Of a DNA stretch of 64,000 nt, positions 1 to 64,000 are shown one piece after another. The DNA is taken from the sequence record PQ850617.1; one strand, given 5' to 3'. The notes beneath the pieces are model-generated. The model did no database searches, had not been told where the DNA came from, and saw only the letters and a program-made list of their open reading frames with translations. This DNA is from Escherichia phage ManiMatter_Bas94. How positions within the stretch are numbered: position 1 is the stretch's first letter; each line of letters begins with the position of its first letter. The position numbers were made by a program, and so were the translations under genes.

Positions 1-456
1 GCTTCTAACCCGACCACTAACGTTGGTTTTGATGAAGCTGATATCTTTGATATGACTCTGCAACTGTACACCGCTGGTTCTGAAGCAGACATCATCATGA
101 TTAACCCGGCTCATGCTAAGATCTTCGCTGGTCTGCAAGAAAACACTCAGGGTTCACGTAAGCGTATCTTTGAGAACACCAAGCAGTTCATCTACGAAGT
201 TAACAGCATCACTGACCCGCTGGGCCAGAACTACAAAATCATCGTTAACCGTTGGATGCCTACCGATGCAGTTTACTTCTTCCGTAGCGCTGACTGGACT
301 CAGATGGTCCTGCGTGCTCCGAAACGTACTGAACTGGCAAAAGATGGTTCTTATGAGAAGTGGATGATTGAAATGGAAGTTGGTCTGCGTCACCGCAACC
401 CTTATGCTTCCGGAGTTCTGTTCACTGCTGCGGGAAAGTTGGATCCGCAACAGTAG
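1..456 (+). CDS. Major capsid protein, C-terminal part (5'-partial at window edge)
   Basis: Frame open from nt 1; ends ...RNPYASGVLFTAAGKLDPQQ; followed by frameshift-accessed Ig-like extension and a rho-independent terminator, the arrangement known for T7 gene 10. Confidence 0.6.
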   Translation, partial: ASNPTTNVGFDEADIFDMTLQLYTAGSEADIIMINPAHAKIFAGLQENTQGSRKRIFENTKQFIYEVNSITDPLGQNYKIIVNRWMPTDAVYFFRSADWTQMVLRAPKRTELAKDGSYEKWMIEMEVGLRHRNPYASGVLFTAAGKLDPQQ

Positions 457-974
457 ACAGTGTGACTGTTAGCCCTGCGTCTGTAGAAAGTCTAGAGACA
501 GGGGCTACTCAGCAGTTTACTGCAAGCGCTGAGAAGAGTGACGGCTCTACCGAAACAACTGGCTTTACTTGGTCAGTAACAGGAGGCGGTTCTATCACTC
601 AGTCTGGTTTGTATACTGCTCCGAGTGCGGCTCAATCCACTGATGTATCCATTACTGCGACTTTAGAGGGTGTTTCTGGTACAGCAACCATTTCTGAAAT
701 TGTTGATCCTGCCCCTACTATTGTAGCTAAGGGTCCAATTACAGGTAAAACTGGTGGTTCTTCCACTAACTTCACTACCATGTTTACTGTAACTAATTCT
801 ACTGCTGCGGATTACACGTTTGTTGTAACCCCTACAGAAGCTGGTACAGTAAGCGCCGCTGGTGCGTTAACCTTAGATGATGCTGCAAGTGGCGAAGTTA
901 CTGTTCAAGCAAGTTTGACAGCTGACCCGTCCATCAATGCAACATGCACTTTTACTGGTGTAACACCTGCTTAA
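432..974 (+). CDS. Capsid C-terminal extension reached by programmed -1 frameshift (Big_2-type Ig-like domain)
   Basis: Slippery heptamer G_GGA_AAG at 432-438, zero-frame stop 454-456, -1 frame open to 974; product VTVSPASVESLETGATQQFTASAEKSDGSTETTGFTWSV... has typical bacterial Ig-like pattern. Confidence 0.6.
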   Translation, partial: GKVGSATVDSVTVSPASVESLETGATQQFTASAEKSDGSTETTGFTWSVTGGGSITQSGLYTAPSAAQSTDVSITATLEGVSGTATISEIVDPAPTIVAKGPITGKTGGSSTNFTTMFTVTNSTAADYTFVVTPTEAGTVSAAGALTLDDAASGEVTVQASLTADPSINATCTFTGVTPA

Positions 975-982
975 AATTAGAC

Positions 983-1008
983 CCTGCCTTCGGGCGGGGT
1001 TTTTTCGT
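983..1008 (+). terminator. Rho-independent terminator after capsid gene
   Basis: Hairpin CCCTGCC-TTCG-GGCGGGG followed by TTTTTT. Confidence 0.7.
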
Positions 1009-1033
1009 TTTAAGACCTATACAAGCCAGCGTG

Positions 1034-1042
1034 TAATGTATA
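1034..1042 (+). promoter_or_regulatory. TAATGTATA promoter-like element
   Basis: Exact TAATGTATA 34 nt upstream of ATG 1076; same 9-mer recurs upstream of genes on both strands. Confidence 0.4.
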
Positions 1043-1075
1043 TTCTTTGTCTACATATAACAAGGAGGACAACCT

Positions 1076-1828
1076 ATGGCAATGCCAGATGTTCAATACC
1101 CCATCAATACCTATGGGTGGCTAAAGAAGGCCGTGGCCCTCTGGGCAGATAGGGACGATGATGAATTTGTTAATCAAATTCCAAACTTTATTAACTTTGC
1201 AGAGAAAGAGATTTATCGTAACTTACGTATCCCTCCTCTGGAAAAAGAAGTGTATTTAGATATTAAAGATGGAGTAGCTTACATTCCTCCTGATTACTTA
1301 GAAGCTCAATGGATGATGAGAGCCAAAGATGGTACAATCTTCCAAGTAACATCTCCTGAAGAGATTAGCTATCGTAGACAGCACGGAACAATTAATCCAT
1401 CTCATTGGAATAACCAACCTGTTAACTTTGCTCGTTTCGGTAGTCGTTTCATTTTCTACCCTAGCATCGAAGCAGATACTCCGTACTACCCTGATGATGG
1501 AAGCCCTTTGATTCCAGCAGAAAACTCAGTGATTCTTAGTTATTATGCAGACCCACCGGAGTTCCATGAAGATACAGACACTAGTGCTATTCTTACTATC
1601 GCACCAGAGCTTCTTCTGTATTTCACCCTACGTCATGCTTGTCTGTTTGTTCAAGATGATAACGGTGTTCAGAAATGGTCAGCATTAGGAAAAGCTATCC
1701 TTGATGAAATGGTAGAACAGAATAAGAAACAAGAGTACTCAGGTTCACCTATCGCAATTCCGAATAACATGACCCGACTTCAGAGCAGCTTGCCTGATAT
1801 TTATGGTATTCGTACTTCTCGTGTATAA
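1076..1828 (+). CDS. Hypothetical virion protein (250 aa)
   Basis: ORF with SD AAGGAGG; position between capsid and tail-fibre genes. Confidence 0.5.
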   Translation: MAMPDVQYPINTYGWLKKAVALWADRDDDEFVNQIPNFINFAEKEIYRNLRIPPLEKEVYLDIKDGVAYIPPDYLEAQWMMRAKDGTIFQVTSPEEISYRRQHGTINPSHWNNQPVNFARFGSRFIFYPSIEADTPYYPDDGSPLIPAENSVILSYYADPPEFHEDTDTSAILTIAPELLLYFTLRHACLFVQDDNGVQKWSALGKAILDEMVEQNKKQEYSGSPIAIPNNMTRLQSSLPDIYGIRTSRV

Positions 1829-1837
1829 GGAGATAAT

Positions 1838-4486
1838 ATGATCGTTTATAATAACCAAGCACCTGATGCAGTGAATAACGTTGGGCAGTTTGGTGCTACT
1901 GAAGGCTCTATCGGAGCTTACAAGCAAGCGGCAGAATATGCAGCTGATTCTAAGTATTGGTCACTGTTGGCAGAGGCTAAGTTTGGTACAGTTGATGACT
2001 TGATTGCTCAGGTTGAGATTCTATACAAACAAGGTGTTCTATTAAGAGAAGATATTGAAGACTTAAAACAAGACTTCATTGCACAAGATGCTCGTTTGAT
2101 GAACCTCATTGCTCAAACTAACGCAGCTGTAGCTGATGCAAATAATGCAGTTGCTCTGATTAATCAGAAACTTGTAGAAGTTCAGAATCAACTCGACGTT
2201 CTGTTGGGAATGTCTGTTGACGTAACTACACTTCCTCCGGGAACTCCGGCTACTGGCTCTTTTAATCCGAACACTGGTGTAATCTCTCTGGGTATCCCAG
2301 AAGGTGATCCCGGAAAGGATGGTTCTGTTACTGACCTATCTGCTGCTCCTACCGGTACACCGGAGCTGGGGGACATCGGTTTCTATGTTGACAAAGATGA
2401 TAACATTGTTCACAAAACAACTCTCGAAGATATTGCAAACCTGATCCCATCTGTTCGTTCTGTTTCAGTTAACGATGGCCCTGCGCTTGACGGAGAAGTT
2501 GCTCTAACGCTTAACAAAGAGACGGTAGGTTTAGGGAATGTTCTGAACGTGGCTCAGTACAGCCGCCAAGAGATTAATGATAAGTTTGACAAAACAACTA
2601 AAACCTACCAATCGAAAGCCGAAGCTGATGCGGATGCTCAATACCGACAGGTAGGAGAAAAGGTTTTGGTGTGGGACTCAACGAAGTATGAATTCTATAC
2701 TGTTGCAGCGAATAAAACCCTTACTCCGGTTAAAACAGAAGGTCGTATCCTAACTGTTAACTCCCGTTCTCCTGATTCAACTGGTAACATCGATATCGTA
2801 ATCCCAACAGGAAACCCATCTTTGTATTTAGGGGAGATGGTAATGTTCCCTTATGACCCAGCTAAAGCTGTCTCCTATCCGGGCATTCTTCCTGCGGACG
2901 GTCGTTTGGTGTCAAAAGAATCTGCTTTGGATTTAGGCCCATCCCTTATCAGTGGACAACTCCCTGTTGTTTCTGAAACAGAGTGGCAAGCTGGTGCTAA
3001 GCAATATTTCTCTTGGGGTAAATTAGCCGATGGCATCACTGATGCAGATTCTACTAACTATATCAATATCCGTCTTCCTGATTGGACAGGCGGTGAGGCT
3101 ATTCGATCCCCTGATTCTGTAAAAGATAGTGCATATAAAGGTAATGTTCAAAGTCAGGTCCCTTATGTAGTCACTGTAAATAACCAAGCTCCTGATGAGA
3201 TTACAGGTAACGTCAATATCTCCAGATCTATCTTAGGTGCTGCTGCTGCTGGTGCAAACTCTGATATAACATCTCTCGCAGGGCTTACAACAGCGCTTTC
3301 TGTCACTCAGGGTGGAACAGGTGCAAAGAATTCCAATGATGCTAAGGTAAATTTAGATTTAGACAGAATAGAGCAAGGTTCTGGAGAGACTAAGATCCTA
3401 TCTCCAAATAAAGAAACCTACATGTTTGTTGATAATGACGGGTGGGGTTGTTACCGTACCACGGCTGGGTTGGTCGGTACTGTAGCTTTGTCAGTTGAGA
3501 GAGGGGGCACTGGAGCAACAGATGTTGCTAGTGCAAGAGATAATCTAGGACTTAAATCTCTTTCTACATTAGATACTGTTCCAGTAACAAAAGGTGGGAC
3601 AGGTGCTATCACTGCTGCGGAGGCTAGGTCTAATTTAGGTCTTGGTTCTGTTGCTACTCTTAGTAACGTACCAATCGCTAGTGGTGGTACAGGTGCTAGT
3701 GATGCTGCCGGTGCAAGGTTTAATTTGGGGTTGGGAAATGTTTCTACTCTGGACAACGTACCAGTTGCTAGTGGTGGTACAGGTGCTAGTGATGCTGCCG
3801 GTGCCCGAAGCAACCTCGGAGCGCTGAGTAACACTCCAGCAAACACAGGTGCAGGTAATACTGGTGCGCGAGTCCAACATGCCACCGGAAGAGGTCTGTT
3901 TACTTTAGACATGTTTAACTGCTACTGGTATATGCAGCCAGAGGATACTAACTTCTGGGTTGCCCACGGTGTGTCATATGCAGGGCCTAATGGCGAAGCC
4001 TCAGAGTATGGTCGTATATCTTACGCAATAAAGATTGCAGATGGAACAACAAAATATGTCCATTGTCTTACAAACAAAAACACCATCATTGATACAGGCG
4101 GATTTATCAAAGCGGCATCTCCGGTAGTTAACATTTATGCCAACGGTCGGTATGAAACGAACGATGAGTCTGAGGGGGTTAGTGTCATCCGGCAGGGTAT
4201 TGGTGAATATCTGATTACCGGTTGCCTCGGTCTTAACTCTGATGCAAGATGGGGTGGGGTGGATGGGGGGTTTGAAATCCCAACAGATCGCAACAAGCAA
4301 CCTAGGATTTGGCTGGACTATGAGGTTAAAGAAGATGGTTCTATTTTAGTTAAAACCTATCACAGAACTCACCCAACCTCTCCAGTTTTTGCTAGAAACG
4401 AGATAGAAGGTTTTTCTGATGGGGACCCTATTGATATTCCAAGTGATGCTTTTATCTCAGTTCGTGTAGAGATGCCAGCTGAGTAA
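1838..4486 (+). CDS. Tail fibre protein with GGTGA/ARxNLGL repeats
   Basis: Repeated motif ...GGTGA(S/T)DAAGAR(S/F)NLGLG... about 5 times (aa ~480-640), N-terminal coiled coil. Confidence 0.7.
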   Translation: MIVYNNQAPDAVNNVGQFGATEGSIGAYKQAAEYAADSKYWSLLAEAKFGTVDDLIAQVEILYKQGVLLREDIEDLKQDFIAQDARLMNLIAQTNAAVADANNAVALINQKLVEVQNQLDVLLGMSVDVTTLPPGTPATGSFNPNTGVISLGIPEGDPGKDGSVTDLSAAPTGTPELGDIGFYVDKDDNIVHKTTLEDIANLIPSVRSVSVNDGPALDGEVALTLNKETVGLGNVLNVAQYSRQEINDKFDKTTKTYQSKAEADADAQYRQVGEKVLVWDSTKYEFYTVAANKTLTPVKTEGRILTVNSRSPDSTGNIDIVIPTGNPSLYLGEMVMFPYDPAKAVSYPGILPADGRLVSKESALDLGPSLISGQLPVVSETEWQAGAKQYFSWGKLADGITDADSTNYINIRLPDWTGGEAIRSPDSVKDSAYKGNVQSQVPYVVTVNNQAPDEITGNVNISRSILGAAAAGANSDITSLAGLTTALSVTQGGTGAKNSNDAKVNLDLDRIEQGSGETKILSPNKETYMFVDNDGWGCYRTTAGLVGTVALSVERGGTGATDVASARDNLGLKSLSTLDTVPVTKGGTGAITAAEARSNLGLGSVATLSNVPIASGGTGASDAAGARFNLGLGNVSTLDNVPVASGGTGASDAAGARSNLGALSNTPANTGAGNTGARVQHATGRGLFTLDMFNCYWYMQPEDTNFWVAHGVSYAGPNGEASEYGRISYAIKIADGTTKYVHCLTNKNTIIDTGGFIKAASPVVNIYANGRYETNDESEGVSVIRQGIGEYLITGCLGLNSDARWGGVDGGFEIPTDRNKQPRIWLDYEVKEDGSILVKTYHRTHPTSPVFARNEIEGFSDGDPIDIPSDAFISVRVEMPAE

Positions 4487-4495
4487 ATAAAACAT

Positions 4496-4514
4496 GCTCC
4501 CTTCGGGGAGCTTT
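4496..4514 (+). other. Intergenic stem-loop (GCTCCC-TTCG-GGGAGC), weak U-tract
   Basis: Perfect 6-bp hairpin between genes; possible attenuator or RNA processing site. Confidence 0.3.
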
Positions 4515-4528
4515 ATGGAGGATTATAA

Positions 4529-6673
4529 ATGTCTAGAGAATTAATGCCCAAATCTGGGATAATGATGCCTCATGTGGTAGTTACTAGAGATGCCGCAGTT
4601 GTGGGTGTGTCTACAGTTGATGGCGTGGCAGGTGCTGTTAATTTAACAGATAAATATCTACAAAAGTCTGATGCTGAAGCAACATATCAAACGAAAGCAG
4701 AAGGGGCTACTAAGCAATATGTAACCGATGCTATTAACCCTATTATGACAAATGCTCTGTTTAAAGATGACCCTTTTGTCAATAATGATACACCTATCCG
4801 CTCTGGTGGTGGTAATGGTGTTGAATCAGTGGATATGATTAAAGTTACCCCCGAGAACTCTATCAAACTAGGGAGTTATGCTTCTTCTGTTCAGGGGGTT
4901 GAGATTCACTCTGCTGGTCGTGTTCAGGTTGTTGATCAGAATGATGGTGGGGTAGAAACTAAATACCCTATCTATTCTAAGCGTTTCCGTCCTGAGATTG
5001 AAGATTTACCTTTTGCTGCAATCGGTTCTTATGTTAAGGATTCTCAAGGTCGTACTGTTGGTGTAACCCGTACTGGTATTAACTCTGATATCAAACAACT
5101 CACACAGAAGGTGACTTTCACTCAACCAGTTACTGTTCCTGATGCGGTTGGTGACTATGATGCAGTTACTTTGAGACAGCTTCGTAACAGTGGTGGCTCT
5201 GGCGGTCCTACCATGAGTGGTATCTCTAACTTTGGTATTGGTGATTTCCACTTACGTGATAGTCGAGCTTTCATCCCAGCTTTTGAAGTTCCCTCAGATG
5301 GTCAGCTTTTAAATCGTGCTGATTATCCTGACCTGTGGGCTTATGCTCAACTATTAACCCCTATTAGTGATTCTCTTTGGGTAGGAGATATTACCCAAAG
5401 AGGTAGATACTCCACAGGCGATGGCACCACCACTTTCCGTGTCCCTGACCGAAATGGTATTCAGCTTAACTCCCTTGCAGCTCTTTATGGACGAGGTGAT
5501 GGGGGTGCTTCCGCAGCTAATGGTATGGTTTTTGACTCTGCCGCTCCTAACATCTACGGTGACATTGGTGGTGTTGTAGCCTATGGTCAGACTGGTGCTA
5601 TTATGCGAGGTCAGGAAGAAACTGCACTAGCTCCACAACCAGTTACAGGAAACGGTGTATTAAGGGTAAGCTTGGATGCTTCCAAATCAAGTCCGATATA
5701 CGGTCGCAGTAACTCAGAAATCATGGGTCGTAACTTTGTAGGTGTTTGGACTATTCGTGCTCATGGTGGTTTTACTGCTGCTAACACATCTTGGTCAGTT
5801 ATTAATAGTGATGCAAACCGTCCTGCTGGTGGAACTCGAGCAACTAGTGGTTCTGTTGTTGCTGAATATAAAATAGGTTCAGAAGTAGAAGCCTCTACTA
5901 CGCTCCAAACTGATGCTTATATCGACGGAGCTTATTATGGGATTATCAATGTTTATAATAAAACCAAAGGAGTTACCAAGCAATTAGCTTTTGATGATTC
6001 TGGAACCCTGAACTCTGATAGGTATGCTGCTCGGTTTGGGACAATGATGGCTTGGAGCCAAACAGGAAGTCGCAGAGGGACGTTTTCTACAGACAACCAA
6101 GGGATCGGTGCTAACTACTCTTTTAACTCTATACTGAGTGCTTCCCAAGCATCCCAAGGTGGATACAAAACTACTACCCATGTAGGGATGATTCACAACG
6201 ATGCTGGAACTTTTGCTGATTCTTGTTGGCACGTAGCTGGGGATGAAGACAACAAATATGGTTGTCGTTTAACTCTTCGACCAAACAGAAATGAGCTTTT
6301 CTATTACACTTGGCAGCCTGGCGCATCAGGAGTTTACACTCTTGCTATGAATCCTGTGTCAGATGAAAGGTTGAAACACAACATTCAAGATCTCTCGCCT
6401 GATGAAGCAATTCGTGCGATTAAAGGTTTGGATTTCAAATCGTTTGTATATAACAACGACGAACAAGGAAGAACTCGTCGTGGTGTTATCGCACAGCAAG
6501 CAGAAAAGGTAGAACCTCTTTATGTTAAGACTCGTAGGTTCCATGACAACGACGGCGTAGAGCAAGAACAGAAAGAGCTGGACTCAGCTCCTATGCTCCT
6601 CGATACTATGCAAGTTGTTCAAGACCTGTTGAAACGTATTGAAGTTCTAGAAGCGAAGTTAGCAGAGAAGTGA
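4529..6673 (+). CDS. Tail fibre/spike with collar-like domain and C-terminal intramolecular chaperone (peptidase S74-like) domain
   Basis: GDGTTTFRVPDRNG collar-type motif; C-terminus SDERLKHNI...GVIAQQAEKVEPLYV matches the self-cleaving chaperone domain signature. Confidence 0.75.
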   Translation: MSRELMPKSGIMMPHVVVTRDAAVVGVSTVDGVAGAVNLTDKYLQKSDAEATYQTKAEGATKQYVTDAINPIMTNALFKDDPFVNNDTPIRSGGGNGVESVDMIKVTPENSIKLGSYASSVQGVEIHSAGRVQVVDQNDGGVETKYPIYSKRFRPEIEDLPFAAIGSYVKDSQGRTVGVTRTGINSDIKQLTQKVTFTQPVTVPDAVGDYDAVTLRQLRNSGGSGGPTMSGISNFGIGDFHLRDSRAFIPAFEVPSDGQLLNRADYPDLWAYAQLLTPISDSLWVGDITQRGRYSTGDGTTTFRVPDRNGIQLNSLAALYGRGDGGASAANGMVFDSAAPNIYGDIGGVVAYGQTGAIMRGQEETALAPQPVTGNGVLRVSLDASKSSPIYGRSNSEIMGRNFVGVWTIRAHGGFTAANTSWSVINSDANRPAGGTRATSGSVVAEYKIGSEVEASTTLQTDAYIDGAYYGIINVYNKTKGVTKQLAFDDSGTLNSDRYAARFGTMMAWSQTGSRRGTFSTDNQGIGANYSFNSILSASQASQGGYKTTTHVGMIHNDAGTFADSCWHVAGDEDNKYGCRLTLRPNRNELFYYTWQPGASGVYTLAMNPVSDERLKHNIQDLSPDEAIRAIKGLDFKSFVYNNDEQGRTRRGVIAQQAEKVEPLYVKTRRFHDNDGVEQEQKELDSAPMLLDTMQVVQDLLKRIEVLEAKLAEK

Positions 6674-6677
6674 GATA

Positions 6678-6695
6678 AGCCCCTTCGGGGGCTTT
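6678..6695 (+). other. Intergenic stem-loop (AGCCCC-TTCG-GGGGCT)
   Basis: Perfect hairpin after tail fibre gene, weak U-tract. Confidence 0.3.
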
Positions 6696-6744
6696 AGTAG
6701 TAAGTACCCTTAGTAAGTAATGAAACTAATATATCCCAAGAGGT

Positions 6745-6753
6745 TAATATATA
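6745..6753 (+). promoter_or_regulatory. TAATATATA variant of the TAATGTATA element
   Basis: One-mismatch copy 13 nt upstream of ATG 6766. Confidence 0.3.
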
Positions 6754-6765
6754 GGAGACACTCAA

Positions 6766-6984
6766 ATGAAAATGATGAAACAAGCTGCATATGGTTTAGT
6801 TTGTTTAGGTGCAGGTGTTGTGGTGTCAACCGCAGTTCCTGTAGGCGCAGTTCTTCCATTAGTAACTGTCCCTGCTCCAGTAGAGAAACTTAGTTCTCAA
6901 TGTAAGCAGCGAACCATTCAAAATAATCTAGTTGTTATTTGTCCTGATGCTGAATCTAACGCTCTGAGAAAGATACTACCTTAA
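6766..6984 (+). CDS. Small membrane protein, holin candidate
   Basis: 72 aa, long N-terminal hydrophobic stretch, immediately upstream of lysozyme gene. Confidence 0.4.
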   Translation: MKMMKQAAYGLVCLGAGVVVSTAVPVGAVLPLVTVPAPVEKLSSQCKQRTIQNNLVVICPDAESNALRKILP

Positions 6985-7013
6985 TTTAAAGGGACCACAA
7001 AAGGAGGTTAGAA

Positions 7014-7505
7014 ATGGATAACGCCGCATTGCCACCTGTACAACTAAACTTAAGTCCAGCTGGAATGGAATTCATCATGAAGCATGAGGGTATGAGAACC
7101 AAGGCTTATAAAGATTCCGCAGGTATCTGGACGATATGTGTAGGGGCTACGCGCGATATGAATGGTTATCCGGTTAGACAAGGATTAACGTATTCTATAG
7201 AGGATTGTCTAGCTCTGCTAGATAGAGACACACAAGACTCTGTTCGTGCTACTCAGAAGAACATAAAGGTTCCTTTACTAGTTCATGAGTTTGATGCACT
7301 CACTTCTTTCAGCTTCAATGTTGGCAGTGGTGCTTTGAGCACATCTAAGTTAAGGAAGGTTATCAATGGAGAGGTCAAAGGTGATGTATACTCAGAGTTT
7401 CTTCGTTGGGATAAAATTACGGTGAATGGAGAGAAGCAGAGGAGTCAGGGTCTTCATAACAGAAGGGTTGCAGAAGCTGATCTTTACACCGAAGGTAAAT
7501 ATTAA
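7014..7505 (+). CDS. Endolysin, T4-type lysozyme (GH24)
   Basis: FIMKHEGMRTKAYKDSAGIWTICVGAT places the Glu/Asp/Thr catalytic triad as in T4 lysozyme. Confidence 0.8.
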   Translation: MDNAALPPVQLNLSPAGMEFIMKHEGMRTKAYKDSAGIWTICVGATRDMNGYPVRQGLTYSIEDCLALLDRDTQDSVRATQKNIKVPLLVHEFDALTSFSFNVGSGALSTSKLRKVINGEVKGDVYSEFLRWDKITVNGEKQRSQGLHNRRVAEADLYTEGKY

Positions 7506-7517
7506 TGGAGGTGCCTT

Positions 7518-8321
7518 TTGGCTATCGAAACTAATGCGGTAGTTGTTACCGATTTAAACCCGCTCTATCCTAGAGACAGGGATTACATCTACGAAGGGGC
7601 GGCTCAAATCCGCCTCATTAAACAAACATTACAGAACACATTCCCAAATGTTACAGAGCCAGTTCAGTTGGACTCAGATTCTCTCAATATTCTGGCTAGC
7701 AAAGTTACCTTTACTGGTGACTCTATGGATGTTGGTGGGTTGATGATCAAGAATGCCACTCCGGGTACAGGTGATAGCGATGTTGTCACTAAAGGCCAGA
7801 TGGAAGCTTTCATGCAGAACTGGATGGCTAATAAACTTTACAGGATTGGCTCTTACTATATCACTGAAGAAGATATTAACCCCGGTGATAGTTCTTCTCT
7901 TGGTTTTGGCTCTTGGGCTAAAGTGACTGGTGTTATCATGGGTACTGGTGTAGTAAACCCTGATGGCTCTGTTCCTAATGCTCAGAGGGTTGAATTCCAA
8001 GCAGGTGGTACTGGTGGTCGTGTATTCAATACCATTCGTACAGAGAACATACCTTTGATGACAGTTAATGGCTCCAGCTTCTCTTTATCCAGCAACACCC
8101 ACAGTCACAACATGGTATTTGGTCGTGGAGATGCTAGCGGTCATAACAGCTCACCTAATTGGTATAGTCCGGGTGGTGGTTACAGTCAGAGAACGGAGAA
8201 TGATACACACTCTCATACAATCTCTGGTAGTGTGAGTCTTGGTCGTGACGATATCTCTCGTCAACCTATCAACACTTTGCCACCATTCAGAGCGGCTCAC
8301 ATTTGGAGACGTATTAGCTAA
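7518..8321 (+). CDS. Tail fibre-like protein with HxH motifs
   Basis: THSHN...SGHN...THSHT His-x-His motifs of the kind seen in fibre tips; N-terminal fibre-like region. Confidence 0.45.
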   Translation: MAIETNAVVVTDLNPLYPRDRDYIYEGAAQIRLIKQTLQNTFPNVTEPVQLDSDSLNILASKVTFTGDSMDVGGLMIKNATPGTGDSDVVTKGQMEAFMQNWMANKLYRIGSYYITEEDINPGDSSSLGFGSWAKVTGVIMGTGVVNPDGSVPNAQRVEFQAGGTGGRVFNTIRTENIPLMTVNGSSFSLSSNTHSHNMVFGRGDASGHNSSPNWYSPGGGYSQRTENDTHSHTISGSVSLGRDDISRQPINTLPPFRAAHIWRRIS

Positions 8322-8330
8322 GGAGGAATT

Positions 8331-11300
8331 ATGGCGCTGTATCCAATAAAGTCACTAGGTGCTGTAGGCGTTATCGCTGATCAGGCTCCGACAGACTTAG
8401 CTCCTAATGCTTTCACTAATGCTATAAATGCTCGATTTGTTGAGCAGAGAGTGTTTAAGACGGGGGGCAATGCCCCTCTTTCTTATGTAGATGAAGATAA
8501 GGATTTAACCCCTCTGTCTTTCGTGTCTATGCCTTTCGATTATTATAGCGCAGGTAATAGCTTTCTTGTTGTAGGTACGAATAAGAAGTTATATAAACTG
8601 ACAGATGAAAGCTTGACTGACATTAGCCGTAAGGTTGCTACAGTCACTAAGAAGGCTTCTGCCTCAATTAAGATCTATCCAGTTGTTTCTCAAATCGTTC
8701 CTAAAGAATCAACTATTTCAATGAACTTCAATCAGACTAAGAATCTAGAAGTTTCTCTTCTTCCTGCTGATGCTAACAATACCGACCTTGTTTGGGAGGT
8801 TAGTAATTCAACCTATGGAAGTATTGCAGTAGACCCTAATGATTCTAAACTTGCTACTCTAACATCTTTTGAGAGAGAGGGGAATCTTGTAGTAACCATC
8901 TCTACTGCTGATGATTCTGTAGTGGCTCAGATTGCTGTGAACATTATAGATGGTGATTCGGGAATCTTCTTGAGTCAGGACACTGTTACTATCCGTAAAG
9001 GAGGGACTACCACTCTTACGGCTGTTACTGGTAAAACCCCTGTTACTTGGTCTAGCAGTAATGCTTCTATTGTATCCGTAACCCCTAACGCTAATTCTCT
9101 AACTGCTGTTATTACTGCTAATGGTGAGGGCAACGTAACAATCACTGCCGATAATGGAACGAAGACTGCTTCTTGTGAGGTTGTTTCTATACCTCAGATT
9201 GATAGCATCTCTTTAAGCCAGTCGGATGTTATTGTAAGCAGAGGTTCTCAGTACATCTTAACTGCTACCCTTTCTCCTGCTGATGCCCCTAATCAAAACA
9301 TTACTTGGACCTCTTCTAATCCAAATATTGCAACAGTATCAGGGACTAGTACACAAGGGACGATCAATGCCTTACTTGCTGGATTTACTGAGATTACGGC
9401 TACCACTGAAGAAGGTAACAGAGTTGCTGTCTGTACTGTACGAGTAGATTTAGCTGGAAGGGCGATGAGAACAAGTGCTATGGCATTTGCTGCACCTGCA
9501 TCAGAACCAATTGAATCACAAGAGGAAGAAGTAGTAACTTCTCCTGAAAGTGAAGAGACGGTTTATTTTGCTGATCCTGTGTCTGGTATCGATACGTCAG
9601 GGATGTATGAAGGTAATAACTTCTACGACTACTCTAACGTGAACGACATTGAAGGTTTTGCAAGAGCTTCTTTACTAGAAACCCCTTTGTCATCCGTAAC
9701 CTTGGATGTTGTCAGTGCTTCTCTTGATGTTGGTGAGGAAATAGTTATTACAGCTACAGCTTCTCCAGAAGGTGAGTATTCCTATCAGTGGTCTGTCGAT
9801 AAGACTGGTTATGTTTCTACAACTTCAGTTACTGGTAAATCTATCAAACTGGTTGCTCTTCGTAAAGGAGAGATTAACGTAACATGTACTGTCAGTCAGA
9901 TGACTCAGAAAGATTACGATGCTTTTGATGATTACCCTTGGTATCACGCTGTTATCTCTAACTGTGCAGTTGCTACAACTCACTATGAAACTCCTCAGGT
10001 AAAAGAGTTCGAATCAGAATACTTTGTAGACCTTCCGGGGTGGGGTGAGCAAACAGTTGTTGATAGTGATGGAAACCCTTCAGTCAAAAAGTTTAACTGG
10101 AAATGTGAGAGAGTAAGATCTTTTAACAACCGTCTTTTTGCTCTGAATATGAGAGAGGCTAATGCTTCTGGTGTTACCACTAACTACCCTCTTCGTCTTC
10201 GTTGGTCTAATTTTGCCAACGAGAACAAAGCTCCTACTTTATGGGATGACTTTGCCTATGATCGAGTTGTGTCTTCGGACTTGGCTTCTAACATCGTAGG
10301 ACAGACTCAGGCTTTAGAAAATGGATATGCTGGTTACATCGACTTAGCTGACTCTAACGGCAGCTTGATTGATATCCTACCTCTTAAAGATTACTTGTTC
10401 GTTTATACAGAGTTTGAAACGTACATTGGTTCTCCAACTAATAACACGTACCAACCTCTGATGTTCAAGAAACTCTTTAACGATTCCGGTATCCTTGCTC
10501 CTGAGTGTGTAGTAGAAGTTGAAGGTAGTCATTTCGTAGTTACTCAGAACGATGTAATCTTACACAATGGTGCAACTAAGAAGTCAATCGCTTCTAACCG
10601 TGTTAAGAATATGCTAATTAATGAAATATGTCTGGTTAACCCTTTAGCTACTCGAGTACATTTGCATCAGGATAAGAAAGAAGTTTGGATTCTGTACGTA
10701 GGTCCGGGAGAACCAAAAGAAAGCTTCGCTTGTACTAAAGCTGCTGTATGGAACTACGAGTTTGATACTTGGTCCTTCCGTACTATTCCTTATGCTCAGT
10801 GTATCGGTCTAGTTGACCCTCCTGTTTTAGAGAGAGGTCCAATCTGGTCTGACTTCCAAGAGATCACTTGGGATGACCAATCTATCAAAGAACTCGTTTG
10901 GAGAAAGGATGCAACAAACTTTAGACAGAGGGTTACGATAGTAGGTTCGTTCTTGAGGGGGTTCTATCAAGTGGATGTAGGTGCTCTTGATTATTTCTAT
11001 GATAGGCTTAATGATAAGATTATAGAAAAACCACTGGAGATGAGGTTAGAGAGAACTGGCATTGATTTTGATAACATCACTAATGAGTGGAATCAAAAGC
11101 ATATCAATAGGTTCAGACCTCAGACGACAGGTTCTGGTACGTATACTTTTGAGGCGGGTGGTAGTCAATTCTCTAACGAGTATGGTCATCCACATACATC
11201 CAAGACGTATACGATTGGTGTTGATAGGCATGTCTCGGTGAGACTGAACCATCCATACCTTTTCTATAATGTTATAGATAATGATGTTAACAGCAATGCT

Positions 11301-11348
11301 GCTATCAATGGATTAACGATAGAGTTTGCTGTTGGCGGGCGGAGATAA
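8331..11348 (+). CDS. Large structural protein with several Ig-like (Big_2-type) domains
   Basis: Repeated ~80-aa segments such as TVTIRKGGTTTLTAVTGKTPVTWSSSNASIVSV... Confidence 0.55.
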   Translation: MALYPIKSLGAVGVIADQAPTDLAPNAFTNAINARFVEQRVFKTGGNAPLSYVDEDKDLTPLSFVSMPFDYYSAGNSFLVVGTNKKLYKLTDESLTDISRKVATVTKKASASIKIYPVVSQIVPKESTISMNFNQTKNLEVSLLPADANNTDLVWEVSNSTYGSIAVDPNDSKLATLTSFEREGNLVVTISTADDSVVAQIAVNIIDGDSGIFLSQDTVTIRKGGTTTLTAVTGKTPVTWSSSNASIVSVTPNANSLTAVITANGEGNVTITADNGTKTASCEVVSIPQIDSISLSQSDVIVSRGSQYILTATLSPADAPNQNITWTSSNPNIATVSGTSTQGTINALLAGFTEITATTEEGNRVAVCTVRVDLAGRAMRTSAMAFAAPASEPIESQEEEVVTSPESEETVYFADPVSGIDTSGMYEGNNFYDYSNVNDIEGFARASLLETPLSSVTLDVVSASLDVGEEIVITATASPEGEYSYQWSVDKTGYVSTTSVTGKSIKLVALRKGEINVTCTVSQMTQKDYDAFDDYPWYHAVISNCAVATTHYETPQVKEFESEYFVDLPGWGEQTVVDSDGNPSVKKFNWKCERVRSFNNRLFALNMREANASGVTTNYPLRLRWSNFANENKAPTLWDDFAYDRVVSSDLASNIVGQTQALENGYAGYIDLADSNGSLIDILPLKDYLFVYTEFETYIGSPTNNTYQPLMFKKLFNDSGILAPECVVEVEGSHFVVTQNDVILHNGATKKSIASNRVKNMLINEICLVNPLATRVHLHQDKKEVWILYVGPGEPKESFACTKAAVWNYEFDTWSFRTIPYAQCIGLVDPPVLERGPIWSDFQEITWDDQSIKELVWRKDATNFRQRVTIVGSFLRGFYQVDVGALDYFYDRLNDKIIEKPLEMRLERTGIDFDNITNEWNQKHINRFRPQTTGSGTYTFEAGGSQFSNEYGHPHTSKTYTIGVDRHVSVRLNHPYLFYNVIDNDVNSNAAINGLTIEFAVGGRR

Positions 11349-11353
11349 CAACA

Positions 11354-11382
11354 AGGGGCTTCGTGCCCCTTTTATTGTTTTT
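11354..11382 (+). terminator. Rho-independent terminator
   Basis: Hairpin AGGGGC-TTCGT-GCCCCT followed by TTTATTGTTTTT. Confidence 0.6.
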
Positions 11383-11392
11383 GGAGGAACTT

Positions 11393-12361
11393 ATGGGTGC
11401 AGGTGGTTTTCGTAAGAACACTGGTCGCAATAACACCACACTCCCGTACAACGTTGGGTTTCTCAATAATGTACAGGACACAGAAACTTATAACGTAGCT
11501 GTTTATGATGAACTACAGAAAGTCAGCACAGCTACTAACCAAATGTTCCAAGCTATAGATGAAATTCACGAAGAGATTGACGTTCGTATCAAAGCTCTTC
11601 ATGCGATGAATCTACAATTTGATGAGCTTGAGAATAGAATTACTACAGAGATAGAGACAGCTATTGCCGATATCCAAACACAGATGGGGAATCTCTCCAC
11701 TGAAGATATTTGGGATAATTCTGTTCAACCTCCTGTAAAATTAGAAAGCACTGTATCTGGCTTTAAGACGAGTATTGAAGGTAACACGACTAAGATTCAA
11801 ACGGTAGAAGGTATTGTCAACGACCAAGGTCAAGAGATTGCTTTAGTTCAGACAGAGATTCAAAACATTAATGGAAGCCTATCTCAGTATATGAAGCTCT
11901 CTGAGTATGAAGCTACGTGGGGTGTTAACTCTTCTGTTAATGGTCAGTACGCTGGAGTTAAGCTAACTAACAATGGAACAAACAGTCAATTCCAAGTAAC
12001 CGCTAACAAGTTTGTTGTCGGTGATGGTACGACAGGGAATACACCATTTGTGTTTGAGAATGGAAGAGCTAGGATGGAGTTCGCTGATATAAAGAACGTC
12101 AACATCACAACAGCTCAGGTTGCCAACGCTAGGATTCAGTGGGCACAGATTGATAACGTATCCATCTCCAACGCCCAAATTCAGAACTTGTCAGCGGATA
12201 AAATCACTGCTGGTTCTATGTGGGGTTCTAACTGGAGACTTACTGTTGGGGGTGACTTTGTTATGGGCGGCACAGGTGGGGCACAATTGTGGATGAATGG
12301 GAACAGGATAGACTTCTATGATGGAAGTGGTGCTCTGAGAATTAGGATAGGGAGTTGGTGA
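11393..12361 (+). CDS. Hypothetical structural protein (coiled-coil rich)
   Basis: ATG 11393 preceded by GGAGGA; product has extended heptad-like region. Confidence 0.45.
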   Translation: MGAGGFRKNTGRNNTTLPYNVGFLNNVQDTETYNVAVYDELQKVSTATNQMFQAIDEIHEEIDVRIKALHAMNLQFDELENRITTEIETAIADIQTQMGNLSTEDIWDNSVQPPVKLESTVSGFKTSIEGNTTKIQTVEGIVNDQGQEIALVQTEIQNINGSLSQYMKLSEYEATWGVNSSVNGQYAGVKLTNNGTNSQFQVTANKFVVGDGTTGNTPFVFENGRARMEFADIKNVNITTAQVANARIQWAQIDNVSISNAQIQNLSADKITAGSMWGSNWRLTVGGDFVMGGTGGAQLWMNGNRIDFYDGSGALRIRIGSW

Positions 12362-12362
12362 T

Positions 12363-13382
12363 ATGGCATATGGAATATGGTGTCAACCGGTAGGTCCGGG
12401 GCCAGCCGCCCCTGCCTCTCTTTTTATAGATAGTAATTTAACATTTCCACAATATCTAGGAGCATACAATATATCTCCTTCGTGGAGTGCTAGAAATGCT
12501 TCTTTTAACGTAGGCTCTTTTGATGGTCAAGGTGAGTTATTAATTGTCCCGACTAGTAGACTTATTCAAGATTATTATGTAGGGACAGATTTAATGCCTA
12601 GTTTTAGTTATGTAACAGGTATAGGGACTTCTGGACAAACAGTAAATATTAACATAGAGCCTGCTGGAGCTAGTGGTAACAATAACAGAAACTTCCCAAT
12701 GTCTTTCCAAGCATATAAACTCTGGCCTAGAGGTAATAGAAGCTACGGAATAACTTTCTCAAACTCAGCAGATTTCTTTTCTATCTCTGATAGTGGGGTT
12801 GTTGGTCAGTGTGTTTGGGCGTACAGAGGGGCTGTAGGAGACGGTTTTACTGTCCCTAATGCTGGCCCCAACGCTCTAGTATTTGCCAACTGGAATCAGG
12901 GTGGGGTGTGTGCTTCTTACAACGCAAGCAACGGTCAAATGATCATAACCCACGATAGATCAAACCAGTCTGGCAGTAACAGAGGTGCAGTAATATATGA
13001 TATGAGAATTGCTGTTTTTGCTAGTGGTGTGGGTGTACCAGAACATAATGGAGGTCTGAATATATACTCTCCCGGAACTACAACTTGTGTATTCTCTACT
13101 TACAGGACTCCGTTTGCTATCAGCAGGTTCTTCCCATCTAGTGGGGGTTATACAGGTCTAGGCATTCCTATGATGTGTATGAATGTCACTAATGGAGCCA
13201 TAACAGCGCAAGGTGGTGGATGGATGTGGGTTCATGAAAGATCTCATACAATGAGTGGTACGTCAGTAGGAACAGGCTTTGGCCCACTCGTGGCTAACTG
13301 GACTGACCGATACCCAATCAACGTTAACATAAACCTAGGATTCAATTACCCAATGTTGGAAGGTTCTTTAATTTATGCATAA
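12363..13382 (+). CDS. Hypothetical structural protein
   Basis: 339-aa ORF tightly coupled to upstream gene. Confidence 0.45.
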   Translation: MAYGIWCQPVGPGPAAPASLFIDSNLTFPQYLGAYNISPSWSARNASFNVGSFDGQGELLIVPTSRLIQDYYVGTDLMPSFSYVTGIGTSGQTVNINIEPAGASGNNNRNFPMSFQAYKLWPRGNRSYGITFSNSADFFSISDSGVVGQCVWAYRGAVGDGFTVPNAGPNALVFANWNQGGVCASYNASNGQMIITHDRSNQSGSNRGAVIYDMRIAVFASGVGVPEHNGGLNIYSPGTTTCVFSTYRTPFAISRFFPSSGGYTGLGIPMMCMNVTNGAITAQGGGWMWVHERSHTMSGTSVGTGFGPLVANWTDRYPINVNINLGFNYPMLEGSLIYA

Positions 13383-13391
13383 GGAGATATT

Positions 13392-14174
13392 ATGGCAATT
13401 AGAATGGGTATCGAAGAACTAGACCCAATGGTGCAACAGGCTTCAAAGAAGTATGGAATACCAGCTGCTTTGATTCATGCTGTAATCCAAAGGGAGTCTA
13501 GCGGTCGTCCTACGGTGGCCTCCGGAACTGGTCCTGTAGGTTTAATGCAGATCAGTAAAGGAGTAGCCAAAGATTATGGTTACAAACTAGAAGATAGACT
13601 TGACCCGGCAAAGAACATTGATATGGGTGCTCGTTACATCAGAGACAATCTGAAAGCTTTTAATGGTGATGTTAAGAAAGCGATGGTTGGTTATTCAGAA
13701 GGTATTAGTGGTGCTAAGCAGATGTTCGCTGGTAAAAGAGGTTTTACTTCTCAGGCTCTTGACTCAATGAATAACAAACACTTTCTCCCTTTCTATGGTG
13801 ACGCATCTTCTCAGATTGCTAACCCTATTGGAGCTTTACAAGCTGTTCAGCCCGTCAACCAGTTCAGTTCGGACTATTTAGACAGAGAGAAGGCTGCACA
13901 AGCTCCAACTCAGGCAGAGATTGCTGTTTCTAAGACAGGTGCTTTAGGTGGTAATCCTGTAGAGTTTTACTCTGATGAAGTGCAGGAAGGTGAAGACCAG
14001 AAGCCCCAACAGAACTTTGGTAATGCAGTATTAGGGGTGGCTGCTATGCTTGCTGGTAAACCTCCTACCTCTCAAACAGTTCAGAGGGCAAGTGCACCTC
14101 ATGCAGCAGGTTCTCAGTACAGCCCACAAACACAAGCAGTGCTTAGACGTCTGGCTAGCATTGGTGTTAAGTAA
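13392..14174 (+). CDS. Lytic transglycosylase domain protein (probable virion-associated)
   Basis: AVIQRESSGRPTVASGTGPVGLMQIS soluble lytic transglycosylase-type motif with catalytic Glu. Confidence 0.7.
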   Translation: MAIRMGIEELDPMVQQASKKYGIPAALIHAVIQRESSGRPTVASGTGPVGLMQISKGVAKDYGYKLEDRLDPAKNIDMGARYIRDNLKAFNGDVKKAMVGYSEGISGAKQMFAGKRGFTSQALDSMNNKHFLPFYGDASSQIANPIGALQAVQPVNQFSSDYLDREKAAQAPTQAEIAVSKTGALGGNPVEFYSDEVQEGEDQKPQQNFGNAVLGVAAMLAGKPPTSQTVQRASAPHAAGSQYSPQTQAVLRRLASIGVK

Positions 14175-14193
14175 TAATCGTTAAGGAGGACTT

Positions 14194-15246
14194 ATGTCTT
14201 TATTTGGAAAATCAGCTTCTAGCAAAACCACAGTGGCTCCTTCCTCTCAGGTTGATGCCCTGCTGAAGCAGATTGTTGCTAATGCTCAGAATATGCAGAA
14301 CAACGATCAGGGATTCATTTCCCAACAGCTGGCTGGGTTTAATGGCAACCAACAAGGTGCTCTGAACAACTTAGCAGCTTCTACTACTCAAAAGCAATTG
14401 GCTGATATGTACACACCTCGTACACAGCAAGGGCTAGACCAACTGAATTCTCTTGCCCAGCAGTATCAGAATATTGTTAATGGTGGTGGCCTGACTGCTG
14501 ACGGTGTTAATAACTTTAGTAGAGGTTTAAACAACTCAGCTCTTGCTCAAGCTACCAGTAAAGCAGCTTCCAATGTATCTCTTGGAAATGGTTCTGACTC
14601 AGGCTCTCTTCGTAGAGCTGCTGCTCAGGGTGCTGCTCTTAATGGTGCTAATACAAACCTCTCTCGTACCATCAATGGTAAGAACATGGGAATTAGTGCT
14701 CTTCAACAAGATCAAAACTTCCAGAGGGGTTTGCTTGGTGCTCAGTCTGGTTTAGCTGGACAGAACCTCAATCTCGGTGCACAAGGTGTTCAGGCAACTC
14801 AGCAAGCTATCCAGAATCAACTCATGGCTGGTAATTTACAACAGCAACAAGCTCAAGCTCAAGCAGATATCAATTGGCAGAATGCTATTGGTTCTCGGCA
14901 GTATGGGTGGAATCAGCTTAACAATCAGCTTAATGTACTAAACAGTGTAAGCCCGATGGCTGGATATACGATTAAGAATGCTGCTCCGGGTATTAGTACA
15001 GGACAACAGCTCCTAGGTGCTGGTATTACTGGTTTAGGTATTGCAGGTCGTTTGGGTGCTTTCTCTCCTGACCAACAGACTCAGAATGCTTGGAGTTCCT
15101 ATAACAATTCAGGCGGGCAATCTGGAATGGCTGGTCCTATGATTGGGGGTTCTAATCTTTCTCAACAGAAAGGTCAGTCTAACTGGTTATCCACAATGGG
15201 TAATAATATCTTAGGTGGTGTCTTAGGGGCATTCGGAGCAAACTAA
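14194..15246 (+). CDS. Gln/Asn/Gly-rich protein, putative internal virion protein
   Basis: Low-complexity Q/N-rich; N-terminus MSLFGKSASSKTT paralogous to next ORF. Confidence 0.45.
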   Translation: MSLFGKSASSKTTVAPSSQVDALLKQIVANAQNMQNNDQGFISQQLAGFNGNQQGALNNLAASTTQKQLADMYTPRTQQGLDQLNSLAQQYQNIVNGGGLTADGVNNFSRGLNNSALAQATSKAASNVSLGNGSDSGSLRRAAAQGAALNGANTNLSRTINGKNMGISALQQDQNFQRGLLGAQSGLAGQNLNLGAQGVQATQQAIQNQLMAGNLQQQQAQAQADINWQNAIGSRQYGWNQLNNQLNVLNSVSPMAGYTIKNAAPGISTGQQLLGAGITGLGIAGRLGAFSPDQQTQNAWSSYNNSGGQSGMAGPMIGGSNLSQQKGQSNWLSTMGNNILGGVLGAFGAN

Positions 15247-15258
15247 AGGAGATTTGAT

Positions 15259-16227
15259 ATGGCTTTATTTGGAGGAGGGAATAGTAAAACTACTTCCCAA
15301 ATGATTCGCCCTGAATACATTCAACAGTATATTGACCAGCTTAGCCAACAGATTGGTAATACTAGTTCAGGGGATTATGTTTATCGTGACAACGTAGGGT
15401 TTAATAATAACCAGATAGAAGCTCTTAACAACTTAGCACAATCTGGTGCTCTAGGGACTCTCTCGCAGCAATATATGGATGCAGCAGGTCAAGGGTTAGG
15501 TTATCTAGATAATGCCTATAAAGGTTATCAGAGCCTTTCTGGACAGGGTGGGATTACTGGGGAGCAGATTGGTGCTCTTGCTGGTCAACTATATGATAAC
15601 GATGCTGTGCAAGCAGCTATTACAGCTAATAATGAACAAGTTCAACAAAACCTAGCACGTAATGCTCTTCCTCAGCTAGCTCAACAGTATGCTGGTCAGC
15701 AGGGTTCAGGTGCTCGTATGGCTAAATCTTTTGCTCAAGGCGATGCTCTGAATCAGATGCAAGGACAAGCAACAGATATTACCAACAGTGCCTATAATTC
15801 GGCTATCAGTCAAGCTGAAAGCATTCTCTCTGGTAATAGACAGAATCAGGCAGCTGCTCTCTCAGGTCTTTCCAATATTGGTTCTAACCTTTCTAACTTA
15901 GGTCAGCAAGGTGCTAATTTGTCTCAACAGCAAATGTTGAATCAATGGAATGCAGGGTTGCAGCAACAACAGCAACAACAGAATGAATATGATAATGCCT
16001 ACCAGAATGCCCAGAATGCAGCTAACTGGGGATGGCAGGATATCAATAACCAACTCGGTGCAGCAGGTGTACTTAACGGTGCTCTTGGACAAACTACAAC
16101 TACCAAAACATCTGGTGGTGGCGGTGGCTTCTTAGGTGGAGCTATGAGTGGTGCAGCGGCAGGTTCTTCCTTTGGACCTTGGGGTGCATTGGCAGGGGGC
16201 GTAATCGGTGGGTTGGCTAGTAATTAA
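15259..16227 (+). CDS. Gln/Asn/Gly-rich protein, paralog of 14194-15246
   Basis: N-terminus MALFGGGNSKTT; QQQQQQQ tract; Gly-rich C-terminus. Confidence 0.45.
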   Translation: MALFGGGNSKTTSQMIRPEYIQQYIDQLSQQIGNTSSGDYVYRDNVGFNNNQIEALNNLAQSGALGTLSQQYMDAAGQGLGYLDNAYKGYQSLSGQGGITGEQIGALAGQLYDNDAVQAAITANNEQVQQNLARNALPQLAQQYAGQQGSGARMAKSFAQGDALNQMQGQATDITNSAYNSAISQAESILSGNRQNQAAALSGLSNIGSNLSNLGQQGANLSQQQMLNQWNAGLQQQQQQQNEYDNAYQNAQNAANWGWQDINNQLGAAGVLNGALGQTTTTKTSGGGGGFLGGAMSGAAAGSSFGPWGALAGGVIGGLASN

Positions 16228-16240
16228 TTAGGAGACAAAT

Positions 16241-17896
16241 ATGCAACAGACAACTTACGCTCAGGTCAGAAGTCGTGACCCGAGAAATACTTTCTATGGT
16301 GTTAATCCGGGAGCGGCTTCGGCCTCTCCTTATATGGCTAGACCTATTCAGACAGCAGATGTTTCTATGTACCGACGTCCTTCTGTACCTCCATCTCTCG
16401 CAGGTCTTATCTCTCAGGCAGAAGAAGATCAGAATGCTATGGTGAATCCGGGATTTCAGCAACGTCTTATGGAACAACAGAATCGAGGAACCCCAACAAG
16501 TCTTCAGGGTATTGATATTGGAGCACCAGCCCCTGTAGCAGCTAATCCTGATTTATCCACTGATCAGGGTTTACAAGATGCTGGACTTATGCCTAGCGAC
16601 CCTCTTCCGGTAACGCCTCCTACTAAACCGCTAGAAGATGGCCCTATGGAGTTTACTCCTTCTCAAGTGGAACAGGCACAAGGTGTTGTTACTACTCTTG
16701 CTCAAGGTCAGGACACTGGAGACGGAATGGCTGGGGCTACTCGTATTAAAGATCAGGAACGTGTTAATAATGATATCATGCAAATTGCTAAAGCTAAAGA
16801 CCCTTCCGAAGCTTGGAATAAACTACAGAAAGAACCTTTCTATCAGAATTCCAGTTTCTATACAGGTTTGATGGGTGTAGGTCTTTCTATCATGTCAGGT
16901 AAATCTCCTATCGAAGCATTCCAAATTGGTCAGGGAATGGCTAATCAAGATGAGACTAAGAAGCAACTAGAAGCTAACCGTGATGCTCTGATTGAACAAG
17001 GTTTCTCTCAAGACTCAATTGCAGCTGCTATTGCTAACGGAGATCCATCTCTTCTGAAGATGAAAACTATAGACCCTGCTCAAAAAGAAGCATGGTATGA
17101 GGAGCGTGAAAGACGTCAGAATGCGGAGTGGGATAGACGTCAACAGATTCAAGAGAAATCTATGCGTGAGCGTGCTGAGGAAACTCGTCGTGCTGCTGAA
17201 GAGAGGACTAACATGAACCTTGAACGTCAGAAAAAGTTGATTGACTATCGTGATAAGGTTAAGGCTGAACGTGCCGAACAAGCTGCTCAGAGTTTTAACT
17301 TCTCCCCTAAAGAGACTCGTAACGCTCAGAATACAGCTGAAGGTAAAGTTGCCACTCAGTGGGCAGAGAAAGGTGGCCTGTTTAACCAATCCAATAAAGA
17401 CTTGGACTTGGCTGATAAAGCTATTAAGGACAAGGATTACCAGACGGCCCGTTCTGCTTACATGCAGGCTATCATGAACTCCGCAAGGGCTGAAATCGGT
17501 TCTACTCGTTCTCTTACTGAAGAAGACTTGGGACATTTTGCAGAAGATCCATCAATCTTCATCCGTGTAGGTAACAAGTTCGCTCTGAAGTCGGGATGGC
17601 GTCCTACTGATTCTGCTCTTGCTTATGCTCGTAAACAAGCGAACGTCGGTTACACCTCTGCTATGAAGGGTGTTGCTGATGCTAAGAAAGCTGTTATCGA
17701 AGCGTACATCGGCTCTAAGATGGATAAGAAGAGAGCTACTGCATTGGTTAACCGTGCAATCCCTTCTGGCGGTTTCTATGATCCTCTCGGTGTTTTCTCT
17801 GAGGAAGCAGAAGAGTCAGTTGGTGGTGCAGCAACCAATCCTAAACTGAATGGTGCTTTATCTGGTTCTTCAGATACTAGCTGGTTCACTGAGTAA
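16241..17896 (+). CDS. Hypothetical virion protein (551 aa)
   Basis: ORF in structural block; charged coiled-coil middle region. Confidence 0.45.
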   Translation: MQQTTYAQVRSRDPRNTFYGVNPGAASASPYMARPIQTADVSMYRRPSVPPSLAGLISQAEEDQNAMVNPGFQQRLMEQQNRGTPTSLQGIDIGAPAPVAANPDLSTDQGLQDAGLMPSDPLPVTPPTKPLEDGPMEFTPSQVEQAQGVVTTLAQGQDTGDGMAGATRIKDQERVNNDIMQIAKAKDPSEAWNKLQKEPFYQNSSFYTGLMGVGLSIMSGKSPIEAFQIGQGMANQDETKKQLEANRDALIEQGFSQDSIAAAIANGDPSLLKMKTIDPAQKEAWYEERERRQNAEWDRRQQIQEKSMRERAEETRRAAEERTNMNLERQKKLIDYRDKVKAERAEQAAQSFNFSPKETRNAQNTAEGKVATQWAEKGGLFNQSNKDLDLADKAIKDKDYQTARSAYMQAIMNSARAEIGSTRSLTEEDLGHFAEDPSIFIRVGNKFALKSGWRPTDSALAYARKQANVGYTSAMKGVADAKKAVIEAYIGSKMDKKRATALVNRAIPSGGFYDPLGVFSEEAEESVGGAATNPKLNGALSGSSDTSWFTE

Positions 17897-17916
17897 GACC
17901 TAAGTCCTGCCTTCCA

Positions 17917-17925
17917 TAATGTATA
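17917..17925 (+). promoter_or_regulatory. TAATGTATA promoter-like element
   Basis: Exact 9-mer 38 nt upstream of ATG 17963. Confidence 0.4.
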
Positions 17926-17962
17926 TAGGAGGTAGGACATTTTATTTATAAAAGGAGACGTT

Positions 17963-20900
17963 ATGGCTAACATTAAACCGTGGGAAGAAGCTTCCAAAGC
18001 TCCTGCGTATCTGAATGCCTCTCCGGAGCAACAGGCTCAAATGAGAGAACAATATAAGGCAGCAGGTGGCTTTATTCCTGAGGAACAACCAGTAGCACAA
18101 CCACAACAAGAAGAACGTGGTGTTATAGGTGAGGTTGCTCAAGGTGTGTCAAATGCTCTTCAATCTGGTGGTGCAAACATTGCAGCTAGTGCTGCTAAAG
18201 GTATTGGTGGTTTAGTTGAGATTGGTGAAGATCTAATTGGAGCACAAACTAGTTATGGTAAGCGTATCCAAGAGAACTCTCAGAACCTTCTGAAAGAACG
18301 TATGGATAAGATTGAGGATGGGATTGGTAAAACTGCTGGTCAGTATGCTGGCGTTGTTGGTGATATTGGTTTGACAGTTACTAACCCGTTAGCTGCCGCT
18401 GCTATCATCGCAGGTCGTGAGACAGGTCGTGCATATGCAGACCAAACCCCTAAAGAGGGAGAAGACAAGTCTGTTCTGGATGCAGCCTTAGTTGGTGGTG
18501 CTAACTATGCAGCTCAGAGAATTCTTCCGGGTGCTGTTGGTACAGCTGAATCTACACTTGGTCGTATCGGTCAGAACGTTGTTACTAACGCAGTGGCTGG
18601 TGCTAAAGGCGGTGCTCTTGTAGGTGCTGCTGAAGCTCAGAACAAATATGGTGATGACACAACCTTTGCTAATGTCTTAGAAGGCGCTATTGAAGAAGGT
18701 GCTATTGGTGCTGCATTCGGTGGTGCAGTTGGTGGTGTTCATGGCTTAATTAGCCGTCCAGATTCTGCTGTCTTCAAGAATACTCCAGAATATGCAAAGA
18801 CTGACATTGCTGCTGACGATGAGCTGATTCGTAGTGCTAAGACTGTTGATGAACTGAAAGAAGCCTACTCTAAAGCTGAAACTGCTAACGCCGCTTCCGC
18901 TCTTAATCTTCTGGATGAGAATGGATTCCGTATTACTGATGCTGTTGCTTTAGATTCTCCTGCTGCTCAGCGTATTCTTAATACAGACCAAGCCAGTGCT
19001 GAGAAAGCTGCTTCTGCTCAGAAAGAGCATTCTAACATTCCGGGCCTCAATCCTTTGGCTCCTCCTGCTAAGACTCGTGGTAAAGCATTCGCTGATAACG
19101 AGCACAACCAGAAGAAAGCTGTCGCTATGAAAGATGCAATGGCTGACTACACCAAGGATAACACGAAAGTTCTTACAGATGTTCTAGATAACCTAGACCG
19201 TGAATTAACTGCTTACCGAGCTGCTGATGATTTTACTGGCAATCCACTTGATGTCAAGAATCGCACACAAGCTGACCGTGACTTCGTTGATGCTTATAAG
19301 ACTTTCTATAATGAAGCAAATCGATTCAAAGCTCGTGATGGTGAAGACTTTAACAACTTTGTAGAGAAAGCTACTGAGCTACGGAAGATGGCTGATAACG
19401 TTTCTCCAGAGATGAAGAAAGCTATTAGTGGGTTGAAGAAACTGAAAGGTATGCCTGAAGGTTTTAACCCTATTCAAGATGCTTATACTCTGAACAATGC
19501 AGCTAAGTTCATGAGCAACCAAGACCGTGGTTGGACTTCCCTGACCGATGATGGATTCCGTGAGGCTTCTTCTCCTAGTCTGGTTATGAACACACTCGGT
19601 GCTGCTAAGTATGCTCTGAATCGCTTCTCTTCTCAGCGTGCTCGCTCTCAACGTGTTAAGCAACAAGAAGCTAACAGCGAAGCTATCCGCTCTCTGGCTC
19701 GTGGTGATTTGGAAGTTGCTCGTGCTAAATCTACTGCTGATGAAGCTCGTGCTAAAATGGAAGAAGAACCAGTTGTTGATGACATTAAATTTAAGACGCA
19801 AAATGACGTGGAAACCGAACCGGTTCGGGAGCCTTCTTCTAGTACTGTGACGGAAGAAAATCTTCCTTCTTCCACTCCTCAAGAAGCCCCTCTTACAGCT
19901 CGCGATTTAGTTGCTCAAAGACGTGCAGTTAAACAGGCAGAACAGCGTCGCGCTCAAGAAGAGGCCGCACAGGCTCCAGAACCCACTGTAGAGGAACCAA
20001 CGGTTAAAGCTGAGCCATTACCTGCCCGTGCTCCTAAAGCTCCTAAGGAGTCTATACAGGACGTTAAACCGGCAAGTGGTGTAGAACGTTTAGCTGCCAT
20101 GTCTAGTGCTGCTCGTCAGGCTACTATAGATCGTGCAGAACGTTTTGCTCGTTCTCTGTACTCTCAGACTGCTAAGGCTAAGGCCACTGCTGAAAACTTC
20201 TTGGCTTACAAGGGAAGTTATAGGGAGTTGATGCGTCGGATTCGTCAGGAAGATAATGCTATCAACACTGAGCGTCATGAAGAGATGGCTCGTAATCAGC
20301 TAGCTTCTCAGCAAGGTATTGCTACTGCTAAGAACAACACTGTACGAACTAACTTTGCTGAATGGGTTAAGGAACGTGGTCTGCCAGAAGACATTGCTAC
20401 TAAGGCATTACGTGCTGAAGAGAAGGGTTTAGGTGGGAACGTGACTAACTTAGATAGTCTGAAACGTCGTGCTGAAAGGTTGTATCAGAAGCAGCGTGAG
20501 GACGAGTTTGATAGACTGTATCAACAGGCTCTGGAAGAGAATAAAGCTTTTGATAAGAAGAATGCTCCTAAACTGGCTGACCAGAAGAAAGAACTTCAAT
20601 CTGAGATTGATACTTTGATTGATTCAGAACCTTTACGTCCTGCTCAGAAAGATGCTATGCGTAAACTGATGAATGACTTTGTAGATGAGAAGTTTAAATC
20701 TTCAGAGAAGGCTGGTAGGGAAGAAGCTTTGGAAGTAGGTCAGATGAAGGATATTTGGGATGGGTTTATTAACACCTATAACAGAGAAGTGAATGCCTTC
20801 AACAAAGCTAACAAGAACTCTCAGTACGAAGCTTTTGCTAAACACATACAGGCTCGTGAAGAACGTCTTGCTACTCTGAAAAATAAAGCTCAGGCTCGTG

Positions 20901-22270
20901 CTCAAGCGAAAGCTACAGCAGAAGCTGAACGTCAGTTACTCGAAGCTATTGCAGCTCAGAAGAGTGAGATTGAGAAGATGTTTGATGAGTTACCTAAACC
21001 TGTCCGCGAGGCTCAGGAAAGCCGTACTCTGAAACAGCTTGCAGCTCACCATGATAAGAACTCCCCTGTTCCTCCAGAACGTTTCCGTAGTATTATCGAA
21101 CGTATCCACAACGCCGAGTCAGATTACCTTGATCGTCAGCGTCGTTTAACTGATGCAGAAGAAGATGCTCGTCAGGCTAAGTGGAACAAAATGTATGAGC
21201 AAGCGGAAGAGATGGACCGTAAGTTTGAGATAGACAAAAGGGTTAAGCGCAGTGAAGAGCTTAAAGCGGCTCAGAAGCGTGAGAATGACCTTATGGCGGT
21301 ACAACGTCAACGTGACGACATCCATCGTCGCCTGATGCATACTTTGGAGGATAGGGGCATATCTAAAGAGGATGCTGAAGCATTTGCTGGTTCCTACATG
21401 GATAACCGTTATGCACTTCTTGATAAGCCTATGACTCCTACTGAACATCAGAATGCTCGTTCTCGTATTGAGGCTGATGTTGAGAAGTTTGCTAAGAAGT
21501 ACGAATCAATGACTCCTATTGAGAAAGAGATTGTTAAGGTTACTGGAGATACTGAAGGTAAGCTTGATAACTTGGATTCGGATACTAGGAAGGCTATTGA
21601 AGAGGCTCGGAAGGTAGACTCTGATATTAAGAAACTGCAAGAGGAAGAGATGGAGATGGAGAAGATTCGTTCTGCTCTGCCTGATGATGAAAGATCTCAA
21701 GCAAATTCTGATATCTTGGAAAGCATTAAACAGCAGGAAGAAGCCTTTGCTGATAAAGCAGAGAAAGCTTTCTTGAATGGGAAGAGCTTGGATGAGTTGG
21801 CTAGTGTGGCTGAAGTTTTAGACAGGGTTCATGGTGCAGACAAGGCTGGTAACAACCGTCGCTTTGTACGTGCATTGCAGACTGCTGCTGAAAACAAGAA
21901 GAAGTATGGTGATAATCCGGTAGCTTGGTTTAGTGCTGATGATTATTCTGCTATTGCTAAACTTGGTGCTTCTTCCGCAGGTGGTAACAAATCTAGAGCA
22001 CTGGAGAAAATCTTTGGTTCTACAGCTGAACAAGCTAAGAGTAAGTTGCTTGGCAGGGATGATGTAGCGAAGATGAGACGTGTAATTGAAGAGAACCCTG
22101 ATATTAAGATTCCTTCTTACAAGACAACGAATCGTACTGAGTACTTGCAGTTCTTGGAGAAGTTTAATGACGAAGGGAAGCCGAAGATTAAACGTGGCTC
22201 ATTGTCAGAGAAGCTTGAACGCAGTAAGCGTCAATCGAGACTCCGTGTAAGAGTTCGATCTAAGGAGTGA
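17963..22270 (+). CDS. Large internal virion/ejection-type protein (1,435 aa)
   Basis: Gly/Ala-rich amphipathic N-terminus, long charged coiled-coil body; last gene of plus block. Confidence 0.5.
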   Translation: MANIKPWEEASKAPAYLNASPEQQAQMREQYKAAGGFIPEEQPVAQPQQEERGVIGEVAQGVSNALQSGGANIAASAAKGIGGLVEIGEDLIGAQTSYGKRIQENSQNLLKERMDKIEDGIGKTAGQYAGVVGDIGLTVTNPLAAAAIIAGRETGRAYADQTPKEGEDKSVLDAALVGGANYAAQRILPGAVGTAESTLGRIGQNVVTNAVAGAKGGALVGAAEAQNKYGDDTTFANVLEGAIEEGAIGAAFGGAVGGVHGLISRPDSAVFKNTPEYAKTDIAADDELIRSAKTVDELKEAYSKAETANAASALNLLDENGFRITDAVALDSPAAQRILNTDQASAEKAASAQKEHSNIPGLNPLAPPAKTRGKAFADNEHNQKKAVAMKDAMADYTKDNTKVLTDVLDNLDRELTAYRAADDFTGNPLDVKNRTQADRDFVDAYKTFYNEANRFKARDGEDFNNFVEKATELRKMADNVSPEMKKAISGLKKLKGMPEGFNPIQDAYTLNNAAKFMSNQDRGWTSLTDDGFREASSPSLVMNTLGAAKYALNRFSSQRARSQRVKQQEANSEAIRSLARGDLEVARAKSTADEARAKMEEEPVVDDIKFKTQNDVETEPVREPSSSTVTEENLPSSTPQEAPLTARDLVAQRRAVKQAEQRRAQEEAAQAPEPTVEEPTVKAEPLPARAPKAPKESIQDVKPASGVERLAAMSSAARQATIDRAERFARSLYSQTAKAKATAENFLAYKGSYRELMRRIRQEDNAINTERHEEMARNQLASQQGIATAKNNTVRTNFAEWVKERGLPEDIATKALRAEEKGLGGNVTNLDSLKRRAERLYQKQREDEFDRLYQQALEENKAFDKKNAPKLADQKKELQSEIDTLIDSEPLRPAQKDAMRKLMNDFVDEKFKSSEKAGREEALEVGQMKDIWDGFINTYNREVNAFNKANKNSQYEAFAKHIQAREERLATLKNKAQARAQAKATAEAERQLLEAIAAQKSEIEKMFDELPKPVREAQESRTLKQLAAHHDKNSPVPPERFRSIIERIHNAESDYLDRQRRLTDAEEDARQAKWNKMYEQAEEMDRKFEIDKRVKRSEELKAAQKRENDLMAVQRQRDDIHRRLMHTLEDRGISKEDAEAFAGSYMDNRYALLDKPMTPTEHQNARSRIEADVEKFAKKYESMTPIEKEIVKVTGDTEGKLDNLDSDTRKAIEEARKVDSDIKKLQEEEMEMEKIRSALPDDERSQANSDILESIKQQEEAFADKAEKAFLNGKSLDELASVAEVLDRVHGADKAGNNRRFVRALQTAAENKKKYGDNPVAWFSADDYSAIAKLGASSAGGNKSRALEKIFGSTAEQAKSKLLGRDDVAKMRRVIEENPDIKIPSYKTTNRTEYLQFLEKFNDEGKPKIKRGSLSEKLERSKRQSRLRVRVRSKE

Positions 22271-22279
22271 TAAAAGAAA

Positions 22280-22322
22280 AGCCCTCAAGGAGAAAACCTC
22301 TTTGAGGGCTTTATTTGTTTTT
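22280..22322. terminator. Bidirectional rho-independent terminator at convergence point
   Basis: 9-bp stem AGCCCTCAA/TTGAGGGCT flanked by A-tract upstream and T-tract downstream. Confidence 0.65.
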
Positions 22323-22482
22323 AGAGGTTATTGATGAAATTAATCAGACGTTCTTCACTATCATCAAAAGCTTTTCCAGCTGCTTCCATGTCCCAAGTAT
22401 TGGCATTGTCAATAAAGCTCTGAGCTTCTAATAGATCGTGGATTAAGTCGAAGAGTTTATTTTTATCTGATTGTGTGATCAT
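22321..22482 (-). CDS. Small acidic hypothetical protein (53 aa)
   Basis: ORF below track threshold: MITQSDKNKLFDLIHDLLEAQSF...; last minus-strand gene. Confidence 0.3.
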   Translation of the reverse strand: MITQSDKNKLFDLIHDLLEAQSFIDNANTWDMEAAGKAFDDSEERLINFINNL

Positions 22483-22490
22483 GTAAGTTC

Positions 22491-22718
22491 CTAGATTAAA
22501 TCGTAATATTGAATAATGTCAGAGAGTTTGAACTCTCGAATCTCGTCTTTCTCTACATCTATCGCTGTCATAATCCAACAAGGTTTGCCACAGTTATGAA
22601 AACGGGAGCTAGCAACGGAGGTTCGGAGTGGAATAACGGACCGGTCAGCAACCTCGCCTCTCCAATTGCGATAGCGAAAGCGAAGCACTTGTTGCGTAGA
22701 TTTTTGATCATCACTCAT
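22491..22718 (-). CDS. Hypothetical protein
   Basis: Track ORF 22491-22859 probably starts at internal Met (MSDDQK...) to avoid overlap with HNH gene. Confidence 0.3.
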   Translation of the reverse strand: MSDDQKSTQQVLRFRYRNWRGEVADRSVIPLRTSVASSRFHNCGKPCWIMTAIDVEKDEIREFKLSDIIQYYDLI

Positions 22719-23112
22719 TTCCTTTTTTGAATTGTTTTCTTGCATCATTCTCTTCTTTTGTTTTAATCTTATGACAAGGATCTTTACACAGAACCTGAAA
22801 ACCTTCTTTCTCACACAGAGCACGAGAGATGATTTCATCCCAAGTAGCTTCATGGTCAAGAGGTACTATAGGCTCTATGTGGTCAATAGCCATATCTTTT
22901 ACAGGGTGGTCAGAACCACACATGGCACACTTAAAGTGCATTGCCAGTCTACCTGTCTTTGGATTAATCTTCTGTTCTGTCTTGGCTTCTGCTAGTGCAT
23001 CGAACATGGGCTTCCACTTTCTAGTCAGAGAACGAATCCCTGACTTGATGAAAGAGTTGTAACGAGCTTCAGTCCAAGTTCCACTACATCGTGTCTTCTC
23101 AGACTTCGCCAT
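22711..23112 (-). CDS. HNH endonuclease
   Basis: CAMCGSDHPVKDMAIDHIEPIVPLDHEATWDEIISRALCEKEGFQVLCKDPCH HNH/zinc motif. Confidence 0.65.
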   Translation of the reverse strand: MAKSEKTRCSGTWTEARYNSFIKSGIRSLTRKWKPMFDALAEAKTEQKINPKTGRLAMHFKCAMCGSDHPVKDMAIDHIEPIVPLDHEATWDEIISRALCEKEGFQVLCKDPCHKIKTKEENDARKQFKKGNE

Positions 23113-23278
23113 AATCAGCTTCTTCCCAAACTCGTTTGTTTACACGATGACTCACTTTGCCCTCACGAGGAATACGACCTGTCCGCTGATCAAACAGTTG
23201 ATGTTTAATCTTTTGATCTTTACGAGATTCACGATTGGAAGAGTTTTCATCATATGAACGATAATCAAATTTACCCAT
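23099..23278 (-). CDS. Hypothetical protein (59 aa from MGKFDY...)
   Basis: SD AAGGA 9 nt upstream of internal ATG. Confidence 0.3.
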   Translation of the reverse strand: MGKFDYRSYDENSSNRESRKDQKIKHQLFDQRTGRIPREGKVSHRVNKRVWEEADYGEV

Positions 23279-23291
23279 TATAATATCCTTA

Positions 23292-24110
23292 TCACCAAAT
23301 TTTTTCGAGCCACGACCAATCAAATAGGTCTTCCGGAGCCTGACCAACAAAGAGCAGCCGAGCATTCTCAAGCATTTTCTCTTCATCTTCAGTATCGAAC
23401 TTCTTATAATATTCCATTCGTACTATATGATACATGGTCCACTTATCTGTAACCCCAGCCAACAACTTAGCTGCTGCTTTCTTCCCTATTCCTTGACGTC
23501 GAAGCTGGAGCTTACCGCCCCACATCACTTCTTTACGTTCACCACATCCGGGAATATTATCTGTTCCATCTCCAATCAGCATCTGATAGAAGAAATTTTG
23601 CCATGAAACTAAATCAGATACGTAGTGAGGAGGAACCTCTTTTTGTCTTTCTCCACAAGCCCAACGGTAATGCCATCCGGGAGTTATTAACAAATCTTTG
23701 TCTCTAGTACAGATGATAGTGTTCTTATCTCTACGTTGCCTTTCAGCTAGTGCATCATCAGCCTCTCTCCCAAATACATCTATGTATTCATACTTACCTT
23801 TAATATAATCACCGACATTTTGCCAGTGAAAAGGTCTTTCTCCGGGAGGTCTGTTTGCTTTGTAGTCTTGCTGCTTAGCAACATCGAAACGGAAGTTACC
23901 GCCTTCGCTGAAGTAGAACACAACCTTGCTGCAACCTGAGCGAGCAATGATAGTATCTATCTTGTACTGAAGTCGTTCAATCATGAAATTATAATCAACT
24001 GGAACACGTCCTGTGTCAAGAAAGGGATGCTCCTGAGTAAGAGCACCCACTTCATATCGAAGAACGTCAGCATCCACTATAGCTACTTCAGGGAGCTTAA
24101 CGTCTTCCAT
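23292..24110 (-). CDS. 5'-3' exonuclease (T7 gene 6-like / FEN family)
   Basis: DYKANR and GDGTDNIPG motifs typical of 5' nucleases. Confidence 0.65.
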   Translation of the reverse strand: MEDVKLPEVAIVDADVLRYEVGALTQEHPFLDTGRVPVDYNFMIERLQYKIDTIIARSGCSKVVFYFSEGGNFRFDVAKQQDYKANRPPGERPFHWQNVGDYIKGKYEYIDVFGREADDALAERQRRDKNTIICTRDKDLLITPGWHYRWACGERQKEVPPHYVSDLVSWQNFFYQMLIGDGTDNIPGCGERKEVMWGGKLQLRRQGIGKKAAAKLLAGVTDKWTMYHIVRMEYYKKFDTEDEEKMLENARLLFVGQAPEDLFDWSWLEKIW

Positions 24111-24111
24111 A

Positions 24112-25282
<1,171 letters not shown>

Positions 25283-25528
25283 AATGCATCTCTTTATAAA
25301 TAGTTTCCGTGTTCTTCTTCCAGTTAGATAAACCGGTAAGAACTCTCTGAGCAACTTCATCAGCTGCCTTGCTTCTTTCAATCTCTAACTCTTGTTGATG
25401 CTTTTCTTTATCCAGATTGTTACTATCTGTTCTGTACTCATTAAACTTCATTCCGCCAAAGAACACCAGAGCAGAGAAGATAACAAATCCTAGATTATCA
25501 CTTAAAGTGCTTTGCATATTGACCCCAA

Positions 25529-25553
25529 CGAAAAAAGCCACCCGAAGGTGGCT
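25529..25553 (-). terminator. Rho-independent terminator (minus strand)
   Basis: Perfect hairpin AGCCACC-CGAA-GGTGGCT followed on minus strand by TTTTTT. Confidence 0.6.
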
Positions 25554-25574
25554 AAGCTATAACAAGGAGAGTTA

Positions 25575-26321
25575 TTAGAATGGGCTGTCGTTGTCGTCTT
25601 CGTAGGTAGAAGCAGGCTCTTTATCAATCGTAGGGATTGAAGGAGTAGCTTCTTTCTGTTCTGTTTCAGAAGCACGAGTAATTTCACGACCAGCCAGAGG
25701 TATGTTCTTAGCGTCATTAGCTTGAGTAAGCAGGTTGCGCTGGAACGGGAACATCAGTTGATAAGATGCTACGTTCTCATCGGTTTCAGCATACGGTTCG
25801 AAGAATACCAGAGGACTACGAGCTTCACCAACTGCTGCACGATATTTGGTTGGGATTGGAGAAATGGTTTTGATGGAGTTTTTAACTTCACCAGCTTTGT
25901 TAGTGTAGGAGTTAACCAGAATGTTAACAGGCTGACCTAACAGCACATCCTTAAACCAAGACAGATCACCTTTCAGTGCTTGAATGCTTGGGTCAATCAT
26001 CTTGCAAAGATCAAGGATACCAGAGTTCTTAGCTCGTGGGTTTACATCATAACTCTTGAACTGGCAAGCAGGACGTGGTTCTAATGCCTTACCATCGGAA
26101 TCTTTACCCGTAGCATCAACACCAATCAGCTCGAAAGCCAAATCCATACGGAAAGCTGGATTCTTAGGAGTTACTGCTTTGGTCTTCGGGTCAATCCAAG
26201 GGTCACGATTGTGAACACCCAAACCTACTACACGAACAATACGTGCTTCGTATTCACCATCAGGGATTACATCGTAGTTGGATTTACGAGAAGAAGTTGC
26301 GATAGTTGGAATCATAGACAT
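25575..26321 (-). CDS. ssb: Single-stranded DNA-binding protein
   Basis: Acidic C-terminal tail ...YEDDNDSPF ending in Phe as in SSB proteins; sits in replication block. Confidence 0.55.
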   Translation of the reverse strand: MSMIPTIATSSRKSNYDVIPDGEYEARIVRVVGLGVHNRDPWIDPKTKAVTPKNPAFRMDLAFELIGVDATGKDSDGKALEPRPACQFKSYDVNPRAKNSGILDLCKMIDPSIQALKGDLSWFKDVLLGQPVNILVNSYTNKAGEVKNSIKTISPIPTKYRAAVGEARSPLVFFEPYAETDENVASYQLMFPFQRNLLTQANDAKNIPLAGREITRASETEQKEATPSIPTIDKEPASTYEDDNDSPF

Positions 26322-26380
26322 ATTTTAATTTCCTTATTTAATTTGAAAGATTGTTGCTCTCTTTGAGCGGTTATGTATAA

Positions 26381-26389
26381 TATACATTA
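26381..26389 (-). promoter_or_regulatory. TAATGTATA promoter-like element (part of a near-palindrome)
   Basis: Minus-orientation TAATGTATA ~60 nt upstream of SSB start; plus-strand TTATGTATA abuts at 26371-26379. Confidence 0.4.
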
Positions 26390-26452
26390 CGCTTATACCG
26401 ATAAGAGTACTATATAATATAAGTGTCTTTGGTAGTAGATATAACACACTAG

Positions 26453-26461
26453 TAATGTATA
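26453..26461 (+). promoter_or_regulatory. TAATGTATA element, plus orientation, in 400-bp intergenic region
   Basis: Exact 9-mer; no obvious plus-strand gene downstream. Confidence 0.3.
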
Positions 26462-26742
26462 TATTGTATAGCTGATAAAGTTATTGCAGGCTTGTATATT
26501 GGGCAATTCATAGAATCCCTTGCAAGTACCGAAGGGCAGGAGCCACCTGCGAGATAAAAATAGAGAATTAAGGAATCCTTGATTTAGGTTGTAGGGACTC
26601 CTAGGGACTTTGATTCTCTATTTAAAAGAATAAATAATTACTATATCTAATACTAAACAGACTGAAACAAAGATAAGAAACTTCTTATAAATACTCATTA
26701 CTTATCATCTAAATAGTTAACTAATCTCTGATATAAAGAAGT

Positions 26743-26931
26743 TTAAATCAAGCATCCATCACAAACATAGTCTCCACTAAGAGACTCTTGTAACAAACGA
26801 TTTTGTTCCTCTGAATATAGAGAATTTACTAATTCTTTTAACTCTGAAAGAGTGATGAAATCAATAGTATTTCCATTATCTAAAATAGAAGAGTTAAGTA
26901 AATATTCATTGTCTTTAATTTTATTAATCAT
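26743..26931 (-). CDS. Hypothetical protein
   Basis: 62-aa ORF. Confidence 0.35.
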   Translation of the reverse strand: MINKIKDNEYLLNSSILDNGNTIDFITLSELKELVNSLYSEEQNRLLQESLSGDYVCDGCLI

Positions 26932-27228
26932 TCTTCATTTCCTTTTACTTCAGCGTAGACTTTGATAATGCCCTTAAGAACTTCCTTAGAAGCAATAGCA
27001 CTTTCTTCAGAGGTGTGAATAGTAGAAAACTCTTTCTTTCCAATCTTGTAAGTGTGAACCCAAATCATACTTATTCCTCGTATTCCCAATTTCTTTCATA
27101 ATATCCAGAGTTATAATTTAGAGCGCATCTCTCAGCCTCTTCTATGTCATCAGTGTTTAGGATATTTACCCACCCACCAACTTCATCAAAACCTTCTTCC
27201 TCTTCGTTAAACCATACACTATACTTTT

Positions 27229-27621
27229 TCATCGAATCACCAAAGGCTCTTCAGAGTACACAGGAGCGGCTATTTCTACAGGAGGTGCTGCCCTAAGGTC
27301 ATTAAGTCTTACACCCTTCAGCATCCCATCTAGGTGGTCCTTTTTGGGTATTCCAACAGGGAAGTCGTCAATCCAGATATCTACAAAGAAACCTAACTGG
27401 CGACATACGTCATCTTTCTGAACACCATTGCAAAAGATGATAGGAATCTGCAAACGCTCTGCATCAATCTTAATGTCGTGATTATCATACCCATTAGGCT
27501 CTGCAAAGCGGTAAGTTACAAAACGTACATCATAACCTTTGGCTTGCATTAATGCCACCACAGATCGCCACAGCTCTTTATCTGAGGTGTAAGTATCATC
27601 GTAATCTAAACCAATATTCAT
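27229..27621 (-). CDS. HAD-like phosphatase candidate
   Basis: N-terminal MNIGLDYDDT contains DxDxT motif. Confidence 0.4.
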   Translation of the reverse strand: MNIGLDYDDTYTSDKELWRSVVALMQAKGYDVRFVTYRFAEPNGYDNHDIKIDAERLQIPIIFCNGVQKDDVCRQLGFFVDIWIDDFPVGIPKKDHLDGMLKGVRLNDLRAAPPVEIAAPVYSEEPLVIR

Positions 27622-27668
27622 GTTGAATCCTTTTAGACAAGAAAAGCCGCCCTAAGGCAGCTTCTTAT

Positions 27669-27845
27669 TTAACTATTCACTTTAGCTTCAAGTGTTTCAT
27701 TTTCAATACTCAAGTCAATCACTACGCCAGTAAGCTCAACGACTGCTTGGCGAAGGGCGTCTTTACCCATAGAATGTACTTGAGATAAGAAGAAAGCTTT
27801 ACCTTCTTCCGTGGATAGGGTTTCTTTTAATTCAGAAGCAGTCAT
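27669..27845 (-). CDS. Small hypothetical protein (58 aa)
   Basis: ORF below track threshold, MTASELKETLSTEEGK... Confidence 0.3.
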   Translation of the reverse strand: MTASELKETLSTEEGKAFFLSQVHSMGKDALRQAVVELTGVVIDLSIENETLEAKVNS

Positions 27846-27859
27846 TGATATTCCTTATT

Positions 27860-28051
27860 TTACATTGTATAAATTCGCATGATTGTACCACCATCAGCTT
27901 CAATAGCAGAAACAACTTCATCTCGTTCTTCATCCGTGTACACTAGTACGCTTTTAAACGAGCCAGTCACATCTGTGTACAAAATGTTGTACTTGGGAGG
28001 TGGTTTACGGTAAATACCTTCCATCATTCTTTCTCCTCTCGTTCTTTCCAC
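27860..28051 (-). CDS. Hypothetical protein
   Basis: 63-aa ORF. Confidence 0.35.
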   Translation of the reverse strand: MERTRGERMMEGIYRKPPPKYNILYTDVTGSFKSVLVYTDEERDEVVSAIEADGGTIMRIYTM

Positions 28052-28221
28052 AGTTCAGCAAGCTCTAGGTAGAACTCAGCTTCATCAGGACGTCCTTGTT
28101 CATTACAGATGGCGCTTTGACGATAACACCAATCTGATGGCATCTCTTCCACTTCAATCTCCTTATTATGAACTAATCAATAAGACTAGTTCATTTGTAT
28201 TTCAATCTTTCAGTTCTGAAT

Positions 28222-28715
28222 TTAGTGTGTATGCATCCAGTTTAACCCAATCTGACAATCAGAAGCCAGAGGACACTCCATGTTCAAGTACTCACCAGCC
28301 TTCTTAACACAAAGCTCGGTGTACTCTTTGAGTTTCTGTACATCATTACGGTTCACTGAGAACTGGCCCTCATCGTGCATATCAATTACCTTAGCACAAC
28401 GAACTCCATCTTTCTCAATCCACTTGTTAAGGAACATCATAGCATATTTCATAACAACAGCACCAGCACATTGCAGGAGTGTGTTAAGGGCTTTATGAAC
28501 CATAACCTTACCAGTGGCATCCCGTCTCATTGTAATCTTACGACCATCAACGCCAATCAAATACCCTTGAGCAGCTTTCTCTGTCATACGATCAATGAGG
28601 ATTGCAATACATGGGTTCTCTGCCAAGAAGCGTGCTCGCATCACTGAACCTTCGTCAGCTCCACCACCTACGATTGAACCAAGCTTAGCATCACCAGCAC
28701 CATAGTTAAACGCAT
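28222..28715 (-). CDS. DNA polymerase (family A, T7 gp5-like), exon 2
   Basis: Frame open upstream of track ORF to 28716; encodes ...FNYGAGDAKLGSIVGGG...VHKALNTLLQ...VIDMHDEGQF (motif C HDE) ...GLNWMHTH. Confidence 0.75.
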
Positions 28716-29421
28716 CTCATATATTCGACAAGAGCCGCAACACTCTCGCCCGTTCTCTTATGAACTGCTACATGTCGCCATGTAGGATAGACTATATCAT
28801 CACCCTCTGTCGAGGGGTTGGGCGCTTCCACCGGCATTAGCTTCCGGTGTACTCCTTTCGGATAGTCGTTGCACCTTCAAGTATTCTATAGCTGTTTCTA
28901 ATCGGCTAACATCATCTTTCAATAGCCCTAAAGCTCTGTTGCAGTTGTGACACAACAGACCGCGTATTACTCCGGATTCATGGCAATGATCAACCACAAG
29001 TTTAATTCTGTGATGTGTTGCCATTGCAAACCCTTCGCCCTTACAGATAGCACACTTCCCATCCTGATCAGCGTACATCTTTTCGTAATCGCTGGCTGTG
29101 ATTCCATAAATTCGTTTGAAGTAGGAATTTCTCCAGCCCCTATCTTTGCATTCATCAGAGCAATAATGTTCAGATGGTGCATTTGGTTGAAAATCTTTTG
29201 AGCAATTACGACAAGGTTTTGGATTGAACCGACCTTGAGGGTATTTACTTGCCTCAGCAGTCTGTTCTTCTTTAGTTTTAGTTACAGTTGTATATTCCAT
29301 AAGCACCTCCATGTTGAGTTGCTATAGAATACTTGCTTGGCTCAGGATTGTCTACTAGAGAGTTTCCCTGAGTTCACCCAATTTAATCGACGAGATTACT
29401 CTCGAAGTATCCATTTACGTC
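28716..29421 (-). mobile_element. Group-I-like intron in DNA polymerase motif B, carrying a homing endonuclease ORF
   Basis: 706-nt interruption; upstream exon ends in U, intron ends in G; joining restores TFI-Y-AFNYGAGD in frame. Confidence 0.6.
28800..29312 (-). CDS. HNH homing endonuclease, endonuclease VII-like
   Basis: KCAICKGEGF...VVDHCHESGVIRGLLCHNCNRALG signature. Confidence 0.75.
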   Translation of the reverse strand: MEVLMEYTTVTKTKEEQTAEASKYPQGRFNPKPCRNCSKDFQPNAPSEHYCSDECKDRGWRNSYFKRIYGITASDYEKMYADQDGKCAICKGEGFAMATHHRIKLVVDHCHESGVIRGLLCHNCNRALGLLKDDVSRLETAIEYLKVQRLSERSTPEANAGGSAQPLDRG

Positions 29422-30772
29422 AGATAAACGTTTTAGCGTTGTCACGAGTAGGAAGACCAGCAAGTTTCTGGTTGTGGGAGTGGATATCACCTTCAAGAAG
29501 GATATCACGATACATAATAGCAGAAGCTAAACCACGTTCTGCCAGAGCTTTCTTAGCTGGATTATTCTCTTCGATTGCTTCAGCAAGCATATCCCTACAT
29601 TCTTTAATGAGGTAGTGAGCGAGCATACGAAGTTCAAGTCCAGAACCATCATACCCTAAGAATACTTCTTTACCAGCGGGTATGTAATATTTGTAAGCAC
29701 CTACAGGCTTATCTTTCTTCCCCGGCTTACCTTTCTCGTAAATTACGTTAGTACCTTTTCGTATATAACAACCATCAGGAACAACGTTAGTAATAACGAA
29801 AGGACGAGAGTGATCACTGTCTGAATTATAGTCAGACTCAAACAAACTGCGACACTCATGACCAAACAAACCACGGGAGGGAATATTAACCACGATACGA
29901 TGTTTGAATCGAAAAGTTGGCGTAGCGCAGCTGTTAGCTTCTGCCGAAAGTTTACCATCTTCGCGTTCCTTTGCTATGAGTCCACTGATAAGACCTAGCC
30001 TGTGAGCCGCTACAACGCGCCTCTTAAGCAAACTTCCAACACTCCCTAGCTCGCCCCCTAACCCTTCTTCAAGAGTCTCCTCGAGGTTTGTAGGAGCTGT
30101 AGGCCACTTGTTTGAGGTAGCTAGTGCTATCTTAATCTCATCAAACGTGATAGGTCTACGTCGGTTAGGGTTTAAACCTAAACCAAACACATAAGCCTTC
30201 ATATAGTTCTTAGTCTTAAACCTAAAATGCTTCTCTAAGAACCTCCTAATATCTGCGTCAACCATCTCGGCTGTCTGCTTCTGTTTAGCATTACCTCGAA
30301 TCCAAGCTGAATACCACGCTTGGTATGTTCCATACTTTCGTATATCTTTCTTGATTTCAAAAGTATTCCAAGGTTTCTTTGATACGTTAAACTCTGGAGG
30401 AAGAAAACCCTCATCCATAAGGGCTTCTTTAACTCGTGCATCTTTCGATGGGTCAAAGTCCACGTATTCAACACAGGTGAATGCTCCACCAATGTCTTCT
30501 CTCTTAAGGCCAACTCTATCACAATAGGCTTGAGGCCACTTCTGTAAAGCTCCAGACTTCTTAAATGGCTTCATATAAGTAGAGCCATCTAATCTCATCT
30601 TAGGTAAGAGAGGGATCAGTTCTTTGTCGATATTAACAATAATCTCTTTAAGGAGGTGAACATACCACCGAGCATTTCTTCGGTTGAAACTCACTCCGTG
30701 CTTCGCTTGCTTAGAGATTATATCAGCGACAGTCATCTCTGTCAAAAATGGGAGAGCGTCCGGGTTGCTCAC
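29422..30772 (-). CDS. DNA polymerase (family A, T7 gp5-like), exon 1
   Basis: LGYDGSGLELRMLAH (motif A) and PTRDNAKTFI (start of motif B); no 3'-5' exo domain in this ORF. Confidence 0.8.
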
Positions 30773-30788
30773 TTTATACTCCTTTAAA

Positions 30789-31211
30789 TTATTGGTAAAG
30801 TAAATCTGTAAATGCTTGGTTGTCTTCTACTACATCTAGCAAGGTTGCTTCGTTACTATAAGACCTAACCGTCCCGTTGACAACTGTCCGAGTAGGAGAG
30901 GGAGGTGGTGTATGGTTAGCTCTAGCTTCGCGAGGTTGCTCTCGTACTAAATGAGCCATAGCCATTTGGTTAGCGACTTCTTCTCTTTCTCGAATAGCTC
31001 TCTGAATATAAGCTAGCTTCATGCCCCAAGCTTCTTCAAATTCTTGAGGATGTTTGTCACTGATAACCACATATTGACGTTCAGGGATACCAGAGCGAAT
31101 CTCTGATAAGAGTTCACAGAACAAATCCAGTTCGTGTTCAGTGAGATTCATTTCGATATCATCCCACTTGAGAACTAGGAAACGGTTTTGATATCTAGTC
31201 GGTAATGGCAT
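30789..31211 (-). CDS. Hypothetical protein
   Basis: 140-aa ORF. Confidence 0.4.
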   Translation of the reverse strand: MPLPTRYQNRFLVLKWDDIEMNLTEHELDLFCELLSEIRSGIPERQYVVISDKHPQEFEEAWGMKLAYIQRAIREREEVANQMAMAHLVREQPREARANHTPPPSPTRTVVNGTVRSYSNEATLLDVVEDNQAFTDLLYQ

Positions 31212-31214
31212 AGC

Positions 31215-31469
31215 TTAACCTTTAGGGAATGGGATGAGGTTTTCTACTGCAACACGGAATTCTTTCTCTACATCTTTATTCTTATAAGAAATGAATTTCC
31301 CATCAGCACCACGGAGGATTACGTTAGTGCGAGCTGTTTTTGGGTTATGACTGATTTGGTTTGCAATGAGACTAATGTTGAGTTTAGTGTTGTGGTTATT
31401 GGTGAATTTCCACTTAGCCAGACGATTAGTCATTACATCAATGATAGTTACAGTTTTTACAATAGACAT
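31215..31469 (-). CDS. Hypothetical protein
   Basis: 84-aa ORF. Confidence 0.4.
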   Translation of the reverse strand: MSIVKTVTIIDVMTNRLAKWKFTNNHNTKLNISLIANQISHNPKTARTNVILRGADGKFISYKNKDVEKEFRVAVENLIPFPKG

Positions 31470-31500
31470 AGTTATTACCTAAGAAGTTTAGTTTGGTTTA

Positions 31501-31532
31501 TATAAAAGAAAAGGCCACCCATTTGGGTAGCC
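31501..31532 (-). terminator. Rho-independent terminator (minus strand)
   Basis: RNA hairpin GGCUACCC-AAAU-GGGUGGCC followed by UUUUCUUUUAUA. Confidence 0.6.
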
Positions 31533-31537
31533 TCATA

Positions 31538-31855
31538 TTACGATGAGCTTAAAGCTCCTTTGCGTGCTCCAGCTGCCTTCCCAGTTCGATCTCCACTTTT
31601 GCCGCCAGCTGAACGATTTCCGCTGACTGTTTCAACACGTAAGTTGCTTGACGCATTAGAGCCTCCTGACTTGATAGCTCGTTTGTGTCCAACGTCTTTA
31701 CCTCTGACAGCAGCTTTTCCATCGCGCTTTTCAACGATGCGACGTGCACGGTGGCGCTGAGCATCTCCGCTCTTGCTACCAATTCCCGTTTCACCCCTTG
31801 CGATGGCGGTACGTCTTTCTTGTGCATAATCTCTCTTTCCTACATGGTCTGCCAT
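31538..31855 (-). CDS. Basic Gly-rich protein (105 aa)
   Basis: Perfect SD AAGGAG 8 nt upstream; preferred over overlapping 31549-31827 frame. Confidence 0.45.
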   Translation of the reverse strand: MADHVGKRDYAQERRTAIARGETGIGSKSGDAQRHRARRIVEKRDGKAAVRGKDVGHKRAIKSGGSNASSNLRVETVSGNRSAGGKSGDRTGKAAGARKGALSSS

Positions 31856-31891
31856 TTAGAACTCCTTAATATATCAGTGTACACTAAGGAG

Positions 31892-31900
31892 TATACATTA
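31892..31900 (-). promoter_or_regulatory. TAATGTATA promoter-like element
   Basis: Minus-orientation exact 9-mer ~37 nt upstream of ATG 31855. Confidence 0.4.
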
Positions 31901-32090
31901 TGAATGATGTTAAAACTCTGCTAAGTATTTAATATCAGAGGCATATACCTCATCAAAGGAAATAATTTCTCCATTGTAAAGAAGTTCTATCTTCAATATA
32001 CCAGAGCATTTGGTGTCTTTAGAATCAACCCTGATAGAGAGCTTATCAACTATCTAAGCTTTAATCTCTTCTATCATTAACTCTTGAGTG

Positions 32091-32276
32091 TTATTCACTC
32101 CACCCTCCCGGTGGTACAAAATCATCAGGAACGTCAATGATAGTAGGTTCTCCATTATTCATGCAGGTGTCTTCATTGAACTCTTCACACTCAAAGCATG
32201 CTCGTTCGATATTTTTGTAGAAGTCGATGGTTGCTGAACCATCACCACAATCTCGGATAACTAGAGCTACTTTCAT
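32091..32276 (-). CDS. Hypothetical Cys-rich protein
   Basis: 61-aa ORF. Confidence 0.35.
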   Translation of the reverse strand: MKVALVIRDCGDGSATIDFYKNIERACFECEEFNEDTCMNNGEPTIIDVPDDFVPPGGWSE

Positions 32277-33016
32277 TTCTCTTGTCCTTTTTCCATTGCT
32301 TTAACAATAGCTTTACAGAAACCAGAACGAACAATGTCATCTGATTCACCATCTACAATCTCAGCGAACTCATACAGATCATGTTCATCAATAAAGTTAG
32401 TAGCCCAAGTAAGACCACTCTCACGACCACGCATGTCATGCTGGTTAGTATCACCCATGCAGAACAGTTGAGAGGTTTCTCCCAATCGAGTCATGATTGA
32501 GAAGGCTTCATCTTTAGTGGTGTTCTGGAATTCATCAACAATAACAACAGCATCATTGAAAGAACGACCACGGAGATATTCCAGAGGTACAAATTCAATG
32601 TTCCCATTACCAAGCTGGCATTCATAAAAACCCTTACCGTATCGCTGAGTGATTACGTCAACAATAGGCATCAGATATGGTTCGAACTTATCACGAAGCC
32701 CACCCGGAAGTAATCCGAGAGAATTACCCATGCCAACAGAAGGTCGGCTAATGATAATCTTTTGAATCTTACCACTCTTCAGTGCATCAATGACAGTAGA
32801 GGTGATGACGAACGTCTTACCACAGCCCGCAGGAGCGTCTGTGAACACCACTTGTTTAGTCTTGATAGCATTGAGTAGCTCAGATTGAAACTGATTCTGA
32901 GGGACCACTGGCTTCGCTAAAACAACCTCTTCATACTCACGCTTACCTTTCTTAGTGACCAAGGCTTCACGACGTAAATCTTTACGAGATTCTCTACGGG
33001 ACTGTCTACGGCTCAT
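32273..33016 (-). CDS. phoH: PhoH-like ATPase
   Basis: Walker A DAPAGCGKT; ISRP...LGLLPG...GDTNQHD pattern of PhoH family. Confidence 0.75.
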   Translation of the reverse strand: MSRRQSRRESRKDLRREALVTKKGKREYEEVVLAKPVVPQNQFQSELLNAIKTKQVVFTDAPAGCGKTFVITSTVIDALKSGKIQKIIISRPSVGMGNSLGLLPGGLRDKFEPYLMPIVDVITQRYGKGFYECQLGNGNIEFVPLEYLRGRSFNDAVVIVDEFQNTTKDEAFSIMTRLGETSQLFCMGDTNQHDMRGRESGLTWATNFIDEHDLYEFAEIVDGESDDIVRSGFCKAIVKAMEKGQEK

Positions 33017-33198
33017 TTGCGCTCTCCTAGCTCTTCGTAATTAAATACAGAGGTTCGACAATCTTTACATGTTGTTGTATAGACTCGAACATTAATGTAC
33101 TTCTTGTTCTTCCCTTTGGTGGGTGAGCCTTTAGCAAGCTCACTGATAACTTTAGAACTTAAGTTTAGGTTTGTGCCTTCGCATTTAGAGCACTTCAC
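33013..33198 (-). CDS. Zinc-ribbon protein
   Basis: CSKCEG...CKDC pairs. Confidence 0.4.
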   Translation of the reverse strand: MKCSKCEGTNLNLSSKVISELAKGSPTKGKNKKYINVRVYTTTCKDCRTSVFNYEELGERK

Positions 33199-33419
33199 TC
33201 AGGCTCACCAACAGTAACTTCCCATACAACTTGAGAGATGATATTGTTGATCTGTTTGATTTGCTCGTAAGTCAGTTGCATACCTTTCATCTTCCGAGAG
33301 GCATTGCTTCGTGCTCTTCGCTGACGATAGAAGTTATTCTTTTTAGTAGAGTGTAATCTACTCATTTCACAAGCTCCACTTCTTCAATACTGTACCCTTC
33401 AAAATACTCACCATCTTGA

Positions 33420-33776
33420 TCATACTGGTTGATTGCTCTTGTTAGTACCCACACTTTCATTATTCTTCTCTTTATGAAGTCTATAAACAGCTGTCGCCAT
33501 GCAAGCAACAGCTTCATTGTGTGGGAGATGCATCCCTGTAGAACCATCCCAATCTTTGAACTCATTGTCAAAGACTCCGGTAGGCTCTGGATACAGAGCT
33601 TGCAGCTCAACCAAATCATTAGCAACTTGTTGCCATTTATCATCAGACCAGATAGGGTCATCCAACCAGTAATACAAATAGGAATGGATGATTAATTGCC
33701 TTCTGTGCCGATTAATTACTTCAGCGGGACTTATCTCACTTCCATTTGAAGTCCTAAATGTATTACTGTCAATCAT
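33420..33776 (-). CDS. Hypothetical protein
   Basis: 118-aa ORF. Confidence 0.4.
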   Translation of the reverse strand: MIDSNTFRTSNGSEISPAEVINRHRRQLIIHSYLYYWLDDPIWSDDKWQQVANDLVELQALYPEPTGVFDNEFKDWDGSTGMHLPHNEAVACMATAVYRLHKEKNNESVGTNKSNQPV

Positions 33777-33778
33777 GA

Positions 33779-34435
33779 TTAATTATTCCAAGTAGTTGAT
33801 AAGGCTTTCCAAGAGATAGGATAAAGTTTCTTCATTTCTTCATCAATAGTTTGTGCAAACAGTCGGACCTCATACTGAGCGTGCTCTGACAGACGTTGAC
33901 GGCACACATCTGACCAGCCATATAGAGAGCCAGTCCACACCCACTCAGTGATCATCCCCTGAGGAAGAACAAATCGAGCTTGCTCTGGTGCAACAAATTC
34001 AATCAACTTATCATATGCTGCTAGAGAGGATTCATATGCATCGTTAATCAGCATTAATGCTTCAGCTCGTTCTCCATCGATGAGTTGAACCCCTGAACCT
34101 GCATGGAGGTCCGAAGGTCTCGCAAAAATCTCTTTAGGGATGAAGACTTCAACTGCTCCATCTTTATACCGACGGGACATTTCGTTCCACGAGAATCCAA
34201 CCTGATGCTTGCCCAGCTGTCTCGCAATTGCGATAGGTGCTTTGCATCGGAAACTGACTTGTGGGTGTCGGAATGGAGTAACATGCTTTTCTCTTGCGAG
34301 GAAGTTGATGAGACGTTCATCACGTTCATTTAAATCACCTTCACGGGTTACGCCAAAGGAAACTCGAGCTGCGTTTACTACGCTACGATCGCTTCCCATA
34401 GCTTCGATTAATGTTGCTTGTAGTTGTTCATTCAT
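33779..34435 (-). CDS. thyX: ThyX-like protein (flavin-dependent thymidylate synthase family), variant signature
   Basis: AARVSF...HVTPFRH...KHQVGFSWNEMSRRY resembles the ThyX RHR-x7-S...RY motif but with KHQ in place of RHR. Confidence 0.6.
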   Translation of the reverse strand: MNEQLQATLIEAMGSDRSVVNAARVSFGVTREGDLNERDERLINFLAREKHVTPFRHPQVSFRCKAPIAIARQLGKHQVGFSWNEMSRRYKDGAVEVFIPKEIFARPSDLHAGSGVQLIDGERAEALMLINDAYESSLAAYDKLIEFVAPEQARFVLPQGMITEWVWTGSLYGWSDVCRQRLSEHAQYEVRLFAQTIDEEMKKLYPISWKALSTTWNN

Positions 34436-34450
34436 CCGTGAATATCCTTA

Positions 34451-34726
34451 TTATTTATTGCTCAGTGCTGTGTCCAAAAATGCTTTCAGGTTTGCTTCAG
34501 TCTGCATACCAGAGAGGCTGTAATGTGCGCCACTATTCCGGTCAGGCACAACGAAAGCAGGAATGCTTCGTACACCATACTTAACAGCTTGTTCACGACC
34601 GTCACCCTCAAGGATATTAATCTCTTCCACTTCTACATCGAACTCCTTAACAACCTTCTCAAAGATAGGAGCCATTGCTTTACATGGAGCACACTGATCA
34701 CTATAAAACTTAATTACTTTAGACAT
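34451..34726 (-). CDS. Thioredoxin
   Basis: FYSDQCAPCKAMAP active site (CxxC, here CAPC), ~90 aa thioredoxin-size. Confidence 0.8.
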   Translation of the reverse strand: MSKVIKFYSDQCAPCKAMAPIFEKVVKEFDVEVEEINILEGDGREQAVKYGVRSIPAFVVPDRNSGAHYSLSGMQTEANLKAFLDTALSNK

Positions 34727-34735
34727 GTAAATCCT

Positions 34736-34914
34736 TATGCAGTCAGGAGGTGAAGCAGGAATGGGATAACAACAGCTACGACAACCATGATAGTTGATGC
34801 TGTTTGAATCTCACCTTTCTTGTCAGGGGTTTCTTCGATAAGCTTACCAGAAGCCCAATAGATACCACCACCAATAAAGATAGCCCAAATACCCCATACG
34901 ATAGCTGATAACAT
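34736..34914 (-). CDS. Small two-TM membrane protein (59 aa)
   Basis: ORF below track threshold: MLSAIVWGIWAIFIGGGIYWASGKL... Confidence 0.35.
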
Positions 34915-34972
34915 ATATCTATATCCTTATAAAGAGAAAACCCCGTCTATTCCTAGACAGGGCTTGAGTTTT

Positions 34973-35536
34973 TTAGTAAGACACATCACCACTTGAGTGG
35001 GACATGTTGCTCTTGACAAAGTAGCAATACTTGCCAAGACCTTCATTAATTTCTTGAAGCATACTTTGATCGACTGGATAAGTGGCTAAATCGCCATCAA
35101 ACTCATCCATCTTCTCAATAATACACAACAAGGTCATGCACATATCAGAGAGCATACCGTCCATGTCTAGATCAGCGTTACCCTCTGAGAACCAAGCATG
35201 AGAGAGGTAGTTAGCTGCTGTAGCATCCACTTTAACACAGTGGTAACGCATACGTTCAGCAATACGATCTCCTACTTGTCGTGCGTAATCTTCCAGCTCG
35301 TCAAACATACCATGAACACCCTGAAATCCTGCACCAGAGACGTTCCAGTGGTAGTTTTTAGCTTTGATGTGCAAGAGTTCCATATTAGCTTGTAAGCAGC
35401 TCAGGATGTGTTCTAGGCTGTTTCCACTAATCATACCCTGCATCGTTTCAAGGCGAGAGATTGATAGGTCGGACCGGTCTAACATGCTATAACTGTCACG
35501 ACCAATATCAGGTAAATCAAAGACATTCTTATGCAT
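34973..35536 (-). CDS. Dps/ferritin-like protein
   Basis: KNYHWNVSGAGFQGVHGMFDELEDYARQVGDRIAERM matches the Dps signature. Confidence 0.55.
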   Translation of the reverse strand: MHKNVFDLPDIGRDSYSMLDRSDLSISRLETMQGMISGNSLEHILSCLQANMELLHIKAKNYHWNVSGAGFQGVHGMFDELEDYARQVGDRIAERMRYHCVKVDATAANYLSHAWFSEGNADLDMDGMLSDMCMTLLCIIEKMDEFDGDLATYPVDQSMLQEINEGLGKYCYFVKSNMSHSSGDVSY

Positions 35537-36023
35537 TATATTCCCTCCAAGTTTGATTAAGTAGAACTTTTGATATCACTTGCTGAGAGACACCAAAACG
35601 TCTTGCAAGGGCAGAGCCTCCAAACTCTTTATCTCGAGGAATATAAACTCTCCTACAGTACTCTACATCTTTTAGAGTAAGTTTAGACTGCGGATTGTCT
35701 TCTCCAAACCTCTGTACCATCAAACCTAGTGATGATGCATGTTGAGAGTTTTCTCGGTGGGTACACCATTCAAGATTATCTTTATGATTATTAAGTTTAT
35801 TGCCATCCTTATGGTTGACACACGGAAGATTATCAGGGTTCGGTATGTATTTACTAGCAACCAACCTGTGGACATAGAAATTTTTTAATCCGTCAGGAAA
35901 GTAAATAGTAACTCTATAATAGGCACCATTAGTGCGGAGGGTTAAAAACCTCCCACTCTTTACAGTAAATACTCTACCATCTTCTGTTACATCAATCTTC
36001 CCTTCCAATTCCTTTGGAATCAC
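35529..36023 (-). CDS. Free-standing HNH homing endonuclease
   Basis: CVNHKDGNKLNNHKDNLEWCTHRENSQH motif plus C-terminal HTH-like region. Confidence 0.7.
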   Translation of the reverse strand: MIPKELEGKIDVTEDGRVFTVKSGRFLTLRTNGAYYRVTIYFPDGLKNFYVHRLVASKYIPNPDNLPCVNHKDGNKLNNHKDNLEWCTHRENSQHASSLGLMVQRFGEDNPQSKLTLKDVEYCRRVYIPRDKEFGGSALARRFGVSQQVISKVLLNQTWREYNA

Positions 36024-36346
36024 TTAGGGTCTTCTCCTTCTAACTCAGTAGAGTTTGCTACATTTCTTTCTAGATTACTTAGGATCTGCTGGGTAATTAC
36101 GATGCAGTTCTGTGGGTCTACTGACTTAGAACGCCCCATTTCTGGGTCATACACCTTAACACGCTTAGCAGTTGAACCTGTAACCTGAAGAACCTTCAAC
36201 AGATATCCCTGATTACCGATAGACCAAGCAACAACATCACGATTCTTGATAAAGCGACCAAGCATATCACGATGATAAAACTGTTGCATCACCTTGGATT
36301 TTGTAATCTCTTCAGTGGGCGGGGCCACTTTACTCAAATCTAACAT
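36020..36346 (-). CDS. Hypothetical protein
   Basis: 108-aa ORF. Confidence 0.4.
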   Translation of the reverse strand: MLDLSKVAPPTEEITKSKVMQQFYHRDMLGRFIKNRDVVAWSIGNQGYLLKVLQVTGSTAKRVKVYDPEMGRSKSVDPQNCIVITQQILSNLERNVANSTELEGEDPK

Positions 36347-36385
36347 AACTCTCTCCTGTAAAATACAAACTCTTATTGTACTCTA

Positions 36386-36393
36386 TATACATT
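36386..36393 (-). promoter_or_regulatory. AATGTATA promoter-like element
   Basis: Minus-orientation AAATGTATATAG ~40 nt upstream of ATG 36346. Confidence 0.4.
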
Positions 36394-36418
36394 TGAGAGT
36401 TACCATATCTACTACCAA

Positions 36419-36628
36419 TCAGTAGTGAACTTTTCCGCTAATATAAACACGACCAGAGGAATACTCTTTGGCCTTATGGATACTGATACTCTTAGTTAAA
36501 TCTGTATTGAACATAGACTTTTTAAAATCTCGAGCCTGTTGACGAGTAGGAAGTGCAGTCATGGTCATACCACCTGATGCCCACTTAATCTTTGCTAACC
36601 AAAACTGTCTCATAGCGATTGGTCTCAT
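36419..36628 (-). CDS. Hypothetical protein
   Basis: 69-aa ORF. Confidence 0.35.
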   Translation of the reverse strand: MRPIAMRQFWLAKIKWASGGMTMTALPTRQQARDFKKSMFNTDLTKSISIHKAKEYSSGRVYISGKVHY

Positions 36629-36825
36629 TAATAGTAAACCTTGCTGTTGGCAAAAAGAGCACCTTCGTTATTCACAATAGCTTTCCCTATTGTAACCTTA
36701 TTGAGTCTAAAAGTAGACTTGTATTGGTTTTTGACCCTACGAGCGTGCTCTCGAGTGTCAATAAAATCTACAGCTACCAAGTCTCCAGTCGTGTTATCGT
36801 GTACACGAACAATCCATTTTTTCAT
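36628..36825 (-). CDS. Hypothetical protein
   Basis: 65-aa ORF. Confidence 0.35.
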   Translation of the reverse strand: MKKWIVRVHDNTTGDLVAVDFIDTREHARRVKNQYKSTFRLNKVTIGKAIVNNEGALFANSKVYY

Positions 36826-36839
36826 TGTTCCAAACTCCG

Positions 36840-37040
36840 CTATCTGTCAACCGATTCAGGGACAAACTGCATTACACAGACCTGATTACGAGGAAGGTTT
36901 ATTTCACAAGCAGCTTTTCTATCAGCAACCTTAGATGACGAGTTAGGGCCAATTTGAGCCATCATTAATCCCATAGCGAACATGCCGAGGCTTACACCAA
37001 TTACTAAAGATGCTATAATTTCTTGTTTCATTTTGATCAT
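36840..37040 (-). CDS. Small membrane protein
   Basis: 66 aa, central hydrophobic segment. Confidence 0.35.
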   Translation of the reverse strand: MIKMKQEIIASLVIGVSLGMFAMGLMMAQIGPNSSSKVADRKAACEINLPRNQVCVMQFVPESVDR

Positions 37041-37570
37041 ACCCCTTTAGATGCAACTACACCATTACTGCCGTTATAACGACCCTTCACCGCATAGGAA
37101 TCATCACCAGCGTGAGAGTGCTCAAACATAACCATCTGACCAACACGCATACCAGCACGAACTCGTAAGCTATGATGCTTGGTTACGTTATGGAACTCAA
37201 ATGTCAGCTTACTACTGTTAAACCCTGCGTCTGCCCATCCGGCGTGGAGGTGGTTCAAACCACAACGAGCCATAGATGAACGCAGGACAAACAGGCTTGA
37301 AATGTTATCTGGAAGGTTAAACTCCTCCATAGAGTGAGCCAAGAAGAACTGACCCGGAGTGATAACCAAACCCTCTTCAGGAATTTTTACTTCCTTCCAC
37401 TGAAGATTCTCTTTCGCATCAATATCAACGATGCCATCAGCCTGTTCTTCAACAAGGATAGTATCACCAATACGGATATCCACACTAGCAGCGTTAACAT
37501 ACTTATGCTCCGCATCCAGATAGCCATTGTCAATTACATCATGCAGTTCAATACTTCCTAGTAAACTCAT
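37037..37570 (-). CDS. dcd: dCTP deaminase
   Basis: VDIRIGD, LRSSMARCGL, AGWADAGF and C-terminal GVVASKGV match the Dcd family. Confidence 0.8.
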   Translation of the reverse strand: MSLLGSIELHDVIDNGYLDAEHKYVNAASVDIRIGDTILVEEQADGIVDIDAKENLQWKEVKIPEEGLVITPGQFFLAHSMEEFNLPDNISSLFVLRSSMARCGLNHLHAGWADAGFNSSKLTFEFHNVTKHHSLRVRAGMRVGQMVMFEHSHAGDDSYAVKGRYNGSNGVVASKGV

Positions 37571-37579
37571 TCTTATTCC

Positions 37580-38878
37580 TTAGTTATTTGTTTCTATGTC
37601 AAAAGAGAATCCACGACCCGCTTCATCGGCAAACCGAACTGTATGGGTTTGAGGCTCTAATACTTCAGGGTTGTTAGCAATAAAGCGATCAGCGAGACTA
37701 CGACTGACAGTCTCAGCTAACTCTCCATGAGAAGGGATATCAAGATCACCAGCAGCAAAACCCTGACCAGAGAACTGACGTGCGCTAACAGTTAAACCAT
37801 TTGGTCGACCATTAGAACGTCTAGACAACCACTGCTCAAATGAATCACTAGTAACACCAAGAGCCTCTTCAAAAGATGTTCTACGAGTAGGGCTTACTCT
37901 TCGTGACTCTTGTGCTCGACGCATTGCAGGGGCTACAAACACCCCTTCAATTGCATTGTGTCGGTTAGGTTCGTCTTCTCGACCAAGCAGATCACCGCCT
38001 GTGTTAGTCGTTAAGTTTGTTAACCCTTCAGACCAATACGCACGAATCTGGCTAGAGCCATAAATGCTTGACATTAACTGAATCTCTTCATAAGGTATAT
38101 CAAAGAATCGACTCATATCTCGGTTAACACAATACTGAGCACTTGTTGTATCCTCAATAAGAGCAACCTGACCCCGTTCGTTGACCAGATGACTAACCGG
38201 CTGAGGTGTGGGAAGGTGTCGAGTTTGGGCCATGTATTGATATGCAGCTGCTGGAGAGGAAAATCTCAACACTTGCGAGTTAGGCCACTTCTTGTGAACA
38301 TACCTGATTTCACGACTAGAAACAACCACTGGACAAGGGGCGGTCATAGCCAAGTATCCATGAGGGGTCATGAATAAGTTATCAAGAGTCATCGCACCAC
38401 GGCACATCATAGGAAAATTATCCAATACCTCTTCAATAGAAGTAGGATAATTAAACATGAATTGGATACGAACACCATTCCACTGAAACTCAATAATATC
38501 AGTGAATGTTAATTGAGAACCCCCAGCATATGGCTCATCTGTAGCTTCAACAAGAAGAGATGAATACTCAATATCTTGTGATTCAAGCCATTCCTTCACA
38601 TTGCTTTCAATCTCCCGTCCAAGCATTTGCCACTGCTCGGCTGGGATAAAGGTATTTCGAGTTCTTGGTGTTTGTCCTCTGACAATAAAGATATCAATGT
38701 CATGTGGAGCTATGTTATTAAGAACAGCATCACGAATAGCTCCACCAGTAATGATAGGGCAAATACCATCTGGAATCAAGTTGTTGTTAATCAACTGTTC
38801 AATGAAGTGACGACCAACAGTGATATCAGGTTGTTGAGCAACCTTATCTTCAATTCGGTTAATCGGGATAACAATCAT
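37580..38878 (-). CDS. Nucleotidyltransferase with CCA-adding/poly(A) polymerase-type head, Ser/Arg-rich C-terminus
   Basis: PIITGGAIRDAVLNNIAPHDIDIFIV (GGxxRD...DxD); likely start at Met 38878 just after exo stop. Confidence 0.5.
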   Translation of the reverse strand: MIVIPINRIEDKVAQQPDITVGRHFIEQLINNNLIPDGICPIITGGAIRDAVLNNIAPHDIDIFIVRGQTPRTRNTFIPAEQWQMLGREIESNVKEWLESQDIEYSSLLVEATDEPYAGGSQLTFTDIIEFQWNGVRIQFMFNYPTSIEEVLDNFPMMCRGAMTLDNLFMTPHGYLAMTAPCPVVVSSREIRYVHKKWPNSQVLRFSSPAAAYQYMAQTRHLPTPQPVSHLVNERGQVALIEDTTSAQYCVNRDMSRFFDIPYEEIQLMSSIYGSSQIRAYWSEGLTNLTTNTGGDLLGREDEPNRHNAIEGVFVAPAMRRAQESRRVSPTRRTSFEEALGVTSDSFEQWLSRRSNGRPNGLTVSARQFSGQGFAAGDLDIPSHGELAETVSRSLADRFIANNPEVLEPQTHTVRFADEAGRGFSFDIETNN

Positions 38879-38879
38879 T

Positions 38880-48841: not shown

Positions 48842-49805
48842 TGTAATACTCCACTAGTTCAGAAAAGAGAGATGAGATTGTGTTACCGATTTCTTCAGGA
48901 TTAAGACCAGAATCTATTCCAGTACGCTGAATTATTCGTGCTGTAAAGTTTTGTACTGTAATGTTTTCCAACTTATTGTCTATTGCTTCACGTTTGTGAC
49001 CATAACAGTTGGACCAGAGTTTTAACCACTCTGACATTGTTTCATACTCATCCGGATCTTGATCTTTAGCACGAGCAAATCTTCGTAAGACATCTGTGTT
49101 GTGGTTACGAACATAACCATTCTCGTTGTCACCAACACCGAAGGGGTTTTGAACCCATACTTGCTTCGTGTATTCATCAGAGTCAACAACCAAAGGAAGG
49201 AATGCTGCTGCTGACATATTGTTGTCAATAACAACAGACGTGCTTTCACTACTCCCATTGGAAGCTCCTCGTTGAGACCACCTACCAAAGAAGTCACGAC
49301 CCAACCCAGCTAACAATAGAGCGATGCCAATGCGTTTACGCTTCAGCCACTCTTCCCTGTCTTCAATTCCTTCTGCTAGGAAATCCATTCCACGATACTG
49401 CCCTTCCAAAATGCTACGGAAGAGCATAAGTCCTGTGAAGATTTGATCTGCTGGATGCTCACGGAGGTTGACAGCTACGCTATTCGCTGAAGTGATTGTG
49501 AATACATCGCGATAGCAAGACATGGAGTTCATAATATCTGCTGTTTCAACCAAGTTCTTTTCAATATAAGATGCATCATGACCGTGAAAAGAGTGAGTCC
49601 AGTAATTCAGCATCTCCAGTTGCAAGTTGATATCACGGTTGAAGCGTCTATAACGCCCCTCTTCCATGATAACTTCGCCATTAATATCGCTTACGCATTG
49701 GCCTTGCATGTAGTTGTGAATACCGAAGCACCCACGACCTAAGAACTTCTGTTCCCCTAAATCTTGTTGAAGATTCAGAGGTACGATCGTTGTGGAGATT
49801 GACAT
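48834..49805 (-). CDS. Hypothetical protein
   Basis: 323-aa ORF. Confidence 0.4.
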   Translation of the reverse strand: MSISTTIVPLNLQQDLGEQKFLGRGCFGIHNYMQGQCVSDINGEVIMEEGRYRRFNRDINLQLEMLNYWTHSFHGHDASYIEKNLVETADIMNSMSCYRDVFTITSANSVAVNLREHPADQIFTGLMLFRSILEGQYRGMDFLAEGIEDREEWLKRKRIGIALLLAGLGRDFFGRWSQRGASNGSSESTSVVIDNNMSAAAFLPLVVDSDEYTKQVWVQNPFGVGDNENGYVRNHNTDVLRRFARAKDQDPDEYETMSEWLKLWSNCYGHKREAIDNKLENITVQNFTARIIQRTGIDSGLNPEEIGNTISSLFSELVEYYND

Positions 49806-49815
49806 AACTAACCTT

Positions 49816-51012
49816 TTATTTTCCTAAAAATAATCCGCTCATAATACCATCCCACTCAGAGGATGGGATCACTGAATACTCCGAACTTTGGTCCAGAGTT
49901 CCACTACTAAATCGCTGAACAATGTTATAGATGTTGAACAGGTCTTTAGCCTCAGTACGGATACCGTAGACTAATTTATCAGATGTTCTTTCATCTTTAG
50001 ATACCCGACGAGCAAAATTAACCAGAAGGTTGTCACATTTAAGCGTTTCTGACCCACTCTCTACCAAATCAGGGTGCATCACAGGCAAGAACATCGAGTT
50101 ATTGACTCGCAACTCTGCTGTTTCGTCATTCTCATAATGAATCCACTTAAAGTCTTCATCACGGAAGTGACCACAACCATCTCTGTACGACTGCTGACGC
50201 CAAGGCACTTGAAATGCTTCAGCGTATTTATCAGCCATGCCGACTGTAAACAGCGACGCTGGGAAGATACAAGCATCCCAATCATTACCAACCAGAGTTG
50301 CTTTAGTTTCCCCCAAGAGGTTAGTGTAAGTGCTAACCATTCGGGAGTAAATGTAAGCCTGAAGAATTGTCCAGCCTTCAATCAACCATTTATGAAGGAA
50401 GGTTTCAACTTGACTCTCTTCGTCTTCGCAATAGAAGGTTCGGTCTAGCATTAAATAGAACAGACAACGATCAGCAGGGATGTTCTCAGTTGCTACACCC
50501 ATAAAACCTTTCTCGTGCCAGCGTAAACAGGAGGGACGATCTTTGTCCACAAATGCTTCCATAGCTTCCAGTACAGCACGAGGTGAGGTTTGGTATTCAG
50601 GGTTTTTACTATTCCAACGATCAATGTTGTTCTTAGGAGGTGTGTCTTCATCTTCATACGAACACCAACTTAAAGCTTCGGATACATGCTCTGCGTCATG
50701 CCAACGTCTAAAACCTAACATCTTCATGTGAGTTCCGGAGTTCCAGATATGCTTGATTTTACACATATCCATCTCTCGGCTTAACAGGAACTCTTCCCCA
50801 TCAGCACTACGAACGTTAGCTTCTTCATGCCACACTCGAACGTGCATATTCCACCCATGAGTTGCCTCATACATATTAGGGTCGAAGTATTCATATTCGT
50901 CGTCATCTTCATCAACGCCACCATTATAGTTGCGAAGCTGAAGGAATCCATAACAAGGAGGGTTAACCGTTAAAACATTACCTTCAGTATCTTCTAATGT
51001 TACTGGAAACAT
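49816..51012 (-). CDS. Hypothetical protein
   Basis: 398-aa ORF. Confidence 0.4.
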   Translation of the reverse strand: MFPVTLEDTEGNVLTVNPPCYGFLQLRNYNGGVDEDDDEYEYFDPNMYEATHGWNMHVRVWHEEANVRSADGEEFLLSREMDMCKIKHIWNSGTHMKMLGFRRWHDAEHVSEALSWCSYEDEDTPPKNNIDRWNSKNPEYQTSPRAVLEAMEAFVDKDRPSCLRWHEKGFMGVATENIPADRCLFYLMLDRTFYCEDEESQVETFLHKWLIEGWTILQAYIYSRMVSTYTNLLGETKATLVGNDWDACIFPASLFTVGMADKYAEAFQVPWRQQSYRDGCGHFRDEDFKWIHYENDETAELRVNNSMFLPVMHPDLVESGSETLKCDNLLVNFARRVSKDERTSDKLVYGIRTEAKDLFNIYNIVQRFSSGTLDQSSEYSVIPSSEWDGIMSGLFLGK

Positions 51013-51023
51013 TATACCAACCT

Positions 51024-51386
51024 CTATTGGTTTTTAATCAACTCAATAGACTTACGGATATAAAGAATATCTCGGAAGTTTCTGTAGTTGTTCATAAATT
51101 GATGCTTCTGGAACTCAGCTTCTTCCAGAGCTTTCTTTGCGTCTGCGTAGTTTTTACGGGCAAGACATACAACCCGCTCTGGTAACATGTTTGCACGATG
51201 GATTAGATACTTGTGAGCTTTCATATTGCTTTGCTCACGAGCAATCTTACCTTTAGCAACTTTGATACCATTTGCAATCCAAGCAAGTTCTTGCTCAAGC
51301 TCATCGTTGGACATTCCACCGAGGTTTGATGCAACCTTGTTCAGAGTTTCAATATTAACGTTGCCCTTAATGGGACGTGTATTCAT
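51024..51386 (-). CDS. Hypothetical protein
   Basis: 120-aa ORF. Confidence 0.4.
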   Translation of the reverse strand: MNTRPIKGNVNIETLNKVASNLGGMSNDELEQELAWIANGIKVAKGKIAREQSNMKAHKYLIHRANMLPERVVCLARKNYADAKKALEEAEFQKHQFMNNYRNFRDILYIRKSIELIKNQ

Positions 51387-51772
51387 ACTTACTCCTGTTG
51401 TTTACACTCGTCAATAACCCACTGATAAGTGGATTGCCCAGAAAAGAAACACTGAATAAATCCAGATGTTCTCTGCGTTACCAGTGCTAGTGCACATATC
51501 ACTACCGCTGCTGCTAGCAGTTTCATATCTAATTTAGACATATTTCCTCTCTTTGAATTTAAAAAAGGACTCTCCGAAAAGAGCCAAACTTTAAATCCAA
51601 AAAAAGATATTACCCAATATCTGTGGATAACCTGCTCTTAAAATATCTATCCGACGGATGTTTGAGGAACACTCCTCGCCCTAGCATCGGCCCCATACGG
51701 GAAATAAATTAAGATTAGGTTAGTTGAGTCAGAATAACTCACATAGCCTTCTCCGGAAGAAGGCTATAGATG

Positions 51773-52006
51773 TTACTCGCCTTTCTTAGCACGATCTTTG
51801 GCAGTTTTGCCAGTGCGGATGCGGTGTGAAACGTTAACCAGAGTGCCACCATCAACTACGGTAACGCTCTTGTTTTTAGCCAGATCAAACACAGCCTTCT
51901 CTGTGCCACCCAAGCGAATTTGCTTAGGTTCACTGAAGGTTTGGGTTGATTTAGATTGGAACTGGAACGGTTGACGGATTGCATCAATTGCACTTACTTT
52001 AGACAT
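51773..52006 (-). CDS. Hypothetical protein
   Basis: 77-aa ORF. Confidence 0.35.
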   Translation of the reverse strand: MSKVSAIDAIRQPFQFQSKSTQTFSEPKQIRLGGTEKAVFDLAKNKSVTVVDGGTLVNVSHRIRTGKTAKDRAKKGE

Positions 52007-52232
52007 AGGGGAAATTCCTTAAAAAATCATGGCTGCGTAGAGGGAATTCCCTACGCAAATTAGGCCGCCTAAAAAGAGGCGTCATAGTACTAAAAGGAGG
52101 AGAGAAGAGGGCTTATTTAGCTACCTTTTTCTGTCCGTTTACGAACCAGATAATTGTTCCATCAGGTTGTCGTTGACCAAAGCCTTTCTGGTTAATCATA
52201 TCGTCATAAGAATATGCTTTACGTCTCATCTG

Positions 52233-52478
52233 TCACTCCTGAACAACTGACATACGAATCATTTCTACCGGAGTGTCACCTTTCATAACACCCAGCACAC
52301 CAGTCAGAAGATTAACTGTAGTAATCCAGTCTTTTTCTACAGAGATTTTGCTGGATACATTGGCAACACGCATATGATACTGAGGTGATGCTGTTCCTCT
52401 CTGAACTACGAAAGGGTTTCCGGGAATAATTGTAGCCAGCGAAACTGTGTTATCTTTAATCTTTGGGATGATTTTCAT
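52233..52478 (-). CDS. Hypothetical protein
   Basis: 81-aa ORF. Confidence 0.35.
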   Translation of the reverse strand: MKIIPKIKDNTVSLATIIPGNPFVVQRGTASPQYHMRVANVSSKISVEKDWITTVNLLTGVLGVMKGDTPVEMIRMSVVQE

Positions 52479-52486
52479 CTTGATTC

Positions 52487-52798
52487 CTATTTAAGTTTAA
52501 GGCTAACATTAAGGTGCATACACGCCCTGTTCTGTACAGCGGCATAACTTCTACCGAGCATGTCTGCCATTCTCTGAATAGGCATGAACCCAGCATTACG
52601 AATAACAAACTGATCTTCTTCTTCCGTCCACTTGACACGTAGAGAAGCCCTTGATATACCAAACTTGGTACAGGCTGTGTTAACAGCATTCTCTGTAACA
52701 TTCATAATCTGAGCAACTTCTTGAACCGAATACTCTTTGATTAGTCTCCGAAGATTTTCAATCTGCATCGGAGTCCATATAGTTCTTCGTGCTTTCAT
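52487..52798 (-). CDS. Hypothetical protein, possible HTH
   Basis: 103-aa ORF. Confidence 0.35.
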   Translation of the reverse strand: MKARRTIWTPMQIENLRRLIKEYSVQEVAQIMNVTENAVNTACTKFGISRASLRVKWTEEEDQFVIRNAGFMPIQRMADMLGRSYAAVQNRACMHLNVSLKLK

Positions 52799-53093
52799 AT
52801 ACCCTCCAATTAAACATTTATATAAGACTTGCTTAGATAAAGATTCAATAAAATAGGGGGAGGGGACGAATCCTCCCTTATCCTATTAATTAGTATTGCA
52901 TGTAAGATCTAACAATCGGTTTCCTTTGTAGGAATAAGCGTTATGCTCATCCAGCACTAAACTCCCGCCCCCTTAGTGGGCTGGGTTATTAAAGGGTAAC
53001 GCCCTTATGGGCTAGTTACGTGAATGTTAGTTTGATAGGAGATCTGAAGTCCTATCTCAAAGGACTCTCGTAAGAATCCTTCACGATAAGCTC

Positions 53094-53381
53094 TTAATAT
53101 ACTAATCCGTGTAAGAGAAACACTCTATTAGTTAACTCTGCTTTAGCTCTGTAATAAGCCTTAGAACCTAACAGGCGGCTCTTAACAAAGAACTTGATGT
53201 CATTGCTTACGTCTTGTATTAAACGCTCCTGTACAGCTTCTGAGGAGCTATTAATTGAATCAATTAACACCTTTGTAGATGTGTAATTCACATCACCACT
53301 CCTTACCGGTTGTAGTTGTAGAGCCACCACACCACTGTGCATCAGATAAGGTTTTAGTCTCCTCATCCATTGCTGCACCAT
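53094..53381 (-). CDS. Hypothetical protein
   Basis: 95-aa ORF. Confidence 0.35.
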   Translation of the reverse strand: MVQQWMRRLKPYLMHSGVVALQLQPVRSGDVNYTSTKVLIDSINSSSEAVQERLIQDVSNDIKFFVKSRLLGSKAYYRAKAELTNRVFLLHGLVY

Positions 53382-53574
53382 TCATGCATGAGATACCATT
53401 GTAACGCATATCAATTTCGCCAGAAGGAACCTTCTCACCTTTATGCCAGCGAGATACACAAATACCTTCCACTGCTACTGCACACCATCCATCAGGACGG
53501 CTCTGTACGCAGCCTGTAAGGGCCACACAGACAATGAAGATACAGATTAAGGATATTACACCACTCCAACTCAT
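53293..53574 (-). CDS. Cys-rich lipoprotein candidate
   Basis: From internal Met: MSWSGVISLICIFIVCVALTGC with lipobox-like LTGC. Confidence 0.35.
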   Translation of the reverse strand: MSWSGVISLICIFIVCVALTGCVQSRPDGWCAVAVEGICVSRWHKGEKVPSGEIDMRYNGISCMNGAAMDEETKTLSDAQWCGGSTTTTGKEW

Positions 53575-53597
53575 AACACACCTCCAAGAGCTTCTAG

Positions 53598-53676
53598 TGA
53601 GGATGACAGGATTTGAACCTGCATACTCCAATTACTTCTTTAACGACCGCTTAGAAGGCGGGGAAGATACATCCTC
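53598..53676 (-). other. tRNA-like element (perfect acceptor stem and T-arm, non-canonical body)
   Basis: Minus strand GAGGATG...GCAGG-TTCAAAT-CCTGT-CATCCTC-A; no 5-bp anticodon stem found by hand. Confidence 0.25.
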
Positions 53677-53717
53677 ATTAAGAATTCTCGTTAAAGCTGG
53701 TTTAAATCACATCAACC

Positions 53718-53969
53718 TCAAGCACAAGCAGGGAGAGTGATGATTTTATACTTGCCATCAAATTCTCCAAACAAACCTAAGAATGTAGGACTATAAGTAC
53801 CAGTACAAACAAACTCATCAAACAGTTCGTTATAGCTAGGCTTAATCTTCCAAGCCCATACATAACCCATCTTGTCAATTGCAATGTAACGAGTGTTTAG
53901 AGGAACAGTCATCATCACACCATCAACTTCGACCACTTTAGTGATTGGTGCAGCTTGGAAGTTTTTCAT
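53718..53969 (-). CDS. Hypothetical protein
   Basis: 83-aa ORF. Confidence 0.35.
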   Translation of the reverse strand: MKNFQAAPITKVVEVDGVMMTVPLNTRYIAIDKMGYVWAWKIKPSYNELFDEFVCTGTYSPTFLGLFGEFDGKYKIITLPACA

Positions 53970-53993
53970 ACTTTACCTTTAATTAAAACAACA

Positions 53994-54018
53994 AAGGCCA
54001 CCCAATCGGGCAGCCTTT
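53994..54018 (-). terminator. Rho-independent terminator (minus strand)
   Basis: RNA hairpin AGGCUGCCC-GAUU-GGGUGGCCU then U-rich; near-identical to hairpin at 31501-31532. Confidence 0.5.
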
Positions 54019-54021
54019 CTT

Positions 54022-54273
54022 TTATTGACTCACACCACGAATCAAATGATTCTGTAGCATTTCATCTTCTGCATTATAAAGGAATGCGAACATCAATTCC
54101 TTAGCCACATCTCTTGAGCAGTTAAGACACTTAGAGATTTGAGCTAGTTGCATATTACGTTCGGTGTGCTCCACTAAGGCAATGCGAATGATCTCTCGCA
54201 TACCTATTACATGGGCTGTTTTAACCGGCATAGGTCCAATTACCTTGCTTGTCACGGATAGTGGACATTGCAT
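54022..54273 (-). CDS. Hypothetical protein
   Basis: 83-aa ORF. Confidence 0.35.
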   Translation of the reverse strand: MQCPLSVTSKVIGPMPVKTAHVIGMREIIRIALVEHTERNMQLAQISKCLNCSRDVAKELMFAFLYNAEDEMLQNHLIRGVSQ

Positions 54274-54661
54274 GAACCCAGAAGCCTTCCAGTTTCAGAG
54301 CACCATTAGTTACTGCATCCATACGTTCAGGGCGGTTCATACGTTTGGTTGATACTTTCATACCTATCTCTCTTTGTTAGTGAAGGCATTATTGCCAGTT
54401 GATATAGCAGATAGCCCTATTAAAAAGGACTACCGACTATCTAAACTGGTGAAGACTCCCTACCCCTAGGAAGTCTCCTGAATCCCAAACCAATATGTAC
54501 CCCTACATATCGGAAAGTCTACCGAAAATTAACAGGTTTTAGTCTAACACCGGATGTTCGAGCAAGCTCTCCCTAGCGGTGTGGCATATGCCTGATTTAA
54601 TAAGTTAATGAGGAACACCCTCACATAGCCCTCTGATAAGCACAAGGGCTATAAGTCGGTG

Positions 54662-54958
54662 TTACTTGTCGGCTTCAATCTCTTGATGCTTAGCTATAGC
54701 TACTCGCAAGTCCTCATTAGCACGAGTAAGGCGTAATACTTCATGGTTGAGATTCTGAAGACGCTTGTTTCTATCTTCAACTTGCGTAATAAGATCATTA
54801 AGAGTTGCTTTAACTTTCTCATTATACATCTCATCCACTCGGACTAGAGATTTGTACATTCTCTCCCAGCTTGCTGCTTTGTTCCTAAGGATAATAAATC
54901 CTATAACGCTGATAGTTAAACAGCTTACAAAAAGGAATTTATATATCTCTAAAGTCAT
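54662..54958 (-). CDS. Membrane-anchored coiled-coil protein
   Basis: N-terminal TM FLFVSCLTISVIGFIIL then heptad-rich region. Confidence 0.4.
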   Translation of the reverse strand: MTLEIYKFLFVSCLTISVIGFIILRNKAASWERMYKSLVRVDEMYNEKVKATLNDLITQVEDRNKRLQNLNHEVLRLTRANEDLRVAIAKHQEIEADK

Positions 54959-55157
54959 ATTATTTACCCTTTATCAGAGATTAAAAGTAATATTATTTAA
55001 GTAAGTTATATTTAGTAAACTTATTTTCTAAGAAATTTTCAAAGGGTCTATATACAGAGCATTACCCATAGTCCCAGAACACTACCATCTTTTTCAATAA
55101 ATTTACTAAGTGGTTGGTTTATAAAGGAATTTAGTTTGTCAAATCTGGCACTAGTGA

Positions 55158-55547
55158 TTATTCCCTAGAGCTATTATCGAACACTAAATCACCACAATAC
55201 ATAGGATTGGCATACCATTTTGGCACCCCTTCGCTCTTACTCTGAAAGTAAGTCCCACTGTACAGCGGAACATAATTCTTCTTAAGGGCACGTTTAGCAA
55301 GTCTCTCGCTTTCTCCAATGGCTTGCTTAGTCATCGGATTTTTATCACGAATCAGCTTTACATAACGTTTATAAGGTTTCTCCTGTTTTAATAGTACCGG
55401 AATCCACTCAAACTGGTTCTTTTGTCTTATCACCTGTTCAGCGGTCAGTTTTCGTTGGGCCATTCTATTTATCACGGTATCCGCAACCATAGCCTTACAT
55501 GCGGTTGGCTGATTCCCTGCCTCATAATAAATAGTCAATGTCAACAT
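55158..55547 (-). CDS. Cell-wall hydrolase-like protein (SleB/CwlJ-type)
   Basis: TIYYEAGNQPTACKAMVADTVINRMAQ resembles the family's N-terminal signature. Confidence 0.45.
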   Translation of the reverse strand: MLTLTIYYEAGNQPTACKAMVADTVINRMAQRKLTAEQVIRQKNQFEWIPVLLKQEKPYKRYVKLIRDKNPMTKQAIGESERLAKRALKKNYVPLYSGTYFQSKSEGVPKWYANPMYCGDLVFDNSSRE

Positions 55548-55801
55548 TAGCTGGGCCGTTGTTATCAGAACTTGCTACCTCCTCTCAGGATAAAACACCT
55601 TTCATGTATGCCTTACTCGAAGCCCTCCTTGTGGCTTTTAGTATGGATTGCTTAGCCTTATTCTTAGCTTCTTCTGTCATTCCATCAAAAACACCGAGCT
55701 TAGTTAGCTCCTTACTAGGAGGCTTATAGGAAGGGTTTAAAGCATTAGATAAATTATGACCATAGGCATGACCACGGCACAATAAAGAAGAAAGATTAAG
55801 C

Positions 55802-56167
55802 CTATGGATTTACACATTGACCGTTACCGGATGCGATTTCATTCATTGACTCATCAAACAAGGTTAGGGATGAGCGCATCAAGTGATCGACCGTGATTTG
55901 TTTACCGGTAGTTTCATTTACCAGTTGAATAGTTTTATCATATGATTGCACATGATCGAAATCATTTACATGCAAAATAATAACTTTAGGTGACTTTTTA
56001 CCAGTCGAATAGTTTTCTATCAAATAGGTGCACTGTAAACCTTCCACCGTATCAGGGGAAAATGTTGCAGCCTTTACACTACCCATAGCCGATAGGAGAA
56101 CGCCCAGCAGTAGAACGACCAGAAAAAAACCTACAACCATTTTAATGATGAATTTAATAAACCACAT
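55802..56167 (-). CDS. Membrane-anchored protein
   Basis: N-terminal TM VVGFFLVVLLLGVLL. Confidence 0.4.
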   Translation of the reverse strand: MWFIKFIIKMVVGFFLVVLLLGVLLSAMGSVKAATFSPDTVEGLQCTYLIENYSTGKKSPKVIILHVNDFDHVQSYDKTIQLVNETTGKQITVDHLMRSSLTLFDESMNEIASGNGQCVNP

Positions 56168-56269
56168 AACTATAAACCTTTTAATCAGAGGATGTAAGAA
56201 TAAAGCATATCAGCGACGAATAACGCCACTGTAACGACGAATAAGCAACGCCAGAAAAATCATTAAGCA

Positions 56270-56515
56270 TCATTTTAATCCGTGATTCAGTAGGTTCGCC
56301 AGTGATAGCCCACCGTCAAAATAAATTGAACGGAAGTCATCGCGGGTAATTTCAATCCCTACAGCAGATAACCAATCTTTGGCCTTTTTAAAATCCATGA
56401 CGCAGAAAGTAACGGTCGGGATTATTACATCACCAGCTTGCAAGCTAAACGCAATAAAAGTATCACACACAAAACAAGAAAAGCCGCTAGACAATTTAAC
56501 TTCTTTGATAGCCAT
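56270..56515 (-). CDS. Small Cys-containing protein, paralog A
   Basis: MAIKEVKLSSGFSCFVCDTFIAF...RDDFRSIYFDG; paralog at 61304-61555. Confidence 0.45.
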   Translation of the reverse strand: MAIKEVKLSSGFSCFVCDTFIAFSLQAGDVIIPTVTFCVMDFKKAKDWLSAVGIEITRDDFRSIYFDGGLSLANLLNHGLK

Positions 56516-56529
56516 AATTCTAACCCTTA

Positions 56530-57018
56530 TTATTTAGCACTGATGCAATTAGCTAGGTTGATGTGTACGGTATAAACCGCATTATTCTCACTATTGTAAA
56601 CCGTGGTGGCAAGCATTGATTCGTTTATCGGGCCATAACTGACTAGATTTGTAACAGCTTTCGCATGTTTGTAACGTTGTACAGTGCCAAATGTAACTAG
56701 TTCGGGATCGTTATCAGTGCGCTTTAATAGCAAATCATCATTGCCCTGATTATCTAGTGTTTTGGTACTAACGACCAGACCATCACGGGAAACGTTACTA
56801 AATTTAACCTTTAAGACGATTTGATTGGTGTCACTATCCGCACCGTTACAGATTAACCATTTGTTAGGTGCATCCTTCACGAACAAACTAGCGGCATTAT
56901 TAGCAGAAGCAGAACTAGCGATAGCGTTGTCAGAAAAAGAAGTTACCAGTGCACTGACACCGATGGCTGTAACCAGTGCATAACTTGCCAGATTAATAGT
57001 CTGCATTACTTTCGCCAT
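56530..57018 (-). CDS. Secreted protein candidate
   Basis: Signal-peptide-like INLASYALVTAIGVSALVTSFS. Confidence 0.4.
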   Translation of the reverse strand: MAKVMQTINLASYALVTAIGVSALVTSFSDNAIASSASANNAASLFVKDAPNKWLICNGADSDTNQIVLKVKFSNVSRDGLVVSTKTLDNQGNDDLLLKRTDNDPELVTFGTVQRYKHAKAVTNLVSYGPINESMLATTVYNSENNAVYTVHINLANCISAK

Positions 57019-57120
57019 TTTTGCTACCCCTTAGATAGAATCAATTAACTATTGCCACTTCTATAATACAAAGACGGTATTCAAGGTTACTACTCATACT
57101 TATACCTCCTGTTTTACGGG

Positions 57121-57148
57121 CATAAAAAAGCCCCAGCCGTAGCCGGGG
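57121..57148 (-). terminator. Rho-independent terminator (minus), distal of a tandem pair
   Basis: RNA hairpin GCCCCGGC-UACG-GCUGGGGC followed by UUUUUUAU. Confidence 0.65.
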
Positions 57149-57210
57149 CAAACCTGAAAGCAACGCATGACCGTTGCTATAAATACACTCGCAAATGCAC
57201 TTACAGCAAC

Positions 57211-57234
57211 GCAAAAAGCCGCTCAAAGGCGGCT
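57211..57234 (-). terminator. Rho-independent terminator (minus), proximal of a tandem pair
   Basis: Hairpin AGCCGCC/GGCGGCT followed by UUUUUG. Confidence 0.5.
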
Positions 57235-57314
57235 ATGTGGAAGCTTCAAATGGGGAGAGGGCACGACGCGGCAGAAAGAGCGTCATAGTACTAAAAGAGG
57301 GGGCTGCATTCCTA

Positions 57315-57758
57315 CTACTTAACCCTTGCTTCTTTGATGGGGTCAATATATTTTTCAACTCCCCACTTATGTTTGCTGTCTGCGTAGAATACATCAGGTG
57401 CGCATTGGCTTGTTTTAGGGAAGGCTTGCGGATCTTTGGTGCTCCCTTTAAACTTCTGTTTACCACGGGTGCGACCATTACAGAAGATTTCTAGTTTCTT
57501 CTCCTCTTCTGTTTTAGCTCCCCCGCTCTTTAATAGTGAACGTTTATGATCAGCTAACAGCAACGCATCAGCACGATGGGTACGATGGCCTACACGCTTG
57601 GGCACACTAGAAGGAATATGAGATTCAGCCTCAGCCCTTGCAGCACGACGCTTTAAACTACGCTTGCTAACATGATTAGTTGCCTTTGGTTTCTCTTTCT
57701 CCAATTCAGAAATAGAAAAACAACGCCCGCCCTTCATGCTGATTTTAGATTTAGCCAC
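57315..57758 (-). CDS. Basic hypothetical protein (early region)
   Basis: 147-aa Lys/Arg-rich ORF; preferred over overlapping 57233-57478. Confidence 0.4.
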   Translation of the reverse strand: MAKSKISMKGGRCFSISELEKEKPKATNHVSKRSLKRRAARAEAESHIPSSVPKRVGHRTHRADALLLADHKRSLLKSGGAKTEEEKKLEIFCNGRTRGKQKFKGSTKDPQAFPKTSQCAPDVFYADSKHKWGVEKYIDPIKEARVK

Positions 57759-57827
57759 TATCTTATTCCTTTCAGTGATAAGTTATATCGGGCAAGCCCA
57801 TCAAGGCGATAGGCTTGAACAAATAAC

Positions 57828-58037
57828 TCAACCAAGTAAACCAAATGATTTCCAACTACGCAGTAAGATCGTACCATCATCCATAGTTACGCATAATTTT
57901 AGTAGTCGCTTACTGGTACTGCTCACCGTTGTGATTCGTCCGGTTGTACATTTACCTTTATTGCTATAAAGATATATAACACGATGGCCTAACAAACGAG
58001 ATGGCGCTTTCTTAAATTCTGAAATGTTAGTGATCAT
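57828..58037 (-). CDS. Hypothetical protein
   Basis: 69-aa ORF. Confidence 0.35.
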   Translation of the reverse strand: MITNISEFKKAPSRLLGHRVIYLYSNKGKCTTGRITTVSSTSKRLLKLCVTMDDGTILLRSWKSFGLLG

Positions 58038-58255
58038 TATCCATATACCTTAACATGATTGATTCGACGTGAATGATGATAAGAAGACTCAACAGCCATT
58101 GCCTTTAATTCTTCTTTTCGTTGGTTAGTGTGTACAATATCCCAATGATTATGATCGTGTTGGCGCTGTAATATCTTACTACATTTGCGATGGTTTCCCG
58201 TGCTGCGACGTTTCTCACAAATAGGACACTTACCAAAATCATTACTGAATATCAT
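58037..58255 (-). CDS. Zinc-finger-like small protein
   Basis: CPICEKRRSTGNHRKC plus His cluster. Confidence 0.35.
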   Translation of the reverse strand: MIFSNDFGKCPICEKRRSTGNHRKCSKILQRQHDHNHWDIVHTNQRKEELKAMAVESSYHHSRRINHVKVYG

Positions 58256-58479
58256 TTTCTCAATCCTAACTTTCTTAAGACACGGCCTAACGTTGTTTCT
58301 TGGGTGATAATATACCTGACCGCTTCACGTTCCAACGTTTCAATCTTCATTGGCGACGGATACCATTCACCGGTAAGCATACACCTATACTCAACGCCAT
58401 ACTTTTTAGATAGGCGGTAATGTTGACCGTTGACAAGGTTCCTATAAATCGTGGTATGCGTCGTTAACATAATCGTCAC
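58252..58479 (-). CDS. Hypothetical protein
   Basis: 75-aa ORF. Confidence 0.35.
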   Translation of the reverse strand: MTIMLTTHTTIYRNLVNGQHYRLSKKYGVEYRCMLTGEWYPSPMKIETLEREAVRYIITQETTLGRVLRKLGLRK

Positions 58480-58582
58480 CTTTGATTAGATTCTTTGATT
58501 AGTACACTGAATCAATGCACTGATAAAAGAAAAGGCGCTACCCGTTAAAGATAGCGCCTCATGTTTATTTAGATTGTCTTAC

Positions 58583-59491
58583 TTATGCCGCCTGACGTGC
58601 CGCCATAATTTCAGCCGCTTTGCGCAATACTTCTTCCTCTTCTGCTTTCGCCGCTTGTTCGGTACGGGTAGCAACCGTTGAAGAGATACGACCGCGCAGA
58701 CTTTCTAACTTCTCTTGCATAGCTGCGATGGTCTTTTCCATTTCATCAGCGTATGAGTCCAGTGATTCTAGTTCCTTGCTCGATGCGTTCATCAGATAAT
58801 CATCAGAGATCGCTACCGTTGAGGCCGTCACTTTCTTGATGAGTGAGTCGAATGACTTCTTAACCTTGCCGACTTCTTCACTTAAGGCAATAGTGTTATC
58901 ACTGGTAGCGCCGTTGCGCTCATCGGCCAACAATTTTGCTTCAATACGGATTGCATTCAAGCGTTCAACTAAAGCGTAAATATCCTGATTAAAATCTTCC
59001 TTGTTTTTCGCCGGTATTTGAAGGTGTGCCGCCACGTTGTCATTGCAACCTTTGTAGAAGTTAGGATTATCCACTTCAATTGCACGACCTAAAGCAAAAT
59101 TCTCGAAAGCATTCGACCAGCGAGCGCGGTTTTGTTCCATTTTGGCCTTAATTTGCGCTTCTTTCGCATCTTCTTTCGCTTTCGCTTCACCTTCCAGATT
59201 AATCCATTTTTTACGACCGTTCGCCGCCTCGGTATTAAACTTGATTGGAGTAAGGAAAGTAATTGCAGTGGCAATAACATCCATATCGCGGAAACGTTCA
59301 GTTAACAGAAAATCGACCGCCGACTGCAATACATCTAATTTCTTGCCGTTGCTGCGGAAGTGCTGCAAATGACCTAACAGAAAGTTAGAAACATCTTGCT
59401 TAATCGCCGCGTTATTGCTACGGATGTTGTTTGCCAGTGCATTGAAACCGGATTCTTTTACCAGATTAAAAACTTTAGCCATGATATTCAC
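58583..59491 (-). CDS. Hypothetical early protein (302 aa, helical)
   Basis: First long ORF downstream of the consensus promoter cluster. Confidence 0.45.
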   Translation of the reverse strand: MNIMAKVFNLVKESGFNALANNIRSNNAAIKQDVSNFLLGHLQHFRSNGKKLDVLQSAVDFLLTERFRDMDVIATAITFLTPIKFNTEAANGRKKWINLEGEAKAKEDAKEAQIKAKMEQNRARWSNAFENFALGRAIEVDNPNFYKGCNDNVAAHLQIPAKNKEDFNQDIYALVERLNAIRIEAKLLADERNGATSDNTIALSEEVGKVKKSFDSLIKKVTASTVAISDDYLMNASSKELESLDSYADEMEKTIAAMQEKLESLRGRISSTVATRTEQAAKAEEEEVLRKAAEIMAARQAA

Positions 59492-60303
59492 CTTTCAATT
59501 ATAAGGGCACTATTGCCCCGCTCGCTATGAGCTTTCAAGCCATTATTGACTTAACTATAAACGCTCACTATAAACGCTTATAGGTAAGCGGAGCGGTCTT
59601 ATCAGGAGTTAACCTTGCCGCTCCCTTATCCGTGATGTTTCATCTGGTATCTTTAATTAGTCGCTATAAATAAAGCCGACTTGATAGCGATGATCAATCA
59701 TCACAATAAGGCCAGTGTGTCCGACTCAATTTAATTACATTACTGTAACCGTCGGCAATATCGTTTACTCTGCTTTCGCTCCCGCCTATCCTTTTGTATC
59801 AGCTCTTTATCGCTAGTCATCGCCCACTACGGGATACTATTGCGAAAAAGTCACTAACCGCCTAATATTCCGGCGTTTTATATCTTTCGGCAAGTTTACT
59901 ACACAACACGACTATGTACTTTCATCCTAAGACGAATATCAAGCCGCTCACGTCGTAAACGTTCACACTAAAACCTTATTGTTAAATAGCAATTTGCCAC
60001 TTTTTAACCGTTCGCCGCCGCCCTCAATTGGGCGTTAATTCGTCGGGATTGTCTACCCTGATCAGTTTCTTTCATTGTAGCGCCTTTTTAGCTAGGCCGC
60101 CGCTACCCATTAACCGTGGGCGATTAGTTTTAGCCTTGCGTGCACTCAATGATTCCGCTTACCAGTGGTGACGTTTCCAGTTAAGGGATTGTAAAGCTGT
60201 TTACCCTGATAATTTAGGGAGCTTTACGCCGTTTTATCTGGTATGTTTTCCGATGGTCATTATCATCCAACATATGCAACCGATATAGGGGAACGTTTAA
60301 ATT

Positions 60304-60315
60304 ATTAAAGAGCGG
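60304..60315. repeat. TTTAAAGAGCGG motif, copy 1 of 5
   Basis: Others at 60542-60555, 60677-60690, 60789-60801, 61009-61022. Confidence 0.6.
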
Positions 60316-60573
60316 TAAATCTGTCAGTGTGCTTTCTCACACTACGCAACTGTTAGCCGTTGTGTCGCTTTTTCACTGAAGCGGTGATTTGCTTAGTGAC
60401 TTGTGCTTATTATGAATCATTTTGCTTCCGCCGTCAATCACTTTTTTAATCTTTTTTCATCGTTCCCGCTGTTGGGAAGATATATCAATCAGCTATATTT
60501 GATTGAAGATTAAGCGATCAGGCTTGAACTTATGATTCATATTTTTAAAGAGCGGTTTTTCTGACTTGTGATC

Positions 60574-60602
60574 AGTATAAACTTACTTTCTCACGTTGTC
60601 AA
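60574..60602 (-). promoter_or_regulatory. Sigma70-type promoter P1
   Basis: Minus strand TTGACA-N17-TATACT. Confidence 0.55.
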
Positions 60603-60721
60603 TCTCTTTTTTATCGTCTTCTTTGATTCTCTTCCCTTATCTCGCGTGAATCTATGCGAAAGGGCAAGACGATAAATTTTTAAAGAGCGGGATTTTTTAA
60701 GTCATCGCTGACCTTGTACAC

Positions 60722-60801
60722 TCATTATAGGTTAGGCTTTTTCCGGTGTCAATATTCTTTTTCAGAATATTTTCACTTTCTAGCCTGATTTTTAAAGAGC
60801 G
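60722..60801. repeat. ~80-bp direct repeat, copy 1
   Basis: CATTATAGGTTAGGCTTTT...TTTTCACTTTCTAGCCT..TTTTTAAAGAGCG, ~90% identical to 60942-61022. Confidence 0.7.
60724..60752 (-). promoter_or_regulatory. Sigma70-type consensus promoter P2
   Basis: Minus strand TTGACA-N17-TATAAT, AT-rich upstream; inside 80-bp repeat. Confidence 0.65.
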
Positions 60802-60941
60802 TTTAAAGCTGTATGGCTCCCATAACACCACTTGATGATCAGTTAACCTACGATCATTCAGGACTATAGTACCCGCTTAGTTGCGTCTGACTTGCTTCAC
60901 TCACTAGGGAGTTACTTGAGCGGTCATCTTGTCTTTCTAAG

Positions 60942-61022
60942 CTCATTATAGGTTAGGCTTTTCAGTTGTCAAATACTTTTTCAAGTATTTTTTCACTTTC
61001 TAGCCTACTTTTTAAAGAGCGG
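60942..61022. repeat. ~80-bp direct repeat, copy 2
   Basis: See copy 1. Confidence 0.7.
60945..60972 (-). promoter_or_regulatory. Sigma70-type consensus promoter P3
   Basis: Minus strand TTGACA-N16-TATAAT; second copy of 80-bp repeat. Confidence 0.65.
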
Positions 61023-61303
61023 GGCAATTTCTTGCCTTGTATGTTTTACATCGTACCCGATGGAAATGAGTATACGCGAGCCTTTAGAAAGTGCAATAGG
61101 GGAAAGCAAATTATTTTAAACTTTTTCACTGTAGGGAAGATAGAAGAGCGGGCTGACGTGGTACACCATAGGAAACGGCTTGTAAAGCGATAATAGGCGG
61201 CCTAAAACGCACCACAATGAGCTAAAAGGGGATAAGGTATATAATCACCTTAGAAAAGAAAAAAGCGCCTTTATTGGCGCTTATAGGGATGATTTAAAGT
61301 TTT

Positions 61304-61555
61304 TCACCATTTAGGCAAATCTGCATCAAGTAGGCCAGCAAGTGACAATTCACCGTCAACATATATCGATCTGAAATCGTCCCGATTGATATCAATGCGT
61401 ACCATTTGCAGCCATTTTTTGGCCTCGTTAAAGCTCATTGAGCAAAAAGAAACCGTGGGCAATATTACGTCACCATTTTGCAAGCCGAACGCGATAAAAG
61501 TATCGCACACGCAGCAAGAAAGACCGTTCGACAATTTAATCTCTTTGATACTCAT
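61304..61555 (-). CDS. Small Cys-containing protein, paralog B
   Basis: MSIKEIKLSNGLSCCVCDTFIAF...RDDFRSIYVDG; ~55-60% identical to 56270-56515. Confidence 0.45.
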   Translation of the reverse strand: MSIKEIKLSNGLSCCVCDTFIAFGLQNGDVILPTVSFCSMSFNEAKKWLQMVRIDINRDDFRSIYVDGELSLAGLLDADLPKW

Positions 61556-61582
61556 GTTTTTACACTCCCAAAGATAGGTTAT

Positions 61583-61729
61583 TTATTTGCTGAATTTAGC
61601 GCCATAAAACTTACTAATCTTGTTTTTCGGGCTTAACTTGCTATCAGTGAGCGCTTCAATCACTTCACAAACGATCAGGGCAAGTAAAGGAAAAACTACA
61701 GCCATAAACATCATTACCAGAATAATCAT
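61583..61729 (-). CDS. Small hydrophobic protein (48 aa), tentative
   Basis: MIILVMMFMAVVFPLLALIV...; below track threshold. Confidence 0.25.
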   Translation of the reverse strand: MIILVMMFMAVVFPLLALIVCEVIEALTDSKLSPKNKISKFYGAKFSK

Positions 61730-62172
61730 TTCTATCACTCCAATCACTCAATCCGTAGGCTTCAATTTACTACTACTTAATAAGGAAAGCAATCACCACG
61801 GGCAAAATACTACCCGCAGAACAGACCACGGGGGAACGTGCCAGATAATGCGGTAATAATATTCCACTTAAATAATTAGTTAACTATTAATAACATTACT
61901 CAAACATCAAACGTTAAAAGAAAAGAATAACAGAACGCTGAAAAAGAAAAGAATAAAAAGAAATATAATAAACATCAAACATAATCTTTCCACTTAATTA
62001 ATGCATATATCATTATTGCACTCATAATTATCACCATTGAAACTATTTACATTCAAACTATGGGGGATGGCGATAGTTGCTATCCGGTATTAATAGCCTC
62101 AATATAATCAAGCATTAACAATGGCTAGCCTTTCCCATACTCTTTTAAGGGGCACTAAATAAACGGGTATTA

Positions 62173-62180
62173 AATGTATA
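62173..62180 (+). promoter_or_regulatory. AATGTATA element, plus orientation
   Basis: TAAATGTATAGG in divergent intergenic region. Confidence 0.3.
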
Positions 62181-62411
62181 GGATGTTATACACGGGGCAA
62201 TAACTGCACGGGATAGGGCACGGGAAAAGTGGAACGTTGAAAAAGAAGGTAAAGGCATTGCCAATACCCATTTTTTAAATGAGGACTCCCCCTTTTTAAC
62301 AATTCGTCGCGGAGCGCCTAGCCCCACTCGGTCAAATCAGAATTTTAAACCCTTATATATAAGCATATGCCCCAACTTTATGTTGTGGATTTAAGCTTGA
62401 GGAACTATTTA

Positions 62412-62576
62412 ATGAATCTAATTAAAGTGTTTAGACGAATGAAATGTAAGCACAATTACTATCCTCTTCGTAAAGCTTACGGGGATGAAAGAATACACGG
62501 GCTATACTTATCAACATGGAGGTGTAGGGAATGTGGTAAGTTAAAGTTTAGTGAATGGGTAGACAGACCGGGATGA
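62412..62576 (+). CDS. Zinc-ribbon small protein
   Basis: ATG 62412 with SD GAGGAA; CKHNY...CRECGK. Confidence 0.4.
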   Translation: MNLIKVFRRMKCKHNYYPLRKAYGDERIHGLYLSTWRCRECGKLKFSEWVDRPG

Positions 62577-62747
62577 TAGTGCCTTAACGTGACATAGCCT
62601 TTATGAAGTCCCCTTTATGACATGCCCTTTACTTCAGCGTACACGGGTTGTCAATGATGACATGGCCTTTACGGGTAGGTCTTATGATGTGCCCTTTATA
62701 CTTCAGAGACAGCTACTACGTAGCGTCGTATTCAGAGGAGAAGAATT

Positions 62748-62969
62748 ATGAATTTAGTATTAGACTTTTTATCAGAGGTTGTGCCTCGCTTTCGTACGGA
62801 GACTTGTGCCTTCGTTAAAATATCCCCTGAAGAATTAGAATGCATTGGTCGTCTGGTTGACTTGGATGACGATGAAGAATTTGATGCAACGATGGAAGTT
62901 AGTAGCCTAGGATGGTTATTCTTCCGAGCGTTCACCACTATCAAACCACACACTTATAAGGAATACTAA
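62748..62969 (+). CDS. Small acidic hypothetical protein
   Basis: SD AGGAG; 73 aa. Confidence 0.4.
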   Translation: MNLVLDFLSEVVPRFRTETCAFVKISPEELECIGRLVDLDDDEEFDATMEVSSLGWLFFRAFTTIKPHTYKEY

Positions 62970-62972
62970 TTT

Positions 62973-63404
62973 ATGTTAGATTGTAAATATCAAGGAGATG
63001 ATATGTTAGATTTAATCCACACTACTCGCCCTAATTCTAAAACTAAAACACAACCATCTACTCTGGAAGTAATTGAATACGAATCTACTAAACATGATCA
63101 CCTCCCTGACTATGCTCGTGCAATGATTGAGATGATTGAAGAAGCTGAATATGAAATGCTCCATGATTACATCACCTCCAAAGATGAATGGCATCGTGAT
63201 GTTCGAATCGAAGAAGATGGTACAGAAACAATTACGTGGATTCACAAGAGTGAGTTAGTAGACGACGCACTGCGAGACTACGAAAAATTTTTGGTCGACG
63301 GCTCTATTCTTTTAGAGGAAGAGAAGGGTGTAGAACTTCCGTGGGAGGGTGAGACAGTTGCTTTAGGTAAGATGTTTAACCTGTCCGTTGGTGATTGTAA
63401 GTAA
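62973..63404 (+). CDS. Acidic hypothetical protein (start probably ATG 63003)
   Basis: Strong SD AAGGAG before second ATG; Glu/Asp-rich. Confidence 0.4.
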   Translation: MLDCKYQGDDMLDLIHTTRPNSKTKTQPSTLEVIEYESTKHDHLPDYARAMIEMIEEAEYEMLHDYITSKDEWHRDVRIEEDGTETITWIHKSELVDDALRDYEKFLVDGSILLEEEKGVELPWEGETVALGKMFNLSVGDCK

Positions 63405-63440
63405 TGTTTGCCTCCTTTGGGAGGCTTTTTGTGTTGTTGA

Positions 63441-63449
63441 TAATGTAGA
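63441..63449 (+). promoter_or_regulatory. TAATGTAGA variant of TAATGTATA element
   Basis: Directly upstream of SD/ATG 63461. Confidence 0.3.
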
Positions 63450-63460
63450 AGGAGTATAAA

Positions 63461-63931
63461 ATGTTTGGAGAAAACGGAGGACTCACACCTGCACAGGTAG
63501 CTGAGATTACAGGAAGATTACCCGGAGTAACGGAAGAACTTGAATCCAAGGGTATGAACCCAAGCAATGGGAAGTTTCAAAAGGGAAATAAATTCGGACG
63601 ACCCAAAGGTAGTAGAGGTAAACTGACACAATTAATGTTGGACCGTGTTGCTGCAAGTCATTTGTCTCCTGATGAAGTGTTAATTCAAATTTACGAAGAT
63701 CCTAATATTCCACCTGATCTTAGATTCAAGGCTGCATCAAAAGTTGCAGATCTGGTATATCCTAAGGCGGCCTCTGTTGAAGTTAAGATTGAGGAAGAGA
63801 ATGTAGTCAACGAAGAATCACTGAATGCACAAATCAAGGACTTCTTGACTGGAGCACTTGGTATCGACGTTATGCCTCCAGAAGACAACTCCGAGGACGC
63901 TGAAAAGGGGGAGGAAGCGGACGAGAGTTAA
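63461..63931 (+). CDS. DNA-binding protein, possible terminase small subunit
   Basis: Basic N-terminal KGNKFGRPKGSRGK, acidic C-terminus; sits where packaging genes would begin. Confidence 0.3.
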   Translation: MFGENGGLTPAQVAEITGRLPGVTEELESKGMNPSNGKFQKGNKFGRPKGSRGKLTQLMLDRVAASHLSPDEVLIQIYEDPNIPPDLRFKAASKVADLVYPKAASVEVKIEEENVVNEESLNAQIKDFLTGALGIDVMPPEDNSEDAEKGEEADES

Positions 63932-64000
63932 TTAAAGGAAAGAAGGGGAGGTTCTTTGACGAAGGGACTTTCCCTTTTCTATTTTTAAACTGGAGGAAGT

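Follow-up and report, generated by a model that had tools for sequence, protein, structure and literature searches.

Introduction

Capsid gene slippage that adds Ig-like domains to the capsid protein is already known for the phage group described here. The SU10 genome paper (2014) described a potential slippage at GGGAAAG by which the Ig-like CDS10 is joined to the major head protein, in the manner of phiEco32, and reported the two SU10 forms at 38.5 and 55.4 kDa (PMC4281155). The mass spectrometry table of the same paper lists 22 peptides (50.3% coverage) for the fusion and 23 peptides (78.1% coverage) for the short form (PMC4281155). By our own arithmetic, the SU10 fusion peptides could all derive from the short form. 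For Privateer (2021), the GGGAAAG signal was reported along with two capsid bands on SDS-PAGE and mass spectrometry, and the frameshifted product was stated to have been seen in phiEco32 and SU10 (PMC7881722). The phiEco32 protein evidence is second-hand here and comes from these later papers (PMC7881722, PMC4281155). The Privateer RefSeq record carries a joined CDS. In 2023, the capsid protein of YF01 and of other phages in the group was described as having two forms, with a −1 slip at GGGAAAG adding Ig-like domains, and a −1 frame cut short by an early TAG was noted in SU10 alone (PMC9965538). This TAG is also seen in our alignment. Cryo-EM of SU10 revealed no density for an Ig protein, and gp10 was discussed as a decoration protein that was possibly lost (PMC9509320). 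The absent density on SU10 heads is explained, at least partly, by the premature −1 frame TAG. Ig-like extensions attached by −1 shifts, by +1 shifts, or in frame have been reviewed (PMC5009743).

The locus in Escherichia phage ManiMatter_Bas94 follows the arrangement of the Kuravirus group (phiEco32 gp11/gp12, SU10 CDS9/10, YF01 gp8, and Paul) and of Privateer. They have in common the SU10_MCP capsid family, the heptamer, its position, the −1 direction, an Ig-like extension, and a terminator.

Organization of the capsid locus

The window is the whole 64,000-nucleotide stretch that was analyzed (record PQ850617.1), and its first base falls within the major capsid gene of a coliphage of the Kuravirus group (phiEco32/SU10-like). 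Positions 1–1100 are 99.4% identical to Escherichia phage AidaStucki_Bas93, 99.1% identical to phage LAMP, and ~96% identical to phiEco32 and SU10. The best match over 25 kb is Bas93, with 97.3% identity over 94% of the query. The sequence places the source among the phiEco32/SU10-like podophages with a prolate head (Gordonclarkvirinae, Kuravirus group). The features of the locus are as follows.

1–456, + strand: 3′ part of the major capsid protein gene, 0 frame (Pfam SU10_MCP, SU10 homology, annotation in relatives)
432–438, + strand: slippery heptamer G_GGA_AAG (in register, invariant in relatives, rare codons)
438–974, + strand: −1 frame extension, 178 codons plus TAA 972–974 (ORF table, PHROG 13745, AlphaFold2)
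438–449, + strand: linker V-G-S-A in the −1 frame (GGGV, GSGGV, or GGSV in relatives by alignment)
450–698, + strand: predicted Ig-like domain 1, residues ~5–87, Big_2-like (sub-threshold Big_2, model strands E6–12 to E79–85, Foldseek match to LigA)
462–520, + strand: conserved RNA hairpin in the Ig coding sequence (MFE z = −2.3, RNAalifold consensus)
711–971, + strand: predicted Ig-like domain 2, residues ~92–178 (model strands E94–97 to E167–176 with pLDDT 96–98, two-domain Ig arrays in Foldseek, PHROG 33551)
979–1012, + strand: intrinsic terminator, a GC-rich 10-pair hairpin at 979–1002 plus a T-run (terminator scan)
1076–1828: adaptor gene, SU10_adaptor (ORF table, Pfam)
1838–4486: tail fiber gene (ORF table, Pfam)

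Bases 1–456 encode the C-terminal 151 residues of the capsid protein. They match SU10_MCP (Pfam PF17236) with E = 2e-33 and 116.5 bits against a cut-off of 24.1, and they are ~98% identical to residues 204–350 of the SU10 major head protein (7z45_A; E = 4e-96). The capsid gene is labeled "major head protein" in the Bas93, phiEco32, and SU10 records. The short form ends in ...FTAAGKLDPQQ at the 0-frame stop TAG 454–456. The −1 frame is open from 372, after a −1 stop at 369–371, to TAA 972–974. The ORF table contains no start codon between the stop at 369–371 and GTG462, which is the first ATG, GTG, or TTG in this frame.

A preliminary description of this DNA had placed G_GGA_AAG at 432–438 in the capsid frame, 16 nt before the capsid stop, followed by a −1 frame open to 974 and then a terminator. 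The heptamer is found at that position and in register. There are 15 bases (439–453) between it and the TAG, which is the same statement with a different way of counting. The −1 frame encodes 178 aa from 438 to the TAA, and the scan returned a terminator-like 10-pair hairpin with a T-run at 979–1002. A terminator after the extension is also annotated in the SU10, 4E8, and Privateer records.

The slippery heptamer

The capsid frame reads GCG GGA AAG over 432–438, which sets the register as G_GGA_AAG and makes GGA and AAG the 0-frame codons. This heptamer is reported to be highly shift-prone in E. coli (reviewed in PMC5009743). None of the 14 Gordonclarkvirinae loci examined departs from GCG GGA AAG, although nearby synonymous sites that flank the heptamer differ (CCT/CCG/CCA, TCC/TCT, GGA/GGC/GGT, GTT/GTC/GTA, and ACT/ACC). 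Proteus phage Privateer belongs to another family and keeps GGGAAAG, with the protein context GEGK instead of AAGK. The slip site and its frame relation are thus conserved across the 14 loci and Privateer beyond what the protein needs. The codons used are rare ones. In counts over the full capsid gene, taken from Bas93, GCG is the sole such codon among 35 Ala codons and GGA is one of 2 among 24 Gly codons. The heptamer alone is not what is non-random, since GGGAAAG is not over-represented in the window (5 copies versus 7.2 expected). What is non-random is the context: the register, a location at the end of the gene, a −1 frame that stays open over a long distance, the choice of codons, and the conservation.

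The same fusion protein would arise by transcriptional slippage, with RNA polymerase adding or deleting a base in the GGGAAA run and the ribosome playing no part. Nothing specific speaks for this mechanism. To slip productively, bacterial RNA polymerase requires a stretch of at least ~7 A or T residues. The homopolymer runs here are only 3 nt long, and the conserved X_XXY_YYZ register is predicted by tandem tRNA slippage and not by polymerase slippage. We regard polymerase slippage as exceedingly improbable, and the register points to slippage on the ribosome.

The other + strand copy of GGGAAAG in the window, at 61100, lies among short ORFs only.

The −1 frame extension

The extension matches PHROG 13745, "Ig domain containing protein," with E = 1e-81. 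Big_2 (PF02368) aligns to residues 6–82 below the Pfam gathering threshold (E = 0.001, 19.4 versus 22.8 bits). This threshold is passed by the extensions of relatives (for example, 118.9 bits for L022, 67 for Privateer, and 55 for Bas87). An AlphaFold2 model built with an input of 29 homologues has a mean pLDDT of 96.8 and consists of two tandem all-beta sandwiches that span residues ~5–87 and ~92–178. In the PDB, Foldseek ranks Leptospira LigA, with its tandem Big domains, first (8gyr, E = 3e-11); other arrays of several Ig domains come next. A sequence search returned no solved structure matching the extension. According to the model, the extension is a short linker followed by two Ig-like domains. 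The "clear" Ig-like domain claimed earlier is borne out by the predicted fold and the LigA match, but the wording was too strong for the sequence alone, in which Big_2 is sub-threshold. The further ~90 aa noted after that domain resolve in the model into the second Ig-like domain. The linker (438–449) is the most variable stretch in the codon alignment, and its indels are multiples of 3. In the model, GTG462 falls after the start of the first beta-strand of domain 1 (residues 6–12, TVDSVTVS).

Of the 14 group loci, 13 keep an open −1 frame after the heptamer, as does Privateer, and the extensions range from 169 to 459 aa. The lengths in relatives include 178, 264, 455, and 459 aa. This record bears on the idea that the −1 ORF is a relic of an out-of-frame domain insertion that lacks meaningful expression and that the heptamer is incidental. 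The 5 GGGAAAG copies against 7.2 expected would fit this idea, as would the viability of SU10, whose extension was lost through the premature TAG. GAP52 and Vp_R1 have neither a slippery heptamer nor a long −1 ORF after the short capsid gene, which would also fit. Among the 15 relatives examined that carry GGGAAAG, 14 keep the frame open for 169–459 codons, and the changes seen are synonymous-type substitutions and indels that preserve the frame. A relic explains neither this nor the invariance of the heptamer despite costly codon choices. The fold is predicted very confidently (pLDDT 96.8). Privateer virions were reported to contain the long form, and a phiEco32 long form is cited in the papers on Privateer and SU10. 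These data make an unexpressed relic highly improbable and argue for an extension that is translated.

Frameshift product or separate gene

The records of the closest relatives, Bas92, Bas93, and LAMP, annotate two separate genes. Most GenBank records give the Ig ORF a CDS of its own, entered for relatives as an "Ig domain containing protein" that begins at GTG462, and the SU10 cryo-EM paper assumed a separate gene as well. Translation would then begin at GTG462, by independent initiation or by termination-reinitiation, and would yield a free 170-aa decoration protein that binds the head non-covalently. The position of GTG462, 5 nt past TAG 454–456, is a spacing compatible with coupled reinitiation, and free Ig-like decoration proteins occur elsewhere, an example being epsilon15 gp10 (cited in PMC9509320).

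The start signals argue against this arrangement. The anti-Shine-Dalgarno pairing energy upstream of GTG462 is −0.5 kcal/mol, which is weaker than the window background mean of −1.7; the values for the next two genes are −11.4 and −9.3. The GTG itself is replaced in six relatives, by GTA in Bas87, Bas89, KBNP1711, NC-B, and ECBP2 and by ATA in NJ01. The starts called for the ORF differ between phages (1962, 1983, 2037, 2076, and 2077), and all of them truncate the first beta-strand. The first possible start in Privateer is 180 nt into the ORF. Neither a conserved start of its own nor a ribosome-binding site, the marks of a separately encoded decoration protein, was found for the Ig ORF. The codons upstream of 462 are under protein-level constraint; in the codon alignment, the residues T-V-D-S/T-V/I-T-V-S-P before this position are preserved through third-position changes. 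The lack of such density on SU10 heads (PMC9509320) also counts against a separately translated protein. We consider a separate gene very unlikely.

A covalent capsid–Ig arrangement exists in this family, because Salmonella phages 7-11 and pSal-SNUABM-01 carry a Big_2 extension in frame on an SU10-type capsid protein. The heptamer register, its conservation, the start-less ORF, the coding conservation that reaches back to the slip site, and these in-frame relatives support the central proposal of the preliminary description. We put the probability of a programmed −1 ribosomal frameshift in the major capsid gene, adding the Ig-like extension, at roughly 0.9. The sequence of ManiMatter_Bas94 indicates that the fusion protein is very probably produced by this phage. 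The calculated masses are 39.0 kDa for the short form (353 aa) and 55.7 kDa for the long form (526 aa), which agree with the 38.5 and 55.4 kDa reported for SU10 (PMC4281155). A predicted tryptic peptide, VGSATVDSVTVSPASVESLETGATQQFTASAEK, is encoded from 438, upstream of GTG462, and is obtainable only by frameshifting.

The value of this assignment is mainly one of annotation. Nearly all records in the group, including those of Bas92, Bas93, and LAMP, enter the extension as an independent "Ig domain containing protein" whose start is arbitrary, and the frameshift reading gives the right 526-aa minor capsid protein. The locus adds one more example of phage Ig-like domains joined to structural proteins by a −1 or +1 shift or in frame. 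It also points to the capsid C terminus as a place where displayed domains are naturally tolerated, comparable to the site used in T7-based phage display.

Stimulatory elements and RNA structure

Frameshift sites are usually, but not obligatorily, stimulated by an RNA structure 5–9 nt downstream or by a Shine-Dalgarno-like sequence 10–14 nt upstream. Three candidate elements were examined at G_GGA_AAG (upstream Shine-Dalgarno-like, enclosing stem, and 5–9 nt downstream), and no canonical stimulator was found among them. The GGAG at 412–415 lies 16 nt upstream, arises from the other GGA codon of the capsid gene, and is not conserved, being GGC or GGT in other lineages. The SU10 authors proposed a stem-loop around the slip site (PMC4281155). 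An alternative pairing that can enclose the site here (UGCGG/CCGCA) is no more stable than shuffled sequence (z = −0.24), and a ribosome sitting on the heptamer would unwind such pairing. A downstream element at 5–9 nt was rejected because conservation in the alignment is lowest over the 12 nt that follow the heptamer, where indels also occur.

The RNA downstream of 438, which the preliminary description had singled out for fold prediction, contains a conserved hairpin at 462–520 but no structure at the canonical spacing. The hairpin has a core stem (470–476/501–507), an inner stem (479–483/495–499), and an outer helix (462–469/512–520). In the alignment, 98% of cells are paired compared to at most 49.5% for slid partners, and 3 pairs are changed on both sides. 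The hairpin starts 23–31 nt after the heptamer, which is too far for a canonical stimulator. It also lies within conserved coding sequence. It might, for example, stall ribosomes during termination at the 0-frame stop or directly after a shift. That it is a non-canonically spaced regulator that tunes the ratio of long to short capsid protein is a doubtful proposition. If the hairpin does regulate, the replaced segment after the heptamer in the Bas92/Bas93/LAMP lineage would alter this ratio.

Proposed mechanism and function

The sequence anatomy of the locus, its conservation, the absence of independent start signals, and the predicted fold of the extension are observations; the course of translation set out here is a proposal. 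Most ribosomes would read GCG GGA AAG TTG GAT CCG CAA CAG TAG and terminate there, yielding the short capsid protein of 353 aa and 39.0 kDa. The slip would occur with tRNA-Gly on GGA in the P site and tRNA-Lys on AAG in the A site. In a minority of ribosomes, the two tRNAs would move by −1 and re-pair with GGG and AAA, and decoding would resume at G438. The product would be the 526-aa, 55.7-kDa protein, in which the VGSA linker and the two Ig-like domains follow the C terminus of the HK97 fold. Its translation would end at TAA 972–974, just upstream of the terminator. As a minor subunit, the long form would be built into the prolate head together with the short form and would expose flexible Ig-like domains on the outer surface.

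The SU10-type head contains 715 capsid subunits. The rates quoted for comparable shifts are ~3.5% for lambda G-T and ~10% for T3/T7 (PMC9965538). If slippage here occurs at similar rates, we infer that ~25–70 of the 715 subunits would be long. The long isoform might occupy specific rather than random positions in the prolate head. The probable role of the Ig domains is to bind carbohydrate weakly, either at the cell surface or in the environment, as in the general proposal for phage Ig domains.

Comparison with related phages and other systems

The window and Bas93 have TTGGATCCGCAACAG in the 15 nt after the heptamer, whereas the rest of the group has GGTGGCGGCGTAACAG. As a result of this replacement, the short form in the Bas92/Bas93/LAMP lineage ends in KLDPQQ instead of KVAA, the linker is VGSA instead of the Gly-rich GGGV, and the 0-frame stop is 6 nt further downstream. 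The extension is 178 aa here compared to 455–459 aa in Bas87/Bas89 and ~540 aa in YF01, which has an 892-aa long form (PMC9965538).

The parallel drawn earlier to T7 10A/10B holds for the −1 shift near the end of the major capsid gene, which in these short-tailed coliphages also gives a minor, longer head protein. It fails for the extension, which is not Ig-like in T7; the T3 10B extension is Ig-like (PMC5009743), making T3 the closer system. T3 and T7 use another capsid family, the X_XX of the T7 slip site is G_GU, and a long-range element located in the terminator takes part in T7 frameshifting (PMC5009743). The lambda G/GT pair is similar in its low-level −1 slippage in E. coli at a fixed ratio (~30:1, or 3.5%; PMC9965538). 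In lambda, the products serve as assembly chaperones and do not become part of the virion, whereas both products here would be capsid subunits. Lambda reportedly uses the same G_GGA_AAG heptamer and does not need a nearby RNA structure, according to Levin et al. in 1993.

Members of the Grimontviridae (Salmonella phages 7-11, pSal-SNUABM-01, and PKM.Hi.22.6, and Cronobacter phage GAP52) combine a short capsid protein with an SU10-type capsid protein that has a C-terminal extension, which in 7-11 contains Big_2 domains. Each of their two isoforms has its own gene, the genes being neighboring paralogues, and the extension is read in frame without recoding. Ig-like head decorations of the T4 Hoc type sit on the capsid surface and are non-essential. 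T4 Hoc and epsilon15 gp10 are separately translated and attach non-covalently at defined sites, in contrast to the present extension, which lacks its own start signals and would be covalently joined through recoding.

Apparent variant slip sites occur in other phages. G_GTA_AAG is found in Aeromonas phage LAh_6 and several IMG/VR contigs, and C_CCA_AAA is found in phage PJNS034. In each case, the site is followed by a start-less −1 ORF that encodes Ig-type domains.

Candidate slip sites in related capsid loci

The capsid gene ends in CTG AAG GTA AAG GCG/CCC TAA in Aeromonas phage LAh_6 and in IMG/VR contigs L022-L024 and L027. This places G_GTA_AAG in register at the position occupied by G_GGA_AAG in the Kuravirus group. 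In the -1 frame that follows, an ORF of 109-190 codons encodes I-set/Ig_3 or Big_2 domains, and neither a start codon nor a Shine-Dalgarno sequence was found near this ORF at these loci. G_GTA_AAG is probably a variant slip site. For the P-site part, G_GU is known from T7 gene 10 (PMC5009743). The LAh_6 -1 ORF is annotated as a 'putative tail protein'. Two further slip-like sites lie in register 3 nt upstream of the capsid stop. In Escherichia phage PJNS034, C_CCA_AAA leads into a 132-aa -1 ORF that matches Ig_2, Ig_3, and I-set domains; the annotation lists a separate hypothetical protein here, with its start placed 81 nt inside the ORF. In IMG/VR contig L025, A_AAA_AAG is followed by just 42 open codons with no Pfam match, and the extension there may be either decayed or very short.

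Slip-like sites in related capsid loci (coordinates of each locus)
About 1902-2183, Aeromonas phage LAh_6 (L007): G_GTA_AAG locus
About 2902-3420, IMG/VR contigs L022-L024 and L027: G_GTA_AAG loci
1917-2321, Escherichia phage PJNS034 (L009): C_CCA_AAA locus with -1 ORF
2914-3048, IMG/VR contig L025: A_AAA_AAG locus

Sequence downstream of the heptamer

The segment immediately 3' of the heptamer (window 439-453) is lineage-specific and contains a GGATCC palindrome. It is common to the window and Bas93; Bas92 and LAMP, with identities of at least 99% across 1-1100, probably carry it as well. The remaining members of the group have the G-rich GGTGGCGGCG at this position. Its appearance is that of a small replacement, not of point divergence.

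The SU10 GenBank record (L002, KM044272; 1938-1973) has a 1-nt insertion and a substitution about 25 nt 3' of the heptamer (GACACTGTCTACTG versus GACAGTGTGACTG). These changes close the -1 frame at a TAG after 11 codons and put the Ig ORF in the frame of the capsid itself, with two stops ahead of it. The early TAG was published previously (PMC9965538), and it fits the missing Ig density on SU10 heads. Mass spectrometry in 2014 assigned 22 peptides (50.3% coverage) to the SU10 fusion, the long capsid form, and 23 peptides (78.1%) to the short form (PMC4281155). Given the early -1 stop, this mass-spectrometric claim of a fusion in SU10 is doubtful.

Tandem capsid genes in Grimontviridae

Grimontviridae phages 7-11, pSal-SNUABM-01, GAP52, and PKM.Hi.22.6 each have two neighboring paralogous SU10-type capsid genes, and each paralogue is about 55-61% identical to the window capsid fragment.

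Paralogous capsid genes (coordinates of each locus)
482-877 and 973-2730, phage 7-11 (L005)
955-1911 and 1992-3092, GAP52 (L008)
991-1935 and 2010 onwards, PKM.Hi.22.6 (L030)
pSal-SNUABM-01 (L029)

The second paralogue carries a C-terminal extension in frame, which in 7-11 is 268 aa long with Big_2 domains. Gene duplication, not recoding, seems to yield the short and long capsid forms in these phages. The second copy could instead be a vertex-specific paralogue comparable to T4 gp24.

Other observations

GenBank MZ417522.1 ('Mycolicibacterium phage J1', 24,953 bp) is labeled as a Mycolicibacterium smegmatis phage, and its capsid fragment is 98% identical to the capsid of E. coli Kuravirus phages. 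The record is probably a contaminant or a partial assembly under the wrong label. An Rfam tRNA match lies at window 53598-53676 on the minus strand (33.4 bits versus a gathering score of 29); ARAGORN reported zero tRNAs in the whole window. In the window tail fiber (1838-4486), a ~23-residue motif, ..GGTGA...A(R)xNLGL.., occurs four or five times in tandem at residues about 590-700, preceding the Phage_tail_C_2 domain.

Follow-up and report, generated by a model that had tools for sequence, protein, structure and literature searches.

The TAATGTATA elements that recur upstream of genes in Escherichia phage ManiMatter_Bas94 (PQ850617.1) are very probably the -10 elements of phiEco32-type middle and late promoters, read by the phage sigma factor, as judged from the 64,000-nt stretch of DNA analysed here (the window). 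Six of the sites occupy positions homologous to the six published gp36 promoters of phiEco32 and carry the same variant bases, while a seventh, with no gene behind it, looks from its sequence like a further promoter making a structured non-coding transcript.

Six promoters homologous to those of phiEco32

The window derives from a phiEco32-like podophage (Kuravirus). ManiMatter_Bas94 is an isolate separate from phiEco32, with a genome of ~68 kb of the LAMP/Bas92/Bas93 type, and Bas92, Bas93, and LAMP are 97-99% identical to the window. [quoted passage not shown] That consensus was determined experimentally, with transcription starting 6-8 nt downstream, and the gp36-dependent middle and late promoters were reportedly described by Pavlova et al. 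in 2012. Six promoters have been listed for phiEco32, including P6 with the box TAATGTAgA (PMC8948821 Table S3), and in the window their counterparts precede homologues of genes 6, 13, 26, 40, 58, and 68.

63418-63449, plus strand: P6-equivalent late promoter; -10 box TAATGTAGA at 63441-63449, TGGGAG at -38 to -33; 11 nt before the start of the gp6 homologue (63461-63931; protein 96.8% identical to gp6)
1011-1042, plus strand: P13-equivalent late promoter (PMC8948821 Table S3); -10 box TAATGTATA at 1034-1042, TAAGACCTA at -38 to -30; 33 nt before the start of the gp13 homologue (1076-1828; protein 99.6% identical to gp13)
17894-17925, plus strand: P26-equivalent late promoter; -10 box at 17917-17925, upstream element TAAGACCTA as in P13; 37 nt before the start of the gp26 homologue (17963-22270)
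26381-26412, minus strand: P40-equivalent middle promoter (PMC8948821 Table S3); -10 box at 26381-26389, upstream element TAGTAC; 59 nt before the start of the gp40 homologue (25575-26321; protein 99.2% identical to gp40)
31892-31923, minus strand: P58-equivalent middle promoter (PMC8948821 Table S3); -10 box at 31892-31900; 36 nt before the start of the gp58 homologue (31538-31855; protein 94.3% identical to gp58)
36386-36417, minus strand: P68-equivalent middle promoter; -10 box AAATGTATA at 36386-36394, TGGTAGTAGATA at -38 to -27; 39 nt before the start of the gp68 homologue (36020-36346)

Consensus, six positions, and variant bases are all shared with the phiEco32 gp36 promoters (Xu et al., 2025; PDB 9M7Y). 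The variant base of P6 and its context, for example, are identical to those at phiEco32 1677+ and ECBP2 1895+. A terminator-like hairpin immediately precedes P13.

Motif frequency and the upstream element

Enumerated against a background model, the motif proved to exceed chance in its exact form only. Exact TAATGTATA occurs five times in the window (1034+, 17917+, 26381-, 26453+, and 31892-) versus 0.74 expected, a count reached in none of 100 dinucleotide shuffles, and all five copies fall in non-coding DNA, which makes up ~10% of the window. The one-mismatch class is not enriched in the window (21 versus 20.3 expected), so that variant boxes require other evidence; those at 36386- (AAATGTATA) and 63441+ (TAATGTAGA) are backed by homology to published promoters. 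All nine motif copies lie at positions that had been named in the first-pass annotation.

A bipartite pattern derived in the present analysis, TRRNAS-N17-WAATGTAKA, has seven matches in the window versus 0.04 expected, a count that is partly circular because the TRRNAS element was built from the same seven sites; allowing one mismatch adds no further site in the window. Applied to phiEco32, the pattern finds exactly the six published promoters and the counterpart of the seventh site. Between the window, phiEco32, and ECBP2—relatives, and not independent genomes—the sites do not vary at homologous positions, while their flanks diverge, and in the upstream element A-34 is present in all 21 promoter copies of the three genomes and T-38 in 20 of the 21.

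The two remaining copies are set apart from these seven.

6745-6753, plus strand: TAATATATA, ahead of the holin gene; probably no gp36 promoter
62172-62180, plus strand: AAATGTATA, within the homologue of the phiEco32 terminal repeat; doubtful promoter

The box at 6745 does not have -11G, which E79 and H80 contact and on which activity depends (PMC12276001), and the -38 to -33 element is absent. Furthermore, its sequence is not conserved in ECBP2, though all true promoters are invariant there, and the site is missing from the published promoter list (PMC8948821 Table S3). The site at 62172 departs from the upstream element (G at -38, C at -34, and A at -33), the phiEco32 bases aligned to it read TAATGaATA, and no homologue was found in ECBP2. 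With the upstream element failing and the motif not conserved at the corresponding place in relatives, both sites are unsupported and probably not promoters. The promoter role proposed in the first pass is thus upheld for the six sites listed above and not supported for 6745 and 62172.

Phage sigma factor, gp79, and promoter recognition

24378-25022, minus strand: gp36-homologue sigma gene, product 98.1% identical to phiEco32 gp36
42304-42552, minus strand: gp79-homologue gene, product 100% identical to phiEco32 gp79

The sigma factor gene noted in the first pass at 24378-25022 is indeed the gp36 homologue: its product matches chain F of PDB 9M7Y (E=1.8e-144) and PHROG 1740 (RNA polymerase sigma factor), and retains D44, E47, E49, D50, E54, E79, H80, Y83, R84, W90, S91, S94, N95, Y186, and R187; no DNA-contact residue is altered. 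The phiEco32 gp79 protein silences transcription by sigma-70 and stimulates that by gp36, including at P26 and P68; P26 was shown in vitro to be gp36-dependent and gp79-activated, and the cryo-EM open complex contains P68, in which -14A, -13A, -12T, -11G, -37G, and -34A are contacted and required for activity (PMC12276001). The -37G and -34A of P68 are the same in the window. Since the six sites are published and the sigma factor and gp79 are nearly or fully identical (98% and 100%), the phage-sigma promoter reading of the first pass is correct and was already known.

The phiEco32 literature is the source for promoter recognition by gp36, the distance to the start site, and the effect of gp79, and we infer that all three carry over to the Bas94 phage. 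The host RNA polymerase core, together with the sigma factor encoded at 24378-25022, would bind the TAATGTATA boxes, with the N-terminal domain of the sigma factor reading A-14, A-13, T-12, and G-11, DNA melting beginning at -11, and the C-terminal domain contacting the weak upstream element (T-38, R-37, R-36, N, A-34, and S-33). The gp79 homologue would displace sigma-70 and stabilise the phage sigma factor, and transcription would start 6-8 nt 3' of the box. The late plus-strand promoters P6, P13, and P26 are expected to serve packaging, virion, and lysis genes, and the middle minus-strand promoters P40, P58, and P68 replication and nucleotide-metabolism genes; the seventh fitting site, geneless and on the plus strand at 26430-26461, would drive a structured non-coding transcript.

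It is very unlikely that the boxes are instead ordinary sigma-70 -10 regions, or that both holoenzymes read them. The genome paper on SU10 suggested that middle promoters might also serve sigma-70, and the box does contain a TATA-like sequence; however, it is the gp36 holoenzyme that uses these promoters in phiEco32, while gp79 stops sigma-70 transcription, cryo-EM shows gp36-specific contacts to A-14, A-13, T-12, and G-11, and a simple sigma-70 scan of 25500-27500 gave 5 matches versus 5.7 in shuffles. A functionless chance product of AT-rich intergenic composition would suit a TA-rich motif whose one-mismatch variants are about as common as chance predicts, but is hardly credible given the excess of exact copies and of the bipartite pattern, the invariance of the sites in phiEco32 and ECBP2 amid diverging flanks, and the experimental mapping of the phiEco32 promoters.

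A seventh, geneless site

26430-26461, plus strand: orphan seventh promoter-like site; -10 box TAATGTATA at 26453-26461, TGGTAGTAGATA at -38 to -27

The -10 box of the orphan site is perfect, its -35 element TTGGTAGTAGATA and spacing match those of P68, and exact GGTAGTAGATA occurs in the window only at these two sites. The predicted transcription start lies at ~26467-26469. The site points away from P40, at a distance of 63 bp, and opposes the flanking minus-strand genes. Of the bidirectional or palindromic arrangement with 26371-26389 considered in the first pass, the palindrome was rejected: 26453 is an independent, divergent promoter-like site with its own -35 element. The accompanying remark that this copy has no plus-strand gene downstream was borne out, no conserved ORF being found in the region.

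The orphan site is kept in 15 of the 15 related genomes first compared, with a spacer that varies in sequence and is fixed in length. Among six related metagenome contigs, five keep the site and the other has TAATaTATA (G-to-A at -11). In ES17-type genomes, a 120-bp insertion separates P40 from the orphan site, and the -10 and -35 elements both survive. In phiEco32 the counterpart is 36704+, likewise geneless, on the plus strand, and outside the published six (phiEco32 literature including PMC8948821 Table S3); the site is unannotated in any sequence record inspected. These features would fit an active promoter.

Structured region downstream of the orphan site

26468-26484, plus strand: hairpin ATAGCT-gataa-AGTTAT, at what would be the 5' end of the orphan transcript
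26485-26628, plus strand: ORF-free structured region in three parts, downstream of the orphan promoter
26537-26551, plus strand: GCAGG/CCTGC hairpin within the structured region
26558-26573 paired with 26608-26623, plus strand: long stem enclosing two TAGGGACT direct repeats spaced 10 bp apart
26620-26740: AT-rich stretch (GC 18-25%), following the structured region and preceding the minus-strand ORF 26743-26931

The hairpin at 26468-26484 lies in a highly conserved, structured, ORF-free region of 160 nt. Across nine sequence variants, 98% of its cells are paired; two pairs show compensatory changes (UA to GC; CG to UA or AU), and one alternates between GC and GU, which is workable on the plus strand only. 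Its score was reached by one of 500 shuffles, and slid controls collapse. Within 26485-26628, the central module exists in two alternative versions among relatives, beside a constant 3' domain (26536-26628) that is 91-100% identical even where gp40 coding DNA is only 83-85% identical. Substitutions in the region fall in predicted loops or yield plus-strand G-U pairs. Predicted folding energies are -45.8 kcal/mol (z -2.4) for the plus strand and -35.3 kcal/mol (z -1.85) for the minus strand, and relatives with the other central module give z of -2.9 and -3.1. GC content falls to its minimum for the window (0.370) in the bin 26001-28000.

Possible roles of the orphan site

On this sequence evidence, the product of the orphan site is probably a non-coding RNA or a replication primer. 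Tentatively, the former is preferred by a narrow margin: a stable RNA of ~160-190 nt, or a longer one antisense to gene 41 and those after it, acting in regulation or protein binding. It is favoured by the compensatory changes in the stem-loop at the predicted 5' end, the better folding of the plus strand with several G-U pairs available there only, the folding z-scores (-2.4 to -3.1 in three variants), the two-version central module beside the constant 3' domain, the lack of an ORF, and a locally positive GC skew like that of sense strands elsewhere in the genome. Against it, no convincing terminator was found on the plus strand, the U-run after the long stem being on the minus strand; the region has no Rfam family match and no E. 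coli match; and complementarity to other phage transcripts is at chance level. In addition, loops are near-invariant like stems, which suggests a constraint at the level of sequence and not purely of structure.

It is also possible that gp36 does initiate transcription at the orphan site and that the resulting RNA serves a replication origin, either as primer for DNA synthesis or by opening the duplex there. A perfect promoter without a gene behind it, AT-rich DNA ~160 nt downstream, the two TAGGGACT direct repeats, DNA conserved better than the adjoining coding DNA, and a location within the middle-gene block, which in phiEco32 has annotated DNA polymerase, exonuclease, and ligase genes, would all fit. 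The T7 promoters phiOL and phiOR and the primary origin promoters phi1.1A/B are phage-specific promoters without a protein product, and AT-rich DNA follows those of the primary origin. They offer a functional analogy, although T7 uses a single-subunit phage RNA polymerase and not a sigma factor, and in the window a conserved, folded 160-nt segment stands between promoter and AT-rich DNA. However, unlike in T7, no origin has been mapped in the phiEco32-like phages, and the readable literature ties phiEco32 to none; the repeats number only two; conservation between the window and phiEco32 does not extend to the AT-rich part; and the compensatory hairpin and G-U pattern favour a folded RNA over a pure DNA site.

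A nonfunctional orphan site, with the block being a minus-strand terminator and regulatory region that separates the P58 operon from P40, and the box a bystander or holoenzyme decoy, is unlikely. The minus strand does carry an 11-bp stem (AAATAGAGAAT/ATTCTCTATTT) followed by TTTTTAT, and one relative has the -11 change in its box. Owing to the 38-nt loop of the stem, a terminator was called here neither by the scan nor in the terminator annotation of the WFI101126 record, and the G-U pairs of the +1 hairpin become A-C mismatches on the minus strand; invariant -10 and -35 elements at fixed spacing beside a varying spacer, both surviving the ES17-type insertion, likewise argue for a functional promoter.

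Comparison with other phage sigma systems

Salmonella phage 7-11 belongs to a related group, its phage sigma factor (gp47) likewise redirects the host RNA polymerase, and its promoter positions are comparable. In contrast to the window, its late consensus, GTAAtg-N16-aCTA, is clearly bipartite, its sigma factor is only ~15% identical, and it has neither a gp79 homologue nor a middle class. T4 late promoters have the box TATAAATA, read by gp55 with gp33. Although the proteins are unrelated, the box is a different one, the sliding clamp is needed, and there is no -35 contact, the T4 late system resembles that of the window in combining a phage sigma-like protein, a single extended -10-type box, the host core polymerase, and a small phage co-factor, a comparison that has been made for the gp36 system (PMC12276001).

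Promoters of the Phage Sigma Factor

In three papers that quote the primary study on phage phiEco32, six promoters are described as being read by the host RNA polymerase together with gp36, a phage-encoded sigma factor, with the consensus tAATGTAtA and with transcription starts 6–8 nt downstream (PMC4331800; PMC4281155; PMC8948821); the start distance and the dependence on gp36 have been established for phiEco32 only. According to Table S3 of one of these papers, which comes from the same laboratory as the primary study, the late promoters are P6 (TAATGTAgA), P13, and P26 (both TAATGTATA), and the middle promoters are P40, P58 (both TAATGTATA), and P68 (aAATGTATA; PMC8948821). Every AATGTA site was listed in the window, in phiEco32, and in the more divergent relative ECBP2, and the following window sites were assigned to the published promoters.

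Window equivalents of the phiEco32 gp36 promoters
63441, plus strand: P6 equivalent; variant box TAATGTAGA, matching the published P6 variant
1034, plus strand: P13 equivalent; exact TAATGTATA
17917, plus strand: P26 equivalent; exact TAATGTATA
26381, minus strand: P40 equivalent; exact TAATGTATA
31892, minus strand: P58 equivalent; exact TAATGTATA
36386, minus strand: P68 equivalent; variant box AAATGTATA, matching the published P68 variant

All six sites lie upstream of, and are co-oriented with, homologues of genes 6, 13, 26, 40, 58, and 68, the proteins encoded 3′ of them being 91–99.6% identical to gp6, gp13, gp26, gp40, gp58, and gp68; the variant bases are the same as in the phiEco32 and ECBP2 equivalents, and the flanks are conserved. 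The site coordinates and start-codon distances of the first-pass annotation were correct on re-checking. A plus-strand copy at 26453 (hereafter the orphan site) runs against its neighbors and precedes no open reading frame (ORF).

The proteins that read such promoters are also encoded. The ORF at 24378–25022 (minus strand), earlier recognized as a sigma factor gene, encodes a gp36 homologue with 98.1% identity, matching chain F of PDB 9M7Y (E=1.8e-144) and keeping all of the clamp-contact residues and the DNA-contact residues E79, H80, Y83, R84, W90, S91, S94, N95, Y186, and R187. The product of the ORF at 42304–42552 (minus strand) is 100% identical to phiEco32 gp79, a co-factor that activates P26 and P68 and shuts off sigma-70 transcription (PMC12276001). 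In a 2025 cryo-EM structure of the open complex at P68, gp36 touches −14A, −13A, −12T, and −11G, and its C-terminal domain touches −37G and −34A; mutating the bases contacted by gp36 lowers or abolishes activity (PMC12276001).

Exact TAATGTATA occurs five times in the window (1034 and 17917, plus; 26381, minus; 26453, plus; 31892, minus), compared with 0.74 expected from shuffles, none of 100 shuffles having reached five. All five copies fall within non-coding DNA, which makes up 10% of the window on a crude coding map. Matches with one mismatch number 21 against 20.3 expected, and near-matches are thus uninformative as a class.

Since the six sites match published promoters and homologues of gp36 and gp79 are encoded, the earlier interpretation of the motif as a phiEco32-type phage-sigma promoter was correct, being borne out by published positions, variant bases, and both proteins. 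Judged from sequence, these six sites are gp36-type promoters: real, correctly read, already known, and ordinary for this phage group. What the raw sequence revealed is a well-studied switch, here correctly rediscovered, in which a phage sigma factor and gp79 seize the host RNA polymerase; no new biology is involved. It does permit confident promoter annotation for this phage and many relatives, few of the inspected records of which annotate any promoter.

Upstream Element

Alignment on the −10 box of the seven good sites (the six above and the orphan site) from the window, phiEco32, and ECBP2 yielded 21 copies, with A at −34 in all 21, T at −38 in 20, a purine at −37 in 20 and at −36 in all 21, and G or C at −33 in 19. 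In the window alone, A-34, T-38, and a purine at −37 are each found at 7/7 sites, the last being G in three. The pattern TRRNAS-N17-WAATGTAKA was found at exactly these seven window sites against 0.04 expected, a count that is partly circular because the pattern was built from these sites, and at the same seven when one mismatch was allowed; in phiEco32, it recovers the six published promoters and the orphan site, and nothing else. No such circularity affects the sharp margin over background or the match to the cryo-EM contacts. The shared T-R-R-N-A-S at −38 to −33 qualifies the older “single-element” description.

Some of the upstream sequence is shared by subsets of promoters. The 9-mer TAAGACCTA at −38 to −30 is common to the late promoters P13 and P26 in all three genomes, and is located in the window as follows.

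1011–1019, plus strand: TAAGACCTA, upstream part of P13
17894–17902, plus strand: TAAGACCTA, upstream part of P26

Neither P6 nor any of the middle promoters has TAAGACCTA, which may thus be an upstream element of the late class; counted by itself across the window, the 9-mer shows no enrichment. TTGGTAGTAGATA is common to P68 and the orphan site, with identical spacing.

Two further sites, at 6745 and 62172, had also been counted as copies of the motif. The box at 6745, TAATATATA, has A at −11 and so departs from the −10 consensus, gp36 reading −11G; the site has no upstream element, and although phiEco32 carries the identical sequence, it is not kept in ECBP2, a genome in which the true promoters are all invariant. 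The box at 62172, AAATGTATA, is inside the segment homologous to the terminal repeat of phiEco32, which reads TAATGaATA at this point; the box also lacks the upstream element, and a BLAST search for the segment in ECBP2 gave no homologue. Neither site is in the published list. With the upstream element missing and the motif not conserved, both are unsupported as promoters.

The Orphan Site

The orphan site and the region 3′ of it comprise the following features.

26430–26461, plus strand: orphan promoter-like site, −10 box at 26453–26461
26468–26484, plus strand: 5′ hairpin
26536–26628, plus strand: constant 3′ domain
26592–26609, plus strand: two TAGGGACT direct repeats, 10 bp apart
26620–26740: AT-rich DNA (GC 18–25%)

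The orphan site has a perfect −10 box 63 bp from P40 and points in the opposite direction. TTGGTAGTAGATAT at −39 to −26 is the same as in P68 and in identical register, so that −37G and −34A of the orphan site are placed exactly as in the cryo-EM promoter; exact GGTAGTAGATA occurs at only two places in the window, P68 and the orphan site. The suggestion that this copy forms a palindromic arrangement with 26371–26389 was not upheld: the orphan is a separate site, and the near-palindrome around P40, present in phiEco32, is probably incidental, since it is broken in ECBP2. The −35 region of the orphan site recurs in inverted orientation at 26642–26663; this copy was likewise set aside, being window-specific sequence with no −10 box.

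A first comparison with 15 related genomes showed the P40 and orphan boxes in every one, with GGTAG fixed at −37 to −33 of the orphan site and the spacer varying in sequence while remaining constant in length. In genomes of the ES17 type (ES17 is L018 in our numbering of related genomes), about 120 bp is inserted between P40 and the orphan site, and both boxes survive. The orphan box is also kept in five of six related metagenome contigs, the other having TAATaTATA. Conserved 20–23-mers used to scan the collections retrieved close relatives only. In three IMG/VR contigs that are more distant relatives (gp40 homologues 68–70% identical), the intergenic region differs and is shorter, and neither TAATGTATA nor a homologue of the element is present; a regular expression for 7-11-type promoters gave only one weak divergent match there, in L010. 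No plus-strand annotation was found at the orphan locus in the database records inspected, and the three papers that quote the primary study count six promoters, without a seventh. The orphan site is very probably a working gp36 promoter.

The contig with TAATaTATA is a close relative (L028; ERZ1034915 NODE-75, 68 kb), in which the altered box, about 150 nt upstream of 9058, carries a −11 G-to-A change with the structured region 3′ of the box intact; this could be a natural promoter loss or a sequencing error. Alongside the ES17-type insertion, P40 itself carries GGTAG at −37 to −33 in contig L005 (IMG/VR UViG 3300045988, ~2390–2443); elsewhere, this element belongs to P68 and the orphan site. 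As for the neighboring gene product, gp40 has no Pfam or PDB sequence match and belongs to a PHROG family without assigned function, leaving its annotation in one GenBank record as a single-strand DNA-binding protein unsupported.

Structured Region and Candidate Functions

No conserved ORF was found 3′ of the orphan site. The 5′ hairpin begins at the predicted transcription start and is 98% paired across nine sequence variants, with compensatory changes in two pairs and with G-C alternating with G-U in one pair, an exchange that is workable on the plus strand only; its score was reached by 1 of 500 shuffles, and slid controls collapsed. After TTGCA there follows a central module, of which two unrelated versions exist among relatives, and then the constant 3′ domain, which contains a hairpin formed by GCAGG and CCTGC as well as a 16-bp stem around the two TAGGGACT repeats. 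This domain keeps 91–100% identity even in genomes with only 83–85% identity in the neighboring gp40 coding DNA, and its few substitutions lie in predicted loops or make plus-strand G-U pairs. Folding gave −45.8 (z −2.4) for the plus strand vs −35.3 (z −1.85) for the minus strand, and z −2.9 and −3.1 for relatives with the other central module. Within the 3′ domain, both repeat copies are AGGACT in the ECBP2, EK010, Bas88, and XT32 lineage, indicating that the repeats changed together; they may be a pair of protein-binding sites.

Taken jointly, these features stand at about an even chance of reflecting a seventh gp36 promoter, conserved in Kuravirus and Suseptimavirus, that would make a structured non-coding RNA of ~160–190 nt (covarying 5′ hairpin, two-version central module, and near-invariant 3′ domain) that would either prime replication at the origin of these phages or serve as a regulatory RNA dependent on the phage sigma factor. 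Priming would resemble a T7-type transcription-primed origin, in which a gene-less phage-specific promoter is followed by AT-rich DNA, an arrangement seen at the orphan site; the conservation at the DNA level also fits such an origin. Literature searches combining phiEco32 with origin of replication or antisense returned nothing relevant. A stable non-coding or antisense RNA likewise fits, as suggested by the covarying 5′ hairpin and strand-specific G-U pairs, although the plus strand has no clear terminator, the run of U after the long stem being on the minus strand; a minus-strand terminator with the box as a bystander is the least likely reading. Searches with Rfam 15 gave no match in the orphan region at the gathering threshold when the whole window was scanned, and chance-level matches only (≤17 bits) at E up to 10 for 26300–26800. 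Complementarity of the putative RNA to the rest of the phage is at chance (longest match, 12 nt), and BLAST found no match to it in E. coli genomes.

The conserved orphan site with its structured non-coding region is the sole part of these observations that goes beyond the papers cited here. The putative promoter and transcript provide specialists with a concrete test target, and a non-coding product may belong to the gp36 regulon; the site is also a candidate replication origin for these phages, which feature in therapy studies and for which no origin is known.

Genome Context and P58 Leader

Megablast of window segments 20000–32000 and 1–25000 against the phage collection matched over 120 records of phages of Escherichia, Shigella, and other hosts, with Bas93, Bas92, and LAMP as the nearest relatives (97–99%); besides the expected Escherichia phages, 31 Yersinia phage records match part of 20000–32000. 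The window is ~93% identical to phiEco32 (EU330206) and, on a full BLAST map, collinear with it from ~8068 through the right end and the terminal repeat to 2239. The phage is a Kuravirus (Gordonclarkvirinae). Window positions 62127–62298 match both phiEco32 genome ends, that is, the direct terminal repeat; thus, the physical ends of the genome fall inside the window, and the record from which it comes is permuted or circle-assembled.

An Rfam tRNA call at 53598–53676 (minus strand; 33.4 bits) lies between the window alignments to DNA flanking the phiEco32 tRNA-Arg. Default ARAGORN reported no tRNA there and relaxed ARAGORN a tRNA-Arg(tct), of which the T-arm alone aligns with the phiEco32 tRNA; this tRNA may be divergent or degenerate.

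At P58, CTCCTTA directly after the box pairs with the Shine-Dalgarno sequence of gene 58, TAAGGAG (31850–31900, minus strand). RNA including this 5′ arm forms a predicted 12-bp hairpin (−13.1 kcal/mol, z −3.5), identical in sequence in ECBP2, and RNA from the predicted P58 start is unstructured. Accordingly, read-through RNA may hide the ribosome site, and P58-initiated RNA may expose it.

Follow-up and report, generated by a model that had tools for sequence, protein, structure and literature searches.

A Candidate LptDE-Type Receptor-Binding Protein Encoded behind the Tail Needle Gene in a Kuravirus Tail Module

The gene following the tail needle gene in the stretch of Escherichia phage ManiMatter_Bas94 analyzed here (PQ850617.1; 64,000 nucleotides, hereafter the window) encodes a homologue of SU10 gp19. 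Its only significant match in the PDB, by sequence and fold alike, is the Oekolampad receptor-binding protein, which was solved bound to LptDE (chain 9rpt_C; Dunbar 2025, PMC12685063). The reading that we favor, by a modest degree of confidence, is that Kuraviruses use LptDE as their terminal receptor through a cap at the needle tip. The gp19 homologue is the new part of this work, and it is the most informative gene of the region, missed in the preliminary description of the window. The block of genes as such, with the lysis cassette that it contains, is already known, since it is syntenic gene for gene with that of SU10, whose virion was solved by cryo-EM with roles assigned to the tail parts (PMC9509320).

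Gene Order and Relatives

The window derives from a Kuravirus (Gordonclarkvirinae), and its closest overall relative is phage Bas93 (97% DNA identity). The DNA of the block is 90–97% identical to that of >60 Kuravirus genomes with the same gene order. The ORF block is conserved across these genomes and is not a chance pattern. All ORFs listed in the preliminary description are real, at the coordinates given there and on the plus strand. The region is almost certainly the Kuravirus tail and adsorption module of the SU10 type, gene for gene, because of the DNA identity to Bas93 (97%) and to >60 Kuraviruses (90–95%), the one-to-one synteny with SU10 gp11–gp24, and the full-length matches to the cryo-EM chains 7z47_D, I, and G and 7z4b_EA.

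In SU10 (Kuravirus; PDB 7Z44–7Z4B; Siborova et al. 2022, PMC9509320) and in phiEco32 the gene order is identical to that of the window, that is, adaptor, proximal and distal long fiber, holin, lysin, short fiber, nozzle, needle, gp19, transglycosylase, and ejection proteins. The adaptor, short fiber, nozzle, and needle are 93–100% identical to those of SU10. On the contrary, the proximal long-fiber protein of SU10 has 786 aa (882 aa in the window) and differs in its C-terminal part, the distal fiber is 64% identical, and the gp19 homologue of the window is another allele (46% identity). In Bas93, the chaperone domain is truncated, three extra small ORFs are present, the holin is 73% identical, and the proximal fiber has one repeat fewer. 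Judged on SU10 proteomics, most of the listed proteins are virion proteins, as had been expected: gp12, gp13, gp16, gp17, and gp18 were detected, whereas gp14, gp15, and gp19 were not.

Adaptor and Long Tail Fiber

The tail adaptor gene (SU10 gp11 homologue; 1076..1828, plus strand; Pfam SU10_adaptor, E 3e-29) adjoins the described range just upstream. Its product shows 100% amino acid identity to those of SU10, LAMP, and MN03, and it is the docking site for the long tail fibers (PMC9509320).

The next two genes, previously taken for two independent fibers, encode instead a single long fiber in two halves, proximal (SU10 gp12) and distal (gp13). The proximal protein (882 aa; 1838..4486, plus strand) matches PDB 7z47_D (E 0, residues 1–499). 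Its N-terminal anchor is conserved, and its variable C-terminus contains a Phage_tail_C_2 domain (Pfam PF25670, residues 748–881). The repeats noticed earlier in this protein are five units of ~30 aa of the GGTGA...NLG type within residues 492–660 (positions 492, 556, 586, 616, and 646).

The distal protein (714 aa; 4529..6673, plus strand) indeed carries a self-cleaving intramolecular chaperone, with a Peptidase_S74 domain and a Ser611/Lys616 dyad. In detail, the S74 chaperone is C-terminal (residues 611–714, nt 6359–6670), with the Pfam match at residues 611–664, and a weak Collar match is located at 293–309. The N-terminus is conserved and the receptor-binding regions are variable, departing from Bas93 after residue ~330. 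Residues 203–713 match residues 559–1071 of the L-shaped tail fiber protein 8hqz_d (E 5e-107), and residues 253–495 of the proximal protein match residues 242–458 of the same chain. Both genes match in order and are therefore collinear with one T5-type fiber protein. However, 8HQZ chain d is a single protein, whereas the fiber of the window is split over two genes and placed on a podophage adaptor.

Two-part fibers of Gordonclarkvirinae, Wifcevirus, and some Tequintaviruses have a T-shaped distal protein composed of a Gp12-like RBD1, a T5-like RBD2, and an intramolecular chaperone (PMC11990801). The distal protein of the window resembles them in its conserved N-terminus, followed by variable receptor-binding regions and the S74 chaperone; the T shape is as published for these relatives. 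The adaptor dodecamer carries six long fibers, each formed by a trimer of the proximal and a trimer of the distal protein. The latter provides the variable receptor-binding domains and sheds its C-terminal chaperone once folded.

Lysis Genes

The putative holin (72 aa; 6766..6984, plus strand; phrog_11161 holin family, E 1e-48) is preceded by an AGGAGA ribosome-binding site and has a single N-terminal transmembrane segment (Kyte–Doolittle maximum 2.14, residues 6–37). The GH24 (T4-type) endolysin (163 aa; 7014..7505, plus strand; Pfam Phage_lysozyme, E 2e-32) shows the triad E25/D34/T40 (E25-x8-D34-x5-T40). It is soluble, with neither a hydrophobic N-terminus nor a signal-anchor-release (SAR) sequence. 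The SU10 counterparts, gp14 and gp15, were not detected by proteomics of SU10 virions; the two are late genes and not virion parts. Holin and lysozyme lie among the tail genes, as first described, but their place between the long- and short-fiber genes is not peculiar to the genome. It is a fixed slot throughout the lineage, occupied by other holin genes in distant relatives, and it is ancestral rather than a recent insertion.

Short Fiber, Nozzle, and Needle

The short tail fiber (SU10 gp16 homologue, 267 aa; 7518..8321, plus strand) matches PDB 7z47_I over its full length (E 6e-171). The HxH motifs seen earlier in this protein are of the metal-binding type and read HSH, one at residue 195 and the other at 231. 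Similarly to T4 gp12/gp37-type tips, with their HxH metal sites, and to the C-terminal domain of T4 gp10, it combines these motifs with a Gp10_C domain. Unlike the T4 tips, the SU10 short fiber also contributes a structural element to the wall of the extended nozzle, which it joins during infection (PMC9509320). Its conservation among Kuraviruses (92–99%) argues against a role in host range.

The 1,005-aa protein (SU10 gp17 homologue; 8331..11348, plus strand; PDB 7z47_G, E 0, residues 1–1005) contains Ig-like (Big_2) domains, in accordance with the preliminary description, but it is the hexameric nozzle (PDB 7Z47 chain G) and not a fiber or receptor binder. It is 97% identical to SU10 gp17 and 97–100% to the proteins of relatives. 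The nozzle is a component of the tail tube that combines Ig-like nozzle domains in tandem with a beta-propeller (PMC9509320), and six short tail fibers are attached to it.

A terminator-like hairpin with a T-rich tail (11353..11371, plus strand) separates the nozzle and needle genes. The likeliest start of the needle ORF (11363–12361) is ATG 11393, preceded by a GGAGG ribosome-binding site, as GTG 11363 falls within the hairpin. The two proteins formerly left unassigned are both products of real genes; one is the trimeric tail needle (SU10 gp18 homologue, 322 aa; 11393..12361, plus strand; PDB 7z4b_EA, E 8e-207; Pfam Phage_Tail_Tip) and the other is the gp19 homologue. The needle consists of a coiled coil and a C-terminal Phage_Tail_Tip/beta-prism part, whose homologue is the distal ~230-aa portion of siphophage J-like tip proteins. 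BLASTP matched it to J of two LptD-type siphophages, JeanPiccard (residues 905–1107 of 1136, E 2e-6) and RuthEpting (residues 868–1079 of 1148, E 5e-5), and tblastn to the extreme C-terminus of Bas11 J. The needle plugs the channel. Like P22 gp26, it is a coiled-coil trimer released from the tail at ejection (PMC9509320), and its distal domain resembles the C-terminal region of the lambda gpJ central fiber. Unlike either, it unites both features and would carry a separate cap protein. Behind the gp19 homologue, a lytic transglycosylase (SU10 gp20 homologue; 13392..14174, plus strand; Pfam SLT, E 2e-23; role in PMC9509320) is the first of the ejection proteins, which continue downstream.

The region had first been read as four or more independent fibrous receptor-binding proteins, forming a branched multivalent apparatus with an inserted lysis cassette. 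The label "tail fiber protein" does occur four times among public Pfam/PHROG-type labels, a T shape with two receptor-binding domains has been predicted for the distal long-fiber protein in relatives, and the group is reported to have a broad lysis host range (PMC11990801). True fibers are present and there is more than one receptor-binding structure. Nevertheless, a branched array is hardly credible: the solved SU10 virion contradicts it, with a nozzle (1,005 aa), a needle (322 aa), and a single fiber from the first two genes, the short fiber and nozzle are conserved instead of diversified, and the ancestral lysis slot speaks against a recent insertion.

The DUF6453 Protein

The gp19 homologue (12363..13382, plus strand) matches Pfam DUF6453 over its full length (92.5 bits, cut-off 25) and is a candidate needle-tip receptor binder. 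Annotations still label it "hypothetical" or "membrane protein"; it has no transmembrane segment. It starts one base after the needle stop, with its ribosome-binding site within the needle gene, and therefore it is probably translationally coupled to the latter. By phmmer, residues 22–316 match residues 18–299 of 9rpt_C (E 1e-10). The AF2 model (pLDDT 78, pTM 0.80) retrieved the same chain with Foldseek (E 1.9e-12, probability 1.0, TM 0.75), the next match having an E of 0.16. SU10 gp19 is also above the DUF6453 threshold, and the family further includes the Oekolampad receptor-binding protein (E 2e-121) and proteins of the receptor-binding loci of JeanPiccard, RuthEpting, ISF002, and Klebsiella NJR15. 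The identity to proven LptD binders is 22–26%.

The gp19 homologue is only 44–46% identical to those of LAMP, SU10, phiEco32, MN03, and 172-1, whereas the flanking proteins are 89–100% identical. On the other hand, it is 90% identical to that of ECBP2, a phage of a different genus with flanks of ~80%, and 47–52% identical to proteins of distant metagenomic relatives. The alleles fall in identity classes of 98, 68, 57, 52, and 44%. The first 30 aa and a pair of core motifs are retained. By these comparisons, the gene behaves like a host-range cassette swapped between phages. The conserved N-terminus is common to siphophage receptor-binding proteins, and in Klebsiella phage NJR15 the DUF6453 gene is placed after J on the same strand, as it is after the needle gene in the window.

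The Exclusion Lipoprotein

Outside the described range, the window encodes an Rtp45-like superinfection-exclusion lipoprotein (93 aa; 53293..53574, minus strand) with a lipobox LTG|C, a conserved Cys pair, and a GGAGG ribosome-binding site ahead of the gene. It was matched by tblastn with the exclusion proteins of JeanPiccard and RuthEpting (E 6e-16 and 9e-12), and it matches PDB 9rps_D, that is, Rtp45 bound to LptDEM (E 3e-16). Its PF24052 score is 121.9 bits (cut-off 27), compared with 124 bits for the JeanPiccard protein. No similarity to T1 Cor was found, and the FhuA-type phage T1 showed neither a DUF6453 protein nor a PF24052-scoring Cor. Nearly all Gordonclarkvirinae encode the lipoprotein (about 97 records at ≥60% identity), and at least 10 records are common to the 60 DUF6453 and the 60 lipoprotein matches listed.

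In siphophages, Rtp45-type lipoproteins are the functional partners of LptD-type receptor-binding proteins. The LptD module of small siphophages consists of the receptor-binding protein (Oekolampad bas18_0025, Rtp44; PDB 9RPT) and Rtp45 (PDB 9RPS), beside a J-like tip gene (Maffei 2021, PMC8594841; Dunbar 2025, PMC12685063). The window shares with it the two Pfam families, the length and fold of the receptor-binding protein, the N-terminal M[AG]xGI and core motifs, the adjacency to a gene with a J-homologous distal part, and the horizontal exchange of the cassette. On the contrary, the carrier belongs to a short-tailed phage and is a detachable trimeric needle, not a siphophage central fiber, and the exclusion gene is 40 kb off on the opposite strand. 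In Klebsiella Weberviruses the two genes are likewise apart, by about 10 kb. The siphophage binders are proven, whereas the gp19 homologue is a predicted one with low identity and negative SU10 proteomics.

Receptor Use

Whether virions bear the gp19-type protein at the tip of the needle is evenly balanced in our estimate. The main evidence against the favored reading comes from two proteomic analyses of SU10. The cryo-EM study, with the major gel bands analyzed, scored SU10 gp19 as "in virion: no; detected by MS: no". Nor did it appear among the 34 proteins that shotgun Orbitrap analysis identified in PEG-concentrated SU10, a set in which the 3-copy needle reached 75% coverage and even terminase and DNA polymerase left traces. 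No extra tip density is mentioned for the SU10 needle map, which has 10–15 Å resolution and imposed C3 symmetry. The non-detection is softened, but not removed, by the few tryptic peptides of 7–30 aa (only 6, vs. 14 for the needle) and by the mass of 36.6 kDa, at which gp19 would co-migrate with the 715-copy capsid protein.

These negative results fit a rival account, which we consider a serious one though rather less than probable: the module is an ordinary SU10-type tail, host recognition is due to long and short fibers alone, as in the published two-RBP model, and gp19 is a non-virion late protein, which might help the needle to fold or assemble, for instance, or be released at lysis in soluble form to mask the receptor. 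In the BASEL study, two receptor-binding proteins are regarded as bona fide, and the dependence on O-antigen is strict. On this account the lipoprotein gene would have been inherited for the exclusion of competing LptD-dependent siphophages and not of Kuraviruses, as blocking LptD protects the cell from Rtp-/Dhillonvirus-type competitors whatever the Kuravirus receptor. However, cassette-like exchange at 44–46% identity, between phages with neighboring genes of 95–99% identity, is unexpected for an assembly helper, and direct receptor binding is the only characterized function of the DUF6453 family. Both the conserved pairing with a J-like distal fiber and the N-terminus shared with siphophage receptor-binding proteins fit a docked cap, and the two proteomic studies were limited in sensitivity for a 1-copy, K/R-poor, capsid-co-migrating protein.

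At such low identity to proven LptD binders, the receptor could be another outer-membrane protein. A needle-tip binder with a target other than LptDE (such a protein or an LPS core epitope), different alleles possibly binding different receptors, is improbable in our view. The deep allele classes are hard to reconcile with a single, highly conserved essential target. Nevertheless, Rtp44 and the Oekolampad protein, both proven LptD binders, share only 33% identity, which makes deep divergence compatible with one receptor. LptD is the target of every characterized family member, its requirement in JeanPiccard having been shown genetically (PMC8594841), and the co-resident lipoprotein is specifically of the LptD-blocking Rtp45 type.

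The BASEL Gordonclarkvirinae depend on O-antigen and fail to plate on rough K-12, a host with exposed LptD, and ES17-resistant mutants had lost O-antigen with lptD not changed (PMC11990801). Therefore, LptD alone is clearly not sufficient. According to the favored model, the long fibers would first bind O-antigen and bring the needle to the membrane. The gp19 homologue, a monomeric receptor-binding cap whose conserved N-terminus and 121–150 motif would dock it to the J-like distal domain of the needle, would then engage a protein of the outer membrane, for which the LptDE lipopolysaccharide translocon is the most likely candidate. Once bound in this way, the particle would be committed to releasing the needle, extending the nozzle, and ejecting its DNA. 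The infected cell would produce the Rtp45-like lipoprotein, which, acting from the periplasm, would alter LptD and so block further particles, or the progress of progeny on debris. Published reviews give the SU10 receptors as unknown and describe the needle as contacting the outer membrane (PMC10743462); for Kuraviruses, use of LptDE as a receptor is, in our judgment, somewhat more likely than not.

Organization of the Tail Module

The first 22 kb of Escherichia phage ManiMatter_Bas94 (PQ850617.1) share 97.3% DNA identity with Escherichia phage AidaStucki (Bas93), 95% with LAMP, and ~90% with over 60 further Kuraviruses, among them SU10, phiEco32, NJ01, and 172-1. Kuraviruses are common, resistant to restriction systems, and candidates for therapy (ES17, SU10, and the BASEL isolates). 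At the end of the rightward late operon and the start of the leftward genes, near 22 kb, the GC skew turns from positive to negative.

The gene order is that of the Kuravirus or SU10 type, that is, adaptor, proximal and distal long tail fibre (LTF), holin, lysin, short tail fibre (STF), nozzle, needle, gp19, transglycosylase, and ejection proteins. The module shows one-to-one synteny with SU10, phiEco32, LAMP, MN03, 172-1, ECBP2, and YF01. Full-length homology to the solved SU10 tail chains 7z47_D, 7z47_I, 7z47_G, and 7z4b_EA was found with E values from 6e-171 to 0, and the adaptor (1076-1828) matches the Pfam family SU10_adaptor. In the per-gene comparison, the adaptor, short fibre, nozzle, needle, and transglycosylase (13392-14174) are 89-100% identical to those of LAMP, MN03, 172-1, and SU10, and the C-terminal parts of both long-fibre proteins are the variable ones among relatives.

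In the cryo-EM study of SU10, gp11 is the adaptor, gp12 and gp13 are trimers forming the proximal and distal parts, respectively, of a single long tail fibre, gp16 is the short tail fibre with HxH sites, gp17 is the hexameric nozzle protein, gp18 is the trimeric tail needle, and gp20-24 are ejection proteins; the holin and lysin (gp14 and gp15) are absent from virions (PMC9509320). The proteins detected in SU10 virions are gp11, 12, 13, 16, 17, 18, and 20-24, and those undetected are gp14, 15, and 19. According to the published infection mechanism, attachment of the long fibres to the cell is followed by rotation of the short fibres and by straightening of the nozzle proteins, which form an extension of 28 nm; the needle departs, and the ejection proteins come after it (PMC9509320).

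The preliminary description had read 1838-13382 as an array of fibrous proteins with a lysis cassette embedded among them. All of its ORFs are present where it had placed them and the observation itself is confirmed, but the interpretation was only partly right. The SU10 cryo-EM assignments and the per-gene comparison resolve the array into one two-part long fibre and one short fibre, together with a tube component and the needle. Since such a fibre gene block, including the embedded lysis cassette, is already known and textbook for this phage group, the observation alone adds little. The value of the region lies in the conserved gene following the needle, annotated as "hypothetical" or "membrane protein." Reviews describe the Kuravirus receptors as unidentified and consider it unclear what the needle and short fibres recognise; a 2023 review lists the SU10 receptors as unidentified, with the needle probably sensing the outer membrane (PMC10743462).

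Upstream of the adaptor gene, a slippery heptamer GGGAAAG is located at 432-438, near the end of the major capsid gene and before an Ig-like ORF (ORFs 52-456 and 462-974). It matches the programmed -1 frameshift which fuses the capsid and the Ig domain in SU10 and phiEco32 (PMC4281155). The Ig-like ORF is followed by a strong terminator-like hairpin (979-1002) with a stem of 10 bp and a T tail. The sequence TAATGTATA, which we take to be the phiEco32-type late-promoter element, occurs exactly at 1034-1042, ~35 nt upstream of the adaptor gene, and with one mismatch (TAATATATA) at 6745-6753, just upstream of the holin gene. Both occurrences are anecdotal, and TAATGTATA is not enriched in the window (21 matches at ≤1 mismatch vs. 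20.3 expected). The sigma-70 promoter scan of the window is uninformative, since it returned fewer sites in the real sequence than in the shuffled one (16 vs. 28.7).

Fibres, Nozzle, and Needle

The proximal LTF protein (1838-4486, 882 aa) is nearly identical over residues 1-499 to the SU10 "putative tail fiber" chain 7z47_D and ends in a Phage_tail_C_2 domain. Its earlier description as a repeat-containing fibre is borne out by five ~30-aa repeats of the GGTGA...NLG type, starting at residues 492, 556, 586, 616, and 646; the Bas93 protein has one repeat fewer. Tandem repeats at the DNA level were rejected as their source, because only two weak 18-nt arrays were found and the repeats are visible in the protein.

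The distal LTF protein (4529-6673, 714 aa) is the fibre for which a self-cleaving chaperone had been proposed. In agreement, it carries a C-terminal Peptidase_S74 domain (PF13884, E 2.7e-14, residues 611-664) with a Ser611/Lys616 dyad in NPV↓SDERLK, the predicted cleavage site. It matches residues 559-1071 of the L-shaped tail fibre protein 8hqz_d from a T5-like phage (E 5e-107). Residues 253-495 of the proximal and 203-713 of the distal protein correspond to residues 242-458 and 559-1071 of 8hqz_d, that is, to successive parts of a single 1,076-aa protein. In these alignments, the long fibre of Kuraviruses resembles 8hqz_d divided between two genes. For the Gordonclarkvirinae, the distal fibre protein is predicted to be T-shaped, with Gp12-like and T5-like receptor-binding domains and a chaperone (PMC11990801); its domains are exchanged horizontally and the short fibre is conserved (BASEL study, PMC11990801).

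The STF protein (7518-8321) matches the SU10 chain 7z47_I from end to end (E 6e-171), and the HxH motifs noticed in it are present as HSH at residues 195 and 231. The 1,005-aa Ig-domain protein (8331-11348) had been counted as a fibre, which does not hold: it matches chain 7z47_G across all 1,005 residues and is the homologue of gp17, a component of the tube.

The needle (11393-12361) matches 7z4b_EA. The ATG at 11393, with a GGAGG site upstream, is favoured as its start over the GTG at 11363, which lies inside a terminator-like hairpin. Needle residues 50-308 align to residues 905-1107 of the 1136 of the J protein of the siphophage JeanPiccard (E 2e-6) and to residues 868-1079 of the 1148 of the J protein of the siphophage RuthEpting (E 5e-5); the C-terminal 172 aa match the extreme end of the Bas11 J protein.

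The Lysis Cassette

The holin and the T4-type lysozyme are located inside the fibre array, as had been noted, between the distal long-fibre and the short-fibre genes. The putative holin (6766-6984; phrog_11161, E 1e-48) has the features expected of this class, namely small size, at least one transmembrane segment (one, hydrophobic residues 6-37), and an endolysin neighbour, its gene ending 30 nt upstream of the lysozyme gene. It was rejected as a lipoprotein, since its "GLVC" is not a canonical lipobox. The GH24 lysozyme (7014-7505; Phage_lysozyme PF00959, E 1.9e-32) shows the Glu-x8-Asp-x5-Thr triad (E25/D34/T40). The SAR endolysin label found in MT129653 was not adopted, because the N-terminus MDNAALPPVQLNLSPAGMEF is not hydrophobic; the 19-residue hydropathy maximum (0.85) falls at residue 86. 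The lysozyme gene is followed directly by the short-fibre gene, and no Rz/Rz1-type spanin pair was seen in the cassette.

The slot of the cassette is identical in Kuravirus and Suseptimavirus. Two distant metagenomic relatives have the same slot with two other holin-family genes (phrog_2359 and phrog_2508) and without a lysozyme. Thus, the slot is ancestral, and exchange has affected only its content. The slot content was read at 4036-5936 of L011 and 3967-5063 of L013, and these relatives carry an inserted endonuclease VII-like gene on one or the other side of the short-fibre gene.

Among close relatives, the holin is mosaic, with 99% identity to LAMP and 73% to Bas93. The comparison with Bas93 points to a probable recombination junction at the fibre/lysis boundary. 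Window positions 6673-7014 and Bas93 positions 7316-8216 diverge sharply, and the Bas93 distal fibre is truncated in its chaperone domain and followed by three small extra ORFs. A GC-rich hairpin (AAGCCCCTTCGGGGGCTT, 6678-6695) without a T tract is located directly 3′ of the distal fibre gene and may serve in RNA stability or processing upstream of the lysis genes.

A DUF6453 Protein Encoded after the Needle

The gp19 homologue (12363-13382, +) matches Pfam DUF6453 with 92.5 bits (cut-off 25; residues 25-314 on profile positions 18-290 of 291), and the receptor-binding protein (RBP) of the siphophage Oekolampad scores 405 bits on the same model. Its sole sequence match in the PDB is 9rpt_C, the Oekolampad RBP solved on LptDE (E 1e-10, nearly full length). 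An AlphaFold2 monomer model based on 26 homologues (pLDDT 78.3, pTM 0.80) retrieved the same chain by Foldseek (E 1.9e-12, probability 1.00, target-normalised TM 0.75), as the sole PDB match with E <0.1 (next, E 0.16). The predicted fold is the same as that of the solved Oekolampad RBP.

Besides the Oekolampad protein, DUF6453 includes receptor-binding-locus proteins of JeanPiccard, RuthEpting, ISF002, and Klebsiella phage NJR15. The LptD dependence of JeanPiccard is genetically proven (PMC8594841), and LptD is the predicted target of RuthEpting. A joint alignment covers the full length, with a common N-terminal M[AG]xGI motif and 16 invariant columns; the identity of the window protein to proven LptD binders is only 22-26%. 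The receptor-binding-locus proteins of the FhuA-type phage T1 do not belong to DUF6453.

The text of the SU10 paper does not mention gp19 (PMC9509320), and in YF01, whose annotation postdates the SU10 structure, the homologue is "hypothetical." The PHROG-derived label "membrane protein; moron" does not fit the DUF6453 gene, whose product has no transmembrane segment (maximum hydropathy 1.21). In the form [quoted passage not shown] it has spread via phrog_1265 (for example, to Bas93_0018, ACQ52_gp019, and Bas85_0027), and the phrog_1265 label is also attached to proven or predicted LptD-binding RBPs of siphophages. For DUF6453 homologues, this label is a systematic mis-annotation. Among the papers searched, none ties Kuravirus to LptD, DUF6453, or Rtp45, and the Privateer proteome paper contains nothing on the DUF6453 gene.

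Gene Context and Allele Exchange

A single base separates the needle stop codon from the start of the DUF6453 gene, whose ribosome-binding site lies within the needle gene. In LptD-type siphophages, the J-like tail tip protein presumably carries the RBP at its distal end (PMC8594841). In the window, the DUF6453 gene likewise adjoins a gene for a J-like distal fibre, the needle being homologous to the distal 200-230 aa of the J-like proteins of JeanPiccard, RuthEpting, and Bas11; in Klebsiella phage NJR15, it is located downstream of J on the same strand. This context supports a cap that would be docked on the needle.

The identity of the DUF6453 protein to the window is 100% in Bas93 (flanking proteins about 98-100%), 90% in ECBP2 of the genus Suseptimavirus (about 80%), 44-46% in LAMP, MN03, 172-1, SU10, and phiEco32 (89-100%), and 47-52% in the distant metagenomic relatives (57-73%). 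A graded series of alleles was found in a large protein database, with 98, 68, 57, 52, 47, and 43% identity. By these comparisons, the gene behaves like a candidate host-range cassette.

Three segments are kept between alleles, that is, the first 30 residues, WPRxNRxYGITFSNxADxFSISDSGxVGQC, and HNGGLNIxSP...CVFSTxRTPF, and the remainder falls to 10-40% identity. The monomer model has low confidence in the first two of these (residues 1-25 and 124-146), as would fit an interface ordered only on a partner. The 9RPT map likewise shows poor order in the tail-proximal region of the Oekolampad protein.

An Rtp45-Like Lipoprotein

In LptD-type siphophages, a small lipoprotein gene (Rtp45 in phage Rtp) lies beside the receptor-binding gene. 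On binding LptDE from the periplasmic side, Rtp45 distorts the EL4 and EL5 loops, and RBP binding is lost through this distortion (PMC12685063). The window contains a related gene at 53293-53574 (-), found by tblastn with the lipoproteins of JeanPiccard and RuthEpting (E 6e-16 and 9e-12, respectively) and provided with a GGAGG ribosome-binding site. Its product scores 121.9 bits on Pfam PF24052 (cut-off 27; residues 3-93 on profile positions 1-80 of 80), the score of JeanPiccard's own exclusion protein being 124 bits, and matches 9rps_D, that is, Rtp45 in the LptDEM complex (E 3.3e-16). Residues 19-22 form a lipobox, LTG↓C, and the segment RPDGWC-x7-C can be aligned with Rtp45 RPDGWCATQASGVC, the Cys pair corresponding to the Rtp45 disulfide Cys30-Cys38. 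Based on these matches, the protein is a putative Rtp45-type superinfection-exclusion lipoprotein and a candidate LptDE binder. The Cor protein of T1 stays below the PF24052 cut-off of 27 (17.7 bits) and gave no BLASTP alignment with the window lipoprotein, which is thereby set apart from the FhuA-type Cor/Llp proteins.

The lipoprotein is found in about 97 Gordonclarkvirinae records at ≥60% identity. Outside this subfamily, it occurs in the same siphophage groups as DUF6453, and at least 10 records are common to the 60 matches listed for each protein. Co-variation with the gp19 allele was not seen: in phiEco32, the lipoprotein, annotated "putative phage lipoprotein," is 92.5% and gp19 46% identical to the window. 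Such independence would be expected of a lipoprotein that contacts LptD and not the RBP.

In the window, as in Klebsiella Weberviruses, the lipoprotein gene is unlinked to the DUF6453 gene, whereas the two are adjacent in LptD-type siphophages. With these two genes, the genome thus appears to hold both halves of an LptD module, unlinked. The lipoprotein gene lies among small ORFs of the leftward block, a position consistent with early or middle expression. Homology and context suggest a new reading, in which the DUF6453 gene and the distant lipoprotein gene would form a siphophage-type LptD recognition/exclusion pair on the needle of a podophage.

LptDE as Candidate Terminal Receptor

In the proposed mechanism, the detachable needle of the short-tailed Kuraviruses, and of Gordonclarkvirinae in general, would bear an RBP cap acquired from small siphophages, namely from their central fibre. 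LptDE, the essential LPS translocon, would be the terminal receptor of Kuraviruses, and the Rtp45-type lipoprotein, by blocking LptD, would provide the matching superinfection exclusion. The BASEL paper describes two receptor-binding proteins for Gordonclarkvirinae (PMC11990801). The cap would add a third host-range determinant to this two-fibre model, since it is encoded by a freely exchanged cassette whose alleles are 44-46% identical between otherwise 95-99% identical phages.

The main evidence against a cap comes from proteomics. The supplementary table of the SU10 study, in which major gel bands were analysed, records gp19 as absent from the virion and undetected by MS (PMC9509320). Shotgun Orbitrap analysis of PEG-concentrated SU10 reported 34 proteins, with gp19 missing; the same run covered 75% of the three-copy needle and recovered traces of terminase and DNA polymerase. 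These negatives are moderate and not decisive evidence, because gp19 is poor in Lys/Arg (6 usable tryptic peptides vs. 14 for the needle) and would co-migrate with the 715-copy capsid protein. The SU10 needle map has a resolution of 10-15 Å with C3 symmetry imposed (PMC9509320), so a monomeric cap would be blurred in it. The chances that the DUF6453 protein is carried on the virion are about equal either way.

A second constraint concerns the receptor. The Gordonclarkvirinae of the BASEL collection strictly need the O-antigen, and ES17-resistant mutants lost it (PMC11990801); LptD therefore cannot be sufficient. Being essential, LptD would escape knockout screens. By homology, the balance tips slightly toward LptDE as the Kuravirus receptor. 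The full combination for Gordonclarkvirinae, with the borrowed needle cap, LptDE as terminal receptor, the matching lipoprotein, and the cap as third host-range determinant, has an even prospect of being correct.

If true, the widespread "membrane protein; moron" mis-annotation would be corrected, and it would become clear why a virulent phage has an LptD-blocking lipoprotein. A compact cassette for re-targeting Kuraviruses would be identified. Podophages would join siphophages in targeting LptD, an essential and conserved protein that is also a drug target, and a receptor-binding cap together with its J-like carrier domain would be able to move between tail types.

Follow-up and report, generated by a model that had tools for sequence, protein, structure and literature searches.

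The window, a 64,000-nt stretch of Escherichia phage ManiMatter_Bas94 (PQ850617.1), comes from a Kuravirus-like (phiEco32-like) podophage and shares about 99.6% identity with Escherichia phage AidaStucki_Bas93. The gene for its family A DNA polymerase lies on the minus strand and consists of exon 1 (29422..30772), a 706-nt insertion (28716..29421) and exon 2 (28222..28715), as delimited by the ORF list and by alignment with the polymerase gene of phage Bas92. Exon 1 starts with GTG at 30772 and ends in AAA ACG TTT ATC T, which encodes KTFI and supplies the first base of a Tyr codon. Exon 2 opens with AT GCG TTT AAC TAT GGT and ends with a stop codon at 28224..28222. The frame of exon 1 runs to ...PTRDNAKTFI and then meets TGA (T 29422, G 29421, A 29420), and it restarts 706 nt downstream at 28715, where (T)AT GCG TTT AAC TAT GGT encodes YAFNYG; the original prediction had placed both points correctly to the base, as judged from the sequence and the ORF list. 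Joining 29422 to 28715 keeps the frame and gives a 1845-nt ORF for a 614-aa protein. The Bas92 polymerase gene is uninterrupted and 99.5% identical, and its global alignment puts the insertion at exactly 29421..28716, which confirms the predicted limits, including the terminal G28716 and the preceding exon base U29422. No shift of the boundary is possible: the intron opens with G but exon 2 with A, and exon 1 closes with T but the intron with G. The GenBank record of Bas93 gives the polymerase as a two-part join over 2551 nt, the sum of 1845 and 706, and nests an 'endonuclease VII' within it. The intron join is therefore already annotated, and the element is another case of a known, selfish type. 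Bas93 is viable as an isolate, and its polymerase is an essential enzyme.

Exon joining restores TRDNAKTFIYAFNYGAGD, which aligns with TRDNAKTFIYGFLYGAGD of T7 gp5; the T7 motif B region cited in the original prediction matches the gp5 sequences in the PDB. The Tyr codon that the intron splits belongs to the O-helix of motif B and corresponds to T7 Y526 and to F762 of E. coli Pol I. In T7 polymerase, this O-helix Tyr governs dideoxynucleotide discrimination. The spliced protein matches Pfam DNA_pol_A (E 5e-23), and its alignment with T7 gp5 runs through motifs B and C.

Two polymerase CDSs are called on metagenome contigs and in several GenBank records, and exon 2 has a GTG/ATG start at 28644, as would suit exons that are translated as two assembling subunits, with a free-standing endonuclease gene and a decayed ribozyme between them. 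However, the interruption lies within the O-helix codon of the Y526 equivalent and exon 1 would end in ...KTFI, an in-frame TGA stands one codon ahead of exon 2 with no start codon until past motif B, and the first possible exon-2 start would drop YAFNYGAGDAKLGSIVGGGADEGS, including the second motif B tyrosine. Moreover, the ribozyme is undecayed, with an invariant P7 and helices that keep pairing via compensatory changes, and the sibling Bas92 has one continuous ORF. The stop codons, the O-helix break and the uninterrupted Bas92 gene thus contradict the separately translated halves that the original prediction had set as its own refutation, and such an arrangement is very improbable. Removal at the protein level, by an intein or a split-intein 'fractured gene', has a precedent in fractured polymerase genes of metagenomes in which split inteins flank endonuclease genes (PMC2677866), but it is extremely improbable for this gene. 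The exon-1 TGA arises at the junction itself, so that an N-intein would have no space, the exon-2 frame is closed by a TGA one codon earlier, Endonuclease_7 is the only Pfam domain in the insert, and the RNA fits the group I model. The stop codons and the intact ribozyme are the grounds for rejecting the intein, the fractured gene and the two-subunit polymerase. For annotation, recognition of the intron restores one essential 614-aa enzyme, which gene callers and several GenBank records of related phages split into two ORFs.

Judged from its sequence, the insert is a bona fide group I intron of subgroup IA2. It starts with GACGUAAAU..., of which the first base is G, and ends with ...AUAUGAG; all related introns with settable boundaries likewise end in G. 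The predicted group I structure was recovered by a covariance-model search of 28716-29421, in which Rfam RF00028 matched across the full model (1-253; E 1.8e-9, 43.3 bits). This score is below the RF00028 gathering score of 50 bits, which is a curation threshold and no biological criterion, and the shortfall appears to come from the 434-nt ORF inserted in P6. Other ORF-bearing copies score 43-46 bits, and ORF-less relatives score 75-101 bits (MQM1 at the same site, 75.1; LAMP, 100.8). IA2 introns are characterized by two extra helices, P7.1 and P7.2, which follow P7, precede the 3' strand of P3 and are joined by a G-U-A linker (PMC3428280), and the window intron has P7.1 (CC-GAAA-GG), an AGUA linker and P7.2 (CACCGG/CCGGUG).

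The 5' strand of P1 consists of the last five exon bases, UAUCU (29422..29426), and includes the 5' splice-site U (U29422). It pairs with the internal guide sequence GGAUA (29408..29412), in which G29412 faces the splice-site U (U•G). The window P1 is short (5 bp), and the identical pairing is found in the MQM1, L026 and L030 copies. Across six sites, of which five are in family A polymerase genes and one is in a T4-like family B polymerase, 11 introns were compared; each forms a P1 of 4-9 bp with its own exon, with G opposite the terminal U, and guide sequences covary with exon sequences. For IME184, placing the 5' splice site at GCGT|T gives a 9-bp P1 and is consistent with the 499-nt span in intron-less relatives. 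No convincing pairing was found for P10 (guide versus exon 2), for which the candidates are weak (2-4 bp: AU/AU beside P1, and GCGU/ACGU).

The predicted P1-P9 fold is borne out by RNAalifold and by pair counts in 10 related introns aligned with MAFFT, a set that leaves out the PE006 motif C intron, and support extends over helices P1 to P9.2. In the full hand model, 86.2% of cells are paired, compared with 70.5% in shuffles (0/500 reach the observed value) and 34-46% in controls with slid 3' partners; pairs with changes on both sides number 50, compared with 13-21 in the slid controls. An independent RNAalifold run recovers P3, P4, P5, P7.1, P7.2, P9 and P9.2, with compensatory changes in 32 of 42 pairs. 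The P3-P7 pseudoknot is among the supported elements and shows many compensatory changes.

The P2 hairpin (CGAGA-GUAA-UCUCG; 29391..29404) has compensatory variants in same-site copies (CGGGA/UCCCG, GGAGA/UCUCC, GGGGA/UCCCC). The P3 5' strand UUGGGUG (29375..29381) pairs with CGCCCAA (28824..28818), with 97% of cells paired and changes on both sides in 5 of 7 pairs. The P4-P5 domain (29341..29372), defined by RNAalifold and pair counts, consists of P4 (CUCAGG/CCUGAG; 98% paired) and P5 (UCU/AGA; 93% paired). By duplex folding, the P6a strands CAAGUAUUCUAUAGC (29321..29335) and GCUAUAGAAUACUUG (28878..28892) are perfect reverse complements, and they form a 15-bp helix closing a 428-nt loop that holds most of the endonuclease ORF. 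The catalytic core (28790..28867), delimited by covariation and the Rfam alignment, contains P7, P7.1, the AGUA linker, P7.2, the P3 3' strand, P8 and J8/7. P7 is formed by GACUAU (28867..28862) and AUAGUC (28795..28790), which are invariant in the 10 relatives (98% paired). P7.2 has compensatory changes in 6 of 6 pairs (97% of cells paired), and P8 (CCCUC/GAGGG) is 70% paired, with a poorly aligned loop. The 3' domain (28716..28785), derived from pair counts and RNAalifold, contains P9 (CUACAUG-GCGA-CAUGUAG; 100% paired, 5 of 7 pairs covarying), P9.1 (GUUC/GAAC), P9.2 (GGCGAGAG/CUCUUGUC) and the tail GAAUAUAUGAG with the terminal G. P9.2 is 58.6% paired in the hand register, which is one column off in most of the MAFFT-aligned sequences; the RNAalifold register is better.

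The intron ORF (28800..29300, minus strand; 166 aa plus stop) is an Endonuclease VII-type (DHHRN) putative homing endonuclease gene. Its product matches Pfam PF02945 (Endonuclease_7) with E 1.2e-23 and 83.2 bits against a cut-off of 23.6, and its relatives in the PDB are Hpy99I and T4 endonuclease VII. The DHHRN pattern of catalytic and zinc residues is CX2-4C ... D-H-x-H ... R ... CX2C-N (PMC6083498), and the corresponding residues are C83-AI-C86, D104-H105-C-H107, R113 and C117-HN-C120-N121 (166-aa numbering), preceded by an N-terminal Cys-rich, putative DNA-binding region. Between lineages, dN/dS is 0.06-0.18, which indicates purifying selection. The final 23 codons share their sequence with the P7-P8 part of the ribozyme. 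A Shine-Dalgarno sequence, GGAGGUG (29304..29310), precedes the gene, and the cassette TAGCAACTCAA.AGGAGGTGCTTATG is also found in RCIP0053, L026 and L027. The first ATG (29312) overlaps this Shine-Dalgarno sequence, so ATG 29300 is the likely start. The endonuclease therefore probably has 166 aa and not 170 aa; the GenBank annotation and every metagenomic homologue likewise have 166 aa, and starting at ATG 29312 would give 170 aa. The ORF had been predicted as a 170-aa HNH/endonuclease VII-like protein; the family holds, and the length is only the longest reading.

One river yielded both Bas92 (intron-less) and Bas93 (intron-bearing), which show 99.5% identity around the site. From 178 nt upstream of the insertion to 439 nt downstream, their sole difference is a synonymous T at 28714, 2 nt into exon 2 (TAT here, TAC in Bas92), and ATGC follows the TTTATCT| site in every intron-bearing copy. 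The polymorphism fits recent movement of the element, although Bas92 may have undergone precise intron loss instead of Bas93 having gained the intron. Further copies of this intron with its endonuclease (99%, 83% and 72% aa identity) occupy the identical point TTTATCT|ATGC in other exon backgrounds (L026, L027-29 and L030-32), and a copy without the endonuclease ORF is present in MQM1; ribozyme and ORF occur together in at least four exon backgrounds at this site. A mobile intron is recognized by a precise polymorphism in near-identical genomes and by insertion at the same site in divergent hosts, and the window element, which displays both, would be classed as mobile. The full element is present in one record only among 50,697 phage records, and its natural spread is documented mainly through short metagenome contigs. 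When IMG/VR viral contigs were scanned for the lineage-specific P1/P2 signature GGATACTTNNNGAGTAATC, 13 loci were obtained; all are chance matches within unrelated coding regions, and none is followed by a ribozyme core.

Just one carrier was found among about 111 kuravirus-like records, and Pfam places the ORF in the T4 recombination endonuclease VII family, a family of resolvases. Both features would accord with a ribozyme that still splices in an element that no longer moves, a resident passenger whose endonuclease is inactive, re-purposed (for example as a junction resolvase or as a competition factor against related phages) or mismatched to the kuravirus target. This is unlikely, however, as intron-encoded proteins with the Endonuclease VII motif (Berlin, YpP-G, LUZ24) fall in a clade apart from the resolvases (PMC6083498). 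In addition, the ORF is intact, is under the selection described above and moves with the ribozyme into those exon backgrounds at the same site, and presence and absence alternate between near-identical phages of one river.

A mobile IA2 group I intron therefore very probably interrupts the family A polymerase gene of this Kuravirus-like coliphage in the Y526-equivalent Tyr codon, and both splicing and homing are included in this proposal. In the transcript, the ribozyme would bind free guanosine, which would attack after U29422; the freed 3'-OH of exon 1 would then attack after G28716. Exon ligation would yield the mRNA for the 614-aa polymerase, with the expected junction ...ACGUUUAUCU|AUGCGUUUAAC... 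(also written ACGTTTATCT|ATGCGTTTAAC), and release the 706-nt intron. The gene in the P6a loop, with its own ribosome-binding site, would provide the 166-aa nuclease. In mixed infections, this enzyme is predicted to cleave polymerase alleles that lack the intron, close to the motif B site, and repair by recombination with the intron-bearing genome would then transfer the intron, together with a few neighbouring bases, to the empty site (homing). This leaves unchanged the accepted view of how such elements work. Bas93 and Bas92 form an intron-plus/minus pair in the BASEL collection that grows on E. coli K-12, which makes homing and marker co-conversion directly measurable.

The closest precedents are the Berlin-type introns inserted 5 nt upstream (PMC6083498), one of which is also present in Klebsiella phage RCIP0053. 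Like the window intron, these are IA2 introns with P7.1 and P7.2 and an ORF in P6a, located in the motif B O-helix of a family A polymerase, and the endonucleases are 60% identical in protein and about 68% identical in DNA. However, the Berlin intron follows ACGUU|U in the F524 codon, uses a 7-bp guide (GGCGUCU) and lacks P2, and its ORF stops at UAA in J6/7, where the window has CAA and the ORF continues for 23 codons through P7-P8. The first polymerase intron of Aeromonas phage vB_AsaP_MQM1 (GenBank join, OQ628262) occupies the identical point, TTTATCT|ATGCG, with the same guide GGAUA, 73% core identity and, through compensatory changes, a P2 hairpin in common with the window. It differs in that it is 289 nt long and has no endonuclease gene, with only a short ORF in P6a; the MQM1 polymerase is about 40-54% identical to that of the window in aligned segments. 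The gene 43 introns of the T4-like phages PSD2002 and G2285 are of the same ribozyme family, with about 75% core identity and Rfam scores of 76-84 bits, and likewise interrupt a nucleotide-binding motif (...SLYGAL|GN...), but in a family B polymerase; they lack both an ORF and P2, and their guide, GGCGCACU, has 8 bp. The introns of SPO1, SP82, Bastille and Pf-WMP3 (I-HmuI, I-HmuII, I-BasI, I-PfoP3I) and that of phiL7 also belong to IA2 and come with nicking endonucleases of the H-N-H type; they interrupt the finger subdomain in family A polymerases of phages, and their general logic is the targeting of highly conserved catalytic motifs (PMC3428280). These introns are inserted at Pol I positions 674 and 676 and encode classical H-N-H enzymes, whereas the window intron is at 762 and encodes an Endonuclease VII/DHHRN enzyme.

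The two modules of the window element have different nearest relatives. Its ribozyme core is 73-76% identical to those of Vi06, PSD2002, HP1 and MQM1 and 64% identical to that of Berlin, which are modest differences over about 200 aligned core columns. Its endonuclease is 60% identical to those of Berlin and IME184 and unrelated to that of Vi06. The element thus looks like a ribozyme/endonuclease mosaic, with a core apparently nearest to introns that have no ORF or are armed differently (Vi06, MQM1, T4-like gp43) and an endonuclease nearest to Berlin and IME184. The Berlin insertion lies 5 nt upstream of the window site and the IME184 insertion 6 nt downstream, and at least four insertion points are present within 17 nt, after nt 5, 10, 16 and 22 of ACGTTTATCTACGCGTTTAACTATGG, in the codons for T7 F524, Y526, F528 and Y530. 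Motif B could be a dense intron hotspot in which related IA2 ribozymes carry retargeted guides and in which ribozyme and endonuclease modules are reshuffled, Bas93 combining an MQM1/Vi06-type ribozyme with a Berlin/IME184-type endonuclease; we regard this proposal as evenly balanced. If it is true, Bas92 and Bas93 would offer, in a host that is easy to work with, a natural pair for the study of homing, co-conversion and the shifting of intron sites. The insertion site, the four points within 17 nt and the mosaic make-up are mildly new: no description of the Tyr-codon insertion site was found in the published literature examined, and the BASEL paper describes no intron. The element adds a case from the Kuravirus group to the short list of introns in enterobacterial phages and shows the O-helix tyrosine codon as an intron target.

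The introns of the T7-like coliphages PhiI and W31, with the endonuclease I-TslI, were reportedly described by Bonocora and Shub in 2004. According to PMC3428280, they are IA2 introns that self-splice and interrupt the family A polymerase genes of enterobacterial podophages, have an ORF of the H-N-H superfamily in P6a, and are inserted in motif C at Pol I position 881 (H|DE). The T7-like precedent invoked in the original prediction therefore exists in print, but at site 881 in that account, whereas the window intron lies in motif B (Pol I 762, T7 Y526) and its host is Kuravirus-like, not T7-like. In the window, the motif C site is uninterrupted (continuous across 28375/28376), and in the kuravirus PE006 it holds a different intron with a different endonuclease.

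The polymerase ORF on the minus strand starts with GTG at 30772 and reads to ...PTRDNAKTFI, where a TGA (T 29422, G 29421, A 29420) follows; the frame restarts at 28715 with (T)AT GCG TTT AAC TAT GGT. JacquesWildberger_Bas92, a phage from the same river that is 99.5% identical, has an unbroken 1845-nt polymerase gene, and global alignment shows that the extra DNA in the window is exactly 29421..28716 (706 nt), the interval originally predicted, with flanking bases that permit no sliding of the boundary. Joining 29422 to 28715, the exon junction that had been proposed, gives an in-frame gene of 1845 nt (exon 1, 30772..29422; exon 2, 28715..28222). The predicted 614-aa product of the joined gene matches Pfam DNA_pol_A (E 5e-23) and aligns with T7 gp5 over TRDNAKTFIYGFLYGAGD, in agreement with the T7 motif given in the original prediction. 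The codon split by the insert is equivalent to T7 Y526 (counted along the 704-residue gp5 chain), which we take, from the standard motif B alignment, to be F762 of E. coli Pol I. If the gene instead encoded two separately translated halves, exon 1 would stop at ...KTFI, within the O-helix. The reading frame of exon 2 meets a TGA one codon before it begins (...NI*D|AFNYG), and the earliest start codon in exon 2 falls past motif B; nor is the ribozyme decayed. An intein is ruled out because of the same stop codons, one ending exon 1 and the other lying one codon before exon 2.

The insert had been predicted to be a group I-like intron, with a covariance-model search suggested as a check. Rfam RF00028 matches over the whole model (28768..29436, minus strand; E 1.8e-9) with 43.3 bits, which falls under the gathering score of 50 bits, and with a 434-nt insertion in P6. 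Since ORF-less relatives pass this threshold (MQM1, at the identical site, 75.1; LAMP, 100.8; PSD2002, 75.9; G2285, 83.6; HP1, 75.5), whereas members of this lineage that carry the ORF reach 43-46 bits, the shortfall tracks the ORF insertion. In a MAFFT alignment of 10 related introns with ORF loops excised, RNAalifold unaided recovers P3, P4, P5, P7.1, P7.2, P9, and P9.2, with compensatory changes in 32 of 42 pairs. When the full model is written out (P1, P2, P3, P4, P5, P6, P6a, P7 as a pseudoknot, P7.1, P7.2, P8, P9, P9.1, and P9.2), 86.2% of cells hold standard pairs, compared with 70.5% in column shuffles (none of 500 gets as high as the real alignment) and 34-46% when 3' partners are slid by 1-3 columns; both-side changes are found in 50 pairs, versus 13-21 in the slid controls. 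P7 is uninformative by covariation because it is invariant, and it agrees with the family consensus GACUAU/AUAGUC. P7.1 and P7.2 are linked by AGUA, which, by the criterion based on these helices and their linker (PMC3428280), places the predicted fold in subgroup IA2. P1 comprises 5 bp, with G29412 of the guide GGAUA facing U29422, the base that ends exon 1, and the last intron base is G28716. The group I reading is thus upheld by the Rfam match, covariation, the U-G pair of P1, and the terminal G; a P10 was sought in this intron, and nothing convincing was found.

The 170-aa ORF of the original prediction is the longest one (29312..28800), but its ATG overlaps the Shine-Dalgarno sequence GGAGGUG, and the ATG at 29300 gives the 166-aa form of GenBank and every homologue. 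Its predicted likeness to endonuclease VII is borne out by a Pfam Endonuclease_7 match (E 1.2e-23), and among solved structures Hpy99I and T4 endonuclease VII come closest. The protein has the CX2C...DHxH...R...CX2CN signature, by which PMC6083498 defines the 'DHHRN' homing endonuclease family; that paper counts the proteins encoded in the Berlin, YpP-G, and LUZ24 introns as members. The ORF starts inside the loop closed by the 15-bp P6a helix, and its last 23 codons (28800..28868, minus strand) are encoded by P7, P7.1, P7.2, P3', and P8, with the UGA in J8/7. In Berlin-type introns a J6/7 codon is UAA and the ORF ends earlier; this codon is CAA in the window. The Vi06 intron ORF, although unrelated, continues through this core in the same reading frame, and the 35% protein match between the two (GATTISKESTSEANADGSAQPLETE versus VQRLSERSTPEANAGGSAQPLDRG) is spurious for that reason. 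The dN/dS of the endonuclease is 0.06-0.18 between lineages, indicating that the protein is maintained by selection.

By megablast, the sole full-length match to 28000..31000 is AidaStucki_Bas93 (PQ850593.1; 99.6% identity), and about 110 other kuravirus-like (Gordonclarkvirinae) phages match in the flanks only. The 13 mismatches in 3001 nt mark the window, at the sequence level, as a close variant of Bas93, not identical to it; three lie within the intron (29026, 28848, and 28809). In the Bas93 record the polymerase CDS is already written as a join of two parts that covers 2551 nt, inside which lies a CDS named 'endonuclease VII'. The word 'intron' is absent from the paper describing Bas93, and our literature search found no paper describing this element. 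The element, already recognised in the database record, fits the usual pattern of mobile IA2 group I introns in phage polymerase genes, complete with a predicted homing endonuclease.

The endonuclease family has 824 relatives at E <= 1e-10, and endonucleases that are 99%, 83%, and 72% identical occur on metagenome contigs, again between two polymerase pieces. The junctions of these copies all read TTTATCT|...G|ATGC with the guide GGAUA conserved, and P2 shows compensatory variants (CGAGA/UCUCG, CGGGA/UCCCG, GGAGA/UCUCC, and, in MQM1, GGGGA/UCCCC). The window differs from Bas92 by 18 substitutions in 5295 nt, and the one at 28714 (TAC in Bas92, TAT in the window), 2 bases into exon 2, is the only substitution within 178 nt upstream and 439 nt downstream of the insertion site. 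A rough estimate puts the chance that one of the 18 would lie this close (2 nt or less) at about 1.4% (18 x 4 / 5295), and all intron-bearing copies have T at the equivalent position. This change fits either a very short co-conversion tract or protection of the intron-bearing allele; precise intron loss in Bas92, instead of gain in Bas93, may also account for the difference between the two phages.

For family A polymerases, PMC3428280 lists introns at three sites, Pol I 674 (SPO1, SP82, Bastille, Pf-WMP3), 676 (phiL7), and 881 (PhiI, W31), which do not include site 762 of the window. Motif B is heavily used in public records: with the A of the ACG codon (T523) in ACGTTTATCTACGCGTTTAACTATGG as nt 1, insertions follow nt 5 (Berlin, RCIP0053, Vi06), nt 10 (Bas93, MQM1, metagenome copies), nt 16 (IME184), and nt 22 (LAMP), and each guide sequence matches its own site. 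Escherichia phage LAMP (MG673519; related phage locus L003, 3092-3395) has a 304-nt ORF-less intron 12 nt downstream of where the Bas93 intron lies (TTTAACT|ATGGGG, Y530-equivalent codon), and the exon around it shows several synonymous changes relative to Bas92. In Klebsiella phage IME184 (also Kpp-61; L006, 2295-2965), a ribozyme and an endonuclease of Berlin type occupy a site 11 nt farther downstream than in Berlin (GCGT|TTTTA, F528-equivalent codon), at a junction confirmed by nine intron-less relatives; with the guide changed from GGCGUCU to GCGCAUGUA, this looks like a case of local retargeting.

In its core, the Bas93 ribozyme shares 73-76% identity with those of Vi06, PSD2002, HP1, and MQM1 but 64% with that of Berlin. 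The Bas93 endonuclease shares 60% identity with the Berlin and IME184 enzymes and has no relationship to the Vi06 one. This contrast, although built on modest differences, suggests that an endonuclease cassette has passed from one ribozyme to another. RCIP0053 and the Bas93 element have the RBS-proximal sequence TAGCAACTCAA.AGGAGGTGCTTATG in common. The proposed four-site hotspot, the suggested mosaic build, and the natural pair of phages with and without the intron, from a collection that infects K-12, are worth following.

Further group I matches were seen in the same polymerase gene of Klebsiella phage RCIP0053 (L007, 2349-2601 and 3918-4564), which may have three introns there, and in MQM1 (L008, 3112-3743), giving two in total. 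Pseudoalteromonas phage HP1 has two (L010, 1446-1716 and 2220-2501), which lie in unnamed genes of a record without intron annotation. In the T4-like phages PSD2002 (L011, 1480-1710) and G2285 (L012, 1480-1712), gene 43, which encodes a family B polymerase, is interrupted at ...SLYGAL|GN... by introns that lack an ORF and belong to this ribozyme family (core identity about 75%). Their GenBank annotation is either a pair of CDSs or the remark 'unable to determine intron/exon boundaries'. In the window, no intron occupies the motif C site (Pol I 881), which corresponds to 28375/28376. At this published PhiI/W31 site, Escherichia kuravirus PE006 (L004, 3421-4027) has a 607-nt intron (VIDMH|DEGQ) with an 8-bp P1 and a different H-N-H-type endonuclease from that of the window; its polymerase pieces are separate CDSs in GenBank. 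Many other kuraviruses among the megablast matches may carry the PE006 intron too, since they span about 550-600 nt more than Bas92.

Elsewhere in the window, 53598..53676 (minus strand) matches the Rfam tRNA model with 33.4 bits (cut-off 29), and ARAGORN makes no tRNA call there. By eye, the segment has an acceptor stem, a T arm, and a long variable region, with CUUCUAA (UCU, Arg) as its anticodon loop, but the D arm is poor; it may be a divergent phage tRNA-Arg-like gene.

Follow-up and report, generated by a model that had tools for sequence, protein, structure and literature searches.

The stretch of DNA analysed here (the window; 64,000 nucleotides, G+C ~0.42) comes from Escherichia phage ManiMatter_Bas94 (PQ850617.1), a Gordonclarkvirinae (phiEco32/Kuravirus-type) podophage of E. 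coli. Three genes on the minus strand form the core of the locus: a Dps-like mini-ferritin of 187 aa (34973..35536), a short thioredoxin of 91 aa with a QCAPC active site (34451..34726) and a flavin-dependent thymidylate synthase, ThyX, of 218 aa (33779..34435). Several neighbours are found on the same strand. A dCTP deaminase of 177 aa lies at 37037..37570 (Pfam DCD, E = 3.6e-34; NCBIfam equivalog TIGR02274, 106.3 bits against a cut-off of 92.8), which confirms an earlier note on this DNA that had placed such a gene 1.5 kb upstream, a position that is correct with respect to transcription. Between the Dps-like and thioredoxin genes sits a membrane ORF of 59 aa with two hydrophobic helices (34735..34914), which is conserved in the lineage and matches PHROG 9296 over its full length (E = 3.7e-34). 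Directly past the Dps-like stop codon, a consensus scan and the sequence itself point to a terminator-like hairpin (34938..34965), a 12-bp stem followed by a T-run, that stands between the Dps-like gene and the two genes for thioredoxin and ThyX; with only two terminator-like sites within 6.5 kb, their number does not exceed the shuffle expectation. Directly downstream of ThyX, a stand-alone NAD+-ligase Ia-domain protein of 118 aa, not a full ligase, is encoded at 33420..33776 (Pfam Nlig-Ia, E = 2.5e-35, residues 16-103; PHROG 6466). PDB sequence searches with this protein and with an uncharacterised nucleotidyltransferase (37580-38935) gave nothing useful, and scans of the region for Rfam families and tRNAs had no hits.

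The cluster of ThyX, thioredoxin and Dps-like genes is an ordinary and already known one. Over this region the DNA identity is 99.4% to phage AidaStucki Bas93 and ~94% to phiEco32 and SU10, and these three Gordonclarkvirinae phages carry orthologous genes for ThyX, thioredoxin and the Dps-domain protein in identical order. The genes are annotated in phiEco32. Annotations of Dps and thioredoxin date from 2008-2014, and thioredoxin and a DPS-domain protein have been listed before as conserved across all C3 phages (PMC4281155). A partnership of thioredoxin and polymerase has also been proposed already for C3-morphotype phages (PMC7881722). The cluster is hence of little importance as a finding: both its annotation in phiEco32-type phages (2008-2014) and the proposed link from thioredoxin to polymerase were on record before.

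The gene at 33779..34435 had been called ThyX-like from its letters, and profile searches bear this out. The protein, which contains KHQVGFSWNEMSRRY, matches Pfam Thy1 (PF02511) over its full length (E = 8.8e-44, 150 bits against a cut-off of 24.8), belongs to PHROG 85 and passes the cut-off of the NCBIfam equivalog TIGR02170 (128.3 bits against 87.9). With the ThyX proteins of T. maritima (TM0449) and T. thermophilus it shares the full-length profile match, the conserved residues and a length class of ~220 aa. We aligned the phage protein to both and took column statistics over 150 representatives, the nearest ones of 50%-identity clusters; positions are given in T. maritima numbering. The observation that KHQ stands in place of RHR is real, as the alignment sets K-H-Q on R78-H79-R80. 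In the phage protein the motif residues are K76-H77-Q78 and S87-R88-R89-Y90, with an insertion of one residue between KHQ and the S88 equivalent. The signature thus reads K-H-Q-x8-S-R-R-Y as against R-H-R-x7-S-x-R-Y in the family, and the literal RHR-x7-S signature (the Myllykallio motif) is absent. Compared with T. maritima ThyX, the phage protein also lacks an Arg165 equivalent and has Ser at the place of Asn163.

These changes are shared widely. KHQ was found in 120 of the 120 closest homologues and in most of the 150 representatives, only three of which have Arg at position 80. Position 89 is Arg in 141 of the 150, a gained Arg that gives SRRY, while position 165 holds hydrophobic residues of various kinds, so that the second FAD-phosphate Arg is lost. 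The dUMP-binding and catalytic residues H53, Q75, E86, S88, R90, Y91, R147 and R174 all have equivalents in the phage protein and are 93-100% conserved across the representatives; together with R74, which is likewise kept, they are nearly invariant. According to a review, RHR touches the phosphates, ribityl and isoalloxazine of FAD, and the residues changed in KHQ-type ThyX contact FAD phosphate and ribityl rather than the substrate (PMC6514825). Our literature search yielded nothing specific on the roles of Arg78 and Arg80 and no biochemical study of a KHQ-type ThyX, and the PDB hits of the phage protein held no solved KHQ-type structure. It seems that K-H-Q...S-R-R-Y marks a subfamily with rearranged FAD-phosphate contacts and an unchanged substrate pocket. 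The rearrangement would consist of a conservative change of the first Arg to Lys, the loss of the third Arg and of Arg165 from the partner subunit, and a new Arg beside the catalytic Ser-x-Arg.

The phage ThyX matches 1025 phage records from many unrelated groups, and the signature is found in bacteria as well. A scan of genome contigs with a strict IUPAC pattern found 47 loci, the ThyX sequences of which cluster by host taxonomy. Chloroflexota, Nitrospinota, Poribacteria and a spirochaete have the KHQ-type signature in their chromosomal thyX, with conserved neighbours: a 2-oxoacid dehydrogenase E2 gene in Chloroflexota (n=4), ispH in Nitrospinota (n=3) and an enolase-superfamily gene in Poribacteria (n=3). 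On the closed 1.79-Mb spirochaete chromosome (OZ251568.1), thyX is located between citrate synthase/SDR and a pyrF-pyrE fusion. Judged by these surroundings, the chromosomal KHQ-type genes are apparently housekeeping genes. The literal RHR-x7-S is too narrow for the family, since the deviation is common to close homologues, distant representatives and chromosomal bacterial thyX. It fails to describe a large, mostly viral subfamily that in several marine bacterial lineages also provides the chromosomal thyX, and motif-based filters (e.g. Stern et al. 2010) could drop this subfamily.

The phage enzyme would then be a normal flavin-dependent thymidylate synthase that makes dTMP, with FAD use predicted for the subfamily. 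Going by the established roles of the enzymes, dCTP deaminase, ThyX and dNMP kinase could lead from dCTP to dUTP or dUMP, on to dTMP and finally to dTDP. Such a pathway might suit a genome of 42% G+C that replicates in a host of ~51% G+C. The earlier note had read KHQ as a possible sign of altered substrate handling and of a modified pyrimidine. This is unsupported, because chromosomal thyX genes in a housekeeping context share the signature, no dUMP-binding or catalytic residue is lost and the protein passes the equivalog cut-off. KHQ is the norm of the subfamily, chromosomal bacterial genes included, which is what the note itself had named as the mark of a neutral variant. An enzyme that has diverged towards a C5-modified pyrimidine (e.g. 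5-hydroxymethyl-dUMP), as part of a covalent DNA modification behind restriction resistance, would fit the altered RHR with its extra residue and the nearby nucleotidyltransferase and amidoligase/GATase cluster. It would also fit the unusual resistance of Gordonclarkvirinae to restriction-modification, for which no modification pathway is known and for which the BASEL authors suspect covalent modification (PMC11990801). However, the same signature is carried by chromosomally syntenic, apparently housekeeping bacterial genes and by many unrelated phage groups, the altered residues touch the flavin phosphates and not the substrate, all residues for dUMP and catalysis are kept, and the score exceeds the ThyX equivalog cut-off. 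We consider such a divergence very unlikely. A more elaborate version, in which a ThyX with a remodelled flavin site releases C5-modified dUMP that is elaborated by the nucleotidyltransferase and amidoligase genes and so explains the restriction resistance, we consider most improbable. As far as sequence can tell, the odd motif is no evidence for a modified DNA base. Some uncharacterised DNA chemistry is possible in these phages, because they resist restriction while no modification pathway is known (PMC11990801).

For the same phages the BASEL authors suggest dU-containing DNA (PMC11990801). A replacement of dT by dU seems unlikely to us: both ThyX and dNMP kinase are conserved in the lineage, which argues against it, and so does a ThyX that is apparently ordinary.

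The second gene, noted before as a phage thioredoxin with a CAPC site, matches Pfam Thioredoxin (PF00085; E = 3.5e-13, 49.9 bits against a cut-off of 23.5, profile positions 22-102 of 103). Its PDB matches are thioredoxins, among them E. coli TrxA from T7 polymerase complexes. The active site C12-A-P-C15 and the cis-Pro P56 are present, and C-x-P-C and cis-Pro are invariant in 12 homologues, down to 50% identity. Fold, C-x-P-C and cis-Pro are thus in common with the E. coli TrxA that serves T7 gp5, whereas the thioredoxin of ManiMatter_Bas94 is encoded by the phage. Canonical TrxA features (WCGPC, the buried Asp26 and the full five-strand four-helix fold) are missing: the phage protein has QCAPC instead of WCGPC, no W31, Lys for D26 and Ser for G74, and it lacks the N-terminal beta1-alpha1 of E. 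coli TrxA (the first ~20 residues). Its score against the equivalog TIGR01068, 50.7 bits, is below the cut-off of 96.8.

A putative docking site is found in the DNA polymerase. In the PDB, the polymerase exon at 29420-30772 hits nothing but T7 gp5, with residues 63-140 of the query aligned to T7 295-368. This PDB alignment and a MAFFT alignment (phage, T7 gp5, Proteus phage P59 polymerase, E. coli Pol I) delimit a T7-like thumb insertion of ~42 aa on the minus strand (30461..30586, ~residues 63-104), which is absent from E. coli Pol I. The insertion aligns to T7 295-335, the site of the T7 thioredoxin-binding domain in the thumb between helices H and H1, and stands, as in T7 gp5, between thumb helix H and the FNPSS/FDPSK motif. 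It is shorter than the T7 domain (~42 aa vs ~76 aa, about 60%) and resembles its C-terminal part, T7 315-335 (KREDIGGAFTCVEYV vs TREYVAGAPYTPVEHV), in a local alignment that is weak by itself (domain E ~2.4). A role of the thioredoxin as polymerase cofactor is therefore plausible. The shortened, redox-competent thioredoxin would most likely dock on the shortened T7-type insertion as a processivity factor, and it may also act as a general disulfide reductant.

Another possible hypothesis is that the thioredoxin is mainly a reductant for RNR or other thiols and not a polymerase subunit, that the Dps-like protein is an iron source or buffer for a di-iron RNR and that the pair is the remnant of a larger dNTP-synthesis block. 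Both cysteines and the cis-Pro are invariant, and the processivity role of thioredoxin in T7 does not require them. In phage P59 the Dps-like gene and a thioredoxin-like match are ~7 kb away from class Ia RNR alpha and beta genes, and the Dps-like gene adjoins an ORF of 111 aa annotated as anaerobic RNR. In Streptomyces phage KentuckyRacer a Dps-like gene has an RNR gene at a distance of ~4 kb and a ThyX-like gene at 1.6 kb. However, tblastn detected no RNR genes in the window, so that the thioredoxin is left without its simplest redox partner, and TrxA is already provided by the host. The thioredoxin family is also narrow, with 15 clusters in a protein search, and among phage records it matches C3-type podophage groups and two 'uncultured' records (one listed: crAss-like phage cr128_1). 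Both C3 polymerases that were aligned, those of ManiMatter_Bas94 and P59, have the thumb insertion. A main role in thiol reduction is hence conceivable but rather unlikely, and docking on the polymerase is the reading that we prefer.

The third gene codes for a protein containing HWNVSGAGFQGVHGMFDELEDYARQVGDRIAERM. Its assignment to the Dps/ferritin type is borne out by Pfam Ferritin (E = 2.8e-7), by PHROG 3636, by solved Dps proteins in the PDB (best E = 2.9e-9) and by the fit of an AlphaFold model. This AF2 model, of the monomer only (mean pLDDT 79), has helices at 41-65, 71-98, 107-112, 125-150 and 154-176, i.e. a four-helix bundle with a short BC helix, and its top 50 Foldseek hits in the PDB are all subunits of Dps dodecamers (TM 0.8-0.92, normalised to target). 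The five ferroxidase ligands H63, H75, D79, D90 and E94 are all present, invariant across the phage homologues (17 aligned sequences) and spaced exactly as H51/H63/D67/D78/E82 of E. coli Dps. The bundle with its BC helix, the five inter-subunit ligands at identical spacing and an adjacent Trp are shared with M. smegmatis Dps2, B. anthracis Dlp-2, B. subtilis MrgA and E. coli Dps. By its residues, the ferroxidase site is intact. Identity to bacterial Dps is ~20-27%, and the phage protein is below the NCBIfam equivalog cut-offs. In place of the flexible, Lys-rich DNA-binding tail of the E. coli type it has a conserved acidic N-terminal extension of ~45 aa (4 Lys/Arg and 7 Asp/Glu in the first 45 residues; pI of the protein 4.7), which makes the database label 'DNA-binding protein' doubtful. 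Most likely the protein forms a dodecamer and, as a mini-ferritin, uses H2O2 to oxidise and store Fe2+, by which it would curb Fenton damage to phage DNA during replication. As had been noted before, few phages carry Dps (167 of 50,697 phage records); in this lineage the gene is conserved and long annotated (PMC4281155). In the unrelated Streptomyces phage KentuckyRacer, Dps-like and ThyX-like genes are 1.6 kb apart.

It has to be considered whether the Dps-like protein is instead a structural component that is associated with virion or DNA and packaged or co-injected with the genome. In SU10 particle preparations it was detected by mass spectrometry at 35.8% coverage (PMC4281155), and it was also detected in purified Privateer virions (PMC7881722), SU10 and Privateer being distant C3 members. 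However, the SU10 preparation also held the non-structural polymerase, PhoH, sigma factor and glutamine amidotransferase (PMC4281155), and a dodecamer of ~250 kDa could co-purify with virions. The acidic N-terminus and the pI of 4.7 argue against direct DNA binding, and the invariant ferroxidase ligands point to selection for iron chemistry. A structural role is thus improbable, and we favour iron detoxification in the cytoplasm.

ThyX is known for an oxidase side reaction that produces H2O2, and a link between this reaction and the Dps-like protein is a speculation. We leave it as such, because Dps and thioredoxin are described for Privateer with no word on thymidylate, and the related phage P59 also has Dps and thioredoxin sequences. 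The Dps-like, thioredoxin and ThyX genes do not necessarily form one transcription unit either, since the membrane ORF and the terminator-like hairpin intervene; there may be more than one. In P59 the dCTP deaminase and Dps-like genes are found in one stretch with a thioredoxin-like sequence (tblastn) between them, and the Privateer paper reports Dps and thioredoxin with no mention of thymidylate (PMC7881722). Because of these arrangements and the hairpin, we regard the three genes as a syntenic neighbourhood and not as a proven functional unit. It would represent a conserved middle-gene (replication-phase) cluster for nucleotide and redox functions in a Gordonclarkvirinae phage. On the whole it is probable that this conserved cluster comprises a normal ThyX, a redox-competent shortened thioredoxin and a Dps-type mini-ferritin.

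One feature sets ManiMatter_Bas94 apart from phiEco32, SU10 and Bas93. An additional HNH homing endonuclease ORF on the minus strand (35529..36023; Pfam HNH_3, PHROG 59) abuts the Dps-like gene and overlaps its start by 8 nt. The annotation of Bas93 has no such gene, and megablast matches to Bas93, Bas92 and LAMP end at window position 35537, which marks the ORF as an insertion relative to the closest phages.

To judge from the homologues compared here, the altered signature of the phage ThyX is characteristic of a subfamily and can be reconciled with normal function. The protein (33779-34435, minus strand; PHROG 85) matches Pfam Thy1 over the whole profile (E = 8.8e-44) and scores 128.3 bits against the NCBIfam thyX equivalog cut-off of 87.9. 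In the HMMER alignment K-H-Q falls onto T. maritima ThyX R78-H79-R80, with a one-residue insertion ahead of S88, and the phage enzyme keeps H53, R74, Q75, E86, S88, R90, Y91, R147 and R174 (T. maritima numbering). According to a review of structures, the RHR residues of FDTS form hydrogen bonds to the AMP phosphate, the ribityl and the FMN phosphate of FAD, the first Arg makes a further contact with the isoalloxazine ring, and the adjacent subunit contributes a Ser and an Arg that complete the FAD site (PMC6514825). Hence the residues changed in the phage enzyme are cofactor contacts, not substrate contacts. We found K-H-Q-x-G-x-x-W-N-E-x-S-x-R-Y in 120/120 closest clusters, down to 55% identity, nearly all with SRRY. 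When the 150 top-ranking 50%-identity cluster representatives were aligned with T. maritima and T. thermophilus ThyX, position 78 (T. maritima numbering; canonically Arg) held Lys in 120 and Arg in 28, position 80 (canonically Arg) held Gln in 84, Thr in 22, Lys in 18 and Arg in only 3, and position 89 (canonically Gly) held Arg in 141; position 165, canonically the Arg that contacts FAD from the partner subunit, was variable hydrophobic, and the substrate and catalytic columns were essentially invariant. The KHQ variant thus appears to be a coordinated remodelling of the flavin-phosphate site in a whole ThyX subfamily and no single-phage lesion. By tblastn, 1025 phage records from many host groups carry this ThyX type. 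The ThyX-like product of Streptomyces phage KentuckyRacer gene 30 (L003:8982-9701) lies even further from RHR, with K-Y-A and a longer insertion in its place and W-N-E-S-S-R-R-Y kept, so departures from the textbook signature are common among phage enzymes. Stern et al. discarded sequences more than two residues off RHR-x7-S, a filter that could have left the KHQ-type subfamily out of their analysis. Inteins whose endonuclease cores are HNH or LAGLIDADG-like interrupt several metagenomic homologues, after KHQxGF / RHVVGT in P0121, P0134 and P0221 and in the His53 region in P0245 and P0260; the insertion points fall exactly within the K-H-Q-x-G-F|S-W-N-E or the H-x-T-P-F motif, where the enzyme is most constrained and such inserts are expected.

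The same ThyX type also occurs in bacteria. A scan with back-translated KHQ-x-G-x-x-W-[N/S]-E-x-S-R-R-Y, using one genome per bacterial or archaeal species, gave 47 loci among 185,579 species. Their products group according to host taxonomy (Poribacteria 78-97%, Nitrospinota 92-95%, SAR202/Dehalococcoidia 85-98%, two spirochaetes 66%). At four Chloroflexota loci thyX adjoins a 2-oxoacid dehydrogenase E2 gene; at three Nitrospinota loci its neighbour is ispH, and at three Poribacteria loci an enolase-superfamily gene. One Spirochaetia chromosome, closed at 1.79 Mb, has thyX flanked by citrate synthase/SDR and a pyrF-pyrE fusion, and the spirochaete protein is also above the ThyX equivalog cut-off. 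Taxonomic clustering, syntenic housekeeping neighbours and the spirochaete chromosomal context point to ordinary cellular genes. Other KHQ-type loci look phage-derived: in L009 thyX lies beside homologues of polymerase, primase-helicase and exonuclease, and in L013 beside those of primase-helicase and exonuclease. The subfamily therefore seems to take in vertically inherited cellular thyX genes. The earlier note had read KHQ as a possible sign of altered substrate handling, perhaps of a modified pyrimidine; the presence of KHQ in such cellular genes, the very kind of result that the note had said would refute it, leaves this reading unsupported.

A modified genome has been considered for these phages on other grounds. 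Gordonclarkvirinae are reported to be remarkably resistant to restriction-modification systems, and the dCTP deaminase and nucleotidyltransferase genes led the authors of the BASEL expansion to speculate that the DNA is covalently modified, 'most simply' with dU (PMC11990801). The deaminase (37037-37570, minus strand) is above its NCBIfam equivalog cut-off. Against dU-DNA we would set the conserved, apparently ordinary ThyX and a dNMP kinase annotated in Bas93, and the ThyX motif offers no positive evidence of DNA modification of any kind. Sequence searches of Pfam, NCBIfam and the PDB gave no match for the 451-aa 'nucleotidyltransferase' (37580-38935, minus strand; PHROG 12715), which contains a GGAIRD...DIDIF motif that recalls pol-beta-type nucleotidyltransferases.

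The thioredoxin (34451-34726, minus strand) matches Pfam Thioredoxin at profile positions 22-102 only (E = 3.5e-13). Relative to E. coli TrxA, the first ~20 residues are missing, WCGPC has become QCAPC, Asp26 is replaced by Lys and Gly74 by Ser, and the cis-Pro is kept. Its family comprises only 15 clusters in a large protein database, and C12, P14, C15 and the cis-Pro are invariant in the 12 of these that were compared, down to 50% identity. Among phage records it occurs in Gordonclarkvirinae, in Salmonella, Proteus and Cronobacter C3-type podophages, and in two 'uncultured' records, the listed one being crAss-like phage cr128_1. For polymerase exon 1 (29420-30772) the sole PDB match was T7 gp5, residues 63-140 aligning with T7 295-368. 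In a MAFFT alignment with T7 gp5, Proteus phage P59 polymerase and E. coli Pol I, the ManiMatter_Bas94 and P59 enzymes have ~42 extra residues located between thumb helix H and the F(N/D)PS(S/K) motif, exactly at the site of the T7 gp5 thioredoxin-binding domain, where E. coli Pol I has no insertion. Conservation is best at T7 315-335, which includes Glu319, a residue genetically linked to thioredoxin binding. Because of this thumb insertion at the T7 site, and because no RNR gene was detectable within the 64-kb window, it is reasonable to suggest that thioredoxin may act as processivity factor of the phage polymerase. Such a role has already been proposed for all C3-morphotype phages (Privateer paper, PMC7881722), and the idea, also raised in the earlier note, seems plausible and is not new. 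The T7-like polymerase gene itself is broken inside motif B (28650-29420), exon 1 ending ...TRDNAKTFI and exon 2 restarting ...AFNYGAGDAKLG. The ~0.7 kb intervening sequence contains an HNH/endonuclease VII-type ORF (28800-29312, minus strand); Bas93 annotation gives the polymerase as a two-piece join, and no Rfam model for a group I intron matched at gathering threshold.

The Dps-like protein (34973-35536, minus strand; PHROG 3636) matches Pfam Ferritin over residues 55-107 (E = 2.8e-7) and solved Dps proteins over residues 51-176 (best E = 2.9e-9). H63, H75, D79, D90 and E94 correspond with identical spacing to E. coli Dps H51, H63, D67, D78 and E82, and these five residues and an adjacent Trp are invariant in an alignment with Proteus phage P59, a Streptomyces phage and E. 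coli Dps. The AlphaFold model (mean pLDDT 79, core blocks at least 80) has four long helices and a short BC helix, and Dps dodecamer subunits made up 50/50 top Foldseek PDB matches (target-normalised TM 0.8-0.92). The 45-aa N-terminal extension is acidic and conserved in the lineage, and the pI of the protein is 4.7; the database label 'DNA binding protein' was probably inherited from the family name. The 'integrase' label in many Kuravirus GenBank records (H92-H95, H97, H101, H104; P0299) is a wrong, propagated misannotation. Dps homologues occur in 167/50,697 phage records, mostly of this podophage group but also Streptomyces BE-type phages, Aeromonas phages and a cyanophage. A DPS-domain protein and thioredoxin are conserved in all sequenced C3 phages, and both were seen by mass spectrometry in SU10, in a particle preparation that also held non-structural proteins (SU10 paper); Privateer Dps was detected in purified virions (PMC7881722).

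The earlier note had located the three ORFs and their peptides correctly, and the identifications of ThyX, thioredoxin and Dps-like protein are correct and already annotated in literature and GenBank. In a megablast search of phage genomes, 33400-36100 matched 98 records, nearly all Escherichia/Shigella phages of the phiEco32/Kuravirus group, led by AidaStucki Bas93 (99.4%), Bas92 (99.1%) and LAMP (97.8%), with phiEco32 and SU10 at ~94% identity. All genes of the region lie on the minus strand (G+C ~0.42), and the annotated order in Bas93 is DNA ligase, thymidylate synthase, thioredoxin domain, hypothetical protein, DNA binding protein, several small ORFs, dCTP deaminase, nucleotidyltransferase, polymerase exonuclease subunit and primase/helicase. 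The Dps-like and thioredoxin genes are separated by a conserved two-helix membrane ORF of 59 aa (minus strand) and by a terminator-like hairpin whose stem has 12 bp. Dps-like and thioredoxin sequences lie within ~1 kb of one another in Proteus and Cronobacter relatives (~40% identity) and within ~2 kb in a Salmonella relative, in differing order. Proteus phage P59 has dCTP deaminase and Dps-like genes together, ~7 kb from class Ia RNR genes, and in a Streptomyces phage the Dps-like gene is 1.6 kb upstream of the ThyX-like gene. Such proximity in Proteus, Cronobacter, Salmonella and Streptomyces phages supports a loose nucleotide-synthesis and replication neighbourhood rather than a demonstrated dedicated three-gene machine.

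An HNH homing endonuclease ORF (35529-36023, minus strand) shares 8 nt with the start of the Dps-like gene. It lies within the match to phage vB-EcoP-XT73, but Bas93, Bas92 and LAMP, the closest relatives, lack it, their megablast coverage ending at 35537. The 118-aa protein at 33420-33776 (minus strand), annotated in relatives as 'NAD-dependent DNA ligase', matches only the NAD+-binding Ia domain (Pfam Nlig-Ia, E = 2.5e-35); as the adenylation and OB domains are missing, it cannot act as a ligase by itself. An NAD+ diphosphatase is encoded in this region in some relatives. Minus-strand ORFs in 41438-48841 correspond by length and order to Bas93 genes annotated as gamma-glutamyl cyclotransferase, RimK-like ATP-grasp, class II glutamine amidotransferase, amidoligase and COOH-NH2 ligase, a peptide or metabolite-modification cluster typical of phiEco32-type phages.
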